Positions 1 to 64,000 of a DNA stretch of 64,000 nucleotides are shown piece by piece. The number at the start of each line of letters is the position of its first letter. Position 1 is the stretch's first letter. Source of the stretch: Chiloscyllium plagiosum (Eukaryota); the NCBI RefSeq assembly GCF_004010195.1, contig NC_057719.1:2207773-2271772 (forward strand), written 5' to 3'. The notes under the pieces were generated by a model. It did not search any database, was not told the DNA's origin, and saw nothing but the letters and a program-made list of their open reading frames with translations. Position numbers and translations under genes: made by a program.

Positions 1-257
1 CCACACCGACCCTCCGAAGCACAACCCACCCAGACCCATTCCCCTACATTTACCCCTTGACCTAACACTACGGGCAATTTAGCATGGCCAATTCACCTAA
101 TTTTTGGACTGTGGGAGGAAACCGGAGCACCCGGAGGAAACCCACGCAGGCACAGGGAGAACGTGCAAACTCCACACAGTCAGTCGCTTGAAGCGGGAAT
201 CGAACCCGGGTCTCTGGCGCTGTGAGGTAGCAGTGCTAACCACTGTGCCACCGTGCC
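1..257 (-). mobile_element. HE1/V-type tRNA-derived SINE (tail end outside window)
   Basis: Reverse complement has a tRNA-like head with Pol III A and B boxes and the central GTGGGTTTCCTCCGGGTGCTCCGGTTTCCTCCCACAGTCC domain. Confidence 0.85.
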
Positions 258-626
258 TGGAATACTGCAGTGTCTAGGTTGCTGTATTTCAGACAGGGCA
301 GTAACCTGGAGCCCCATCCATCTACCCTTCCATTGACCTTCAGCTCCCACCCTTCAATGCAGCACAGATGGAATGGCCAATCACTAAACAAACAGTGACT
401 CGGCTTTCTCGCCGTGCCAGACCCATGCTCTCGGACACTTGAGTATAAAGCTAAGATTTGGCCATATTGATGTGGGAGCTCAGAGCCTCCGATTAAAACT
501 GGATCAGGACAGCTGGCCGAGTTGTCAGGCTTGTTATGACACACTTCCGGAGCAGGTGGGTCTTGACCTCAGGCCTTACGGCCCAGAGGTAGGGACATTA
601 TCGCTGTGCTGCATGAGCCTCTGAGT

Positions 627-957
627 TATTAGATTAGATTAGATTACATTACATTACATTACAGTGTGGAAACAGGCCCTTCGGCCCAACAAGTCCACAC
701 CAACCCCCCGAAGCGCAACCCACCCATACCCCTACATTTACCCCTTACCTAACACTACGGGCAATTTCCCATGGCCAATTCACCTGACCTGCACATCTTT
801 AGATTGTGGGAGGAAACCGGAGCACCCGGAGGAAACCCACGCAGACACGGGGAGAACGTGCAAACTCCACACAGTCAGTCGCCTGAGGCGGGAATTGAAC
901 CCGGGTCTCTGGCGCTGCGAGGCAGCAGTGCTAACCACTGTGCCACCGTGCCGCCCA
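627..957 (-). mobile_element. HE1/V-type SINE, full length
   Basis: A/B boxes, central domain, (TAATC)/(TAATG) tail. Confidence 0.88.
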
Positions 958-999
958 CACTTAGTCTAGTGTTTGACGATGATGTCATTTTAAAAGGTT

Positions 1000-1885
1000 A
1001 TTTTGTCCTTGGCTGTTTGCAAGAGAGGTCATGAGGCCGAGGTGCTGAAGAGTCTGGGAAGCGGCTAAGTTAACAATTGAATGGGAGTGGCAGTTCTCCC
1101 AGTTCACAGTTTTTCCAGTTTGTTTTTTTAGCTGTTGGCAGTCATAAGGTGCAGGAGTCCAGGGGAGTTGCAAACTTCAGTAAAGAACTCCTCTGACCTT
1201 CTCCTGAAATCTTTCTGGATGTTGTTCTCTCCTGCCTGCAAGAATCTGTGTTTGAATTCCTCTTTTTGCCAAGGGGTGCGTTTAAGACTTAGATTAGATT
1301 AGATTAGATTAGATTACAGTGTGGAAACAGGTCCTTCGGCCCAACAAGTCCACACCGACCCGCCGAAGCGAAACCCACCCATACCCCTACATTTACCCCT
1401 TACTTAACACTACGGGCAATTTAGCATGGCCAATTCACCTGACCCGCACATCTTTGGACTGTGGGAGGAAACCGGAGCACCCGGAGGAAACCCACGCAGA
1501 CACGGGGAGAACGTGCAAACTCCACACAGTCAGTCGCCTGAGGCGGGAATTGAACCCGGGTCTCTGGCGCTGTGAGGCAGCAGTGCTAACCATTGTGCCA
1601 CCGTGCCGCCCACAAGACGTGTTACTCTATTGAAGCAATTAATTGGTAATAGTTGCTGTATTACATCAGTTAGGTTTTCCAACAGTTCAACTATCCTGAA
1701 TTCTGTTTTCTTTTGTTTGTGCTTTAACTATAGCGTTTAAATAAATTTTGTTTTGCTTAAAGCTGAGTGGTTTGACCAGCTGCATGACACTTGGAACATC
1801 CACTTCACATCTCCCTTTAGAATAAGAAAAAGTTAAGGTCTAGGCTACCTTTGTAAAATATTTTGAGGGTGTTCGGGCCTGACGC
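1000..1885 (+). mobile_element. Degenerate LTR-like repeat interrupted by a SINE
   Basis: AATAAA near 1740 followed by a T-rich U5-like segment; termini unclear. Confidence 0.3.
1289..1611 (-). mobile_element. HE1/V-type SINE, full length, young
   Basis: Near-identical to 627-957; (TAATC)n tail; AAGAC on both flanks. Confidence 0.88.
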
Positions 1886-2432
1886 CACCATTTGCCCACA
1901 CTGTATTAATTTTCACTGAATTCCAATTCCCAAACTGCTTCTGATGGAATCCGAACAGATCATTTGAACTTTCCAAAGACTTCTCCCAGAGAACCATGTG
2001 AGCTTTTAACAAAGGGGCATCATACTGTCAAAACAAACCATTAACAAAACAGGGCGCTCAGCAGGAGGGGCAGCATCTACACAGTTAGAAAGCCGAGTCA
2101 CTGTTTGTTTAATGATTGGCCATTCCATCTGTGCTGCATTGAAGGGTGGGAGCTGAAGGACAATGAAAGTGTAGATGGATGGGGCTCCAGGTTACTGCCC
2201 TGTTTGAAATACAGCAACCTAGACACTGCAGTATTCCTTCAGTACTGCTCAGTCGGTCTGCTATAGCACCTGACTCAATGGCCATAACTCTCTCGAGGGA
2301 GAGTGTTACTGAGTCATAGTTGGTACTCGCTGTCAGTTTGTAATGTAATGTAGTAGTTTGGAGCTGCATTTGTGTCTTGCCTTCTCTCTGTATGGGAAGC
2401 AGTTTATCTTATTTCATATTTTGTCTTTTCAG

Positions 2433-2563
2433 CTGTCTGTACGGGTGGCAAGGGCAGTTCTGTGACGAGTGTATCCCGTACCCAGGATGTGTCCATGGGA
2501 CGTGTGTCGAGCCATGGCAGTGTAACTGTGAAACCAACTGGGGAGGGCTGCTGTGTAACAAAG
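2433..2563 (+). CDS. JAG2: Jagged exon 6 (end of EGF1 plus EGF2): [43 protein letters not shown]
   Basis: ttttcAG acceptor, GTatgt donor, 131 nt. Confidence 0.95.
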
Positions 2564-3046
2564 GTATGTGTGCACCAAGCAGCTTTACCTGGCCTGAGCT
2601 GTACACACTCAGGATGGAGAGGAGGAGGAGGAAGATGTTTAAGACAGCGTTTACTTGATGAACATGTCAGCTTTTCGCCCCTTCGTGTGTTTGCATACAC
2701 TCTTGTACAATATTTGTGTATGTTTTTAAGTTGACATCTATTGAACACAGGTATATTAAAAATCATTCCAGGACACTACAGTGGCTGTAAATATTACCTA
2801 GGATTAATAAATATGAGCAGACCATATAATATAGGAGCAGAAGAGGGCCATTCATCCCATCATATCCGTTCCACCATGCAATGTAATCATAGCTGATTTG
2901 ATAATCCTCAACTCCACTGCCCTGCCTTTTCCCCAAACCCTTGATTCTCTTACTGATTAAAAAGCTGTCTCTCTCAGCCCTGAATGTACTGAATGACTCA
3001 GTCACAAAAACCCTCTGTCATAAAGGACTACACAGATTCACTCCCC

Positions 3047-3461
3047 TCAGGTGACTGTCTGTGTGGAGTTTGCACATTCTCCCCGTGTCTGCATGGGTTT
3101 CCTCTGGATGCTCCGGTTTCCTCCCACAGTCCAAAGATGTGCAGATTAGGTGAATTGGCCATGTTAAATTGCCCGTAGTGCTAGGTGAAGGGGTAAATGT
3201 AAGGGAATGGGTCTGGGTGGGTTGCTCTCCACCCTTCAGGTTCTCTGCCTCTATTCCTGATGAAGGGCTTTTGCCCGAAATGTCGATTTTGCCTGTCCTC
3301 GGATGCTGCCTGAACTGCTGTGCTCTTCCAGCACCACTAATCCGGAATCTGGTTTCCAGCATCTGCAGTCATTGTTTTTACCTTTTTGCTCTTTGGAGGG
3401 TCGGCTCTTTGTTGGGCCGAAGGGCCTGTTTCCACACTAAGTAATCTAATCTAATCTAATC
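3047..3461 (+). mobile_element. HE1-type SINE (5' truncated) with a nested Penelope-like insertion at ~3229-3385
   Basis: SINE body and (TAATC)n tail are split by the insert; TTGCTCT is duplicated around it. Confidence 0.8.
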
Positions 3462-6024
3462 AGAAAAGAAATTCCTTCTCATTCTCAGCCCTAACTGGGC
3501 AACCCCTTACTCTGAGATGATGCCTTCTAGTCGTAGACCCTCCCACAAGAGGAAATTAATTTTTCGCATCTCTCCTGTCAAGTCCCCAAAGAATGTGTAT
3601 GTTTCAATGAGGTTGTCTCTCATTCCTCTAAACTCCAATGAGTACAGGCTCGATCTACTCAACCTGTCTTCATAAGACAGTCCCTCCATATCTGGTTATC
3701 AGCTTCCCTGCACTGCCTTCAATACCAGTGTATCTTTCCTTACATACGTGGCCCAGAACTCTTCACAGTATTCCAGCTGATGTCTGACCAGTGCCTTGAA
3801 CAGTTTTAGCAAGACCTCTCCTCTCTATTTTGTTATACTCCATTCCCTTAGAAATAAAGGTCAGTGTTCCATTTGCTTTCCTATTTCCTGTTAAATCACA
3901 CATGAGGACTCCCAAATCCTTCCATGTGTAGCTTTCTGCAGTCTTTCTCCACTTAAATAAAATTGTTCATAAATTCAACAGGGAACCAGAGAGAAACTTC
4001 TTTACTGTGTTGAATAGATGGGCTCATTACCACGTGAATCCTCCAGTTGAACTTAAAGGGAAGCTAGATGAACCAATTATGGAAGATAGCAAAATATTGT
4101 GAAAGCTGGAAATAGTGGGGGAAATAACTGCTCACGGGTTCAACTCTGTGTGGAGTTTACACATTCTCCCCATGTCTGTGTGGGTTTCCTTTGGGTGTTC
4201 TGGTTCCTCCCACAGTCCAAAGATGTGCAGATTAGGCTGGATTGATCATGCTAAGTTGTCCCGTAGTTTCCAGGGATGTGCAGGCTAGATGGGCTAGCCA
4301 TGGGGAATGCAGGGTTACAGGGATTTTGGGTGGGATCGTGAGATGCTCTTCAGAGGGTATGGACTCGATGGGCCAAATGGCGTGCTTCCACAATGTAGGG
4401 ATTCTATGACTCTGTTCTATGATTCTATAATTCTTTATATATAGAACTATAAAATGATTATAGTTCTATAATTATTTCTGTGTTGTAAATGTAATGTAAT
4501 ATTTATTTAATAATTATGTGCCTGGGATAAATTTACACATTAGGACCTGTATCCTTTCGGGAACTTGAATTAACCGAGGTGTGGAATTTTCAGTCCGCTA
4601 CCTAGCACCACTGATAATTCTAAAGACCAGCATGTGCTCATCAGAATCTTGCTGAAGTTCCTGTAACCTGACATTATTCTCGATGCAAATGTAACTTAAC
4701 GAATAGAATCTATACCTTTGAAGTTAGGCACAGCGAGAGTTTCACCCACCCATTTATTAGTACGTCTCGTTGAAATTCCAGTCCTGGTCTTTATCCTGTC
4801 TTTGAGAAGATTAGCCACTTGAGTTACACATATATGATTTTGCAGGTCAATGTAAAATGTTTTTTGCTAACGGTCTTGTGGCTTTGAGTGCGCAGCGGTC
4901 GGGATAATTTGTAACCTCACTTCCTCTGTTCCTGGCTCCATATCCTGTGTGAATGATTGGATACCATGATATCATAATTCTACCAGGAAATGTGGTTCCA
5001 AATGGGCTTCATGTTTTAGAATTTTTTTTCTCCCACAAATTAATTATAATCTGGAGAACTCAGTGTGCCCTGTAGCATTCTTTGGGGCACACACAATCTT
5101 TTGGGACCTTTCTTTGTTTCATGTGTCCCATATTGTAAGAGTTACCTGCAGATATTACCTGTTTCTGAAAGAATCTTGTGTAGGTATATATGCTGTCACC
5201 AATCCCTCTTTTTAGTGCTAGTTCAGGGACTGACATGTACGCTTGAAGTCTTAGAAGGACAGGTTTGTTCTTAAGTAACAAAAAGGTATATTAGATTGTA
5301 GCAAGTCAGTAGATTGTAGAACAGTAAGGAGAGAACTACCTATTACCAGAATGCATGACTCTCCCCTAGAGATACCAAGTTAACCCAAACTGCATGGTTG
5401 ATAACAGTAGAAGTAAGACTAACAGACCAGAACAGCTACATCAGTAAACTCACTAGAACTGGCAATCTCTTTCCCCAAGACAGTCATACAAAGCTTCAAA
5501 CTTTTAGGCCAGCTGTCTTATGCAAATCACCTGCCAAACTCGGACTTCCCTGTTTAATCCATCACACAAAGTAGGCATCACTTACCACTGTCCTTTCTCT
5601 TTCCAAGTCTCTGGTTTGATAACGTCACACCAGCTTGGATACATAGATGACCTTCTGCTTGAGGATAAATGTCGAACATCTTTTGCTGTGAATTGTTGCG
5701 AATGTTACATGGATCACCATGTCCAGAGGATTTAAAAAAATTTCTTCTGAATGTGTGATAAAAGAAGATTGCTGAGGTGTGAGAAGTTGTCTTCTCTTTT
5801 CAACCTTATTGCCAAGCAGATCTGGCTTTACATTTCCCAGCCTGTGACATTGTCTTTTTGGTTGATGAGTCACCCTTGTTTTTGATGCATTTTCGAACTG
5901 GAAATTATCTGCTGGGTGGAGGATAGTAAAGAGTTCTTCCAACCATGTGAAGTAAATGATGTTTTCTTTGCTGGGAGTATTAAGACAATCTCAAACTCTA
6001 ATGTAGGTGATTTGTTTTCCCCTC

Positions 6025-6830
6025 ATTCATGGGATGGGAGTGTCACTGGCTGGGCCAGTATTTAGTGTCCATCCCTAATTATCCAGAGGGAAGTTCGGTA
6101 TCAGCCACACTGCTGTGAGTCTGGAGTCACAGACCAGGTAAGGATGGCAGTTTCCTTCCCTAAAGGACATTAGTGAACCAGGTGGGTTTTTCCAACAGTC
6201 AACAATGGATTCGTGGTCATCATTAGACTCTTAATTCCAGACTTACTGAATTCAAACTCTACCATCTGTCATGTCAGGATTCCAATCCGTGTCCCCAGAA
6301 TATTACTGGCGGCTCTGGATTAATTCCTGATGAAGGGCTTATGCCTGAAATGTCAACTCTCCTGCTCCTTGGATGCTGCCTGACCTGCTGTGCTTTTCCA
6401 GCGCCACAGTTTTCAGCTCTGGATTAATAGTCTAGTGATAATACCACTAGGCCATCACCTTCCCTTTTCAATTGGTGTGTGTTTCTGCTTCAGTGCACAT
6501 TCTCTTGAGACCTGGAAAATTGTTATCTAGCTGAGATAAGATTGGTAATAGATGTTTTGTATAATGAGGGAGGCAATGATTGCTAGACTGTTAATCCAGA
6601 GACCCAGGTAATGCTCTGGGGACTTGGGTTTGAGTCCTGCCGGGATGGTTGGTGAAATTTTAATTCAATAAAAATCTGGAATTAAGAGTCCAATGATGAC
6701 TGTGAATCAATTTCTGATTGTTGGGAAAAAAAGCCATCTGGTTCACTAATGTTCTTTAGCGAAGGAAATAGCCATCCACCCTTTCCTGCCCCTGGGCAAT
6801 TAGGGACGGGCAATAAATGCAGCCCTGACC
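6025..6830. mobile_element. Head-to-head pair of a second tRNA-derived SINE family (- copy ~6025-6460, + copy ~6575-6830)
   Basis: Shared AAATCTGGAATTAAGAG...CCATCTGGTTCACTAATGTCCTTTAGGGAAGGAAA body; more copies at ~38430-38680, ~41520-41800, ~56945-57295 and ~60820-61045. Confidence 0.7.
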
Positions 6831-7989
6831 AGTGAGAAACTTGTCCTCTGAAGGAGGAAAAAAAATGTGTGGATTACTTTGCAGTTGCTTTTGGATAAGT
6901 TCTGGTCCTTCTACATCCTTTTGAAATTGGCCCACTTTTCCTACAAAAAAGACATTCTTGTGACTTTTTTCATTCATAGGATACTGGTTGAGCCATAATT
7001 TCTTACCCATTCCTAAATGTGAGCTGCTTTTTTGAACTATTTTCAGGCCTTGAGGTGTAGTTGTGAAAGAAAGAGTTCCAGGCTTTTGACCGAATGATTT
7101 TGAAGAAACGGTGGGATAAGTCCAAGTAAGGGTGGTGTTTGGCTTGGAACGGACAAGTGTCAGTGTGCGTGTGGGTTTGCTGTCCTTGCCTTTCTAGGTG
7201 CTAAGGTTTGCAGGTTTGTAAGATACTGCTGAAGGAGCTTTACTGAGTCACTTGCTGAGTGCATCTTGTAGATAGTGCACACAGCTGCCTCTGTACGTTG
7301 GAGGTGAAGGAAGTGAACGTTGACAGTGTCACTCTGGATCTCATTCAAGTGGCTGCTTTGTCCTGGAGGGTGTCATGTTTCTTGAGTGTTGTTGGAGCTG
7401 CACCCATCCAGGGCAAGTGAGAACATTCCAGCACACTCCTGATTTGTGCCTTGTAGATGGTGGACAGGTTTTGGGAAGTCAGGAGGTGAGTTACTCACCA
7501 TAGTATTCCTGACCTCTGACCTGCTTTTGTATCCAATATTTATATTGTTTGTCCACTTCGGTTATTCATCAGTTATAATCCTGAGACTGCTGACGATGGG
7601 GAATTCAGTGACTGTAATGCCAAGGGAAGATGGTTAGATTCTCTCAGATGACCATTGACTGGCAGTTACGTGGAGTGAATGTTAGTTGCCATTTGTCAGC
7701 CCAAACCTGGATGTTGCTTCAGTATTTGGGGAGTTGCGAATTGTGCTGTGATGTGCGAACAACCCCCTTTCTGACTTTATGATGGAGGGAAGGTCACGGA
7801 GCTGTAATAGAGCGATGTTTGTGTGGTTTTGCTCCATCTTGGAAGTGGCCCCTAGCATCAATAGATTTGAAGACTCTGTGCGTTGGTTTGTCGTGTGACT
7901 GATTGGAGTGTTTGTACCTTATGAGGTTGATAGGTTTGATGGTCTTCTGGAGTAAATTTGTCCTTCTGTTCCCCAGATTCTTCTGTGGT

Positions 7990-9729
7990 TTTTCCGAATC
8001 GCAGCTTCTAATACAATCTGGATAGCCTTTTCCAGTGTGAGATCCTCCTTCGCTTGTTAAAGATCTGAAAGAGATGAATCAGAAAGTCCATCGACCATTC
8101 TGTCTCTGATTAGTTCTGGTTGAAATGCGCCATGTTCACAAGATTCAGACCATGTATAAAGATCATTTGATGACATTGTTGAAAGGTTTTCCTGGAAACT
8201 GTACTCTTGTATTGAATCTTACTCTTTCCATAATGCAATTGCTTCTTAAAGTAAAATACTTGTGAAATGCATTTATGATGGCATCAAAGGTATTAGTATC
8301 GCCTTGTAACTGTTTCTCTCTGACTAACAGTGGTCCCACAGAATGAGGCAGAATATTAACTTGTTCTGCATGCAGTTTGCTGCAGAAACCTTACACACAA
8401 GCCTGTCGCTCATAAATTGTCTCTTCCATGCTGACGAACTCTATCTGAAGTATCTGTAACGTGAATGTGCATGACCATATAACAGCTGGCTCCAATTTCT
8501 GTTTACATTGCTTCCTTTAAATTCTGAAAGCATTTTTTTTAAAAAAGTATACTGTTGTCCTGCTCTATCTACAGCTTTTCTTGAAGCTTGAATTGTGGCT
8601 TTGATTCAGTTTGTCACAGAATTTCTAGCATAAGAATTATTTTTAAATTGTAGATTAATGTTAATTACTGATAAAGGAGAATGCATTTTTTAAAAAATAA
8701 AGTGTTAAATTGTAATGCGTTGTTGCTTTAATAAAGGTTTAAAGCTCCTCTCTTCAATTCTCTGAAATTTTTCTGTATTTTAAGATCTTTAAATTTTGAA
8801 GGTATTCTTTTGGTGAACTTTGAAAGTTTATTTTTTAATGGTTTGAAGACTTAAAAACTGTTTGAAGCTGTCATTTCCTTATAAATTTAAAATTTTGGTT
8901 TGAAGAAGTGAAATGGAGGATTGGTTCTATGTTACTCTGCCTGGTGGGTTTTTCCCTGACCTTATTAACACAGTGGCTGATCCACACGGTTTCTACCTCT
9001 TCCCCATCCGACTTCTGCCTTCTTTAACCTGAAGAAAGACATTGTAGAGTTGTTGTACCTTCCAAATTCTTTTGGATCTCCAATAAAAATTTAATATTAC
9101 TCAATAAGAGCTTTCTGTCTTCGGGTTTTAGGTACTAATAAAACTTGATTGATGGTTTACCTTAGCTCATAAAGATTTAACTTGGTTTGGAATCACGTTT
9201 TGCAGCTTATAATAATTTTAAATGGGGGAAACTATTTGTTTAATAAATGTACGATGGATTTAAGGCTTCTTTCAGTTTCCCAGCCCAGAGCTTTGTTGTA
9301 AATGTAAGTATTTTCACTGTTGCTCTACGAGACTGAAATTATTTCTGGATTCCAATATCAACCGCTTTTTTCTCTCTCAGATCTCACTCTAACTTTAGTG
9401 AGACTCCAGGTCTTCACAAGCTTTTAAAGAATACTGTTTTTCTCTGTTTCTAGCTGTTCGAAGATGCTGAAAGACTGAAGGAGAAGATAGACTTGCTGAT
9501 GCTAACAGCTTTATCTGCTCTGAGTTGTTGGCTGCTGTTGTTATAGAGTCTGACTTGACCTGTGCTCCTCTTTAACTTTACTGGATTCTTAACAAGGCAG
9601 CCATCTTATTAAAATGTATTTGCTTTTCCCTTCCCTTTGGATAGCTGTGTATCGTTGTACTCTAAACTGTGACACTGTGTTGTCTCAGTTGAAGAAATCC
9701 ATCATCAGTCTCCATCATTACCATGTTGT
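7990..9729 (-). mobile_element. Decayed Ty3/Gypsy LTR retrotransposon 5' part (putative LTR end/PBS, leader, gag pseudogene)
   Basis: Minus strand ~8430-7990 translates, with a frameshift and a stop, to WKRQF...QVNILPHSVGP...FHKYFTLRSNCIMERVRFNTRVQFPGK...ELIRDRMVDGLSDSSLSDL*QAKEDLTLEKAIQI. ACAACA|TGGTA at 9729-9719 resembles an LTR end followed by a PBS. Confidence 0.7.
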
Positions 9730-9891
9730 AAAGTGGTCAAATGGAACGTGTACCACTGTCAGTGTGTAGTTAGAGATGCCCATAGTTGGCACCTGACCCT
9801 GAAAATATCATTGTAGGGTAGGAATGCTGCAATCAATTTTTTTCTTGGCAGTACAAGTCTTGAGACTTAACGATGGTGACCAGGCAGAAGA

Positions 9892-10208
9892 GCGGCACGG
9901 TGGCACAGTGGTTAGCACTGCTGCCTCACAGCGCCAGAGACCCGGGTTCAATTCCCGCCTCAGGCGACTGACTGTGTGGAGTTTGCACGTTCTCCCCGTG
10001 TCTGCGTGGGTTTCCTCCGGGTGCTCCGGTTTCCTCCCACAGTCCAAAAGATGTGCAGGTCAGGTGAATTGGCCAGGCTAAACTGCCCGTAGTGTTAGGT
10101 AAGGGGTAAATGTAGGGGTATGGGTGGGTTTCGCTTCAGCGGGTCGGTGTGGACTTGTTGGGCCGAAGGGCCTGTTTCCACACTGTAATGTAATCTAATC
10201 TAATCTAA
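9892..10208 (+). mobile_element. HE1/V-type SINE, full length, young
   Basis: A box TGGCACAGTGG, B box GGTTCAATTCC, (TAATC)n tail, AAGAGC target-site duplication. Confidence 0.9.
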
Positions 10209-10269
10209 AAGAGCTAGTTCCTGGGTAACAAGCAAGGTTATTTAAATAGAAGTTAGTTAAATAGAAGTT

Positions 10270-12266
10270 AAGACCTTGTAGTGAATGAAACCATTGAGGA
10301 GCAGGTAAGCATGCTGGAACGGATAGAGGTTGAGGAAGCTGATGTGCTGAAAATTTTGACAAACATTAAGATTGACAAGTCGCCAGGGCCAGACCAGATT
10401 TGTCCTCAGCCGCTTTGGGAAGCGAGAAATGTGATTGCTTCGCCGCTTGCAAAGATCTTTGCATCCTCACTCTCCACTGGAGTCGTACCTGAGGACTGGA
10501 GGGAGGCAAATGTAATTCCTCTCTTCAAGGAAGGAAGTAGGGAAATCCCCGGCAGTTACAGACCAGTCAGTCTCACTTCTGTCATCTGCAAGGTGTGAGA
10601 AAGGATTCTGAGGGATAGGATTTATGACCATCTGGAAGAGCATGGCTTGATTAAATGAAGTCAGCACGGCTTTGTGAGAGGCAGGTCATGCCTCACAAAT
10701 CTTATCGAGTTCTTTGAGGATGTGACTAGACAAGTTGATGAGGGTTGAGCGGTGGATGTGGTGTATATGGACTTCAAAAAGGCATTTGATAAGGTTCCCC
10801 ATGGTAGGCTCATTCAGAAGGTCAGGAAGAAATTTAGCTGTCTGGATACAGAATTGGCTGACAGAATGACAGAAGACAGCGAGTGGTAGTGGAAGGAAAG
10901 TCTTCTGCCTGGAAGTCAGTGATGAGTGGTGTTCCACGGGGCTCTGTCCTTGGGCCTCTACTTGCTGTAATTTTTATTAATGACTTGGATGAGGAGATTG
11001 AAGGATGGGTCAGCAAGTTTACAGACGACACAAAGGTTGGAGGTGTCGTTAACAGTATAGAGGACTGTTGTGGGATGCAGAGATGGGCTGAGAAGTGGCA
11101 GATGGACTTCAACCTGGATAAATGCGAGGTGATGCATTTTGGAAGGTCGAATTTGAAAGCTGAGTACAGGATTAAGGATAGGATTCTTGGCAGTGTGGAG
11201 GAACAGAGGGATCTTGGTGTGCAGGTACATAGATCCCTTAAAATGGCCACCCAAGTGGACAGGGTTGTTAAGAAAGCATATGGTATCTTGGCTTTCATTA
11301 ACAGGGATATTGAGTTTAAGAGTCGTGAGATCTTATTGCAGNNNNNNNNNNNNNNNNNNNNNNNNNNNNNNNNNNNNNNNNNNNNNNNNNNNNNNNNNNN
11401 NNNNNNNNNNNNNNNNNNNNNNNNNNNNNNNNNNNNNNNNNNNNNNNNNNNNNNNNNNNNNNNNNNNNNNNNNNNNNNNNNNNNNNNNNNNNNNNNNNNN
11501 NNNNNNNNNNNNNNNNNNNNNNNNNNNNNNNNNNNNNNNNNNNNNNNNNNNNNNNNNNNNNNNNNNNNNNNNNNNNNNNNNNNNNNNNNNNNNNNNNNNN
11601 NNNNNNNNNNNNNNNNNNNNNNNNNNNNNNNNNNNNNNNNNNNNNNNNNNNNNNNNNNNNNNNNNNNNNNNNNNNNNNNNNNNNNNNNNNNNNNNNNNNN
11701 NNNNNNNNNNNNNNNNNNNNNNNNNNNNNNNNNNNNNNNNNNNNNNNNNNNNNNNNNNNNNNNNNNNNNNNNNNNNNNNNNNNNNNNNNNNNNNNNNNNN
11801 NNNNNNNNNNNNNNNNNNNNNNNNNNNNNNNNNNNNNNNNNNNNNNNNNNNNNNNNNNNNNNNNNNNNNNNNNNNNNNNNNNNNNNNNNNNNNAAAAAAA
11901 AGGAAGAGAGGGGACCTAATTGAGGTATACAAGATAATGAGAGGCATAGATAGAGTTGATAGCCAGAGACTTTTTCCCAGGGCAGAAATTGTTAACACGA
12001 GGGGTCATAGTTTTAAGCTGTTTGGCGGAAAGTATAGAGGAGATGTCAGAGGCGGGCTCTTTACGCAGAGAGTTGTGAGAGCAGCCAGCAGCAGTTGTGG
12101 AAGCAAGGTCATTGGGGATATTTAAGAGACTGCTGGACATGCATATGGTCACAGACATTTGAGGGTTGGTACATTAGGTTTACCTCACATGAGGTTCATT
12201 GGTCGGCACAACATCATGGGCTGAAGGGCCTGTTCTGTGCTGTACTGTTCTATGTTCTATGTTCTA
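10270..12266 (+). mobile_element. CR1/HER1-type LINE, 5'-truncated, reverse-transcriptase region with stops/frameshifts; spans an N gap
   Basis: KSPGPDQI, VPEDWREANVIPLFK, SGVPRGSVLGPLL, SKFTDDTK, WQMDFNLDKCEVMHFG; (TTCTATG)n tail. Confidence 0.9.
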
Positions 12267-12359
12267 AGATACAGCAGAGTAAGGAGAGAGCGATACAACA
12301 TTCAGATAGGTTAGCCTGATATCTCTTTGGACATACTTCCATCTTCTAAACTAAAACCA

Positions 12360-12860
12360 AGAACGGTGTGAACTGGAAATTTAAAACAAAAGCAGAAATT
12401 GCTGGTGAAATTTAGTGGGTCAGATAGCATCTGTGGTGTGAAAGCAGAGTTAACATTTCAGGACCATTGACCCTTCTTCAGAATTGATTAGTAGGAAAAA
12501 GTGGTACATGTTGCTGAAGATGGAGTGGTGCTGGTGGTCAAGGGTGGTAAAAGGATGAAAAGAATGGGTGGAGACAGAGTTCCAGACGGAGAGAAAGACA
12601 GAGAGACAAAGATATAGCTAATGAACAACCAGGGAGCCCACTATCAGCTCCCTATCTTTCTCTCCCTCTGGAACTCTGTCTTCACCTAATTTTTTTGTCC
12701 TTTTACCACCTCCAGTCGCCCTTTCTTCAGTAATATATACCACCTTTCCTAGCCATGATCAGTTCTGAAGAAGAGTGACTGGACCTGAAACATTATCTCT
12801 GTTCTCTCTCCACAGATGTTGCCAGACCTGCTGAGTTTCTCCAGCACTTTCAGTTTTTGC
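12360..12860. mobile_element. Penelope-like inverted (fold-back) remnant, variant B
   Basis: ~250-nt arms in inverted orientation, each with a CTGAAGA...GAAA core (- 12452-12481, + 12765-12794). Confidence 0.7.
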
Positions 12861-13484
12861 CTCATGTCTTCTAAGTTGCATGGTTATTGACTGTAAAGGC
12901 AACACTAACAGAGAGAATGATTACAGCCATTCACTAAAGCTGACTGTGTCCTCCCTAACTCGGTGAGATGGACTGTACGAACCTTTAGAGTTTACCCTGA
13001 CTGGCCAGATATCTTATACAGCAACCATATGCTATTTTTATCCAGCTGCTTGGATTTGACAATGTTTACCTGCCTGAGTAGTCTGCGCCAGGTACTTCCC
13101 ATTACTCTACATAAATGGCATCTTTCTCTGTGTGTTCAACTCCAACTCCATGCCTCCTACCTACATGTGTGGTTATCTGTTTGTACTTGATAAGCTACAG
13201 GTTATGCAAGACCTAGTGAGGTGATGTTCCAGTCTGTAAGCTGTAATAGTAACTCCCAGCCTTTTAACAGTGGGATTTAGTTGGTCAAACAACAGGTTAA
13301 AAGCGAAGCTCTGTAACATCTCTGTTTCTGGCTGGTCAGTGATTGATGATCCCAGATACCTCCGGCTAAACGACAAGCTGTCATTTGTTCACCGTTCTGG
13401 TTGGGCATCTGGTATTTCAAAATGTGCATGTGGTTTTGTGTCCCACCCTTTAACTTAAAACCATTTTGTTTTTAATTCCTGAAG

Positions 13485-13604
13485 ACTTGAATTACTGTGG
13501 GACACACCATCCGTGTATCAATGGAGGAACTTGTATGAACACAGAACCTGACGAATACCAGTGTGTTTGTCCTGAAGGGTATTCTGGCAAGACCTGTCAT
13601 AACG
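13485..13604 (+). CDS. JAG2: Jagged exon 7 (EGF3): [40 protein letters not shown]
   Basis: gaAG acceptor, GTaagt donor, 120 nt; C2-X4-T-C3 O-fucose motif CINGGTC. Confidence 0.95.
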
Positions 13605-14315
13605 GTAAGTGTGCAGTGTACCATAGCTGCAGAGTCACCTCTACTCCCACGTACAGCGGGAGTGTCATTTTCCAAGGGGTGCAGTTCTGTTGGCTCCTGT
13701 GCCCTGCAGCTGTCCTTTTGTGTGTGATCAGATAGTATGATATTAGAAGATTAATCAACAGCTCCTTTTTTGGGGGAGTGTGGCGCACAAGAAAGAAATA
13801 CTTTGCAGGCAAGCCTGATCCTGTCGTCCCGGTACACTTTATTCAGTAAAGGCAGTGTGAATAGGATGTCTGCCTAAATTTGTTTTTCTCCTATCCTGTT
13901 CCCCCACCCCAATCAGAGGGTGCTCCCCACAAAACAGTGAAGTTTTTACACTGCATCCTTTCACACAGCGTGGATGTTGATTGGCCCTGGGCCATGGTGG
14001 TGAACCGCTGCAGTCCATATGCAGTAGGCAGACCCATATTGCCATCACGGAGGAAATTCCGGGATTTTGGCGCCGCGACAGTTAAAGAAGGGCAAATTTC
14101 ATTCCAGGTCAGGACGGTCAGTGGCTTGCAGGGGAACTTGTCAAGTGGTGATCTTCCCGTGTATCTGCTGCCCCTGTCCTTTGTGTTAGGTGAGGTTGGG
14201 AGGTTAGAAAATGCGGTGATAGGCAAACAAAGAAAAACAAAGCACTTTATAGCCAAACATTGTAAAATGCCCACATCCCCTGTCTTGAGTATTACAAAGC
14301 CGCTTTTGACTGAGT

Positions 14316-14660
14316 CATAGAGATGTACAGCATGCAAACAAACCCTTCGGTCCAACCCGTCCATGCCGACCAGATATCCCAACCCAATCTAGTCCCACCT
14401 GCCAGCACCCAGCCCATATCCCTCCAAACCCTTCCTATTCATATACCCATCCAAATGCCTCTTAAATGTTGCCCTTGTACCAGCCTCCACCACATCCTCT
14501 GGCAGCTCATTCCATACACGTACCACCCTCTGCATCCTATAGCTCAAATTCTCCAGCCCTGGCAACATCCTTGTAAATCTTTTCTAAACCCTTTCAAGTT
14601 TTACAACATCTTTCTGATAGGAAGGAGACCAGAACTGCACGTAATATTCCAACGGTGGCC
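14316..14660 (-). mobile_element. CR1/HER1-type LINE 3' fragment
   Basis: Reverse complement of the LINE 3' end seen at 16885-17427. Confidence 0.8.
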
Positions 14661-15304
14661 AGCTGTGAGGGATATGATTCAAAGCTTGGTTAGAGAGAGG
14701 CTTAAAGGAACTATGTAAAGGAGGAGTTTAGGCATTGAATTCCAAGGGTTTTAGAGCGAAAACAAATGAAGACCACAGAGTGGAGCAGTTTCCATTTGGG
14801 ATGCTGAAGGGAATGGAATTGGAGGAGCTCAGAAACATAGAGTGATAGACGCAAGGTTTGTGCCATTCAGCCCTTGAGTGTCACTGCTCTTTCCCATCGA
14901 CTCCAGAGACCTTGAATCGTTGGAGGGCTGGGGAAGGTGAGAGAACAAATAGGCAATTTATCCATTGAACCAATTGGGAAGATACACACGAATTGAGGCT
15001 TTTTGCTGGGAAGGATGAAAGTTTGAAGAAATGTTGTCAAATTGTGTTAGTCAAATGCTTTAGCATGAACGGCACTTGGGATAGTACTTGTGACATTTAA
15101 AGGAGAATTGGTTAAATATTTGCAAAGGGAAATCTAGAACCATGAAGATGAGCTTTTCTTTGAGCTAATGTTGGCACATTGAGCCACAGAACTCCACCTA
15201 TATCGTTGCCATGTTAAATATGCAGACTCCATTTCAGATGTATTGCTATCTCTGAACTTTGGTTTTAGACCCATGCTTTCAGTATTGTGACATCGTGTGG
15301 TGTC

Positions 15305-16140
15305 ATACAGTCAGAGTCCAACAGCGCAGAGACAGGCCCTTTGGCCCAAACTGGTCTATACCGACCAAAATGTCCGCCCACGCTAACCCCGTTTCCCTGC
15401 ACATGGCCCATACCCTTCTAGTCCTTTCCTATCCATGTATTTGTCCAAATGCCTTTTAAATGTTGTTAATGTACCCACCTCAACCACTTCCACTGGCAGC
15501 TCATTCCATATGCGTACCACCCTCTGTGTAAAAGAGTTGCCCCTCAGGTTCCCTTTTGTTCTTTCCCCTCTAACCTTAAACTGGTGCCCTCTGGTCCTCC
15601 AATCCCCAACCCTGGGAAAAAGACTGAGTGTATTCACCCTATCCATGTCTCTCATGATCTTATTCATCTCTATAAGATCCTCCCTCAGCCTCCTACACTC
15701 TATTAAAAAAAAAGGTGCTAGCTTATCCAATCTCTCCCTATAACTCAGACCATTGAGTCCTGGCAACATCCTTGTAAATCTTTTCTGCACTATTTCCAGT
15801 TTAATAACATCCTTCCTATAACAAGGTGACCAAAACTGAACACAATACTCCAAGTGCGGCCTCACCAATGACCTGTACAACTGCAATATAACTTCCCAAC
15901 TTGAATACTCAGTGCCCTGACTGATGAAGGTCAGTATGCCAATTGCCTTCGTCACTGCCCTGTCTACCTGGGACTCTACTTTCAGAGACCCGTGCACCTG
16001 AACTCCAAGGTCCCTCTGTTCCACTACACTCCTTAAGGCCCTACCATTCACCACGAAACTCCTACCTTGATTTGACTTTCCAAAACGCAAGTCCTCACAG
16101 TCATCTATATTAAACTCCATTTCTTGGCCCACTTTCCCTG
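15305..16140 (-). mobile_element. CR1/HER1-type LINE 3' fragment
   Basis: ORF 15383-16132: LYRSLVRPHLEYCVQFWSP...TRGHQFKV...FTQRVVRIWNELP. Confidence 0.9.
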
Positions 16141-16322
16141 CTGGTCAAGGTCCTGCTGCCTTATTTTAAATCCTAAACATCCTTTCCTGAGAAGGCAGCA
16201 TCAATCACCATGAACTAAATTGACCTCTGTCAATCCTGGGTTTGACTAGGTTTGTGGGGATTCTTTCTCCATGTTTGAGTCTAGCTCTGCCTGTCTGACC
16301 TTTCATTTTATTTCTTTCCCAG

Positions 16323-16436
16323 CTGAGCATGCTTGTGTGTCCAACCCGTGTGTGAACGGAGGGACCTGCTACGAGCTCCCATCTGGGTTTGAGTGCCGTT
16401 GTGCTTTGGGTTGGAATGGAACAACCTGTGAGCTTG
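16323..16436 (+). CDS. JAG2: Jagged exon 8 (EGF4): [38 protein letters not shown]
   Basis: tttcccAG acceptor, GTaggt donor, 114 nt. Confidence 0.95.
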
Positions 16437-16469
16437 GTAGGTCACTATCCACTTGTATTTAAAGAATGA

Positions 16470-16716
16470 TTCGGAGATGCCGGTGTTGGACTGGGGTGTA
16501 CAAAGTTAAAAATCACACAACACCAGGTTATAGTCCAACAGGTTTAATTGGAGGCACACTAGCTTTTGGAGAACCGTTCCTTCATCAGGTGATAGTGGAG
16601 GGCTCAATCCTAACAGAGTTTATAGCAAAAATTTACAGTGTGATGTATAATTTCAGAAAGCTAGTGCTTCCAATTAAACCTGTTGGACTATAACCTGGTG
16701 TTGTGTGATTTTTAAC
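16470..16716. mobile_element. Penelope-like fold-back insertion, variant C
   Basis: Inverted arms; TATTTAAAGAATGA duplicated at 16456-16469 and 16717-16730; related copies at ~51034-51114 and ~59700-59886. Confidence 0.75.
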
Positions 16717-16884
16717 TATTTAAAGAATGACATTGAAATCGGAAAACTTGTTAAAGTGTTGCACCTGAGCTTCATGAAGCAAAATACGACACCAACTCGC
16801 ATAAGATGTTAGATCCAAAAGCTTACTCATGAAGGTGTCATCAAGGATGGAAACAGATCATTCGTCCCAACGTCTTAAAAACGT

Positions 16885-18460
16885 TGGAATACTGCGTGCA
16901 GTTCTGGTCTCCTTCCTATCGGAAAGATGTTGTGAAACTTGGAAGGGCTCAGACAAGATTTACAAGGATGTTGCCAGGGTTGGAGGATTTGGGCTTAGGG
17001 AGAGGCTGAACAGGCTGGGACTGATTTCCCTGGAGCGTCGGAGGCCGAGGGTGACCATATAGAGGTTTGTAAAATTATGAGGGGCATGGATAGGGTAAAT
17101 AGACAAAGTCTTTTCCCTGGGGTGGGGGAATCCAGAACTAGAGGGCATAGGTTTAGGGTGAGAGGGGAAAGATATAAAAGAGACCTAAGGGGCAACTTTT
17201 TCACACAGAGGGTGGTACGTGTATGGAATGAACTGCCAGAGGAAGTGGTGGAGGCTGGTACAATTGCCACATTTAAAAGGCATTTGGATGGGTATATGAA
17301 TAGGAAGGGTTTGGAAGGATATGGGCCGGGTGCTGACAGGTGGGACTAGATTGGGTTGGGATATCTGGTTGGCATGGGCGGGTTGGACCCAAGGGTCTGT
17401 TTCCATGCTGTACATCTCTATGACTCTAAAAACCTTAAAGGTTCTAAGGAGCATCTTAAAAGAACACACAGAGGTGAAGAAGAGGTTTAAGGATAGAATT
17501 CCAGAGTTTGGAGCTATGACTTCTGAAGGCATGGGTGCCACTAGTTGAACAATTAAAATGCGGGGACATTCAAAGCCACAAATAACTCGAGTCCATGGAC
17601 AGTGAAGAAGGTCATCACGACAGGACCTTGATCAGATGGGCCAATGGGCTGAGAAGTGGCAGATGGAGTTTAATTTAGATAAATATAAGGTGTTACATTT
17701 TGGTAAAGCAAACCAGGGCAGGACTTATACACTTAACAGGACGGTCCTGGGGAGCGTTGCTGAACAAAGAGATGTAGGGATGCAGGTGCATTGCTTTGTG
17801 AAAGTGGACTCACAGGTAGGCAAGGTGGTGAAGAAGGTGTTGGGTATGCTTGTCATTATTGTCAGTGCATTAAGTATCGGAGGTGGAATGTCATTGTTGC
17901 AGCTATACAGGACATTGGTTAGGCCACTTTTTGAATACTGCTTTCAGTGATGGTCTCCCTGCTATAGGGAAGATTTTGGGAAACATGAAAGGATTCAGAA
18001 AAGATTTACAAGGATGTTGCCAGGTTTAGAGTGTTTGAGCTACAGGGAGAGGCTGAGTAGGCTGGGGCCGTTTTCCCTGGAGCATCAGAGGCTGAGGGGT
18101 GACCTTATAGAGGTTTATAAAATCATGAAGGATGTGGATAAAATGAATAGTCAAGGGCTTTTTCACAAGGTAAAGGAATCCAGAACTAGAGGGCATATGT
18201 TTAAGGTGAGAGGGGAAAGATTTAAAAGGGACCTGAGGGACAACGTTTTACACAAAGGGTGTTGCATATATGAACAAGCTGCCAGAGGAAGTGTTGGAAG
18301 CTGGGATAATTACAACATTTAAAAGGCATCTGGATGGGTACATGACTAGGAATAGAAATGCTGGCAAATGGGATGTCTGGTCAGTTTAGGATATCTGGTC
18401 AGCATGGACGAATTGGACTGAAGGGTCTATTTCCATGCTGTACAGTTCTTTGACTCTATG
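16885..18460 (+). mobile_element. Two tandem CR1/HER1-type LINE 3' fragments (~16885-17427, ~17625-18460)
   Basis: WAEKWQMEFN, RLRGDLIEVYKIM, TRGHRFRVRG, FFTQRVVRVWNELP. Confidence 0.88.
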
Positions 18461-21053
18461 GTAATTATTTGGAAGTCAGAACATTCAAAATGTGCAGCTG
18501 GACCAGCATTAATCTCCCATTTCCCACGATGTACATTTTCCCTGTTTCACTGCAGTTAGATTTACATCTGTTCACCATCTGTCATCCACTTACTGTACAT
18601 AGAAAGTGAAAAAGATCTTTATTCTGTACTTGTTCCTGCTGGAGAGAACCTCCCCATCGGAATCCTTGGCTAAAACTTTGGTTTGTGAAAGGACTTTGAG
18701 GACCACAGCCCAGCGGAGGTCATTCTGACAGAGATTTATTCCTATTGGAGAGTGTCAATGACTCCACTTGGGCAGTCTGGACAAGAACTGACTGTAACCC
18801 CTGATGTAACGTGACCAACAGATCACCACCTCCAGTACACGTTAAGCGGATAACACCAGTAGAGGAGACAAAATGGACCTTAGCAAGGGTCGCCAACGCT
18901 TGTTGATATTCACAGGGCAACAACTAGGAATTGTAGCCTGGCAGCTGCACTGGCTGTTGGGGAGTACCCCTGAGGGAGTGTGGTTGAGTTTAGACTTGCC
19001 CATTTTCTATGTGTCGCTTCCTTGGGCTGAATACAGACTTGAAGGGCAGTTCAGCACAAACCAGGCAAATAGAGACTAGGTTTAGAATGGAGGTCAGGGT
19101 AAAAGATTCATGTGCAAATTGATGCCAGGATATTATACATTTTATTTTATTGTACAAGTTTAAGCAGATCTTTGAGAGTTTTGCCTCACTGACTGTTACT
19201 ATGATTTAAGCATGGTATCTTTGGGGAAGTTCTGAAGCAGGGTCACTGGACCTGAAACGTTAGCTTAGCTTTCTATCCTCGGACGCTGCCAGCCTGCTGA
19301 GCTTCTCCAGCAATTTCTGTTTTTGTATCTTTAGGGTGGCCTGAGGTGAACAGTTTCTGTGCACAGTTCAGCTCCTGTACACCGTGCTTCCTTCAATCAA
19401 ATGCCAGTATTTGTGACCTGTGCATCTACCTTCCAGAGCTGTGCTCACTCCACAGTACCATGAATGCATGCAGATTCAGATTAATGGCGGATGGAGAGAG
19501 CACTGGGCAGTAGGGAGAGAGGAAAAGAGACCAGAACATTTATATTGACCATCTTCTTTGACAATGGGAATCAATTTGTTGTGGTCAAATCCTTACTGTT
19601 GCATCCATTTGGAATTGTGGATTTTGGAGAGCTCTGTTTTGGCCTGTACAGTGGAAAGTTTCAAAGCATTGTGCTGCATCGCATGGTGATTGAGCTTGGG
19701 GTGGTTTCAGTGATGGCTTGGTGCACCGTGTCCAGTGGGGCATACCTACTGTTTTCATTTGAGAAGAAAGATCTCACAGCCTACCCCCAAATGACTTTTG
19801 GACATTGTTAATGCAATATTCAAAGAGAACCAAATGAAATGGGGCAAATAACATTGGAAAGCCAGCAGCTTTTGCACTTCCCCCTTCCACTGTTAAAGAA
19901 CCTGCGCATTACAAAGCTACCACCTTCAGAGGAGCAAAGGGAAAATACATCATTGCCTGCACTAAACCATGTCATACTAACATGGAAGTATATCACTGTG
20001 TCTCACTATCAATGCATCAAAGTCCCGCAACTCCCTCTCTAACATCAGCGGGGGTGTACCTACTCCACTGATACCCTGCAGTGCAATAAGGTGACTCACC
20101 ACCACCACTATAAGGGCAATTAGGGACAGATAATAAACATTGCCAAACCACTGACACACATCCTGTGAGTCTTCTTGAAAAGATATCTTTTCCAGCTCCT
20201 TATCAGATCTCTTAAATGTCGCAAAGCACTTCGCCGACAGTTCTAGAAATATCCGAATTAGGAGCCGGAATAGGCCATTCGGCCCTTTGAGCTTGCAGCA
20301 CCGTTCGATATGATCATTGCTGATCTTAAACTTCATGTCATCTTCCTGCTTCCTCTCCATCCCCCTCGATGGCTTTAAAATCTAAAACATTATTTGTTGC
20401 TGTCTTGAATATATTAATGACTTGGGCTGCGTAGCCTTCTGTGGAAACATTAGCCAAGGATTACTAGTGCAGTGTCATTCTCCCTACACTATAGTCAGCC
20501 CTGGTGGTCGCTTGTCAATACAGAGGGCAGAGAATTAAGGGCACCCTGGGAGCCAACTTTCATACCTCAGGATCCCAAAGCTGGGGATGAGATTTGTTTC
20601 TGGTGGTGATGGCTGAAGGAGGGATGTTGGCTGAGACACTGATATTGAAGACTTGCTGCTTCCTCTTCAAGAACATCATGGAGTTCAGGCATGGGGAGAC
20701 CTCACTTTAACAATAATCAGTTTCGCCATTCAGACCCAGCAGACAGATGCCTGCATACCCCTATTTCCACAGTCTACTGGCATTCTTGGGTGACTCCACG
20801 TAATACACAGCAGGTATTAAGAGGCCAGTTAGCTGGCTCTTACATTCAGGACTGCGGATGTGTCATTTTCACTCTGCCAAAGTCCTCATTTCTGTTCAAT
20901 CTGATGATGGGCTGCTGATGGAGTAGTGTAGAAGTCGAATATTTTCAAAGGTTTGATGTAAATTTTACCGGCTTGTAAAACCTAACGCTTTTGCAATAAT
21001 CTTTATGCAGTAATTGTCATCATTGTTATTTTGGGACCTCTCTCTCTCTGCAG

Positions 21054-21167
21054 ACATAAACGAATGTGTGTCCAGCCCTTGTGCACATGGTGGGACTTGT
21101 ATTAATCATGTCAATGGATTTGAGTGCATCTGCCCTGAGCAATGGATCGGGAAAACTTGCCAGCTGG
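21054..21167 (+). CDS. JAG2: Jagged exon 9 (EGF5): [38 protein letters not shown]
   Basis: ctctgcAG acceptor, GTaagg donor, 114 nt. Confidence 0.95.
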
Positions 21168-22640
21168 GTAAGGAATTCATATCAACTTCTGCTTGGAAAT
21201 AGTCTCTCTGCAAACGGTTCATGGCCACAGATAACATGCTTTAACAGATAGGTCAGCTAATGATTTTGGAAAACTGGCTTCAGAGGTTAAATGGCTTGCA
21301 GAGTCCATGATCTTGTTGCATGACGACGCTAGCTCTTGGTGCACGTGGGGTTGGGTTCCTGGAGGCGTGGTGCTTAGCCTTGAATAGGATTGGCATTGCT
21401 TCAGTCTGGTGCCTTGTTTGATGGTAGTGCTGAATTCCTTTCCTGAAGCCTTACTAACTTCTGTTTCCTGTTTTTATAAATTGTGGTGATTGCTGTATAG
21501 GGAAACAAAATATATGATCTTCTGTGGTGGCCAGGAAAATGTATTAATATCATGAGCAGGCACCTGACCCTGTAATAAATTTGAAGTGTTTTCTTTGGGT
21601 GGGAACCTGGCTGATGTCTCTGCAGGAGAAACCTTTGCTCCTACGTGAGCTCGTCTGGGACTAATCCCATCACTTGGTAATTTTTGTTGCGAAGGCTTTT
21701 CCGGGTTATTTTACATGAGGAAGCCATCCTCTGACTGCCCTTACACCTACCTCACCCCTCCCTCAGCATCTCCGAGTGGTTAGATTGCTGAAGGTTGCTG
21801 GTTCAGTGTTGAGGACGTTGCTGAAACTGTGCCATTTGGCAGCAGAAGAAACCTGGAACTGTCTCCCCTCGAAATAGCTGGGGCAGCGAGTGTTTGAAAC
21901 TTTCAAAACCGGGAGCAGTATTCTTATTATTGCTGCTAAGGGTATTAAGGGACATACACTAAGGTGGACTTGATTATTTAAAGTACCGTTTCCCCTCCCT
22001 GTCGATCGAATTAAATGGGGTGTGCCAGGCTAAATAGTTTTGTCCTGTTGTTCTACTGTAAAGACAAGGATCAGGCGAAGAGGCGTGAGACCTTAATGCC
22101 CTGAGAACTTTGCCCTCTCTCATGGTGATGAGAAGTTAGTGTGGAATGCAGAGATCCTAAAATCCTGGAATTCCCTCCCTCAGGGCATTGTGGGTCAATC
22201 TACAGCACATGGACTGCAGCGGTTCAAGAAGGCAGCTCACCCCTACCTTCTCAAGGGGCAACTAGGGATGGGCAGTAAATACTGGGGCAGCCAGGGACAC
22301 CCACATCCCACAAAAATTAATAAAAATAAATAACTCTGAGTTCCCAGCACTGGGTTAGGCAGAGCAGTGTGTCTGGTATAACCCAAAAGGAAAAATTGTT
22401 GTACGGTTGGGCAATTTGATTGAAGCGGTGTTGAAATATGAAAACATACAATGACTGGCCTCCTCCTGAGCTCCTTCAGCCCATTGGGCCTATCCCAGTC
22501 CTTTGGTTAAAACTATCCAGTTGATTCCAATCCTCATTGTTCAGGAAAGTATTTTTCTAGAATGGTTTGTTCGAGTCTCTTTTGAATATTGCTATTGGAT
22601 CCATTGCTGTTACCGTCCCAGTCAAAGCATTCCAAATGGT

Positions 22641-22781
22641 TCTGGATTAGTGGTGCCGGAAGAGCACAGCAGTTCAGGCAGCATCCAAGGAGCTTCTTGG
22701 ATGCTGCCTGAACTGCTGTGCCCTTCCAGCACCACTAATCCAGAATCTGATTTCCAGCATCTGCAGTTATTGTTTTTACCT
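22641..22781. mobile_element. Penelope-derived hairpin insertion, variant A arms
   Basis: ~50-bp near-perfect palindrome; AGCATTCCAAATGGT duplicated at 22626-22640 and 22782-22796. Confidence 0.8.
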
Positions 22782-22994
22782 AGCATTCCAAATGGTAACA
22801 ACTTCCTGAGTAAAAGGGTTCAAGGTCTGGGGATATCTCTGCTCCTAAATTAAACAATGCATGAGGTGGTGTGGTTTCTTGCTGATTTACATGTTTGGGT
22901 CTTTCTCTAGCTGGCTTGCTTTTTGAGCTGTGGTTGCTGACTGTCCCTTTGTCTCTCTGTTTGTCTCTCCCTGCCTCTCCACATCCTCCCACAG

Positions 22995-23108
22995 ATGCTA
23001 ATGAATGTGAGATGGAGCCTTGCGTTAATGCTTATTCTTGCAGAAACTTGATTGGTGGATATTACTGTGACTGCTTCCTGGGATGGTCTGGACAAAACTG
23101 TGACGTCC
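22995..23108 (+). CDS. JAG2: Jagged exon 10 (EGF6): [38 protein letters not shown]
   Basis: cccacAG acceptor; weak donor CC|GTcagt gives the expected 114 nt. Confidence 0.9.
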
Positions 23109-23801
23109 GTCAGTATTCACTTCATGTTTTCATATCCATGAAAATACCTGCGCACGGTTTTGAAGTCTTGTAGTGGGGAAGTACAGGGGTATTGGGCAGG
23201 CAGATGGCAATGTGGATTTAGAAACACAAACGGATTTCTCATGATCTTGTTGAAAGCCAGAGCAAGCTAAAGGGGCTGGTTCAACACCCATATTATTCGC
23301 TTGTAACAACAGGCAGGTGTTTCTTAGATCAAAGGTGATGTTCACCACTGCAGTCCTCTGCCATCAGGTGGGTCACTGAATAATAGAGTCACATGGGGGT
23401 GTCACAGATTAGTAAAGCCTTTGATTCTCTTAATCTGGCTGTCACTGAGAAAGATGGCACTTTGTACTTTGCCCTTGCTTGAAATCGCATAGTTCATGTT
23501 ACTCCGACAGTGCTGTTGGTGGGGGTGGGGGTTCCAAGAACTTGACCCAACGCTATGTCCATCACAGTGGTTGTTAACTTGAAGGGTACTTGGAAATGAT
23601 GCTATTCCCACGTACCTCCTATCCACACCTTCCTATGTGGTGAAGGTTATGGGTTATGGAAGTATTCTGCAGTCTGTTGGGAGGCTGTACTGGGAAAGAC
23701 GTCAACTGGAAATTCTCTCTCTGATCAGTTCTGATTGTTCTGGAAAGTGTTGTGGGTATCAATGGAAGGGATTGGGCTTGGATGTGAGAGCTTCCACTGC
23801 C

Positions 23802-24040
23802 CTAGTCTCCCTCTCCCAGTCTCCCTCTCCCAGTCTCCCTCTCCCAGTCTCCCTCTCCCAGTCTCCCTCTCCCAGTGCCTCTCTCCCAATGCCCTCTCCC
23901 AGAACCCCACTGCCCCTCCAACTGCCCCTGTCTCTCTCCCACTGCCCCTGTATCTCTCTCTCTCCCCCAGTGTCCCCATGCCCATCTTGCAGTGTCCTAG
24001 TCCCTCTCCCAGTGCCCCAGTCCCTCTCACAGTCCCCCTG
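23802..24040 (+). repeat. Pyrimidine-rich ~14-bp minisatellite (CCCAGTCTCCCTCT)n, decaying 3'
   Basis: Tandem units visible directly. Confidence 0.9.
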
Positions 24041-24442
24041 TGTCCCTGTCACATATTCCGGGTGTCCTTACATATGGAAATGCTGATTTGGGATGTGAGT
24101 TGCTGGAGGCTGCAGGAGTTTCCTCCTGTACCTCAGAGCTCAGAAAGGGATTGAATAAAGCCTGTTTCTGGGTTACCGGCAGAGCAAGGAAAACTGGGAA
24201 ACCCCAGCTCCTCTCGCTGTGAAACAAACCCCCTCCCTTACTGCAGAGAATTCAGCAGCAGAGGAGTTGCAACCAGCCCTACACCTTCACACCTAGATCG
24301 GAATACTGCTGTCCAATGTTTGAGTAGGTGGGGACAGGGAATGAAAAGTGGCAGGCTCAGACCAATAAATCAGATTACAGGCCCCTCTGCAGTGTCCTTT
24401 TAAATGACATCTTGTGTAATTCCCGGCTTGTTGTCTCTTCAG

Positions 24443-24489
24443 ATAATGACATCTGCCATGGACAGTGTCAGAATGGAGGGACGTGCAAG
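24443..24489 (+). CDS. JAG2: Jagged micro-exon 11 (N-terminal part of EGF7): (H)NDICHGQCQNGGTCK
   Basis: ttgtctcttcAG acceptor, AAG|GTatga donor, 47 nt; its frame is not in the ORF track. Confidence 0.92.
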
Positions 24490-25604
24490 GTATGAAAAGA
24501 ACTGTTTGCAATAGAATGACGTTATATAGTACTGAAACACTTCCAAAGTATTTCTGTGTTTATGCTGCATACGCGCCGTCTCTCACTTTGATTCATTCCC
24601 CTTCCCAATCGGCATATCCTTTCAAACAAATAATTATTTTCATTCACAGCCTTTTGAATTAGATCTTCCTTTCAGTACCCACATGCTAGTATAGGAACTG
24701 CCTAGTGAAGATGAATTTTAAGATTAAACTATAGAATCTTGAAAATGGCCTGTTTCCTGCAAATGCAATAGACTTAAAGATATCTTAATTGTTGGAAAGC
24801 TCTGCAAATTAAAACATACATCTGGCCTTTTATTCAGGGGTGGTTGTGTGCTGTTTGAAGGGTTCCCCAGCTCCTTAGGAAGGTAATACACTCCTTGGGA
24901 ATACCAGTCAGATATTAATTGGAGCTATTTATAGACCACTGAGCAGTCGTAGTAGTGTGGGGCACAGTATTAATAAGGAGATGAGAGATGTTTGTACAAT
25001 GGGCAACACAGTTATCATGGGTAATTTATATTTCCGTATGCACTGGCTAGACCAATTGAGCATTAAAAGTGTGGTGGAAGGGTTTCTGGAGTGAGATGAG
25101 ATTTCTAGAGCAGGAGGTTAAACTGACTAGATGACTGTTGATTTTAGAACTAGCATTATGTAAATGCTATTATGTCCAAAGATGTGCAGGTTAGGTGGAT
25201 TGGCCATGCTAGGTTAACTGTAGTGTCCCGGAATGTGTCGGCTAGGTGGATTAGCCATGGGAAATTCAGGGTTAGAGGGATAGGTAAGGGGTCTGGGTGG
25301 GATGCTCTTTGGAAGGTTACTGCAGACTTGATGGGCTGAATGGCCTCTTTCCACATTGTAGGGATTCTGTGATTCTGATGAAAGGGGGCTAATCAATCCT
25401 CTTGTGAAAGAAGGTTTAGGGAAGAGTGACCACAGTTTGGTAGAATTTTACGTTACGTTTGAAAGTGAGGTGGTTCATTCTGAAGCAAGGGTGTTAAATT
25501 TGAACAAGGGAAATTATGATGACATGAGGTACAAATTGGCTGAGTTTGATTAGGGAGCTGCTGTTTTGAAGTGTTGAATAACTGCTGGTCTTGTCCTTGA
25601 GGTA

Positions 25605-26367
25605 TTATGAAGCATGTACTGTATCTTTAAGAGAGAGTGACTGCTGTTCTGAACTGAGAGCTTACACACACCTGTATATGACTAGATGGCAGTCCCAGAG
25701 TGTTTTAGAACATTGAAAATTTGTAACATTTGGCTGTGAAATGGATACTGAGTTTTGGTTGCTGTTTTGACAACAATTTGAATTTAACCAATCGGTTAAA
25801 ATTATGCCCCAGGATACCAAAACCCAGTTGAGTTTGAATTTATTGTTTTGCCAACATTGGACCAATGAGATGATCCGATGTTGGGAGGTACAAGAATGTG
25901 AACAGTTTGAAAATTGGTGAGAGCTAATTGCCCATCTAACATCTTGCTCTCAAAGAAATTGGAAAACACTCTCTATCAAAGGTACCTTTTCATGTGAAGC
26001 ATACTTGCAGTAAAAAGAAAGAAGACAACCCAGGGAGATCAGCAGCTGGAAAACACTGAAGAAGACAGAAGATGTGGAGTTTTGAAATGAAGTTGATGTA
26101 ACTTTACTAAGTGTCTTATTGGAACAGCATGTTATTATAGAGTTTGAGGTAGATACTAAGCATTAAGAGAAGGAAGAGCTTGGATTTGTGAATAGTTTTT
26201 TGTTTAATGCTCACTTTTAGAGTTAGAAAATAAATTTATGTTATTTTCTTTTAATCGTGGAATTTGGGAGATCTCCGTCACTCATATTTTAACAGATTAT
26301 GAGGCGAGGTGAGCTTTGCTGGGTGTTTGGTTTAATTAACAGAAAAGGTTCACCTCCGTGTTGTAAG
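25605..26367 (+). mobile_element. Solo-LTR-like element; partial interrupted copy at ~40560-41270
   Basis: Termini resemble the reverse complement of 36064-37059; AATAAA near 26229; internal segments recur at 40600-41270. Confidence 0.6.
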
Positions 26368-27035
26368 AGGGAAAGACGTCTGCAGTCCTTATCTCCACAT
26401 GACTCCAGATCCACAGCACAGTGATTGTTCTTAACTAGCCTCTGAAATAACTGAGTAAACCCCTCAGTTAAAGGGCACTTCAGGAGACCCAACAAATGCT
26501 AATCTTGCCACCAACATCCATATCCCATGAAAAGAGTAAAGATAAAGATGCCCCTGAAATTTCTCCCAGGGATAATTGCCCCTTTCCTAACTCTCAAAAT
26601 CAACTTGTATTTTTATATTTTTTTTAATAAGGCACTATCCAACAAGAAAATAACACTGAATGTCATCAGGAGATGAGGGGCAGTAGATTGAACTGAAAAC
26701 AAAACATGCTAGAAATCCCAGCGGGTCAGGCAGCATCCATGGAGAGAGAGCTAGCTAATGTTTCCAGTCGAGATGACTCTTCATCAGATGCTGCCTGACC
26801 ACTGATATTTAGCATTTGTTTTGCTTTCAGTACAGAGTCCAGCATCTGCAGTAATTTGTTCTGACTATATGGCAGTAGTTTGGAGTTTGGTTTGTAGATT
26901 TTAAGGAGGAAAGAAAGGGGTGGGGACTGGGAAAGAAATTCCAGAATCCTGACGACTGAAGGCAGAGTACCACTTGTGGGTCTGTGGATTCCAGAAGAAT
27001 GTTATTATGACTGTGACTTCTTTGTAACATTTCAG

Positions 27036-27212
27036 CACGACAGTGTGTACAGTTACCAGTGCATCTGCCCGCGTGGAATTGTCGGCAGAAATTGTGAATT
27101 CAAAATGAACGAATGTGCAAGCAAGCCTTGTTTGAATGGAGGCCGGTGTCAGGGTCTGATCGGTGGGTTCCGCTGTCACTGCGTTCAGGGTTACGCAGGA
27201 ACCTTCTGTGAG
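27036..27212 (+). CDS. JAG2: Jagged exon 12 (rest of EGF7 plus EGF8): [59 protein letters not shown]
   Basis: tttcAG acceptor, GTgagt donor, 177 nt, phase 0-0. Confidence 0.93.
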
Positions 27213-27729
27213 GTGAGTACACGGATTATTGAGGGCGGGTGTTTTGTGTGTCTACATGCTCTGTATTCCGACCGGGTGAGTTAACCCTTCAGTATTACCA
27301 CCCACATTTTGAACGTACGGAATCACATGCGATGGTACTCTGCTGCCCTTGTAGCATTTGGAGAAAGTGAGGACTGCAGATACTGAAGATCAGAGTCAAG
27401 AGTGTGGTGCTGGAATAGCACAGCAGGTCAGGCAGCTTCCGAGGAGCAGGATGCTTTTCCAGCACCACACTAAAGAGAAGGTGTAGAGAAAGATCACATC
27501 AAATATGAAAGATCCATTCATTAGTCTGATAACAGTAGGAAAGAAGCTGTTCTTGAATCTGTTGGTATGTGTTTTCACACTTTGTATCTTCTGGATGGAA
27601 GAGAGTATAACCGGGGTGGGAGGGGTCTTTGATTAAACTGGCTGCTTCCCTGAAGCAGCAGGAATTGTAGACTGAGTCAATGGATAGAAGGCTGGTTTGC
27701 GTGATGGGCATGTTTGCTTTCATTACTCA

Positions 27730-28380
27730 GACTATTGAGTACAGGAGTTGGGTGCAGAAAGATTTACCAAGATGTTGCCGGGAATGGAGGGTTTAAGTAA
27801 CAAGGAGAGGCTCGGACTTTTTCAGTTGAGTGTAAGAGGTTGGGGGCGTTGAAACTTTATTGCTGGAACAGCACAGCAGGTCAGGCAGCATCCAGGGAAC
27901 AGGAGATTCGATGTTTCGGGCACAGGCCCTTCTCCCGAAACGTCGAATCTCCTGTTCCCTGGATGCTGCCTGACTTGCTGTGCTGTTCCAGCAATAAAGT
28001 TTCAACTTTGATCTCCAGCATCTGCAGACCTCACTTTCTCCTCAGAGGTTGGGGGCGACCTTATAGAGGTTTGTAAAATCATGAGGGGCATGGATAAGGT
28101 GAATAGCAAAGGTCTTATCCCTAAGGTGGGGGGGTTCAAAACTAGAGGGCATATTTTTAAGGAGAAAGGTTTAAAAGGGACCTGAGGGGCAACGTGCATG
28201 GAATTAGATGCAGGTACAGTTACAACATTTAAAAGACATTTGGACAGGTACATGAATAGGAAAGGTTTGGAGAGATATAGGCCAAATGCAGGCAAGTAGG
28301 ACTGGATTTATTTGAGAAACTTGGTTGGCATGGACAAGTTGGATCAAAAGGTCTGTGTTCCGTGCTGTATGACTCCATGA
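27730..28380 (+). mobile_element. CR1-type LINE 3' fragment with a nested Penelope-derived palindrome (27849-28043)
   Basis: AGAGGTTGGGGGCG duplicated at 27835-27848 and 28044-28057 around ~70-bp inverted arms. Confidence 0.85.
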
Positions 28381-28899
28381 CTGAACTGTGCTCAGAACTC
28401 ACTATAATTTCTTGTGGAACAGTTGCCGTATCAAGCTGTGATACATCTGGATAGGATGTTTTCTATGGTTTTATATCAAAACGTCTCCCTGAAGTATCAC
28501 AAATTCTGTACTGCCAGATAAGAATCCAGACTGCATTAGGATGGACTATTTCTGAGTTTAATCGTTTTACAGTTCTGAATGACATGATTTTGGTTTTGAG
28601 AGGCGTAAGTTGTGTTCTGACCTACAAACATACCTACACAGCCCTTCGAGCCTGCCCGTCACTCAATAAGATCTTGGCTGATCTGATTTTAATCTTATCT
28701 TTACATTCTCGCACATCCGTGACAAATCTTTCATTTTCTTGGTCATCGAGAATCTATCTGCCTTCAAAATATTTAAAGATTCTTCATCCACTGTCTTTTT
28801 CAGGACGTGAATTCCAAAGAGACTTAACCCCTTGAGAAAATTTTATTTTCCTTGGGCCCTGATGAGTAGGTGGACTGCAGTTTTCTTAAGTAACAGTGA

Positions 28900-29640
28900 G
28901 ATAAGTGTGATGCGCTACATTTTGGTGGGGCAAATCCGGGCAGGACTTGCTGAACCAAGGGAAGTCAGAGTGCAGGTTCATAATTCCTTGAAAGTGGAGT
29001 CACAGGTAGACAGGATAGTGAAGAAGGCATTTGGTATACTTGCCTTTATCAGTCAGTGCATTCAATATAGGAGTTGGGAGGTCATGTTGCAGCTGTACAG
29101 GACATTGGTTAGGTTACTTTTGGAATATTGCATTCAGTCCTGGTCTCCTTACTATAGGAAAGATGTTGTTAAACTTGAAAACGTTCAGAAAAGATTATAA
29201 GTATGCTGCCAGGATTGGAGGGTTTGAGCTATAGGGAGAGGCTGAATAGGCTGGGGCTGTTTTCCCTGGAGCGTCAGAGGCTGAGGGGTGACCTCATAAA
29301 GGTTTATAAAATCATGAGGGGCATAGATAGGATCAAGGTCTCTTCCCCAGGGTAAGGGAGTCCAAGACCTGAGGAGCATGGGTAAAAGGTAAAAGGGACC
29401 TAAGGGGCAAGGTTTTCACGTAGAGAGTGGTACGTGTATGGAATGAGCTGCCAGAGGAAGTGATGGAGACTGGTACAATTGCAACATTTAAGGCATTTGG
29501 ATGGGTATATGAATAGGACGGGTTTGGAGGGATATGGTCCAAATGCTAGCAAATGGGACTAGATTAATTTAGGATATCTGGTTGGTATGGACGGGTTGGA
29601 CCGAAGGGTCTGTTTCTGTGCTGGACATCTCTATGACTCT
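28900..29640 (+). mobile_element. CR1/HER1-type LINE 3' fragment
   Basis: LKVESQVDRIVKKAFGILAFI...LYRTLVR..LEYC; LINE tail. Confidence 0.85.
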
Positions 29641-31219
29641 AGTTCCACCATTTGGAGATGATGGATTGCCAGGGCGAGGACAGGGTGTTGGAGGTGATCC
29701 TGGGTTGAGAGATTTTAGTTGTCAGGTTGAACAGGAAGATGCGAAGGCTTCTGATACGTAGGGGAATCGAGAGTTATGGGGCAAAGGCAGGAAAGTGGAG
29801 TTGAGGTTAATCAGATCAGCCACTATCTCAATGCATGCTGGAGCAGACTTGATGGGCTGAATGGCCTCCTTTTCCTCCTACGTTGTATGGTCTTACATAC
29901 ATCTGGAAAGAGAAGCTTTCCCAAGATCGCTGAGTATATAACTAAAGAATATAAATTATAAAGCTGATCAGCAAGAGAAATGAGGGCGGCGTTGGTGGTG
30001 AATTTCTCCTGCAGGTGGTAGTTGGCTAGAAATAGTTGAGGTAGCAGAATCACGACCAGGTTTTAAAAGGGAAGCAGATAGATGTCTGGAAAAAAGTATT
30101 CAGAATAATTACAAGTATAGCAAAGGCAAGTAGGCAACTCTGAAGGTATCATTACGATAGGCTAGATAAACTTTGTATTTAAAATTCAGCATCTTATGAC
30201 CAACCACAGCATATTCCATAGAATTCTGACTTATGCTTCATGTAACCTCCTCTCTATTACTTCATCGGATCCCACTATTTGTTTTCGCCCTCATGCAGCA
30301 CCCAGTTTTCTTTCGAAGACAAAACACCTCCAGTCCAAAGATATGCAGCTTAGGTGGATTGGCCATGCTAAATTGCTCATGGTGTCCTGAGATGTGCAGG
30401 CTAGCTGGGTTAGCCATGGTAAATGTGGGGTTACAGGGATAGGGTGGGCTGCTCTCTGGAGGGTTAGTGCATCTCGCTGGGCTGAATGGCCTCTTTCCAC
30501 ACTGTAGGGATTCTGTTCTATGAACAATTGTCTGTGGTTACAAGTTCCACATTCTTGTCACACACGCCTGGTGAAGAAGTGCTTTCAGAATTGGGTTTAC
30601 TTGTGACTCTCTTTATTTATAACCTCTAGTTTTATTCTTCCCCCACAACTGGAAACATCTGCTCTACATCAAAGATGAGCTTATTTTGGAAGTTGTGACT
30701 CAGTCAAAAGAGCTGCAGTCTTTGCTTTTGCCTGAAATGCTTCTAAATAGCTTCATTGCAATGTGGTGCTCCCATGGTGATTCTGAATAATGTGACCTGT
30801 GACAGAGGGTGATCAGGACAGTGGGTTTCTGATTTGGGGACTGGTCCACGTGTAGAGAGCTGCTTTAGTTGTGGTGTGGCTAGTGCTGCCAGCGGCTTGG
30901 ATTGACGTATCTATCTCTCAGTGGGACTGAACATGATTTAAAAAGCTCGTTTGCCTTATTCCATCACCACTGTGCGTAAATAGCCTGTCTGATAATGCTT
31001 AAAGGCAGATCAATGTCATGTCTGTAAGGCAAGTCCCAGCCTCTGCTGGCAACGTAATGGCATTGGACATTGGAGCCGGGCAGGCTGATTAATCTCCACC
31101 TCCACTTCTCTGCTGCCTGAAATGTGTCCTTTCAATTGATTAGAGCTAAACCGTCTGTTCCATACTTGGTCATTGCTTACATCTGGAGGTTCTCTGCTGC
31201 ACTGGGGATAGGCCAGGGA

Positions 31220-32025
31220 ACGTAGAACTGTATGGCACAGGAACGGGCCCTTCAGCCCCACAATGTTGTGCCGAACACGATGCCAAATTAAACTAATCCC
31301 TTCAGCCTGCCCTTGTTCCATATCCCTCCATTCCTTGCATATTCATGTGCTTATCTAAAAGTCTCTTAAATGCCTCTTACTGTATCTGCCTCCACCACCA
31401 CCCCCAGCAGCATGTTCCAGACACCTACCACGCTCTGTTTAAAAAAACCTTGCCCATCACATCTCCTTTGAACATTCCCCCTCTCATCTCTGACCCCCAG
31501 TCTTAGACATTTCAACTCTGGGAATAAGATTCTTACTGTCAACCCTATTTATGCATCTCATAATTTTATAGAATTCTAACAAGTTTCCCCTCAGCCTGCA
31601 CCACTCCCAACAACCCAAGATTTTTTAACCTCTCCTTTAGTTCATACCCTCTGATCCAGGCAGCGTCTTGGTAAGCCTCTTCTGCACCCTCTCCAAAGCC
31701 TCCATATCCTTGCTGTGATGTGGTGACCAGAATTGAATGCAATACTCTTAAATGTGGCTTAAGCAAAGTCTTACAAAGCTGCAACACGACTGAAGAAGGG
31801 CTTATGCCCGAAACGTCGATTCTCCTGTTCACTGGATGCTGCCTGACCTGCTGCGCTTTTCCAGCAACACATTTCCAGCTCTGATCTCCAGCATCTGCAG
31901 ACCTCACTTTCTCCTGCAACACGACATCCTGACTCTTGTACTCCATTCTCCAACCAGTAAGTGTAAGCATGCCACACGCCCTCTTTATCACCCTACCTAC
32001 TTGAGTGGCCACTTTCAGGGAACCT
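31220..32025 (-). mobile_element. CR1-type LINE 3' fragment with a nested Penelope-like insert (31791-31913)
   Basis: CTGCAACACGAC duplicated at 31779-31790 and 31914-31925. Confidence 0.82.
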
Positions 32026-33171
32026 ACTGGCGAATTGCACTTGTACAGTTTCTGCTGTGAGCGGGTAATTTGTAACCTGAGGACACCAGTGTTAAGATAA
32101 TTTGATCAAAAACTCCAATGCGAATGAGAGAGATTTCCATTGAGAGAGTTGACACGAGGCCAGTTGTTAGTTTTAAACCTGAGATAGATAAATAAAGGTG
32201 TTAAGGGAAATGGGCTAAAGGCAGGAGGGGTTAGGTGTATAGAGTTAGACTCAAGGACATGGTGCTGGAAAAGCACAGCAGGTCAGGCAGCATCTGAGGA
32301 GCAGGAGAATCGATGTTTCGGGCAAAAGCCCTTCATCAGGAATGAGGCTTAAGCCAAAACGTCAATTTTCTTTCTCCTCGGATGCTGCCTGACCTGCTGT
32401 GCTTTTCCAGCACCACTCTCTTGACTCTAATCTCCAGCATCTGCAGTCCTCACTTTCACCATACAGAGCTAGAGCACAAATCAGCTCTGATCTCATTGAA
32501 TGGTGGATTCGAGGGGCTGAATGGCCTACACGTTCTCCTGTTTTCCTAAATTATTACAAACCAAAATGCACTCCTGAACAAGGTGTTTGAAACAAATTCA
32601 ATTCTGACTTCCAGAGGAGAAAGTGAATGAATAATTGAAGAGAGAGAATAATTGCAGAACTGTGGAGCAAGACTTGGTGCTCAGGCAGGGACCAGATAGG
32701 ATTGCTGCGATGTATTTTACCATGCCTGCTGGTGGTGGCATCATGTCACCCCACATTTGTTCTGTTTAAATTGTTTTATGACTTGAAGATGTGCCAATTT
32801 GTTTAATCAAAAACAGTTTATTGATACCGGCCACGTTGAGAGTCTCCAAGTGCACTAATTAGGCTTGCTGCAGTGAACTGTCTTATTTGTAATTATCCAA
32901 CTTAGTGGTGCAGCTTTTAAAGGGTTTTCTGTCTTTATTTAAACCCATCCCCAGCAGCTGCTGAGAACTAATTACTCCGTGCTCTGGTGGGATTAGAACA
33001 AGTCAGTTTTCTTGCAGCCAATTCTTTCTTACCTCACCTCACCCATCACACCGCCAAGCGATTGTTTAATGGATCCAGATCTTAAGGATTGCTGATTTAT
33101 TCTTTAAAGGGTCCGTATTCCAGAGTCTTCATACTATGTTCTCTGTAAGCTCTGTGCCGAAAGTCTGATTC

Positions 33172-33481
33172 GGCACCGTGGCTCAGCGGTTAGCAGTGCA
33201 GCCTCACAGCACCAGGGTCCCAGGTTCGATTCCAGCCTCGGGCGAATGTGTGGAGTTTGCACATTTTCCCCGTGTCTGCATGGGTTTCCTCCGGGTGCTC
33301 CGGTTTCCTCCCACAGTCCAAAGATGTGCAGATCAGGTGAATTGACCATGCTAAATTGCCTGTAGTGTTAGGTGCATTAGTTAGAGGGAAGTGGGACTGG
33401 GTGGGTAGCTCTTCGGAAGGACGGTGTGGACTGGTTGGGCCGAAGGGCCTGTTTCCACACTGTAGGGAATCTAATCTAATC
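33172..33481 (+). mobile_element. HE1/V-type SINE
   Basis: A/B boxes, central domain, (AATCT)n tail. Confidence 0.85.
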
Positions 33482-33868
33482 AAATGAAGGTGGAGGGTTT
33501 ATGTTCATGAGGCTGGGTTGGAGGAAATGTAGGGAAGATCAGGAAGCAGCTGCTCGAATGATTATGATGGGTTTTGCAATCTGTAGGTAGAGGGAGAGAC
33601 GGAGACCAAGAGGCCCATGTTTTAGAAATGTTATTTATAGGCTAGAGAATGGTGTGAGTTCTTTTCATGCCAGAGCTGTCAGAAGGTAGGGTGTTTGGGG
33701 AATTCAGAGGAGCATTGGCTGTGATCTGATGAAAGACTACAGATTGAAAAGCAATTGAATTGATTACTGAGATGGAGGGAATGCACGAACAATACATTAG
33801 TATATGCTTCTGTGATGTTTCATGGCTCTGCTAAATCTGAACTTACACGGTTCCTCCCTATGTCACAG

Positions 33869-34019
33869 AGAAAAGTCAATTATTGTGATCCAAACCCATG
33901 TCAGAATGAAGCAAAATGTTACGTTCTCGGTGAAGATTATTACTGCGCATGCCCCGAGGACTACGAAGGGAAGAATTGCTCGTTTCTGAAGGACCACTGC
34001 AGATCCGCACCTTGCCAAG
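33869..34019 (+). CDS. JAG2: Jagged exon 13 (EGF9 and start of EGF10): RKVNYCDPNPCQNEAKCYVLGEDYYCACPEDYEGKNCSFLKDHCRSAPCQ
   Basis: tcacAG acceptor, AAG|GTatca donor, 151 nt. Confidence 0.94.
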
Positions 34020-35736
34020 GTATCAGTTACCAGCTATTTCTAAAGCAGCCTACTCCATCATGTTGTTATACGATTCTGGGGCAGGTGGGACTTGAAGCTG
34101 ATGGAGCTCCTGGCCCAGAGGTTAGGGAAAGGCTGTTGTAGGTGAGCCTTGAATCCTCCCCTTCGGCAGGTGTTGCCGAGGGAGCTGAGTGGCCGTCACC
34201 TCGTTTTGTGAAACGCTGCCATTAGCCGTGAGGGTACTGCTCAACTCCGCAGTACTCTGTCAGTAGTAAATGGCATTTAGTTTCCAAATACATCATTCCT
34301 GACTGATGTGGATGCTTCAAAATGCTCTTTATATCAAGGTGACCTTGGAACTGCTGCCGGCAGTGACAGGAGAGCTATTAAACAGCCTGTACACTCATCC
34401 AAGATGATGCTTGACTTTTCCTTGAGGTGTGTGAGTGTTGCTGTAGTTGGTATGTTTGGAAGTGAGATAATCCTAGCCTTTCTGTGAATTTTCAATCCCA
34501 CACACAGCACCAGACAAGTCAGGCTCTGAAGAGGCTTTTCTGTTCTTTGAAGGCATCAAGCGAGCTGTGTGAGGGGGTTGGGGGGGGGCGGGGTCGGGGG
34601 GGTGGGGGGTGGAGAGAGGTGGCCTTATGTCACTGTTCCACATACACTGGTAGACAGACACACCTGGTAATGACTGCCCCTAGCACAGGCTTCTGACTGC
34701 ACAAGCACTGTCCATAGTGAACAGGACTCCCATGATGCACAAACAACAGGAAACAGCAACATTGTAAGTAACTGGTAGACTTCAGTGTGTTCAGGGAGCA
34801 GTGAATACAGGGCGATTTATGATCTGGGCCCAAAGAGCTTCACTCGAGCGTGTAGGGGAATGAGCAGTCTGAGGAGAAACCAGTGCCTCCTGTGTCTAAA
34901 AGTGCAATCTTTGGCCCTCAATCATAACAAATTACATCCAGCACCTTCATTGTAATCCCAATGTGCTTGAAAAGAAACCCCACTCTTGCTACCACAGGCC
35001 ATGAGTAGAATGAGTGTAGATCACATCACACACATGATGTCAGAACATTCAGTCGACAGGGTCAGTACCCACTGTGCCTCTGCTAATCAGGGTTTGGTGT
35101 GACTGCTTGATGTTTGTAATGCCTTTCTTCACTTGCCCTGTCTTTGAAAGGTGCCACTAAGAGGGGTGTGTGTGTGTGTGTATGTGCGAGAGAGCGGTGT
35201 GTGTTGTGGGTGTGTGCGAGAGGTGTGTGTGTGTGTGTTAGTTTCTCACCTGCTAAACCTACCACTGTCGAACGATTCACAGCCCGAGTCATTAATCAGA
35301 ACAAGGATGTAACGTTGCCAGGAGGGTGCGAGGAAACTAGGGGGCAGGAGTATTAACAGGCTAAATTGAGGAAATTGAGTTTGTTTGTATTCGGAAAAGG
35401 GATTTCCATTTGACCGAGTTGAAGCTGCAGTTGGAATTAACCAAATGGATTCAAGGAAATTGTCAGCTGCAGTTAATGATTCAAATCACAGGGATCATTA
35501 GACAGGGAGTCTGGAGTAAGAAGGGAAGTTGGAAAGAATCTGTAAACCTAAAGGGGAAATAGTTTTAGGGACGGGTCACCGGGGAAGGATATTGAAGTGC
35601 ACAGCACAAATGAGACACTGGGCAATAGCATGGTGTCGAGGGATGGGATGGGGTGGGGATTGGGGTGAGTAGATTTGAGGGATGGTGATGTCATGAGGCA
35701 TTCCTGCTGATCAGGTTCCTGGTGCTCTTTTTGCAG

Positions 35737-35901
35737 TGATCGACAGCTGTACTGTGGCAGTCTCCAGCAATGCCAGTCAGGGTGGCATCCGTTTTATCTC
35801 ATCCAATGTCTGTGGTCCTCGTGGCAAGTGTATCAGTCAGCCCGCCGGGAATTTTACTTGTGCCTGTGACCGAGGCTTCACTGGAATGTACTGCCATGAA
35901 A
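35737..35901 (+). CDS. JAG2: Jagged exon 14 (interrupted EGF10): [55 protein letters not shown]
   Basis: tttttgcAG acceptor, GTaagt donor, 165 nt; translated by hand, not in ORF track. Confidence 0.95.
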
Positions 35902-36063
35902 GTAAGTGATGGCCCTGGCAGTTTTCCCACATGATGCTTGGTCTAGTTTGTCTTTTTTCTGTTTCTTGCAGGGGAGTTCTGAATTGTCAACACTGCACAG
36001 TTCCAAGTTCACTGCCATCCCGTGGAGTCAGCTGGATTTCCCAGCTACTCTCCAGCTGTGTAG

Positions 36064-37059
36064 TGTTACAACACGGGATAAACCCCTCTGCTAATTTAAA
36101 CCAGCCACACAGAAAACGTCCACCTCGCGCCATACTTCGAGAGGCAAAGAACTATCCCAAAGGTCACTATTTAAAGTAAAAATTAACAATTTTATTCTTT
36201 AAGTCCAATAGCAAATATTAAAACCAACAACTCCTTTCACTTAAACATATTTTTTTACATCCCACTCTACAGTACTCACCCAATAAAATAATCCAGGTTA
36301 AGGTTTACAAAAAAATAGTTTCAAAAACCAGTCAGCTTTGTCGATTCTCCTTTGTAGATTTTCTGGAGGTCGGATTCGATGTTCTGCTGCGCAAACTTCT
36401 TAGAGACAAGTATCTCAGCCAGCAGCCTATATTTGTGGATGTCCTTGGTATTCTTCCTGTAACTGTTCAAAATGTCTGGTTTTATACCCCAAAACATCAG
36501 ATTGTTTCATTGATTTTAATATTATCAAAATACTAAATTCAAATTTGATTGAATTTTAGTATCTTGAGGCATAATTTAAACTGGCCAAATATGAATTTGT
36601 TTTTGTTTCATGGCAACTCACCTGCAGATATTTATTTGATTAGACTAGATTCCCTACAGTGTGGAAACAGGCCCTTCAGCCCAACAAGTCCACACCGACC
36701 CTCCAAAGAGTAACCCACCCAGGCCCATTCCCTCTGACTAATGCACCTAACGCTATGGGAAATTTAGCATGGCCAGTTCACCTGACTTGCACATCTTTGG
36801 ACTGTGGGAGGAAACCGGAGCACCCAGAGGAAACCCACACAGAGAGAATGTGCAAACTCCACACAATCACCCAAGGATGGAATCGAACCTGGGACCCTGG
36901 TGCTGTAAGGCAGCAGAGCTAACCACTGAGCCACTGTGCCACTCCATGTTTCCCAAGTGTTACATTCTCACTTTGTTCAGGACTCTCTGTGCTTTGTCAG
37001 TCTTTGCTAGTTTTTCAACTCTCTTCAAGGTACAGTATATACGTCTACACTTCATAACA
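36064..37059 (-). mobile_element. Solo LTR with a nested HE1 SINE (~36639-36940, - strand)
   Basis: TGTTA...TAACA termini; ends resemble those of 25605-26367; no clean TSD. Confidence 0.65.
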
Positions 37060-37489
37060 GTGAGCTCCTTTATCTACTTTATTCATTTTATGACATTTCA
37101 AAACTAAGTCAGCAGGAACTCGGCTGACTCTGGATCAATGGGTTCAGAAACTTGAGCCCATCACCCAATGTTGCAGCATTGTTGGAGGTGATGTTGGTCA
37201 GATGAAGTGTTCATACTGGTGTTCTGCCTCTCCCAAGTTGCATGTGAAAACTTTCACACCTGTTACACTGGAGAAGGCTGCAGGTTAGCTCTGAATGGGA
37301 AAAAAATCGAAGAATGCAGAGGCTGGAAATTCAAAACAAAAACAGAAATTGCCACAGAAACTCAGCAGGTCTAGCAATGTCTATGGAGAGAGAAATGGAG
37401 TTAACGTTTCGGGTCCAGTGACCTTCAGAACTGAGGCATGGTGAGCTTCAGGTTAAATCACCACCAGTTGTCTCTCTAAAGGGAAAGTG

Positions 37490-37806
37490 ACTAAATCCAA
37501 GCCACCCGACAACTGGAGGACGAACACCTCATCTTCCGTCTTGGAGCCCTCCAACCATGCAGCATCAACATCGACTTCACCAGTTTCCAAATCTCCCCTC
37601 CTTCCACCTCATCCCAGATCCAACCCTCCAACTCGGCACCGCCCTTTTGACCTGTGCCATCTGTCCATCTTCCTTCCCACCTGTCCGCTCTCTCAGCCTC
37701 CTTCCCCCTCAACATTCGTGATGAAGGGCTTATGCCCAAAACGTTGACAATCCTGCTGCTCAGATGCTGCCTGACCTGCTGTGCTTTTCCAGCACCACAC
37801 TTTTCA
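37490..37806 (+). mobile_element. Penelope-like element 3' fragment (GIY-YIG C-terminus plus terminal repeat)
   Basis: Frame from 37501 reads ATRQLEDEHLIFRLGALQPCSINIDFTSF, followed by a degenerate variant-A core at ~37719-37746. Confidence 0.75.
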
Positions 37807-37808
<2 letters not shown>

Positions 37809-37853
<45 letters not shown>

Positions 37854-37893
37854 TGTCTCTCTCTATCTCTGCCTCTGTCTCTCTCTTTCTCTC
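37809..37893. repeat. (CT)n microsatellite; other simple repeats (GT)n 35165-35237, (CA)n 47405-47602, (GT)n 48633-48682, (CT)n ~50052-50075, CT-rich 51744-52187
   Basis: Seen directly. Confidence 0.9.
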
Positions 37894-38016
37894 TAATGAG
37901 AGCAGTCTTTGGTCCATTGGGACTATGGTGACTTGACCATCTTTTCCACTGAATGTTGCAGGTTAGTTGATGTTTCCATTTTGGTTTCTACAGTAACTTC
38001 AATTGCTTTTCTCTAG

Positions 38017-38130
38017 ATATCAATGATTGCACATTGAATCAATGTAAAAACGGAGGCACATGTATTGATGGGATCGATTCCTTCCATTGTATTTGCCCCG
38101 ATGGGTGGGAAGGTGAACTGTGTGAAATTG
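38017..38130 (+). CDS. JAG2: Jagged exon 15 (EGF11): [38 protein letters not shown]
   Basis: ttctctAG acceptor, GTgagt donor, 114 nt. Confidence 0.95.
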
Positions 38131-38957
38131 GTGAGTAATGGACATTCATGGTGTTTGTGTATGGAAGCATTCCCTTGTGATGTGTACAGTACATTATCTC
38201 CATGTACGTGTACATCTCCTCAATATTTTGTCTGTCTTTTCCTCCCTGGTTACTGAGGTATGAATCCTGTGTGTCGGTGGATGGAGCTATTTCTGAGTTG
38301 TCTGAACTCTGGGCCAAGTTATGGAGCAGGGGAGCCACAAGGCAACCATGAGGACCTTGTTCCCATTGACTGGGAATGCAGCCATTTAGTCAAAGGAAAA
38401 TATAAAACTTCAATTCTGTCAGACCCCTTGATTCAGCCACAAAAATCTGGAATGAAAAAGTCTAATGGTGACCATGAATCCATTGTCGATTTTCAGAAGA
38501 AGCTATCTGATTCACCAATGTCCTTCAGGGAAGGAAATCTTTCCTCACCCTGTCTGGCCTACATGTGACTCCAGACCCACAGCAATATGGTTGACTCTTA
38601 AGTACCCTCTGGGTAATTAGAGATGGGCAATAAATGCTGCCCAGCCAGCAATGTCCACATCCCATGAATAAATAAAGGAAAAAAAATCCTATTTTCATGG
38701 GGTGCAAGGGAAAGTCATGTATGACGCAGTGTTTAAAAGACACTCAGATAAGCACAGGAATCAGTAGGGTTTGGAGGGATATGGGCCAGGAGCAGGCAGC
38801 TGGGACTAGTTTAGCTTCTGGTTATGTTCAGCATGGACCGGTAGGACTGAAGGGCGTGTTTCTGTGGGTTTCTTTGGCTGGATAACGTCAATTCTAAAGA
38901 GAAAACGTGGGAATGAAGTGTGAATACCTTGAAACACTTTACTCAAGCTTTAGTCTT

Positions 38958-39270
38958 TTAGATTAGATTAGATTACTTAGTGTGGAAACAGGCCCTTCGG
39001 CCCAACAAGTCCATACCGACCTTCCGAAGAGCAACCCACCCAGACCCATTCCCTTACATTTACCTCTTCATCTAACACTATGGGCAATTTAGCATGGCCA
39101 ATTCACCTGACCTGCACATTTTTGGACTGTGGGAGGAAACCAGAGCACCCGGAGGAAACCCACGCAGACACGGGGAGAATGTGCAAACTCCACACAGACA
39201 GTTGCCCAAGGTGGGAATTGAACCCGGGTCTTTAGCGCTGTGAGGCAGCAGTGCTAACCACTGTGCTGCC
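38958..39270 (-). mobile_element. HE1/V-type SINE
   Basis: Full body and tail on the reverse strand. Confidence 0.85.
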
Positions 39271-39489
39271 CTAGTCCTTCAAAGGGAGTGAGCAATTAAT
39301 GATTCCAATATCCTAGCCAGAAATCAGTGAGGTCAGACTGGAGAGTGACAGAATAGTTTGTGCTTTCTGTTATGAACCCTCTGACAGAAGGACATTCCAC
39401 TGACATCCTGCATTTGCAGAACATGCTCATTGTATTTTACCTCACTGGACTCTCAAGGAACGCTGCAAGTTCATCTTGCATCCCAGAGA

Positions 39490-39955
39490 CATTCAGTTTA
39501 GGTTCCCACCCCCCTGCTGAATTAGTTTAAACCATCCCAAAGAGCATTTGCAAATCCCACCACCATCCTTTCCGCCCCCACCCCCCGTCCCGTCCCATCT
39601 CCCGTCCAGGATATTGGTACCCCTCTGGTTCAGATGAAGACTGTCCTGTTTGTAGAGGTCCCATCGACCCCAGAAAGAGCCCCAATTATCCAGGACTCCA
39701 AAACCCTTCCTCCTGCACCATCCCTGTAGCCATGTGTTCCAGTCCTCTCTCTCCCTATTCCTCGCCTCGTTAGCACGTGGCACAGCTAACAAACCAGAGA
39801 AAACAACTCTGTTCTAGCTCTAAGCTTCCACCCTAGCTCTCTGAGTTTCTCTTCCTACCTATGTCATTGGTGCTTATGTGGACCACGACTTAGGGCTGCA
39901 TCCCTCCCCCCCCAAGGACCCCGAAAATGCGATCTGAGACATCACGGACCCTGGA
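39490..39955 (-). mobile_element. CR1-type LINE ORF1 fragment (SGNH esterase-like domain)
   Basis: NTWLQGWCRRKGFGVLDNWGSFWGRWDLYKQDSLHLNQRGTNIL, containing the D(G/S)LH motif of CR1 ORF1 esterases. Confidence 0.75.
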
Positions 39956-42032
39956 GATGTCCTGCAGCTGAGATGACTGACCTCCTACAACCACACCCAT
40001 CTTCCTTTGTGCCAGGTATGTCTTCTGACCAGTGGTTGCTAATGGATGCCAGTGTTGTAACTATGCTGGAAGAGCTTGGCTAGAGGAGTGGCACATTCTG
40101 GAGCACAAGTCTTTGGTACTATTGCCGGAATGTTTACCTGGGCCCGTAGTCTTTGCAGTATTGAGTGCCTCCAGCTGTTTTATTTTGATGTCACATTAAA
40201 TGAATTGAATTGGCTACAGACTGGTCACCTCTGGAGGAAGTAGAGGTCGATTATCCACTTGGCACCTCTGGTTTCAGCCTTGGCTCTTGCATTGATATGT
40301 TGGGCTCTCCTACCATTGAGGATGGGGATATGTGTGGAGCTGCCACCTCCTGTTTATTGACTAATTGTCTGCCATCATTCACAACCAATGTGGCAAGACA
40401 GCAGAACCTAAGTCTTATCCGCTGGTTGTCGGATCGTTTAGCTGTGTCTGTCACTTGTCAGAAAGTGTGGCGCTGGAAAATCACACCAGGTCAGGCAGCA
40501 TCCTATGAGTAGGATAGCGGACGTTTCGGGCATCAGGAAAAGACACTTCTTCAGAGGAAAAGAGTTCTGAAGAAGAGCAACTAGCATCAACATTGATCTA
40601 AGAAATTAGGAAACCCTCTCCATCCAAGGTACCTTTCACATGAAACATCCTCGCTGTAAAAAGCAAGACAACGACCCAGGGAGATCTTCAGCTGGAAGAA
40701 GACAGACACTGTGTGGTTTGGAAGTTATAGAGTCATAGTACAGCATGGAAACAGACCCTTCGGTCCAACCTGTCCATGCCGACCAGATATCCCAACCCAT
40801 CTAGTCCCACCTGCCAGCACCCGGCCCATATCCCTCCAAACCCTTCCTATTCATATACCCATTTAAATGTTGCAATTGTATGTTGATATAATTTTAATTA
40901 GTGTCTTATTGAAACAACATATTATTATAGAGTTGGAGGCAGGTAGTAAGGAGCAAAGAGAAAGGGGGGCTTCGAGTTGTGAATAGTTGTTTTTTAATGT
41001 CCTTGGAAAAGCAAATGGATGATGATGGGATAGTGTAGGGGGATGGGCTTAGATTAGCTCACAGGTCGGTGCAACATCGAGGGCTGAGGGGCCTGTTCTG
41101 CGCTGTATTGTTCTATGTTTTAATGTTCACTTTTAAAATTAAAGAATAAATTTATGTTATTTTCTTTAAATAGTGGAATTTGGAAGTTCTCTGACACTCC
41201 TATTTTAACTGATGATGGAGTGAAGTGAGCTTTTCTGGGTGTTTGGTTTAATTAACAGAAGGGCTCACCACAAGTGCCTGTCATTTGCTGTTCCACTGTT
41301 TAGCGTGCAAGTAGTCCTGGGCTGTCGCTTCACCAGGTCCTTTTCACATTTGGCCGGCCCGGCTCCTTGCTTGATGCCTCCTGAATTGAGGCCAGATTAA
41401 AGGCCTTGTTAATAGAAGGTGGTATAGAGTCGCGGTATGTTGGGAGGTCAGGGCTGGGTTAACTGTTGCTGGTCCCCAGGTCGATGCGAGGTTATCTGTC
41501 CACTCTCACGCCTTTTTGAACTGCTCGTTAGTTGAAGCAGCTGAGAGGTTGCTTGGCCATTTCAGAGGAGGCTGAAGAGTAATGCACATAGCTGTGGGTC
41601 TGGAGTCACATGCAGCCTGACCAGGTAGGAACATGTGCTTCCCTTCCCTAAAGGACAGGAATCCACCGAACACGTGCTTCACAATCTGCACTGGCTTTGT
41701 GATTGCCATCTCTGAGACTAGCCTTTAACCCTATCTCCCAGACAGCAGCAGACTGGGTGTCTGAATTGCTAGTGCAGTGCTATTATCACTATCCCATACT
41801 GTCAGCCTTTAAAAAGATGTTTAATTTCCTAAGGTGATGAGGAAATTGGAATTCTTATTCTTGCTTGAATTGTATTTACCACCTCTGTGCCTTCTCCTTT
41901 AGTTAGTCTGAACTCCTACAATCTGCAAATGGAGTACGTTTCTGATTTTCACTTTAATTCTTGGCTTCTGTAGGCTACCTGTTTGAGACTGAACTTACTG
42001 TCTTGAACGCTCTGGGGCTTCCTGTTTTGCAG

Positions 42033-42146
42033 ATTTCAATGATTGCAACCCTAACCCCTGCCACAACGGTGGCCGATGTGTGGATGGAGTGAATGATTTC
42101 CACTGTGAATGTAGGAATAACTGGAAAGGAAAGACTTGCCACTCCA
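42033..42146 (+). CDS. JAG2: Jagged exon 16 (EGF12): [38 protein letters not shown]
   Basis: ttttgcAG acceptor, GTaagt donor, 114 nt. Confidence 0.95.
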
Positions 42147-42449
42147 GTAAGTAGTCAGTGCCTCCCATCAACTGCTACATCCAGGCTAATCCAGTTCCCC
42201 TTTTCAACCAGCTCCTTTGTGCTTCCACATCCAAGGATCTGGCGACTAGCTCCAGCCTGAATGTTGTTCTGCAAATGATTTATTAAATTCTATTGTTTTC
42301 TGTAGCTTCAGTCTGCTGTCTCTCGCACTTGCTCCCTGCTCAAATTGTAACTCTTGCTGATCTCTTGCTTGTCTTTCTAACCCTTCACCATGGTGAGCGT
42401 GCCTGGTGACTGCCCAGGCAACACCTTCCTCTGTGAAATAAAAACACTA

Positions 42450-42771
42450 GCTGCCTCGCAGCGCTAGAGACCCGGGTTCAATTCCCGCCTCAGGTGACTG
42501 ACTGTGTGGAGTTTGCACGTTCTCCCCGTGTCTGCGTGGGTTTTCTCTGGGTGCTCCGGTTTCCTCCCACAGTCCAAAGATGTGCAGGTCAGGTGAATTG
42601 GCCATGCTCAATTGTCCGTAGTGTTAGGTAAGGGGTAAATGTAGGGGTAGGGGTGGGTTACGCTTCGGCGGGTCGGTGTGGACTTGTGGGGCCGAAGGGC
42701 CTGTTTCCACACTGTAAAGTAATCTAATCTAATCTAAAGTAATCTAATCTAATCTAAAGTAATCTAATCTA
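42450..42771 (+). mobile_element. HE1 SINE inserted into the head of a Penelope-like palindrome (which continues 42772-42975)
   Basis: SINE body with compound tail; flanks rejoin as AAATAAAAACACTA|AATGCTGGAGAA. Confidence 0.8.
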
Positions 42772-43327
42772 AATGCTGGAGAACTACAGCAGTGTCTGTT
42801 GAGAGAGAGAGACACAGTTAACTTTTCAGTGTGGATAAAACTCTTTTTCAGAAGAAGTGTCTTTGGACTCGAAACATTAACTCTGTTTCTCCCTCCCTGA
42901 GCTAGTGCCAGACTTGCTGAGTTTCTGCAGCAATTTGTATTTTTTATTTCCGCTTTCTGGTGTCCGCAGTATATTGCTGTTGTTCCCTGTACAAGCGTCA
43001 TCATCTATATTCGTTTTTCTTTCTCTGAGATACTCCATGAAACCCATCTCTTGGGCTGTGTGTTTGTTCATATGACCTCTTACATGGCTTAATGTCTTGT
43101 TATGTTTGTTATACTCTTTGTGCTGGGAATTCTTAACATATTAAACATGATTTATAATTACAAGCTCTTGGACCATCCTTAAAAACAGGAGCAGGAGTAG
43201 GCCATTCAGCCCATCGAGTCATCTCTGCCATTTCAAAAGCAAATTACTGATCCGGAATTTGGATCCTGCTTTACTGCCTGATCTTACTGGATTTAGCCAG
43301 TCGATGTTCTTTCTGTCCCCTCCATAG

Positions 43328-43441
43328 GAGAGAACCAATGCGATGAAAATACCTGCAGTAATGGTGGCACGTGCCATGACGTGGGAGATACCTTTCGATG
43401 TGCGTGTGCTCCCGAGTGGAGTGGGAGTACCTGTAATCTTG
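43328..43441 (+). CDS. JAG2: Jagged exon 17 (EGF13): [38 protein letters not shown]
   Basis: ccatAG acceptor, GTgagt donor, 114 nt. Confidence 0.95.
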
Positions 43442-43520
43442 GTGAGTTTATCTTCCTTCTGGCACGCACTGTTTTCATAGAGAAGCTTCTAAAGTAACTT
43501 CTCAAAGAACAAAGAACAGG

Positions 43521-43698
43521 ACGGATAGTTCTTCTATAACACGATAGTTGCGTTCTTGTGCAATCTTGTGTTGGAGTAAATTTGCGCTTTAGAAACAGCG
43601 CTTAAATTGTTGATGTTTTAAAATTTTGTGCTTTAGAGACAATTGCATTATAGCGAATTTGCATTAATGAAACGTGCATTATAGCAGAACAACCTGTA
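43521..43698. mobile_element. Short Tc1/pogo-like MITE; related copy ~44535-44745
   Basis: Imperfect terminal inverted repeats (GATAGTTCTTCTATAA ... TTATAGCAGAACAACCTG-TA) interrupting a LINE tail. Confidence 0.5.
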
Positions 43699-44082
43699 CA
43701 GCACAGGAACAGACCCTTGGGCACACCAAGCCTACGCTGATTTCTAATCTTTATTTGGATGCGCTATTTATTATCTTTATGGGGTTCCTATCTCTCTGTT
43801 TGCCTCCCGTTCATGTATCTATCAAGATATACCTTAAATGTTGCTACTTCCACCCCCTCCAGGTGTGGTGCGTTCCAGGCACCCACCACTCTGTGTGAAA
43901 CATTTTCTCCTCACCTCTCCCCGAAACATTTACCCTCTCACCTTTAACCTATGCCCTCTTGTAATTGACCATTCCAACCTTTCCTCGTAACTGAAACCCT
44001 CCTGCTCTGCACTCTCTCCAAAAGATTCACATTCTTCTGGTAGTGTGGCATCCAGAGCTGCACGCAATATTCCAGATGTGAG

Positions 44083-44364
44083 ATTAGATTAGATTCCCTT
44101 CAGCCCAGCAAGTCCACACCGACCTTCCTGAGAGTAACCCACCCAGACCCATTTCCCTCTGACTAATGCACTGAACACGATGGGCAATTTAGCCTGGCCA
44201 ATTCACCTGACCTGCGCATCATTGGACTGTGGGAGGAAACCGGAGCACCCAAACACGGGGAGAATGTGCAAACTCCACATAGAGAGTTGCCTGAGTCTGG
44301 AATTGAACCCGTGACCCTGGTGCTGTGAGGCAGCAGTGCTAACCACTGAATGATCGTGCTGCCC
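44083..44364 (-). mobile_element. HE1/V-type SINE
   Basis: Body and tail on the reverse strand. Confidence 0.8.
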
Positions 44365-44917
44365 ACAACATTCTATACAGATGTAACATAACTTGCCAAC
44401 ATCCCTGTTCCCAAGTCCTTGGATAAAATGTTCTAATATCCTTAGGTGAGCCCTTTAGTCAGTGCCCAGAGGAAGTGTTTTCTGACAGTGCAGCGTTTCC
44501 CGTGAGCCTTGAGATGGCTTGTTCTACTTTACTGTGACAGTTGTGTTCCTCTGTGACCTTGTGCTATAGAAAATCCTGCTATGGAAAACCATTACCGAAA
44601 ATTATACTGTTGAAGATCGCTGTTGAAAATCGGTATACCCCTTTAGTAGAAAGCTCACATTATGCGAACAACATCCACGTTTTATTAATTGTGTTATACA
44701 CAATTTGTGCTGATGGAATGCACATTATAGCAGAGCAACCTGTACACTCCTCCTGAGGGATTTCTGACAGAGCCAAGCTCAGGGAAGTGTGTGTGTGTTT
44801 TTTTTTGAGTATTGGTTGCTGAAATTTGCTCATGAAGGAAACCTAGCCCGGTACCTGATTGGAACCCGGTTAAAACTCGCACTGTTTTCCAATGATAGAT
44901 GGAAAGAGTTGATCTTG

Positions 44918-45417
44918 NNNNNNNNNNNNNNNNNNNNNNNNNNNNNNNNNNNNNNNNNNNNNNNNNNNNNNNNNNNNNNNNNNNNNNNNNNNNNNNNNNN
45001 NNNNNNNNNNNNNNNNNNNNNNNNNNNNNNNNNNNNNNNNNNNNNNNNNNNNNNNNNNNNNNNNNNNNNNNNNNNNNNNNNNNNNNNNNNNNNNNNNNNN
45101 NNNNNNNNNNNNNNNNNNNNNNNNNNNNNNNNNNNNNNNNNNNNNNNNNNNNNNNNNNNNNNNNNNNNNNNNNNNNNNNNNNNNNNNNNNNNNNNNNNNN
45201 NNNNNNNNNNNNNNNNNNNNNNNNNNNNNNNNNNNNNNNNNNNNNNNNNNNNNNNNNNNNNNNNNNNNNNNNNNNNNNNNNNNNNNNNNNNNNNNNNNNN
45301 NNNNNNNNNNNNNNNNNNNNNNNNNNNNNNNNNNNNNNNNNNNNNNNNNNNNNNNNNNNNNNNNNNNNNNNNNNNNNNNNNNNNNNNNNNNNNNNNNNNN
45401 NNNNNNNNNNNNNNNNN
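44918..45417. other. Assembly gap (500 N); other gaps at 11342-11893 and 51884-52089
   Basis: Runs of N. Confidence 1.
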
Positions 45418-45735
45418 CCAGAGTAGGGGAGTCCAGAACTAGAGGGCATAGGTTTAGAGTGAGAGGGGAAAGATTTAAAAGGGACCTCAGGGGAAACGTT
45501 TTCACGCACAGGGTCGTACTTGTATGGAATGAGCTACTAGAAGAGGTGGTGGAGGCTGGTACAATAACAACATTTAAAAGGCATCTGGATGGGTATATGA
45601 ATAGGAAGGGTTTGGAGGGTTATGTCCAAATGCTGGGAAATGGACCTAGATTAGTTTTAGGATATCTGGTCAGCATGGACAAGTTGAACCAAAGGCTTTG
45701 TTTCCACGCTGTATAACTTCTGACTGTATGACTGT
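45418..45735 (+). mobile_element. CR1/HER1-type LINE 3' end
   Basis: RGERFKRDLRGNVFTHRVV.VWNEL; LINE tail. Confidence 0.85.
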
Positions 45736-46475
45736 GACACTCCCTTGGTACAGCATGTTGACACAGTGTGTTGGCATGACTGATTCTTCTCAGGCCTGAG
45801 TGGCTTGGCACTTGAGCACTCTGGATCAGTGGTGCTGGAAGAGCACAGCAATTCAGGCAGCATCCGACGAGCAGCAAAATCGACGTTTCGGGCAAAAGCC
45901 CTTCATCAGGCACTTGAGCACTCTGTCCAATCCTTGAATGTGTTCCTTGATTCTGACCTCAGAGGAGCATTGGTGACTGGTGACTGACACTGGAGGGTGG
46001 GTGTGTCGGGGGGAGGGGTGTGGTGGGGAGGTGGTTTGCATCCACCTGAAAAGATGGGTGTGCCCTCAATGTCACAATGGAGGCACCAATCTACATGTGC
46101 CACATTTGGCTTTGATTTAGAGTTTGCAGGGACTTGGGTGGCTGGGAGCCGGTGATGGAGAGTTTATCCTCCTCACTGTGACCGACTGAGTGCCCACAGC
46201 CCCTTCTATGGTAAAGCAGGTTCCTTTTACAAACAAACACAGAAAATGCTGGAGGAATTCAGCAGATCTGGCAGCATCTGTGAAATGAAAAGAGAGTTTG
46301 CGTTTTGAGTTCTTCAGAAGGATTACTAGGCTAAAAATGTGAACTGAGTTTCTTTCTGCTCAGATGCTACCAGACCTGCTGAGATTCTCCAGCATTTTTT
46401 GTTTTTGTTTGCGTAAAGTTTCCAGCATCCGCCTTCTTCGTTTTATTTAAATCTTCCTTTTGTTTTGTTCCGCAG

Positions 46476-46503
46476 ATAAGAATGACTGCAACCCTCACCC
46501 ATG
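46476..46503 (+). CDS. JAG2: Jagged micro-exon 19 (start of EGF15): xKNDCNPHPC
   Basis: long pyrimidine tract then ccgcAG, GTaagt donor, 28 nt; TG+C forms the Cys codon with the next exon. Confidence 0.92.
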
Positions 46504-48316
46504 GTAAGTGATATTGGCGGCGGGGTTACCTTTATTACCAATATTAAATGAGTACTTGGTCTGTGCCACTTCCAGAGGACTGGCAAGCTTTGAATCCACC
46601 TCCATCACCTTGGCAGTAAAATTGTGATCTTTCTGCACAGAAGAACACCATTCAGTGCATCATGTCTGTACTGGCCCTTGAAAGATCCAGTTGGTCCCAC
46701 TGTTGCTATTCCCCTCGAGCTCTGTTTTAAATTTCCCCTTTTTAAATATTTATTCACCTTCTTTAACAAGTTCCTATTGAGGCTGCTTCCACTGCCCTTT
46801 TCAGGTGATACGTCCCTGGTTATCTTAATTTGCCTCACCAACTAATGAACTTCCTTAATCTTTTCTTGTGGTTAATTCGCCAGCTTCCTTAAACCTCTGC
46901 CCACTAATTACTGACCCTCCTGCAAATTAGAATGCTTCCTGATTATTTACACCTCTAACCTCTTCCTAAATCTCGCCCTTATCTTCTTTGCTCTAAGGAA
47001 AGCAAATCCAGCCTCTCCACATAACTTAAAGCCCTCTTTGCTGGTCCAATTCTAGTCAATTTCCTCTGTACCCTCTTCCAAGTTATCAATGATATAACTG
47101 CTCTATAAGAGTCAAACATTGCAATAGTATGGGACAGTGAGTGTGAGAGAGTCACTGTGTGTCAGTGAGTGTGCGTGTGTGCATTAGCGTGATTGGCAAT
47201 TTTTCAGGATGCAACGTCAGTCAAAGTGGCAACTTAAAGAAAGGTTAACATGCCCGAGGGACTGACTAACTTAGCAGAACACCACTAATAAGGGCTGGCC
47301 CAGCCAGCAAAACCCATGTTCCATGAAGAAATTTCAAAACAGAATCTGAAAGAATTGTTATAATGTGGGGATTATGATGACCAGTTTACATGTGGAGGCA
47401 TCCCCACACACACTCGCACTCACACACACACTCACACACAATGACACTCTCTCTCACGCATGTCTCACGCACTCTCACTCACTCGCGCACATTCACACTC
47501 TCTCACTCACTCTCTCTATCACTGTCTCTCTCTCACACACACACACATTCCTTAAAGTTCTCACAGACACACAGATTCTCTCGCATTCAGAGACACACAC
47601 ACAATCTGTAGAATGCATCATAAAAACTAAGTTCTAGCGACTAAACGCAACATCTGTGAATATAGAAAACAATTCATCTTTCGAGTCCAGGATGACTCCA
47701 TTTGGATCATTTCTAAATGTTTCAAATGACTGTTGGCAGCTCCAGTGGCCCAGTTCTCCCTCTGTGCTGATATCCCAACTCCATGGAGTGACCCTGGAAC
47801 TCAGACTTGGATGACAGTGCTACTCAGCGAAACACAACTGACATAGTATTGTGAAAACGCTCTTCCCTTGCTTGAGAAAATGAGAGGGACTATGAATTTA
47901 AATCTTAACCATTATCAAAAGCTTCCTTCATCTCCACATCATACACATGCTTTTTTTAACCAGTCTGCATATTAGTGAAGTCAGGGAGAATTTGAGGACA
48001 GTGTAAGTCAGCTGTTGTTACAATAGATAAAAAGAGAGAGTCTTGCTATAATCTAATTAAAAAATAAATGTGCAGCATGTAATCGCATTTGTACCAGATT
48101 TGTTGCAAATCTGTCAATCTTGCTCTTGAACTGGATGAATGACAAACTTAAACAGGAGTTGCTGGAGAAACAGAGTTCATACTTAGGGTCCAGTGACCCT
48201 TCAGAATTGGAAAATGATAAACCTGTTCCCAACTAAGTCCCGTGAAGCAAAAGTGAACGACTGCGGCTGCAAGGGGTGGTCTGCATTATCCGTGACACAG
48301 GACATAACAAAGCCAT

Positions 48317-48360
48317 ACTAGTTCTGAAGAAGGGTCACTGGACCTGAAACATTAACTAGT
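48317..48360 (+). ncRNA. Minimal hammerhead ribozyme-like motif (Penelope variant B)
   Basis: Stem I ACTAGTT/AACTAGT; core CTGAAGA; extra A; stem II GGGTC-ACTG-GACCT; GAAA-C-ATT. Confidence 0.6.
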
Positions 48361-48624
48361 TTCTCTCTCTCCAGATGCTGCCAGACCTGCTGAGTTTCTC
48401 CAGCAATTTCTGTTTTACTTCACACTCCAGTATTTAAGATTGGATGGGGGTGGGTTAAGTTGGTGATGACAAAGGTTATTATTGGAAATCCCATGTAGGT
48501 AGTGGATTGAAAGTGTAATAGCAGGGGTTCCGGAACCTTCCATTCTCTCATTGTCATCCCAGTGCTAGAAATGCCTTCTGTTAATGGTAATTGAAATTTG
48601 CATTTGAATGGTTATTGGTTTTGA

Positions 48625-48855
<231 letters not shown>

Positions 48856-51800
48856 TAACTAACACATAGAACAGGGAGAGTTCAGGGCTTGTGCCGTTGT
48901 GACCCAACACCCATTTTGTTCCAGTCCGTCTCTGACCTCTTGACATATTCAGCTGAGTGAAGGCCACTTGTACCTTGTATAATGCAACACCAGCTGGTTG
49001 AATTCTTCATTCGGAGTGAAAAGCCCCTTTGCCACCTCTGGAAGAATTGGAACCTTTTATCCCCTAACTCTCCCCGCTCTCATTATCCTCTTTCATCCCA
49101 AAGAAACTCTCAGGAATCTTTGTCTTTAAAATAAAAACATTCTTTTTCTTAATCACCTTTTGTACTAACTAAATTATACTTTATAGCATTTCGACTGTGT
49201 CAAATGTTCTTTCTATGAAATTCTTTGGGATGCTTTATAACATAAAACCTGATATATTAATGTCGTCCAGCTCATGAAGCAAATAATTGATACATTTGAT
49301 TTTTTTGCTGTAATCCTATGTGTTGGTAATACCTCCCACTTTTTACTTCAGTCCCTTTTTTATAAGTGATGCCCAATTGCATTGCCACTTTAAATGATTT
49401 GTCTTTGAAAAATCTTGCATTTCTGTGGCACCTTTCATGACCTTGGGACATTCGACAGTGTGTCATTTTGAAATGCGGTCAGTGCTGTAGTGGAGGACAT
49501 ATGGCCATCAGTTTGACTCCTGTGAGCTCTCACACACAGGGTTATCACGGCCAGGGAGTGGGCTTTCTTTTCTGAGGAAGGCTCATTCGACCTGAAACGT
49601 TACCTCTGATTTCTCTCCACAGATGCTGCCAGACCTGCTGAGCTTTTCCTACAATTTAACCTTTTGTCTCTGATTTACACCATCTGCAGTTCTTTCGAGT
49701 TTCAGTGATGGTTGAAATATGTTACATACATTGGGCTGGACATGGAGTTGAACTGTGCTGCTTGTCATGTTGCAGGATCTCTTGATTCTACTTGAAGGGC
49801 CACTTTGGGTTTTTGTTAACATTGGAGACAAAAGCTCAGCACTGCACTGGGAGTCTGCATTGTGTTCCCATTTCTGCCATGGATTTGAACTTGCTATCTT
49901 TGGACTGGGAAAGGGGAGTGTTACCTACAGGGAGCCAAGGCTGATGCACTCTGGGAGTATTCTGGAATCGTATCAAGTTGACTGCTCTTTGCATTGAGAT
50001 CTTCTGGCACACAGCATTGTACATCTTCAAAACACGAGTGTGCTGGAGACATCTCTCTCTCTCTCTCTCTCTCTTTCTCTGCCCCCTTCCCCTTCCCTCT
50101 CTCCCTCTCTGCCCCCTTGGAAAAGCAGATGGGTCTTATAGAAATGGCTTTATTATTGCTCCTTGATTTTATCAAGGCCATCATGTGACCCCCAGTAATG
50201 TGGACAGCTCTTAACTGCCCTCTAGACCACTGGGGATGGGTCACACAAATGAGCCTAGTCTGTGACACCCACAGCCCGTGAAAGTATTAAGAAAATGTCT
50301 GAACTGTTCAGGTTCTGGTCAATGTGCAGATCCTGAGCTTTACCGAACTCCTGAAGCCCAGGCTCCTCGATGCTGCACTCGGTCAATTGCAGTTTTGATG
50401 TCGAGGATGTCAGCAGCAAGATGTCCCTCAAATTGACCCTCTGTAGGGGGATAGGTCATGGATAAATCAGCTCAAGATGGAGTCATGGAACCACTGAGCT
50501 TTACAGCATTGAGACTCTTCAGCCCACCATGTCCATGCTGTTCATAAAGGCACATATTAACTTTATTCCTGATACTTGGCACTTGGTCTGCAGCTTTGTA
50601 CATGATGGTGTTTCAGGAGTTTGACTAAATCCCATGTAAATGTCTTGAGGGTTCCCACCTTTACCACAACCGTGAGCTCCAGCTACAAGCACCCTCTGGG
50701 TGAGAAAACCTTCTCTCTATGTCCCCTCTAACCTTCTGCCCCAGTAATTGACCCCTCTACCATGGAGAAAGGTTTACTTGTATTGACCCTAGAACATAGT
50801 ACATTGCAGCACAGTACAGACCCTTTGGCCCTCGATATTGCGCCAACCTATGGAACCAATCTGAAGCCTATCTAACCTGCACCATTTCATTTTTGTCCAT
50901 ATGTCTATCCAATGACTAATTAAATTCCTGTAAAGTTGGTCTATTATTACCCCGTATCATTTCGTACATCTCCACTAAATCCCTTGCCTCGGCCCTCACT
51001 GCTCCAAGGAAAACAACTCCATCCTATCCAGTCCTACCTGTTGGACTATAACCTGGTGTTGTGTGATTTTAACTTTGTACCCCTCAGTCCAACACCGGCA
51101 CCTCCAAATCATGACCATCCTATCCAGTCTGCATAGCAGGATAGTTCCAGCTCAGTCCACATCCCGGCGAATGCCCTCTGCACTCCCTCTTTAACACAGT
51201 CACAGTGTGGTTATAGTACAGTGAGTGGCTCCAACTGTGGTCAAACTGATGTTACATCTACCTCCATCCGAACCTCCCTGCTTCTGTTTTCAATGCCTTC
51301 ACTAAATGACAGCAAATGGGATGCTTGGGCCTTGGAAGCTAATCCTGGTCAGTTCAGAGGGAGATAGTTAATGTCTGAGGGTTTCAGCAGTCCAGCACAG
51401 GAAGCAGGATGTTACAGAGGAGGGGCTCAGCGGTTTTAGTGGGAGTCCTGCCTGGCGAGAGAATCCCGAGGCAAGTCCAAGTTACAGCAGGTGAATTTGA
51501 AGGCAGTTAGCCCCAAGAAGCTAAAGTGAAATGAGATTAAAACCTTTTACATTTGATGAATATTTTAAACTGTGTCCAATATTTAAATTTTGGGGCAGAA
51601 CTGGATATCACAGGAGCTGCAGAAAGATGTGGACTATGGGTTTGGGTAAAGTTGATGGTTGGAAGGTTTTTTTTATATTTACTTCCTTCTGCACTCTTCA
51701 TCTACTTAAAAAAAAACCCTCTTGCTCCTTTAGTCTATGAAATCTCTCTCCCTTCCTTTCCTCCCCTCTCTGGCTCTCCCCCTCTCTCTCCCTCTTTCCT

Positions 51801-52533
51801 CAACCTCCCCTCCCTACCCCTCTTCCTCCTCTGTCCATGTCACCCCTCCCCCCCATGCCCCCTCTCTTTCCCTTGCTGCCTCTNNNNNNNNNNNNNNNNN
51901 NNNNNNNNNNNNNNNNNNNNNNNNNNNNNNNNNNNNNNNNNNNNNNNNNNNNNNNNNNNNNNNNNNNNNNNNNNNNNNNNNNNNNNNNNNNNNNNNNNNN
52001 NNNNNNNNNNNNNNNNNNNNNNNNNNNNNNNNNNNNNNNNNNNNNNNNNNNNNNNNNNNNNNNNNNNNNNNNNNNNNNNNNNNNNNNNNTCTCTCTCCCC
52101 TCTCTGTGTATGTCTCTCTCTCTCTTTCTCTCTCTCTCCCCCCTCCCCCCCCTCTCTCTCTCTCTCCCGCCTCTCTCTCTCTCTCTGTCCTGTTTGCTCT
52201 GGCTCAGTAGCAGCTCTGTATCTGGGTGAGGGTGAGGGAGGGGAATGGGAGTTTGCCTCCTGTGTTTTTTAGTTACTGGCAGTTTCTGAAAGCACAGCTG
52301 TGAGCACAGTGAACACAAGGCTCTGAATGAGGCTCGGGAAAATAAAAGCCTCTTACAGAGCTGCCTCTGAATGGCTGCTTTAACTTGATTGTTTACTGTG
52401 AAACTAATGATGTGACTGAAGAGGCCAGGGCTAGCTTTTTGCAATTAGGCTGAGCAGGAAGCACGTGGTCTCATCAGCATTTTTAGTGTCCCTCATCTCT
52501 TTGTTAATGCATGTGTTTTATTCTCTCTCAAAG

Positions 52534-52647
52534 ACATCGATGAATGTCAGACGTCCCCTTGTGCTTATGGAGCCACTTGTGTGGATGAGATTAATGGGTA
52601 CAGGTGCATCTGCCCTCCTGGAAGAGCAGGTCACAGATGCCAAGAAG
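52534..52647 (+). CDS. JAG2: Jagged exon 21 (EGF16): [38 protein letters not shown]
   Basis: ctctcaaAG acceptor, GTacgt donor, 114 nt. Confidence 0.95.
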
Positions 52648-53254
52648 GTACGTGTTTTCAACAAATGATCATTCCTTGTCTGACTTGACAGCACTCTATG
52701 GAGGAGACGGTGTGGGAGTTTTGCTCCTTGCCCTGTAGACCTCTATCGCAGCAGCAGTCGATGAAGAGGAGAATATGGGGTGCAGGGTGGGTGGGGAGAA
52801 ATGGGATTGCCTGAGGACATGGTCAGAAGCTTGACACTGAGCTGGTCAGACCCTCGTGGCTCAGTCCTGTAGATGTGACCGTGAGCTGCCCAGATTGTCT
52901 CTTGGCATCTTGATGTCTGGGAAGAACACAAGGCACAAGCTTTGTGTTCAGCTGCAGAATTATAGAGATGTCCAGCACAGAAACAGGCCCTTAGCTCCAA
53001 TTTGTCTGTGCCAGCCAATCTGACCTCATCGTATTCACCAGCACTTGGCCCATATCTATAGCCCCTTCCGATTCATATACCCATCCAGATGCCTTTTAAA
53101 TGTTGTAATTGTACCAGCCTCCACCACTTCCTCTGGCAGCTCATTCCATACACGCACCACCCTCTGTGTGAAAAAGTTACCCCTCAGGTCCCTTTTAAAT
53201 CTTTAAACCTTTGCCCTGTGCGCAGTAGGTTTGGATTCCTGTACCCCGGGGAAA

Positions 53255-54180
53255 CATAGAACAACACAGCGCAGAACAGGCCCTTCGGCCCTCAATGTTG
53301 CAATGGCCTGTGAACTATTCTCAGCTTGTCCCCCTACACTATCCCATCATCGTCCATGTGCTTATCTAAGGATTGTTTAAATCTCCCTAATATGGCTGAG
53401 TTGACTACATTAGCAGGTAAATTCAATGACTGCAGATGCTGGAAACCAGATTCTGGATTAGTGGTGCTGGAAGAGCATTGCAGTTCAGGCAGCATCCAAG
53501 GAGCTTCGAAATCAACGTTTCGGGCAAAAGCCCTTCATCAGGAATAAAGGAAGAGAGCCTGAAGCGTAGAGAGATAAGCTAGAGGAGGGTGGGGGTGGGG
53601 ATAGAGTAGCATAGAGTACAATAGGTCAGTGGGGGAGGAGATGAAGGTGATAGGTCAGGTAGGAGAGGGTGGAGTGGATAGGTGGAAAAGGAGCTGGGCA
53701 GGTCGGCAGGACATGGTTGAAGAGCTTCAGGGCAGAGGAAATGACCTGGGATTTGCAGTGGCTTTATTCCTGATGAAGGGCTTTTGCCCGAAACGTCGAT
53801 TTTGAAGCTTTTCGGATGCTGCCTGAACCGCTGTGCTCTTCCAGCACCACTGATCCAGAGTACATTAGCAGGTAGGGCATTCCACGCCCTTAGCACTCCC
53901 TGAGTAAAGAACATCTGTCTTAAATCTATCACCCCTCAATTTGTAGTTATGTCCCTTGTACACGCTGACATCATCATCCTAGGAAAAAGACTGTCACTGT
54001 CTACACTATCTAATCCTCTGATCATCTTGTATGTCTCTATCAAATCCCCTCTTAGCCGCCTTCTTTCCAATGAGAACAGACCCAAGTCTCTCAGCCTTTC
54101 CTCATAAGACCTTCCCTCCAGACCAGGCAACATCCTGGTAAATCTCCTCTGCACCTTTTCCAATGCTTCCACATCCTTCC
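53255..54180 (-). mobile_element. CR1-type LINE 3' fragment containing a Penelope-like fold-back insert (53420-53860)
   Basis: LINE ORF 53936-54172; TACATTAGCAGGTA duplicated at 53406-53419 and 53861-53874. Confidence 0.85.
53770..53797 (+). ncRNA. Minimal hammerhead ribozyme-like motif (Penelope variant A), best-preserved copy
   Basis: CTGATGA-A-GGGC-TTTT-GCCC-GAAA-C-GTC; inverted partner at 53514-53541. Confidence 0.65.
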
Positions 54181-54939
54181 CGAAATATCTGTACTTGGCT
54201 ATTCACCTTATCCATGTCCCTCAAAGGCAGCCATCTTTGCTCTTTGATTGAGCTACCCAGTTAGGTCACTTGCCCTTTTCTAAAACCTGGTCATTTTTAT
54301 TCCCTTTAATGATTTATTCTGTTCACTTTTTTTGGGAGTTTCTATTGAATTTGCTTTCCCCATCCTTTTAAACCAGGTGAAAATTTGCTGCACTTGTCTT
54401 TTATTCTCCCCGGTGTTGTGTTGTCCCTGATCGGATGTCATGCTGTACTCCCAATGCACATCACTGGCCTTTCCTCCTGACAGCATAGTCAGCTCCTGGC
54501 CATGCCTGTCCCTCACTCCGTATTATTGAGGCTGAGACACAGAGAGAAACATTTCCTGGTTATGTTGAAAGGTGAAGCAACTCCTCATAGTTTTGATGTT
54601 TCCTCACTACAAGGAGCATTGGAATAATCCGGCTTGATTCATTTCAATGAGTTCGCAATCTGTCGCTGTTTTTCTCAAAACTGGTTTCTCTGGGGGTTTG
54701 ACTTTGGCAAGAATGTGCATAAAAACTAACATTGTACATGTAAATACCCTCATTACATATGTACAGAGGGAACAGAAGGGAGAGTCTGCTGACCTGTAGA
54801 ATTGGCATTTAATATGAATGTTGCGGAAGACAAGGTGATGCTGTCTGATGTTCACCTCCTCAGCCTGAGCTTTGTTCACTACAGTTTTGTTTGTCTCCTC
54901 CTCTGGTTCAGTTGGGATATCATTGTCAATATCTCCTCA

Positions 54940-55220
54940 GAGAGTTTGATGGGGGACAGTGTGGAGGGAGCTTTACTCTGTATCTAACCCTGTGCTGTCC
55001 CTGTCCTGGGAGTGTTTGATGGGGACAGTGCAGAGGGAGCTGTATTCTGTATCTAACCCCATTCTGTCCCTGTCCTGGGAGTGTTTGATGGGGACAATCT
55101 AGAGGAAGCTTTACTCTATAAGAAACTCCCTGCTGTCCCTGTCCTGGGAGTGTTTGATGGGGACAGTGTAGGAGAGTAGTGTAGAGAGAGCTTTACTCTG
55201 TATCTAAGCCCGTGCTGTTC
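54940..55220 (+). repeat. 69-bp tandem satellite (~4 units), plus ~1.3 units at 55730-55825
   Basis: GGGAGTGTTTGATGGGGACAG recurs at 55008, 55077 and 55146 (period 69). Confidence 0.9.
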
Positions 55221-55261
55221 ATCTCTGTCTGTGACCTAATGCTGTTACTTGTTTAATGCAG

Positions 55262-55377
55262 TCATCGGCTTTGGGAAGTCATGCTTTATATCGGGACAGT
55301 ACCATCCGCATGGAATCCGATGGGAACAGGAGTGTAACACCTGTCAGTGCCTGAACGGCAATGTGAACTGCACAAAG
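55262..55377 (+). CDS. JAG2: Jagged exon 22 (VWC domain start): VIGFGKSCFISGQYHPHGIRWEQECNTCQCLNGNVNCTK
   Basis: aatgcAG acceptor, AAG|GTaaac donor, 116 nt. Confidence 0.93.
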
Positions 55378-55839
55378 GTAAACTCACAAGCACCACTTGG
55401 AGTTTTTAACGTAAGAATCAACTTCCAAAAATTAGCAGCTAGCTGGATTAATTTCTCACCCCTCACCAGTTTCGAGGGGGACCAACTTACTCAGAGCCAC
55501 TGGTCCAGAGAGTGGTGCTGGAAAAGCACAGCAGGTCAGGCAGCATCTGAGGAGCAGGAAAATCGACGTTTCAGGCATAAGCCCTTCATCACCTTCTCCT
55601 ACTCAGAGCCACCCTCTGAGCTGACGTGTCGATTATGTTGTCCTCTCTATCACGTTGCTTCACCCTAACCACAGCCGATCTGCTGCTGAAAACACTGTCC
55701 CCTGACCTTCTCACCTCTAGCCTCTACCCTATACTGTCCCTGTCCCTGGGAATGTTTGATGGGCATAGTGTAGAGGGAGCTTTACTCAGTATCTAACCCC
55801 GTGCTGTCCCTGTCCTGGGAGTGTTACAGTGCTGTCATA

Positions 55840-56310
55840 GAAGCTTACAGCATGGAAACAGGCCCTTCGGCCCAAGGGCCTGTATTTACAATTAAACTAG
55901 TCCCATTGGCCTGTATTTGGTCTGTATCCCTCCATACCTAGCCCATCCATGTACCTGTCTAAATGTTTCTGAAATGACAAAATTGTACTCGCCTCCACCA
56001 GCACCTCTGCCCATTTCAGACACTCATCATGCTCTGTGTGAAAAAATTGCCTCTCTAGACACTTTCATATCTTTCCCCTCTCACCTTAATCCTGAGTCCT
56101 CTAGTTCTTGATTCCCATACCATGTGGGCAAGCTGTTGGTTATCTACCTTATCTCATGATTTTATAGACCTCTATAAAGTCACCAGACTCCTATTTTCCA
56201 GGGAAAAAGTTCCAGCCTGTCCAGCCTCTCCTTATACCTCAATTCTTCCAGTCCAGGTAACATTCTACTAAATCTTTTCTGCACTCTTCCTAGTTTAATA
56301 ATACTCCTAG
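55840..56310 (-). mobile_element. CR1-type LINE 3' fragment
   Basis: RVQKRFSRMLPGLEELRYKERLDRLELF. Confidence 0.8.
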
Positions 56311-57829
56311 CTAACCTTCCACCGTCCACATACTCTATCCAAAGCACAGAAGGATATGCATCCAAGGTAAGTTCCATGCACCATCAGCTTTGACCTACAT
56401 CGGTTTTACCATTAATATTTCCAACAATAATGTCATTGTACCAGCTGTCTACCCTTATCCAACCTTTTCTTTCTGTACCTCACCCCCATTCTCTCCATGA
56501 ATTATTTGCTGTTCAGAACACAATGCGTTATTGTAAATGCCCCCCAGCTTGTACATGTCTCACTCTTTGCTGAATTGCCCCCATTCTCTGGGATTTCCCC
56601 TGTAATGCATTTAAACTCCCTTCCTTGTTGATATTTCAAAAAAAGCCTTTTGTATTCTGTCCAAGCTTTCGGTGTCATGTCCTAATTTCAGCCAACATCA
56701 CCTTCTAGGCAATCTGGTGATACTTGTGTGTGTTAACTGTAGGATAGGATAGGTTAAAGGAGAGCCAGCAAGTGCTGATAGTGCTGAAATCATTGAGGAT
56801 GGAGCATTGGGAACCTCACATCAGTAATTGCTAATGCCCTTTGTAACATGGCATTATTTTGTAAAGTTTTGACTGAAGTTACAGTTAATGGGGAAGATAT
56901 AATAAAGAGCACTTCTATCTTAAGTGTACAATTTTCTTTCTTTATTTATTCATGGGATGTGGGCATTGCTGACCAGGCCCAGCATTTATAGCCCATCCCT
57001 AATTACCCAGAGGGCAGTTAAGAACCACTCACATTGCTGTGGGTCTGGAATCACATGTAGACCAGACCAGGTAAGGATGGTAGTTTCCTTCCTTAAAGGG
57101 CATTAGTGAACCAGATGGGTTTTTGTGACAGTTGTCAATGGATTCATGGTCACCATGAAACGTTTAATTCCAGCTGTTTTATTGAATTCAAATTCTACCG
57201 TCACCTGTGGTGGGATTCGTATCCAGGTCCCCAGCACATTACCTGGGTCCCTGGATGAACAGACCAGCGATAATACCACTAGGCCATCACCTCCCCACAA
57301 TGTCCAACTGCGGATCTGCTAGAAGGTTCTATTTCACTTGGCTTGACCAGCGAAATGAGGGGAAAGGTATCCATAAAAACTCTAGGTCCTTTCAGGTCAT
57401 CCCAAATATTTAAAGCTATTGGAACACTGTTGCTGAATCTAGAACGTTCTTCCTCACAGTACTGAAGAAGGTAATCACCATCACCTTCTTGAGGGCAGTT
57501 GGCGATGGACATTATATTCTGGACTTGTCAGCAGCACCTAAATCCCATGACAAATAAAAATAATCTCCCTCCACTGTCAGCATACAGAGACAGCAGTCTG
57601 TGCCATCTACACACTCTGTAACAACTCACCAATCACACTTTCCAAACCCACAGCCTTTACCACCAAGTAGGGCAATAATAGGTGATGTATGACGTTACCA
57701 GCAGCTGCAAGCTCCCCTGCCAGACCCATACCACCCTGACTCGGAACGATATTGCTGTTACTTTCACTGTTCGTGGGTCAAAATCCTGGAATTCTTTTCC
57801 TAGTCACACTGTGGATATACAACGTGGTA

Positions 57830-59640
57830 ACGTTTTGTGCTAAATTAGAGATTTAGATAAGTTTTAAATACCAAAAAATGGGGAAAAAATAAGCAGGCTA
57901 GCAAATTATATAAAAAAAAGGATAGTAAGATCTTTATATAAACAACGAGCAAGGCTAAAGTAAACCTTGGGTCCTCGGAGAATGGGAAATAGTAGTGAGG
58001 AAATGACTGAGGAATTGATTACACATGTTGTATCATTGCTCACAGTGAAGGACCCCAGTAATATTTGAAAAATACTGAATAATCGAGGGGCAAAAGAGTA
58101 AGGGAATAAATACAATAGCCAACACTGGAGGAAGAGTACTAGGGAAATTAATAAGGGTAAAGGCTGAAAAATCCCCTGGGCGGGGTGCATCTTCGGATTT
58201 TAAAATAAGTAGCCACAGAGATAATGGATGTGCTGGTAATAATCTTCCAGGAACTCTTAGGTTCTGGTTTAAGTCCCAGAAGATTGGGAAAACTGTCAAG
58301 GTAACATAAACAAACATTGCAGGGAAAGTTCAGCAGGTCTGGCAGCATCTGTGAAGAGAAATCAGTTAATATTTTGGGTCCGGTGACCCTTCCTCAGAAC
58401 TCAACCCGAAACATTAACTCCGATTTCTCTCCACAGATGCTGCCAGACCTGCTGAGCTTTTCCTGCAATTTCTGTGCGTGTTTCTGATTTACAGCATCCG
58501 AAGTTGTTGTGGTTACTATTTTATGAAGGTTAACATGTTTATTTAGAAAAAAGAGACAAAAAAAGCAAGTACAAATCAACCACTAGGCTTAAAATCAGCC
58601 ATTGGTAAAATGCCTGAGTCTGTTCTAAGGGATATCATAGCAGCATATTTAGAAATAAGAATTTAATCAAACAGAGTTCAGGTAGTTTTATGAAGGTGAA
58701 GTTGTGCCTGACCAATTAATTAGAATTATTTAAAGAAGTTGCAAGCAGGATAGATAAAGGGGGTCCTATAGATGTACTATAGATTTCCAAACAACATTTG
58801 ATAAGGTACCACAAATGAGGTGACTTAATAAGATGAGATCCCATGGTTTTGGGTGTAGTGTACAAGTATGAATAGAGGATTGACTGACTTACAGAATACA
58901 GAGTTGGGATGCATTGTTGGGAAGTTTATGTCAAAGAAGGCAAACCTGTAACTACTGGAGTATCGCAGGAATCAGTGCTGGGACCACAAATATTTATAGT
59001 GCATATTAATGACTTGATTGAGGGAAGTGAATGTACTGTAGCTAAGTTTGTCAATAATACAAAAATAGGCTAGTGGTAAGGATGAAATTCCCATGGAGGG
59101 CTACAGGCAAGTAAAGCAAGGAGGCAAACACTTGGCAAAATATCATGTGGGGAAGTGTGAGGTTCTACACTTTGGCAGGAAGATTAGAGGAGCTGAATAT
59201 TATTTATATGGACGAAACTGTAGTGTAGAGTGAGGCTAGACCTGTATCCTCTGTAGGTTAGAAGAGTCAGAGGTAACTGAATTGAAACATAATAAAGACC
59301 TTGAGGGGAACTTGACCACGTGGGTGTTGAATCTTTAAATATTTTTTAAGGCAGAGGGAGATTGACTCTCGATTACTGAGGGGGATGAAAGATTATCAGG
59401 GGATATGCAGGAATGTTCACAGTATTCCAGCTGTATCTGATAGTGCCTTGTATAGTTTTAGCAATATCTCCCTATTTTTATACTCCAAGGGAAAATATGC
59501 TTTCAACACCCACGTGGTCAGGTCCCCCTCAAGGTCTTTATTATCTTTCGATTTAGTCACCTCTGACTCTTCTAACCTGCAGAGGATACCGGTTGAGCCT
59601 TTCTCCTGAGGCAGTCTATTCATTCCAGGCATGAGTCAAA
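57830..59640 (+). mobile_element. Old CR1-type LINE ORF2 fragment with a nested Penelope palindrome (~58305-58525) and a terminal inverted segment
   Basis: Degenerate FDKVP and GVSQESVLGP motifs, many stops. Confidence 0.7.
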
Positions 59641-59958
59641 TTGGTGGTTGGTGGCGTTGTATTTTTTGACTGGATGGACCATGTGGAGTTTAATAATGAT
59701 GTGGAGGAGCCGGTGTGGGACTGGGGTGGACAAAGTTAAAAATCACACAACACCAGGTTATAGTCCGACAGGTTTATTCGGAAGCACTACTCCTTCAGGT
59801 GGTTGTGATGAAGGAGCAGCGCTCTGCAAGCTAGTGCTTCCAAATAAACCTGTCGGACTATAACCTGGTGTTGTATGATTTTTGAATTTAATAATGACTA
59901 GTCTTTAGCTGATTTTAATCACTGCGATGCTGACCTCCACGTGTTTTCTCCCCGACAG

Positions 59959-60207
59959 GTATGGTGTGGTCAGAAATCTTGCTTGTTGTATGACAGAGCT
60001 GGCCATGAGAACTTCATGTGCCCAGAGTCCCAGCAGTGCCAGGCCAGCCCACGGCTCAAGTGTTTCTCTCCTCCATGCACCGACTGGGGAGAGTGCAACG
60101 CCTTAAACTCTCCTCCTGTTGACTCTAAATGCCACCCCAACACTGGCCAGCTGAACAACAACTGTGCAAAGATCACACTCATCTTTAATAAGGAGAAGAT
60201 TCCGAAG
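59959..60207 (+). CDS. JAG2: Jagged exon 23 (cys-rich region): VWCGQKSCLL...NNNCAKITLIFNKEKIPK
   Basis: cccgacAG acceptor, GTaagg donor, 249 nt, phase 0-0. Confidence 0.94.
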
Positions 60208-61439
60208 GTAAGGAAGGTTGTGCAGGTGCAAGGAATTCCCAGCTGAGCCATCGGTGCTGTTGAAAGCTGCTTCAGGACCTGTGTTCCCTCCTGCTGTGAG
60301 AGAAATCCTCAGCGTTTACTATCCTGCTCTTGTGTGAAACAAGTGGGAAGTGCCCAATGCATTTGTTCTTGAACAGTCTAATGGAAACTGTTGGCACTCA
60401 CCCCAGGCCGAATGATTTTGTGGCACAGTACTAGTGTCACTGCCTTTGGACTGGGATGCCCAGGTTTGAGTCCCCCCCCTGCTGCAGAGGTGTGCAGTAA
60501 TGTCCCTGTACATGTAGATTAGCAACATAGTATCATCGGATCCCTACAGTGCGGAAAGATGCCATTCCACACCGACCCTCCGGCAAAATCCCACCCACAC
60601 TCAGCCCCCTCTGCCCTATCCCTGTAACCCTGCGTTAACCATGGCTAATCCACCTGAGCCTGCCCTTCCCTGGATACTTCAGACAATGTAGGTTCAATAC
60701 AAAAAACCTAACCAGAAAGCTGCCACTTTTCATATAACAGAATGAATCTAAGGTCGGATTGCCCTCTCTTCTCGTTCTGTTGCCCATACCCTGGCGATGG
60801 GATACAGAGGAATTTGAAAACATAAAAATCTGGAATTAAGAGCCTAATAAAGACGATGAATTGATTGTCTGGAAAACCCATCTGGTTCACTAATGTCCTT
60901 CAGGGAAGGAAATTGCCGTCCTTACCTGGTCTGGCCTCCAGACCCACAGCAATGTGGTTGACTCTTAACTGCCCTCTGGGTAATTAGAGATGGGTGATAA
61001 ATGCTGCCCAGACAGAGCTGTCCATATCTTGTCAATGAATAAAGAAAATGTTTTGCACAGGACTCTGAGTGCTAACCGGTTGACATTTTGTCTGTTTCTC
61101 TGTTCTAGCACAAAATGTCCCTTTGCCAACCCAATAAGTTTGGGAAATGCCTGAGCAATGAAATCACTGATGATAAGCCATCCCAGTATGAAACCTGGCT
61201 TAATAGATCTGAAGGTTTTATTTATGTAGTTTGTTTGCGAAGGTAGTTAGTGACTGAACATTTTCAAATGAAGCTGTCAGTGTTTGGTAACAAAAAACAC
61301 AAATTTATTGCACAAAAGAAAACAAAACTGTTTACATATAAAACAGCTTAAAAAGAATCTGGACGCAGTGAGCAAGAAGAAAGATTTAGCCTTTTTCCCT
61401 GCAGTATCTTTTGCAGTTACTCAGTCCCAGTGCTGTATG

Positions 61440-61975
61440 AGTCCTAGAGATATATGGCATGAAAAGAGATCCTTCAGTCCAACTCGTCTGTGCTGACCCA
61501 ATATCCTCAATTAATCTGGTCCCAGTTGCCAGCACTTGGCCTATACCCCTCTAAATCCTTCCTATTCATATTCCCATGCGGATGTCTTTTAAATATTGTA
61601 ATTGTACCAGCCTCCACCACTTCCTTGGCAGCTCGTTCCATGCATACACCACCCTCTGTGTGAAAACGTTGCCCCTAAGGTCCATTTTAAATCTTTCCCC
61701 TCTCACCCTAAATCTGTGCCCTCTAGTTTCGCACTCTCCTACCCTGGGGAAGTGACCTTGGCTACTTACCTGATCTATGCCCCTCATATTTTGTAAACCT
61801 CTGTAAAGTCACCTCTCAGTCTCCAACACTCCAGAGAAAGCAGCCCCAGCCTATTCAACCTCTCCCTGTAGCTCAAACACTCTAATTCTGGCAACATTCT
61901 TGTGAATGTTTTTCTGAACCCTTTCAAGTTTCACAACATCTTTCCTATAGCAGGGAGACCAGAATTAAATGCAGT
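61440..61975 (-). mobile_element. CR1/HER1-type LINE 3' fragment
   Basis: TRGHRFRVRGERFKMDLRGNVFTQRVVYAWNELP. Confidence 0.85.
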
Positions 61976-62548
61976 GATCCTATGTTAACTCTTTTTAATT
62001 TGTAAGTAACTGGTACCTTTCCGTTCTGGTAACCAAGAGAGCTCTTTCTGGTTCTGGGGACTGGTTATTTATTGAACTTTGATGGCCAAGATTCCTTTTC
62101 AGCTCTTAAGGTTTGGAGATTTCTGCATTATTAACACACTACCCTTCTGCAAGAATGAAACCGTTCTTTCAAGCTAAATACAAACTGCGAGTTACCCTGA
62201 TTTTTTTTCTCATGTTATAAAGTATTAGCATTGTAAACACTTCATTAACACATCCTGCCTGGCAATCAAGTCATATTCTTTCTTGGACAGTAAGTTGTAT
62301 CTTTAGTTATCTGTTCCAGTTGACTTTCCGACTTTTTAAAGAAATACAATTACTTTTCGCAGAACTGTAACCATATATCTATTTCATTTCTGCTTTCCAT
62401 TATCATTTGGGATTTTGAAATTCATTGTAAATGTCTATCGCACTATCCAGTCTCATCCCCCTCAAACTTTCCTCCAATGCATCGTGGAGAAACACCAGGT
62501 TTGTGAGACATTAGAGCTCTGAATATTAACTGTCTTGCAGAAAAGGGG

Positions 62549-62817
62549 GTGGCATGGTGGCTCAGTGGTTAGCACTGCTGCCTCACAGCACCAGGGTCCC
62601 AGGTTCGATTCCAGCCTTGGGCATCTGTCTGTGTGGGTTTCCTCCAGGTGCTCCGGTTTCCTCCCACAATCCAAAAGATGTGCAGGTCAGGTGAATTGGC
62701 CATGCTAAATTGTCCATAATGTCAGATGGAAATGGGTCTGAGTGGGTTACTCTTCGGAGGGTCAGTGTGGACTGGTTGGGCCGAAGAGCCTGTTTCCACA
62801 CTGTAGGGAATCTAATC
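62549..62817 (+). mobile_element. HE1/V-type SINE
   Basis: A/B boxes, central domain, AATCT tail. Confidence 0.82.
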
Positions 62818-62964
62818 ATGGATTTTCAGGAATTAGATGTGTAGGGTGTTTTTTTTTAATTGCTGGATGTGTTTGTGGATGAGTTGCAAGATTTATTCTG
62901 CATGTGAGTCATCCACCACTTCACCTGGGTGACCCCCAAATTATCTTCTGTTTCCTGTCTCCAG

Positions 62965-63096
62965 GGCATCACTGTGGAATATATCTGCTCAGAACTGAGG
63001 TATCTACCAGTTCTGCGGAGCCTTTCCAAGGAGCGGACTCTGTTTGTGTTGTGTGACCTCGCTAACAGCTCTGACAGTGCAGTGGAAGTGGCCATT
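62965..63096 (+). CDS. JAG2: Jagged exon 24: GITVEYICSELRYLPVLRSLSKERTLFVLCDLANSSDSAVEVAI
   Basis: tctccAG acceptor, GTaagt donor, 132 nt. Confidence 0.94.
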
Positions 63097-63104
63097 GTAA
63101 GTAA

Positions 63105-64000
63105 GTCCCTGGAAGGGGATGTCAATAGGTTACGTGAGTACTGGAATAAACTGGAACAGAAAGTGGGAAATGTGCGCTTGTCCATTTTGGGAGAAAGAAT
63201 GGGAAAAAGAATGCTATTTAAATAGAGAAATATTGCAGAACTCAGTGTTATAGAGGGTTTCTGGGTTTCCAGGTACCGTGAATTATAAAGTTAATACTCT
63301 GATACAGCAAGTGGTTTGGAAAACAATAGTTGAAAGGGAGATGGAAGGCACAATGAGGGGCGTCTTACTGCAGCTGGATAGTGCAGTGGTCAGACAACGT
63401 CAGGAATACGACAAGAATCTCCTTATTTGAGAGAATATTATTGTGTTCAATACCAGTCAGAGAAAGATCACGTGACTTATTATTGGGATAAAGGCCTCTC
63501 TCATGAGGATTGGAATTCTGGAGTTCAGAGTGATCTTACTGAAACATGCATGATCCTGAGGAGACTTGACAGACAATACACCAGGAGAATGTTTCCTCCT
63601 GTGGCTGAGACTAGAACCAGGAACGCAGTTTAAGAATGAAGTGGTCTCACTTTTAAAATGGGGATGAGGAGAATGGTTTTGTTTTAGAAGGAGAGCACAG
63701 CAGGTCAGGCAGCATCCGAGAAGCAGGAAAATTGACATTTCGGGCAAAAGCTTTTGCCCGAAACATCAGTTTGCCTGCTCCTTGGATGCTGCCTGACCTG
63801 CTGTGTTTTTCTAGCACCACTCTGATCTAAACTCTGGTTTCCAGCATCTACAGCCCTCACTTTTGCCTTGTTTTAGAGGGACACTGGTCTGGAATTCTCT
63901 CACTCAGAAAACAGCAAAGGCTGAGTCACTATTTATTTGAGGCTGAGTTGGATTGTTTTGGTAGACAAGAGTATGAGGTTCAGACAGGAAACTGGAGCTG
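63105..64000 (+). mobile_element. Old CR1-type LINE fragment with a nested Penelope-derived palindrome (~63689-63867)
   Basis: Degenerate LINE 3' motifs; TTGTTTTAGA duplicated at 63679-63688 and 63868-63877. Confidence 0.7.

Follow-up and report, generated by a model that had tools for sequence, protein, structure and literature searches.

Hammerhead motifs in the introns of a shark Jagged-like gene as probable ends of truncated Penelope-like elements

Why should the introns of one Jagged-like gene hold copy after copy of a hammerhead-like motif, and do these copies have a role where they lie? The window, a 64,000-nt stretch of the Chiloscyllium plagiosum genome, was searched with a strict descriptor requiring a fully paired stem II, which gave nine matches against none in 60 Markov-3 shuffles, and with a loose descriptor, which gave 14 against a shuffle mean of 2.7 (maximum 8). 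At or adjoining all 15 positions listed by an earlier sequence-only reading there is a CTGA-N-GA / stem II / GAAA-NN-UH-like motif. The reported motifs are real and far above chance, although the sequences quoted for them are those of the family consensus, matched by 4 of the 15 sites. Variant A is exact as described at three of its seven sites (+31790, +53770 and -45882..45909) and inexact at the other four, and variant B at one of four (+48324) and not at the other three; the alternatives given for B, C/T and G/A, reflect CpG decay and not covariation. Neither listed variant C core is exact, but the label "degenerate" was right, the cores at 16588 and 59805 being broken; the C sequence described as intact at 16656 is a truncated piece with neither CUGA nor stem II. 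Variant D reads as quoted, except that its closing pair 10.1-11.1 is G.G where family D has G-C. An Rfam covariance-model scan, proposed by the same reading as a check, yielded 18 matches at E up to 5, none of them a hammerhead. Inverted repeats account for two miRNA-like Rfam matches, one at 12550-12704 and one at 22648-22737; the latter is a family A fold-back. In all, 36 fragments of Penelope-like element (PLE) ends were found in the window, many absent from the earlier list; the host gene and principal copies are as follows.

2434..63222, plus strand: Jagged-like host gene; exons with EGF repeats, VWC and JAG1 domain (Pfam)
3225..3383, plus: family A stub with 3' UTR end, core 3257-3284 and tail; ACGT palindrome broken by CpG decay
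6323..6421, plus: family A stub, degenerate core 6327-6354; CpG decay in ACGT palindrome, stem II and 3' strand of stem I
12386..12521, minus: family B stub whose core, 12452-12481, has a mismatch in stem II and a broken palindrome
12724..12859, plus: family B stub with core at 12765-12794, where stem II is degenerate and mismatched and the palindrome broken
16466..16717, both strands: family C head-to-head pair; minus core 16560-16588 broken, plus copy truncated within the motif (from 16653)
19228..19330, plus: family B stub, core at 19232; A9 changed to C
22640..22783, both strands: family A fold-back, tail alone, without core
26696..26788, minus: family D stub, core 26757-26787; stem II closing pair broken
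27850..28041, both strands: family A fold-back pair, each half truncated within the motif
31790..31914, plus: family A stub with core, stem II and palindrome intact; starts at C3 and so lacks the 5' strand of stem I; 11-bp flanking duplication
32260..32460, both strands: family A fold-back pair, with CpG decay breaking the palindrome of the minus core (32312-32339)
37302..37433, minus: family B stub, deletion within core; absent from the earlier list
37714..37812, plus: family A stub, C3 and G12 mutated; absent from the earlier list
45820..45909, minus: family A stub, antisense, core 45882-45909 intact; 16-bp flanking duplication
48317..48416, plus: family B stub with core at 48324-48353, a stem I of 7 bp and a broken palindrome; predicted fold is the hammerhead frame
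49570..49702, plus: family B stub, stem II degraded; absent from the earlier list
53415..53618, minus: family A stub, core 53514-53541, with U at position 17
53759..53859, plus: family A stub, core 53770-53797
55512..55591, minus: family A stub without C3; absent from the earlier list
58303..58508, both strands: family B fold-back pair; absent from the earlier list
59696..59889, both strands: family C fold-back pair, in which C3 and GAAA of the plus core (59805) are broken
63692..63871, both strands: family A fold-back pair, joined within stem II

The identity of these repeats emerges from longer copies. The copies end alike on the 3' side, 80-140 nt downstream of the core, and are variable on the upstream side. 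Two long family A copies (L131 and L132) reach an upstream reverse transcriptase (Pfam RVT_1, E 7.8e-9), followed by a CX4CxxC linker and then by a GIY-YIG with an internal CxxC; the GIY-YIG falls below the Pfam threshold (E 0.083), and the endonuclease call rests on its motifs. Window positions 53415-53618 match the 3' end of L131 with 92.6% identity across 204 nt, and in family C copies these endonuclease motifs recur, 500-770 nt upstream of the core. We interpret the window motifs as, very probably, the 3' pseudo-LTR plus tail of 5'-truncated PLEs. A CX2-5CxxC linker between reverse transcriptase and endonuclease in L131, L132 (both A) and L247 (C) points to Neptune as the likely type, a call that rests on this motif. 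No intact PLE ORF occurs among the long genomic loci examined, L131 and L132 both being frameshifted and gapped. The family B tail compares with that of A at 68% over 124 nt, and D has a tail motif in common with A; B and D are tied to PLEs through this likeness, the RT/GIY-YIG link being for A and C. Judged by their tails, A, B and D are one lineage and C is separate. The four families proposed earlier thus stand as several once-mobile families, but not as four independent ones, given the homologous A and B tails and the tail motif of D.

Is the motif a hammerhead by descent, or a chance likeness multiplied by the copying of one repeat? The CUGANGA and GAAA-N-N-U-H core is present in all eight subfamily profiles, with an extra base between positions 9 and 10.1 (A in families A to D, U in E) and a 10.1-11.1 pair that is G-C or its CpG-decayed G-U form. 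Helix III has no loop, and 15.1-16.1 is palindromic, with ACGT in 56 and AGCT in 21 of 115 matches, with CpG decays of ACGT in a further 30. Across six families 48 of 54 pairs in helices I, II and III hold, compared with a mean of 27.5 in 720 permutations, of which only one, the true assignment, reaches that level; among pairs not used in defining the families, 25 of 30 hold. The families behind this count are few and partly related, and the pairs were counted by script, a MAFFT alignment having set family C out of register. Chance likeness could draw on the missing Rfam match and on the descent of many matches from few masters, but it is already largely refuted because the helix pairs covary between families: those with unrelated tails (A versus C) keep the core and swap pairs in all three helices, and the layout is that of the published minimal hammerhead consensus. 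We regard it as scarcely credible. The proposal that stem II changes sequence yet keeps pairing is therefore borne out by covariation between families, and the assignment to PLE-type minimal type I hammerheads is supported by this and by the RT/GIY-YIG-linked copies.

If PLE ends carry hammerheads, do those inside the Jagged-like gene act on it? The stubs sit between its exons, none of the 36 fragments overlapping any of 13 located exon positions, and are oriented 19 sense to 17 antisense. Motif density approximates the genomic background (nine matches, about five expected), and single positions are lost in many window copies. Within family A the core mismatches its reference at 51 of 731 positions (7.0%), versus 252 of 3229 (7.8%) in the flanks (P 0.49), and by this comparison the inserted copies decay neutrally; core conservation above the neutral level, as in RECK-type domesticated intronic hammerheads, was not found in this family-level test of family A. 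A pass in which the core appeared better kept than its flanks (1.9% versus 4.9%, P 0.003) is distrusted, its references having been chosen for an intact core. The earlier reading had allowed that cores no better kept than flanks, or missing covariation, would count against it; the former holds within family A, while covariation is present.

Sense copies might nonetheless cut the Jagged pre-mRNA, through long-range or intermolecular dimers or with help from a PLE protein, and so alter its processing. The copy at 53770 matches its family throughout, alone among sense copies in keeping core, stem II, palindrome and stem I; that at 48324 is predicted to form stems I and II; A-type RNA is probably abundant, making trans partners conceivable; and a lizard PLE shows protein-assisted cleavage (PMC11167929). 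Against this, only two sense copies (31790 and 53770) have both core and palindrome intact, and they lie 22 kb apart in different introns. The former has no stem I, and the latter is predicted as a monomer to misfold with its core hidden (probability of stem I pairs at most 0.02), while the 48324 palindrome is broken. There is neither strand bias nor selection on the family A core, and we consider such cutting very unlikely. Among single-cell poly(A) reads, those that match the families derive from other copies and show no end pile-up, and coverage of the Jagged exons was essentially absent, so that these reads carry no weight here; a contig from what is likely an RNA run joins exons 48764-48850 and 52534-52645, and a PDB search with one Jagged exon as query returned no match. 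Sense copies do lie in the Jagged introns, as had been reported, but significance for them is unsupported, because orientation is even, density is close to that of the background, decay is neutral and nowhere in the 64-kb window do two intact copies lie in tandem on one strand. Their placement in Jagged seems incidental, and on sequence grounds its intronic copies are likely for the most part worn, inert insertion debris.

How such debris arises may be read from the copy ends. The 5' ends of 76 of 158 family A copies fall within -16..+3 of C3. The ends scatter across about 20 nt and trail off far in both directions: 36 copies reach more than 24 nt upstream, some into the ORF. An adjacent inverted copy accompanies 82. 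That stub 5' ends gather immediately ahead of the core, and not at the cleavage site, may be new. An apparent cleavage footprint at +28..31 (13 of 159 in an ungapped pass) was mostly an indel artefact: the gapped pass puts 7 of 158 in that bin, with 7, 3 and 2 in the bins before and 4 and 1 after, a distribution that lacks a sharp peak but may hide a small one. We envision that the motif was under selection in active parent elements. There, helix III would form between two tandem copies by pairing of their 4-nt palindromes (ACGU or AGCU), and cleavage would follow position 17; it would be slow and probably assisted by the element's protein. Reverse transcription would begin within the tail, in most cases run no further than about 140 nt, to a point close to the motif's 5' boundary, and often fold back, leaving single or head-to-head stubs that retain an uncut motif and have no same-strand partner.

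Alternatively, the stubs could be a self-propagating non-autonomous family, SINE- or retrozyme-like, copied from a short RNA template of its own. The clustered starts would suit this, as would the many short tandem units, in which the ORF start is joined to the 3' end and cores lie about 250-550 nt apart, and a preprint (10.64898/2026.07.22.740005) derives animal retrozymes from PLE pLTRs. We hold it unlikely, however: the 5' ends are spread and partly extended as described, tandem-unit junctions vary from copy to copy, and no tandem array with intact motifs in consecutive units occurs in the window. Genome-wide, 15 of 115 motif matches have a same-strand neighbour within 1 kb.

For truncation of PLEs, the reading we favour, the import at this locus is small, PLE ends being background of which several are expected per 64-kb window. 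The value of the family set is modest: through it a documented motif is now seen at very high copy number, and young near-identical tandem copies (such as L087, L089 and L092) offer material for dimer-cleavage assays. The genome holds 87,506 exact family A cores and, by extrapolation, about 3x10^5 motif matches, one per 12 kb, and this copy number may be new. A bolder proposal is that this load is among the largest known, that PLE machinery mass-produces 100-140 nt stubs from uncut RNA whose 5' end just precedes the ribozyme, and that same-strand or trans pairs with PLE protein cut host pre-mRNAs enough for counter-selection in introns. We rate it a long shot; if true, the genome would be a natural test of PLE hammerhead cleavage in vivo.

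The class itself was already described in 2014 by Cervera and De la Pena (PMC4209133), who, in the portion of the paper drawn on here, report minimal hammerheads in the pLTRs of metazoan PLEs and, for a tested one, no cleavage of the monomer and low cleavage of the dimer. Shared with these are the CUGANGA core, the extra base between 9 and 10.1, G10.1-C11.1, a palindromic 15.2-16.2, a short helix I, and several consensus families per genome with mostly single, truncated copies. The extra A after A9, which the sequence-only reading had likened to the CChMVd viroid, is present, but the analogy is unneeded, an extra base being a defining trait of these PLE motifs in that account. Stem II has 4-5 bp in A to D here, compared with 7-8 bp in Schistosoma; the U.U mismatch of stem I in most A subfamilies is a departure; and the exact A cores far outnumber the motifs reported for coelacanth (about 4,000) and Xenopus (about 9,000), though by differing descriptors. 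That portion includes no cartilaginous fish, and Lunse et al. may already list motifs from them.

Neptune-type EN+ PLEs (Craig et al. 2021, PMC8557442), whose insertion units have been described, with adjacent inverted copies described for PLEs, likewise have a GIY-YIG at the C-terminus, with two cysteines lying between its GIY and YIG, and the CX2-5CxxC linker; they too are truncated at the 5' end and come with partial tandems, inverted neighbours and an optional tail. The clade is assigned here via the linker only, and Nematis is also described with a linker motif. Non-LTR retrozymes, surveyed with one chondrichthyan in the preprint, resemble our copies in having type I hammerheads in short pLTR-derived units, but form tandem arrays with a motif in each unit, whereas the window copies are single or head-to-head. 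PAc, a Poseidon element of Anolis (Frangieh et al. 2024, PMC11167929), whose protein-assisted motif is dispensable for insertion, differs in lacking the Cys linker of A and C, as Poseidon does, and in starting its ORF at stem II, the first in-frame ATG of family A lying about 160 nt past the core. Its hammerhead likewise lies where pLTR meets ORF, and its tail is likewise set by an internal start of reverse transcription, with uncut RNA as its main template in vitro; most A stubs keep an uncut motif and begin upstream of it, in agreement with this, and thereby give a genomic readout on an open point about the template.

The hammerhead-like motifs in the window are real. A loose descriptor recovered 14 of them against a mean of 2.7 over 60 Markov-3 shuffles; demanding a fully paired stem II gave nine in the window and none in the 60 shuffles. 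The sequence-only reading was correct in naming them hammerheads of the kind known from Penelope-like elements (PLEs); an Rfam scan of the window returned no hammerhead match. The strings that it quoted for its families A to D, named by stem II, stand as family consensus but not for individual copies: they match at three of seven A sites, one of four B sites and no C core, and the closing pair of the D copy is broken. Searching the window by blastn with five natural copies brought up 36 related fragments (19 on the plus strand, 17 on the minus strand). Other repeats lie among them:

100-257, 634-973, 1289-1628, 3045-3192, 9892-10208, 38957-39296, 42450-42748: SINE-like repeat
10272-12125, 15383-16144, 16999-18322, 28811-29545, 53936-54202: LINE fragments encoding reverse transcriptase (RT)

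The SINE-like repeat is abundant, about 300 nt long and ends in short pentamer repeats; two of them, at 634 and 1289, lie 655 nt from each other and share 95% identity. The LINE fragments we take to be CR1-like. A 69-bp tandem repeat (3.3 copies, 54940-55171) is abundant outside the window too, both in the rest of the genome and among reads.

The motif-bearing copies stop at a common 3' end, 80-140 nt past the core, and vary in their upstream parts, the longest of which translate into the end of a GIY-YIG endonuclease. Walking upstream led to two long family A copies elsewhere in the genome (L131 and L132), each frameshifted and gapped, with an RT (RVT_1, E 7.8e-9), a CX4CxxC linker and the endonuclease, whose Pfam GIY-YIG match there reaches only E 0.083, under the cut-off. 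Window positions 53415-53618 are 92.6% identical to the end of L131 over 204 nt. In family C, the linker and endonuclease motifs seen in A recur 500-770 nt upstream of the core, and one of 14 further C loci has an RT-like YIDD motif. Four variants had been described; since B can be aligned with A from the core through the tail (68% over 124 nt), the tail motif of A and B recurs in D, and C could not be aligned with A, they make up two lineages in the window, not four. Both look Neptune-type by their linker, as that type is described in an excerpt of PMC8557442.

Stem II had been said to change in sequence yet stay paired, and this is borne out: when six family profiles are compared, 48 of the 54 pairs that make up helices I, II and III are kept, whereas permuted 3' strands give a mean of 27.5 of 54, and only the true one of 720 arrangements reaches 48. 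The family patterns were drawn up after stem II had been seen, so only helix I and the palindrome (ACGU or AGCU, which would form helix III between two copies) count as independent; there, 25 of 30 pairs hold in a sample of few, partly related families. This covariation, with a layout that equals the published minimal hammerhead (min-HHR) consensus down to the palindrome and the additional base that follows A9 (PMC4209133, in part), makes selection for the motif on the parent elements well supported.

Once inserted, family A copies decay neutrally. In a set of 174 A copies picked by their tail and not by their core (165 without N near the motif, 19 in no subfamily, 75 retaining five bases upstream of the core), the core departs from the subfamily majority at 51 of 731 sites (7.0%) and the flanks at 252 of 3,229 (7.8%; Fisher P 0.49). 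The palindrome CpG differs at 30 of 141 in family A copies. A pairwise test in which the core seemed better kept (1.9% vs 4.9%) was rejected as biased, its references having been chosen for an intact core.

Once A copies bounded by N are set aside, 158 remain, of which 76 have their 5' end at -16 to +3 relative to C3, the first core C, with 39 starting farther upstream and 43 farther downstream; ends just past the cut site (+28 to +31) number seven. This cluster may be inflated, since the ends of alignments are imprecise and any subfamily with no upstream UTR among the references would end early; it may mark either a transcript start or a stall. The pattern fits a mostly uncut template with reverse transcription begun in the tail, as an excerpt of PMC11167929 reports in vitro for PAc of Anolis. 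An inverted copy adjoins 82 of the 158. Loci picked for sequence beyond the tail frequently have short partial tandems whose cores are spaced about 250-550 nt, the one arrangement that could give dimers. In five short same-strand tandems (L081, L087, L089, L092, L096), core and tail are followed by the ORF start and a jump to the 3' end, the second core lying 270-530 nt away. Two A stubs (5'-truncated 3' ends) are flanked by direct duplications of 16 bp (45809-45925) and 11 bp (31779-31925), and a purine/pyrimidine long inverted repeat with sub-threshold miRNA-like Rfam matches lies between two diverging B stubs (12550-12704).

The host gene is Jagged-like and on the plus strand (Pfam JAG1, EGF, VWC), its EGF repeats at 2434-63222 presumably closer to Jagged-2 than to Jagged-1. 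Thirteen exon positions were located, all of them clear of the fragments; a single contig from a likely RNA run connects two of these exons. The location in Jagged introns looks incidental: the nine strict matches compare with about 5.4 predicted from a genome sample with a slightly looser descriptor (Poisson tail about 0.1), and orientation in the window is even. Only two sense copies, both family A and 22 kb apart, have an intact core and palindrome; that at 31790 is without stem I, and the core of that at 53770 is predicted to pair elsewhere (stem I probability <=0.02). The family B sense copy at 48324 (48317-48360) is predicted to fold in the hammerhead frame, with a stem I of 7 bp vs the family's 4 bp; its palindrome is broken. 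An effect of sense copies on Jagged pre-mRNA seems unlikely.

Genome-wide, the quoted A string has 19,480 exact copies, and the A core with N7 and loop II free 87,506; B has 351 and C 4,199 exact copies, and D 618 with CpG-tolerant letters. Strands are balanced throughout, and the reversed-pattern control was zero every time. The genome sample, 140 evenly spaced 10-kb stretches of large contigs (1,345,708 non-N bases), gave 115 descriptor matches vs 1-4 in five shuffles, which extrapolates to about 3x10^5 motifs (Poisson interval 2.5-3.6x10^5) if small contigs are alike.

The window copies are further members of a class already described. Excerpts of the 2014 description report min-HHRs in fish, coelacanth, Xenopus and reptiles, the tested motif showing no cleavage as a monomer and low cleavage as a dimer (PMC4209133); a review passage agrees on dimers (PMC6765202). 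Excerpts of a 2026 preprint (10.64898/2026.07.22.740005) include one chondrichthyan surveyed for tandem hammerhead units and report one of nine Xenopus dimers active, and a passage of the whale shark paper has Penelope in its list of repeats. Our literature search found no paper on these particular families, with Repbase, Dfam and some supplements outside its reach, so they may already be in print. Two more families, E1 and E2, occur in the genome sample and are absent from the window; at their loci (L162, L190, L199, L243, L195, L202), none linked to an ORF, stem II is 6-7 bp and the extra base is U. That U creates an ATG where stem II begins, a feature shared with the Poseidon element PAc.
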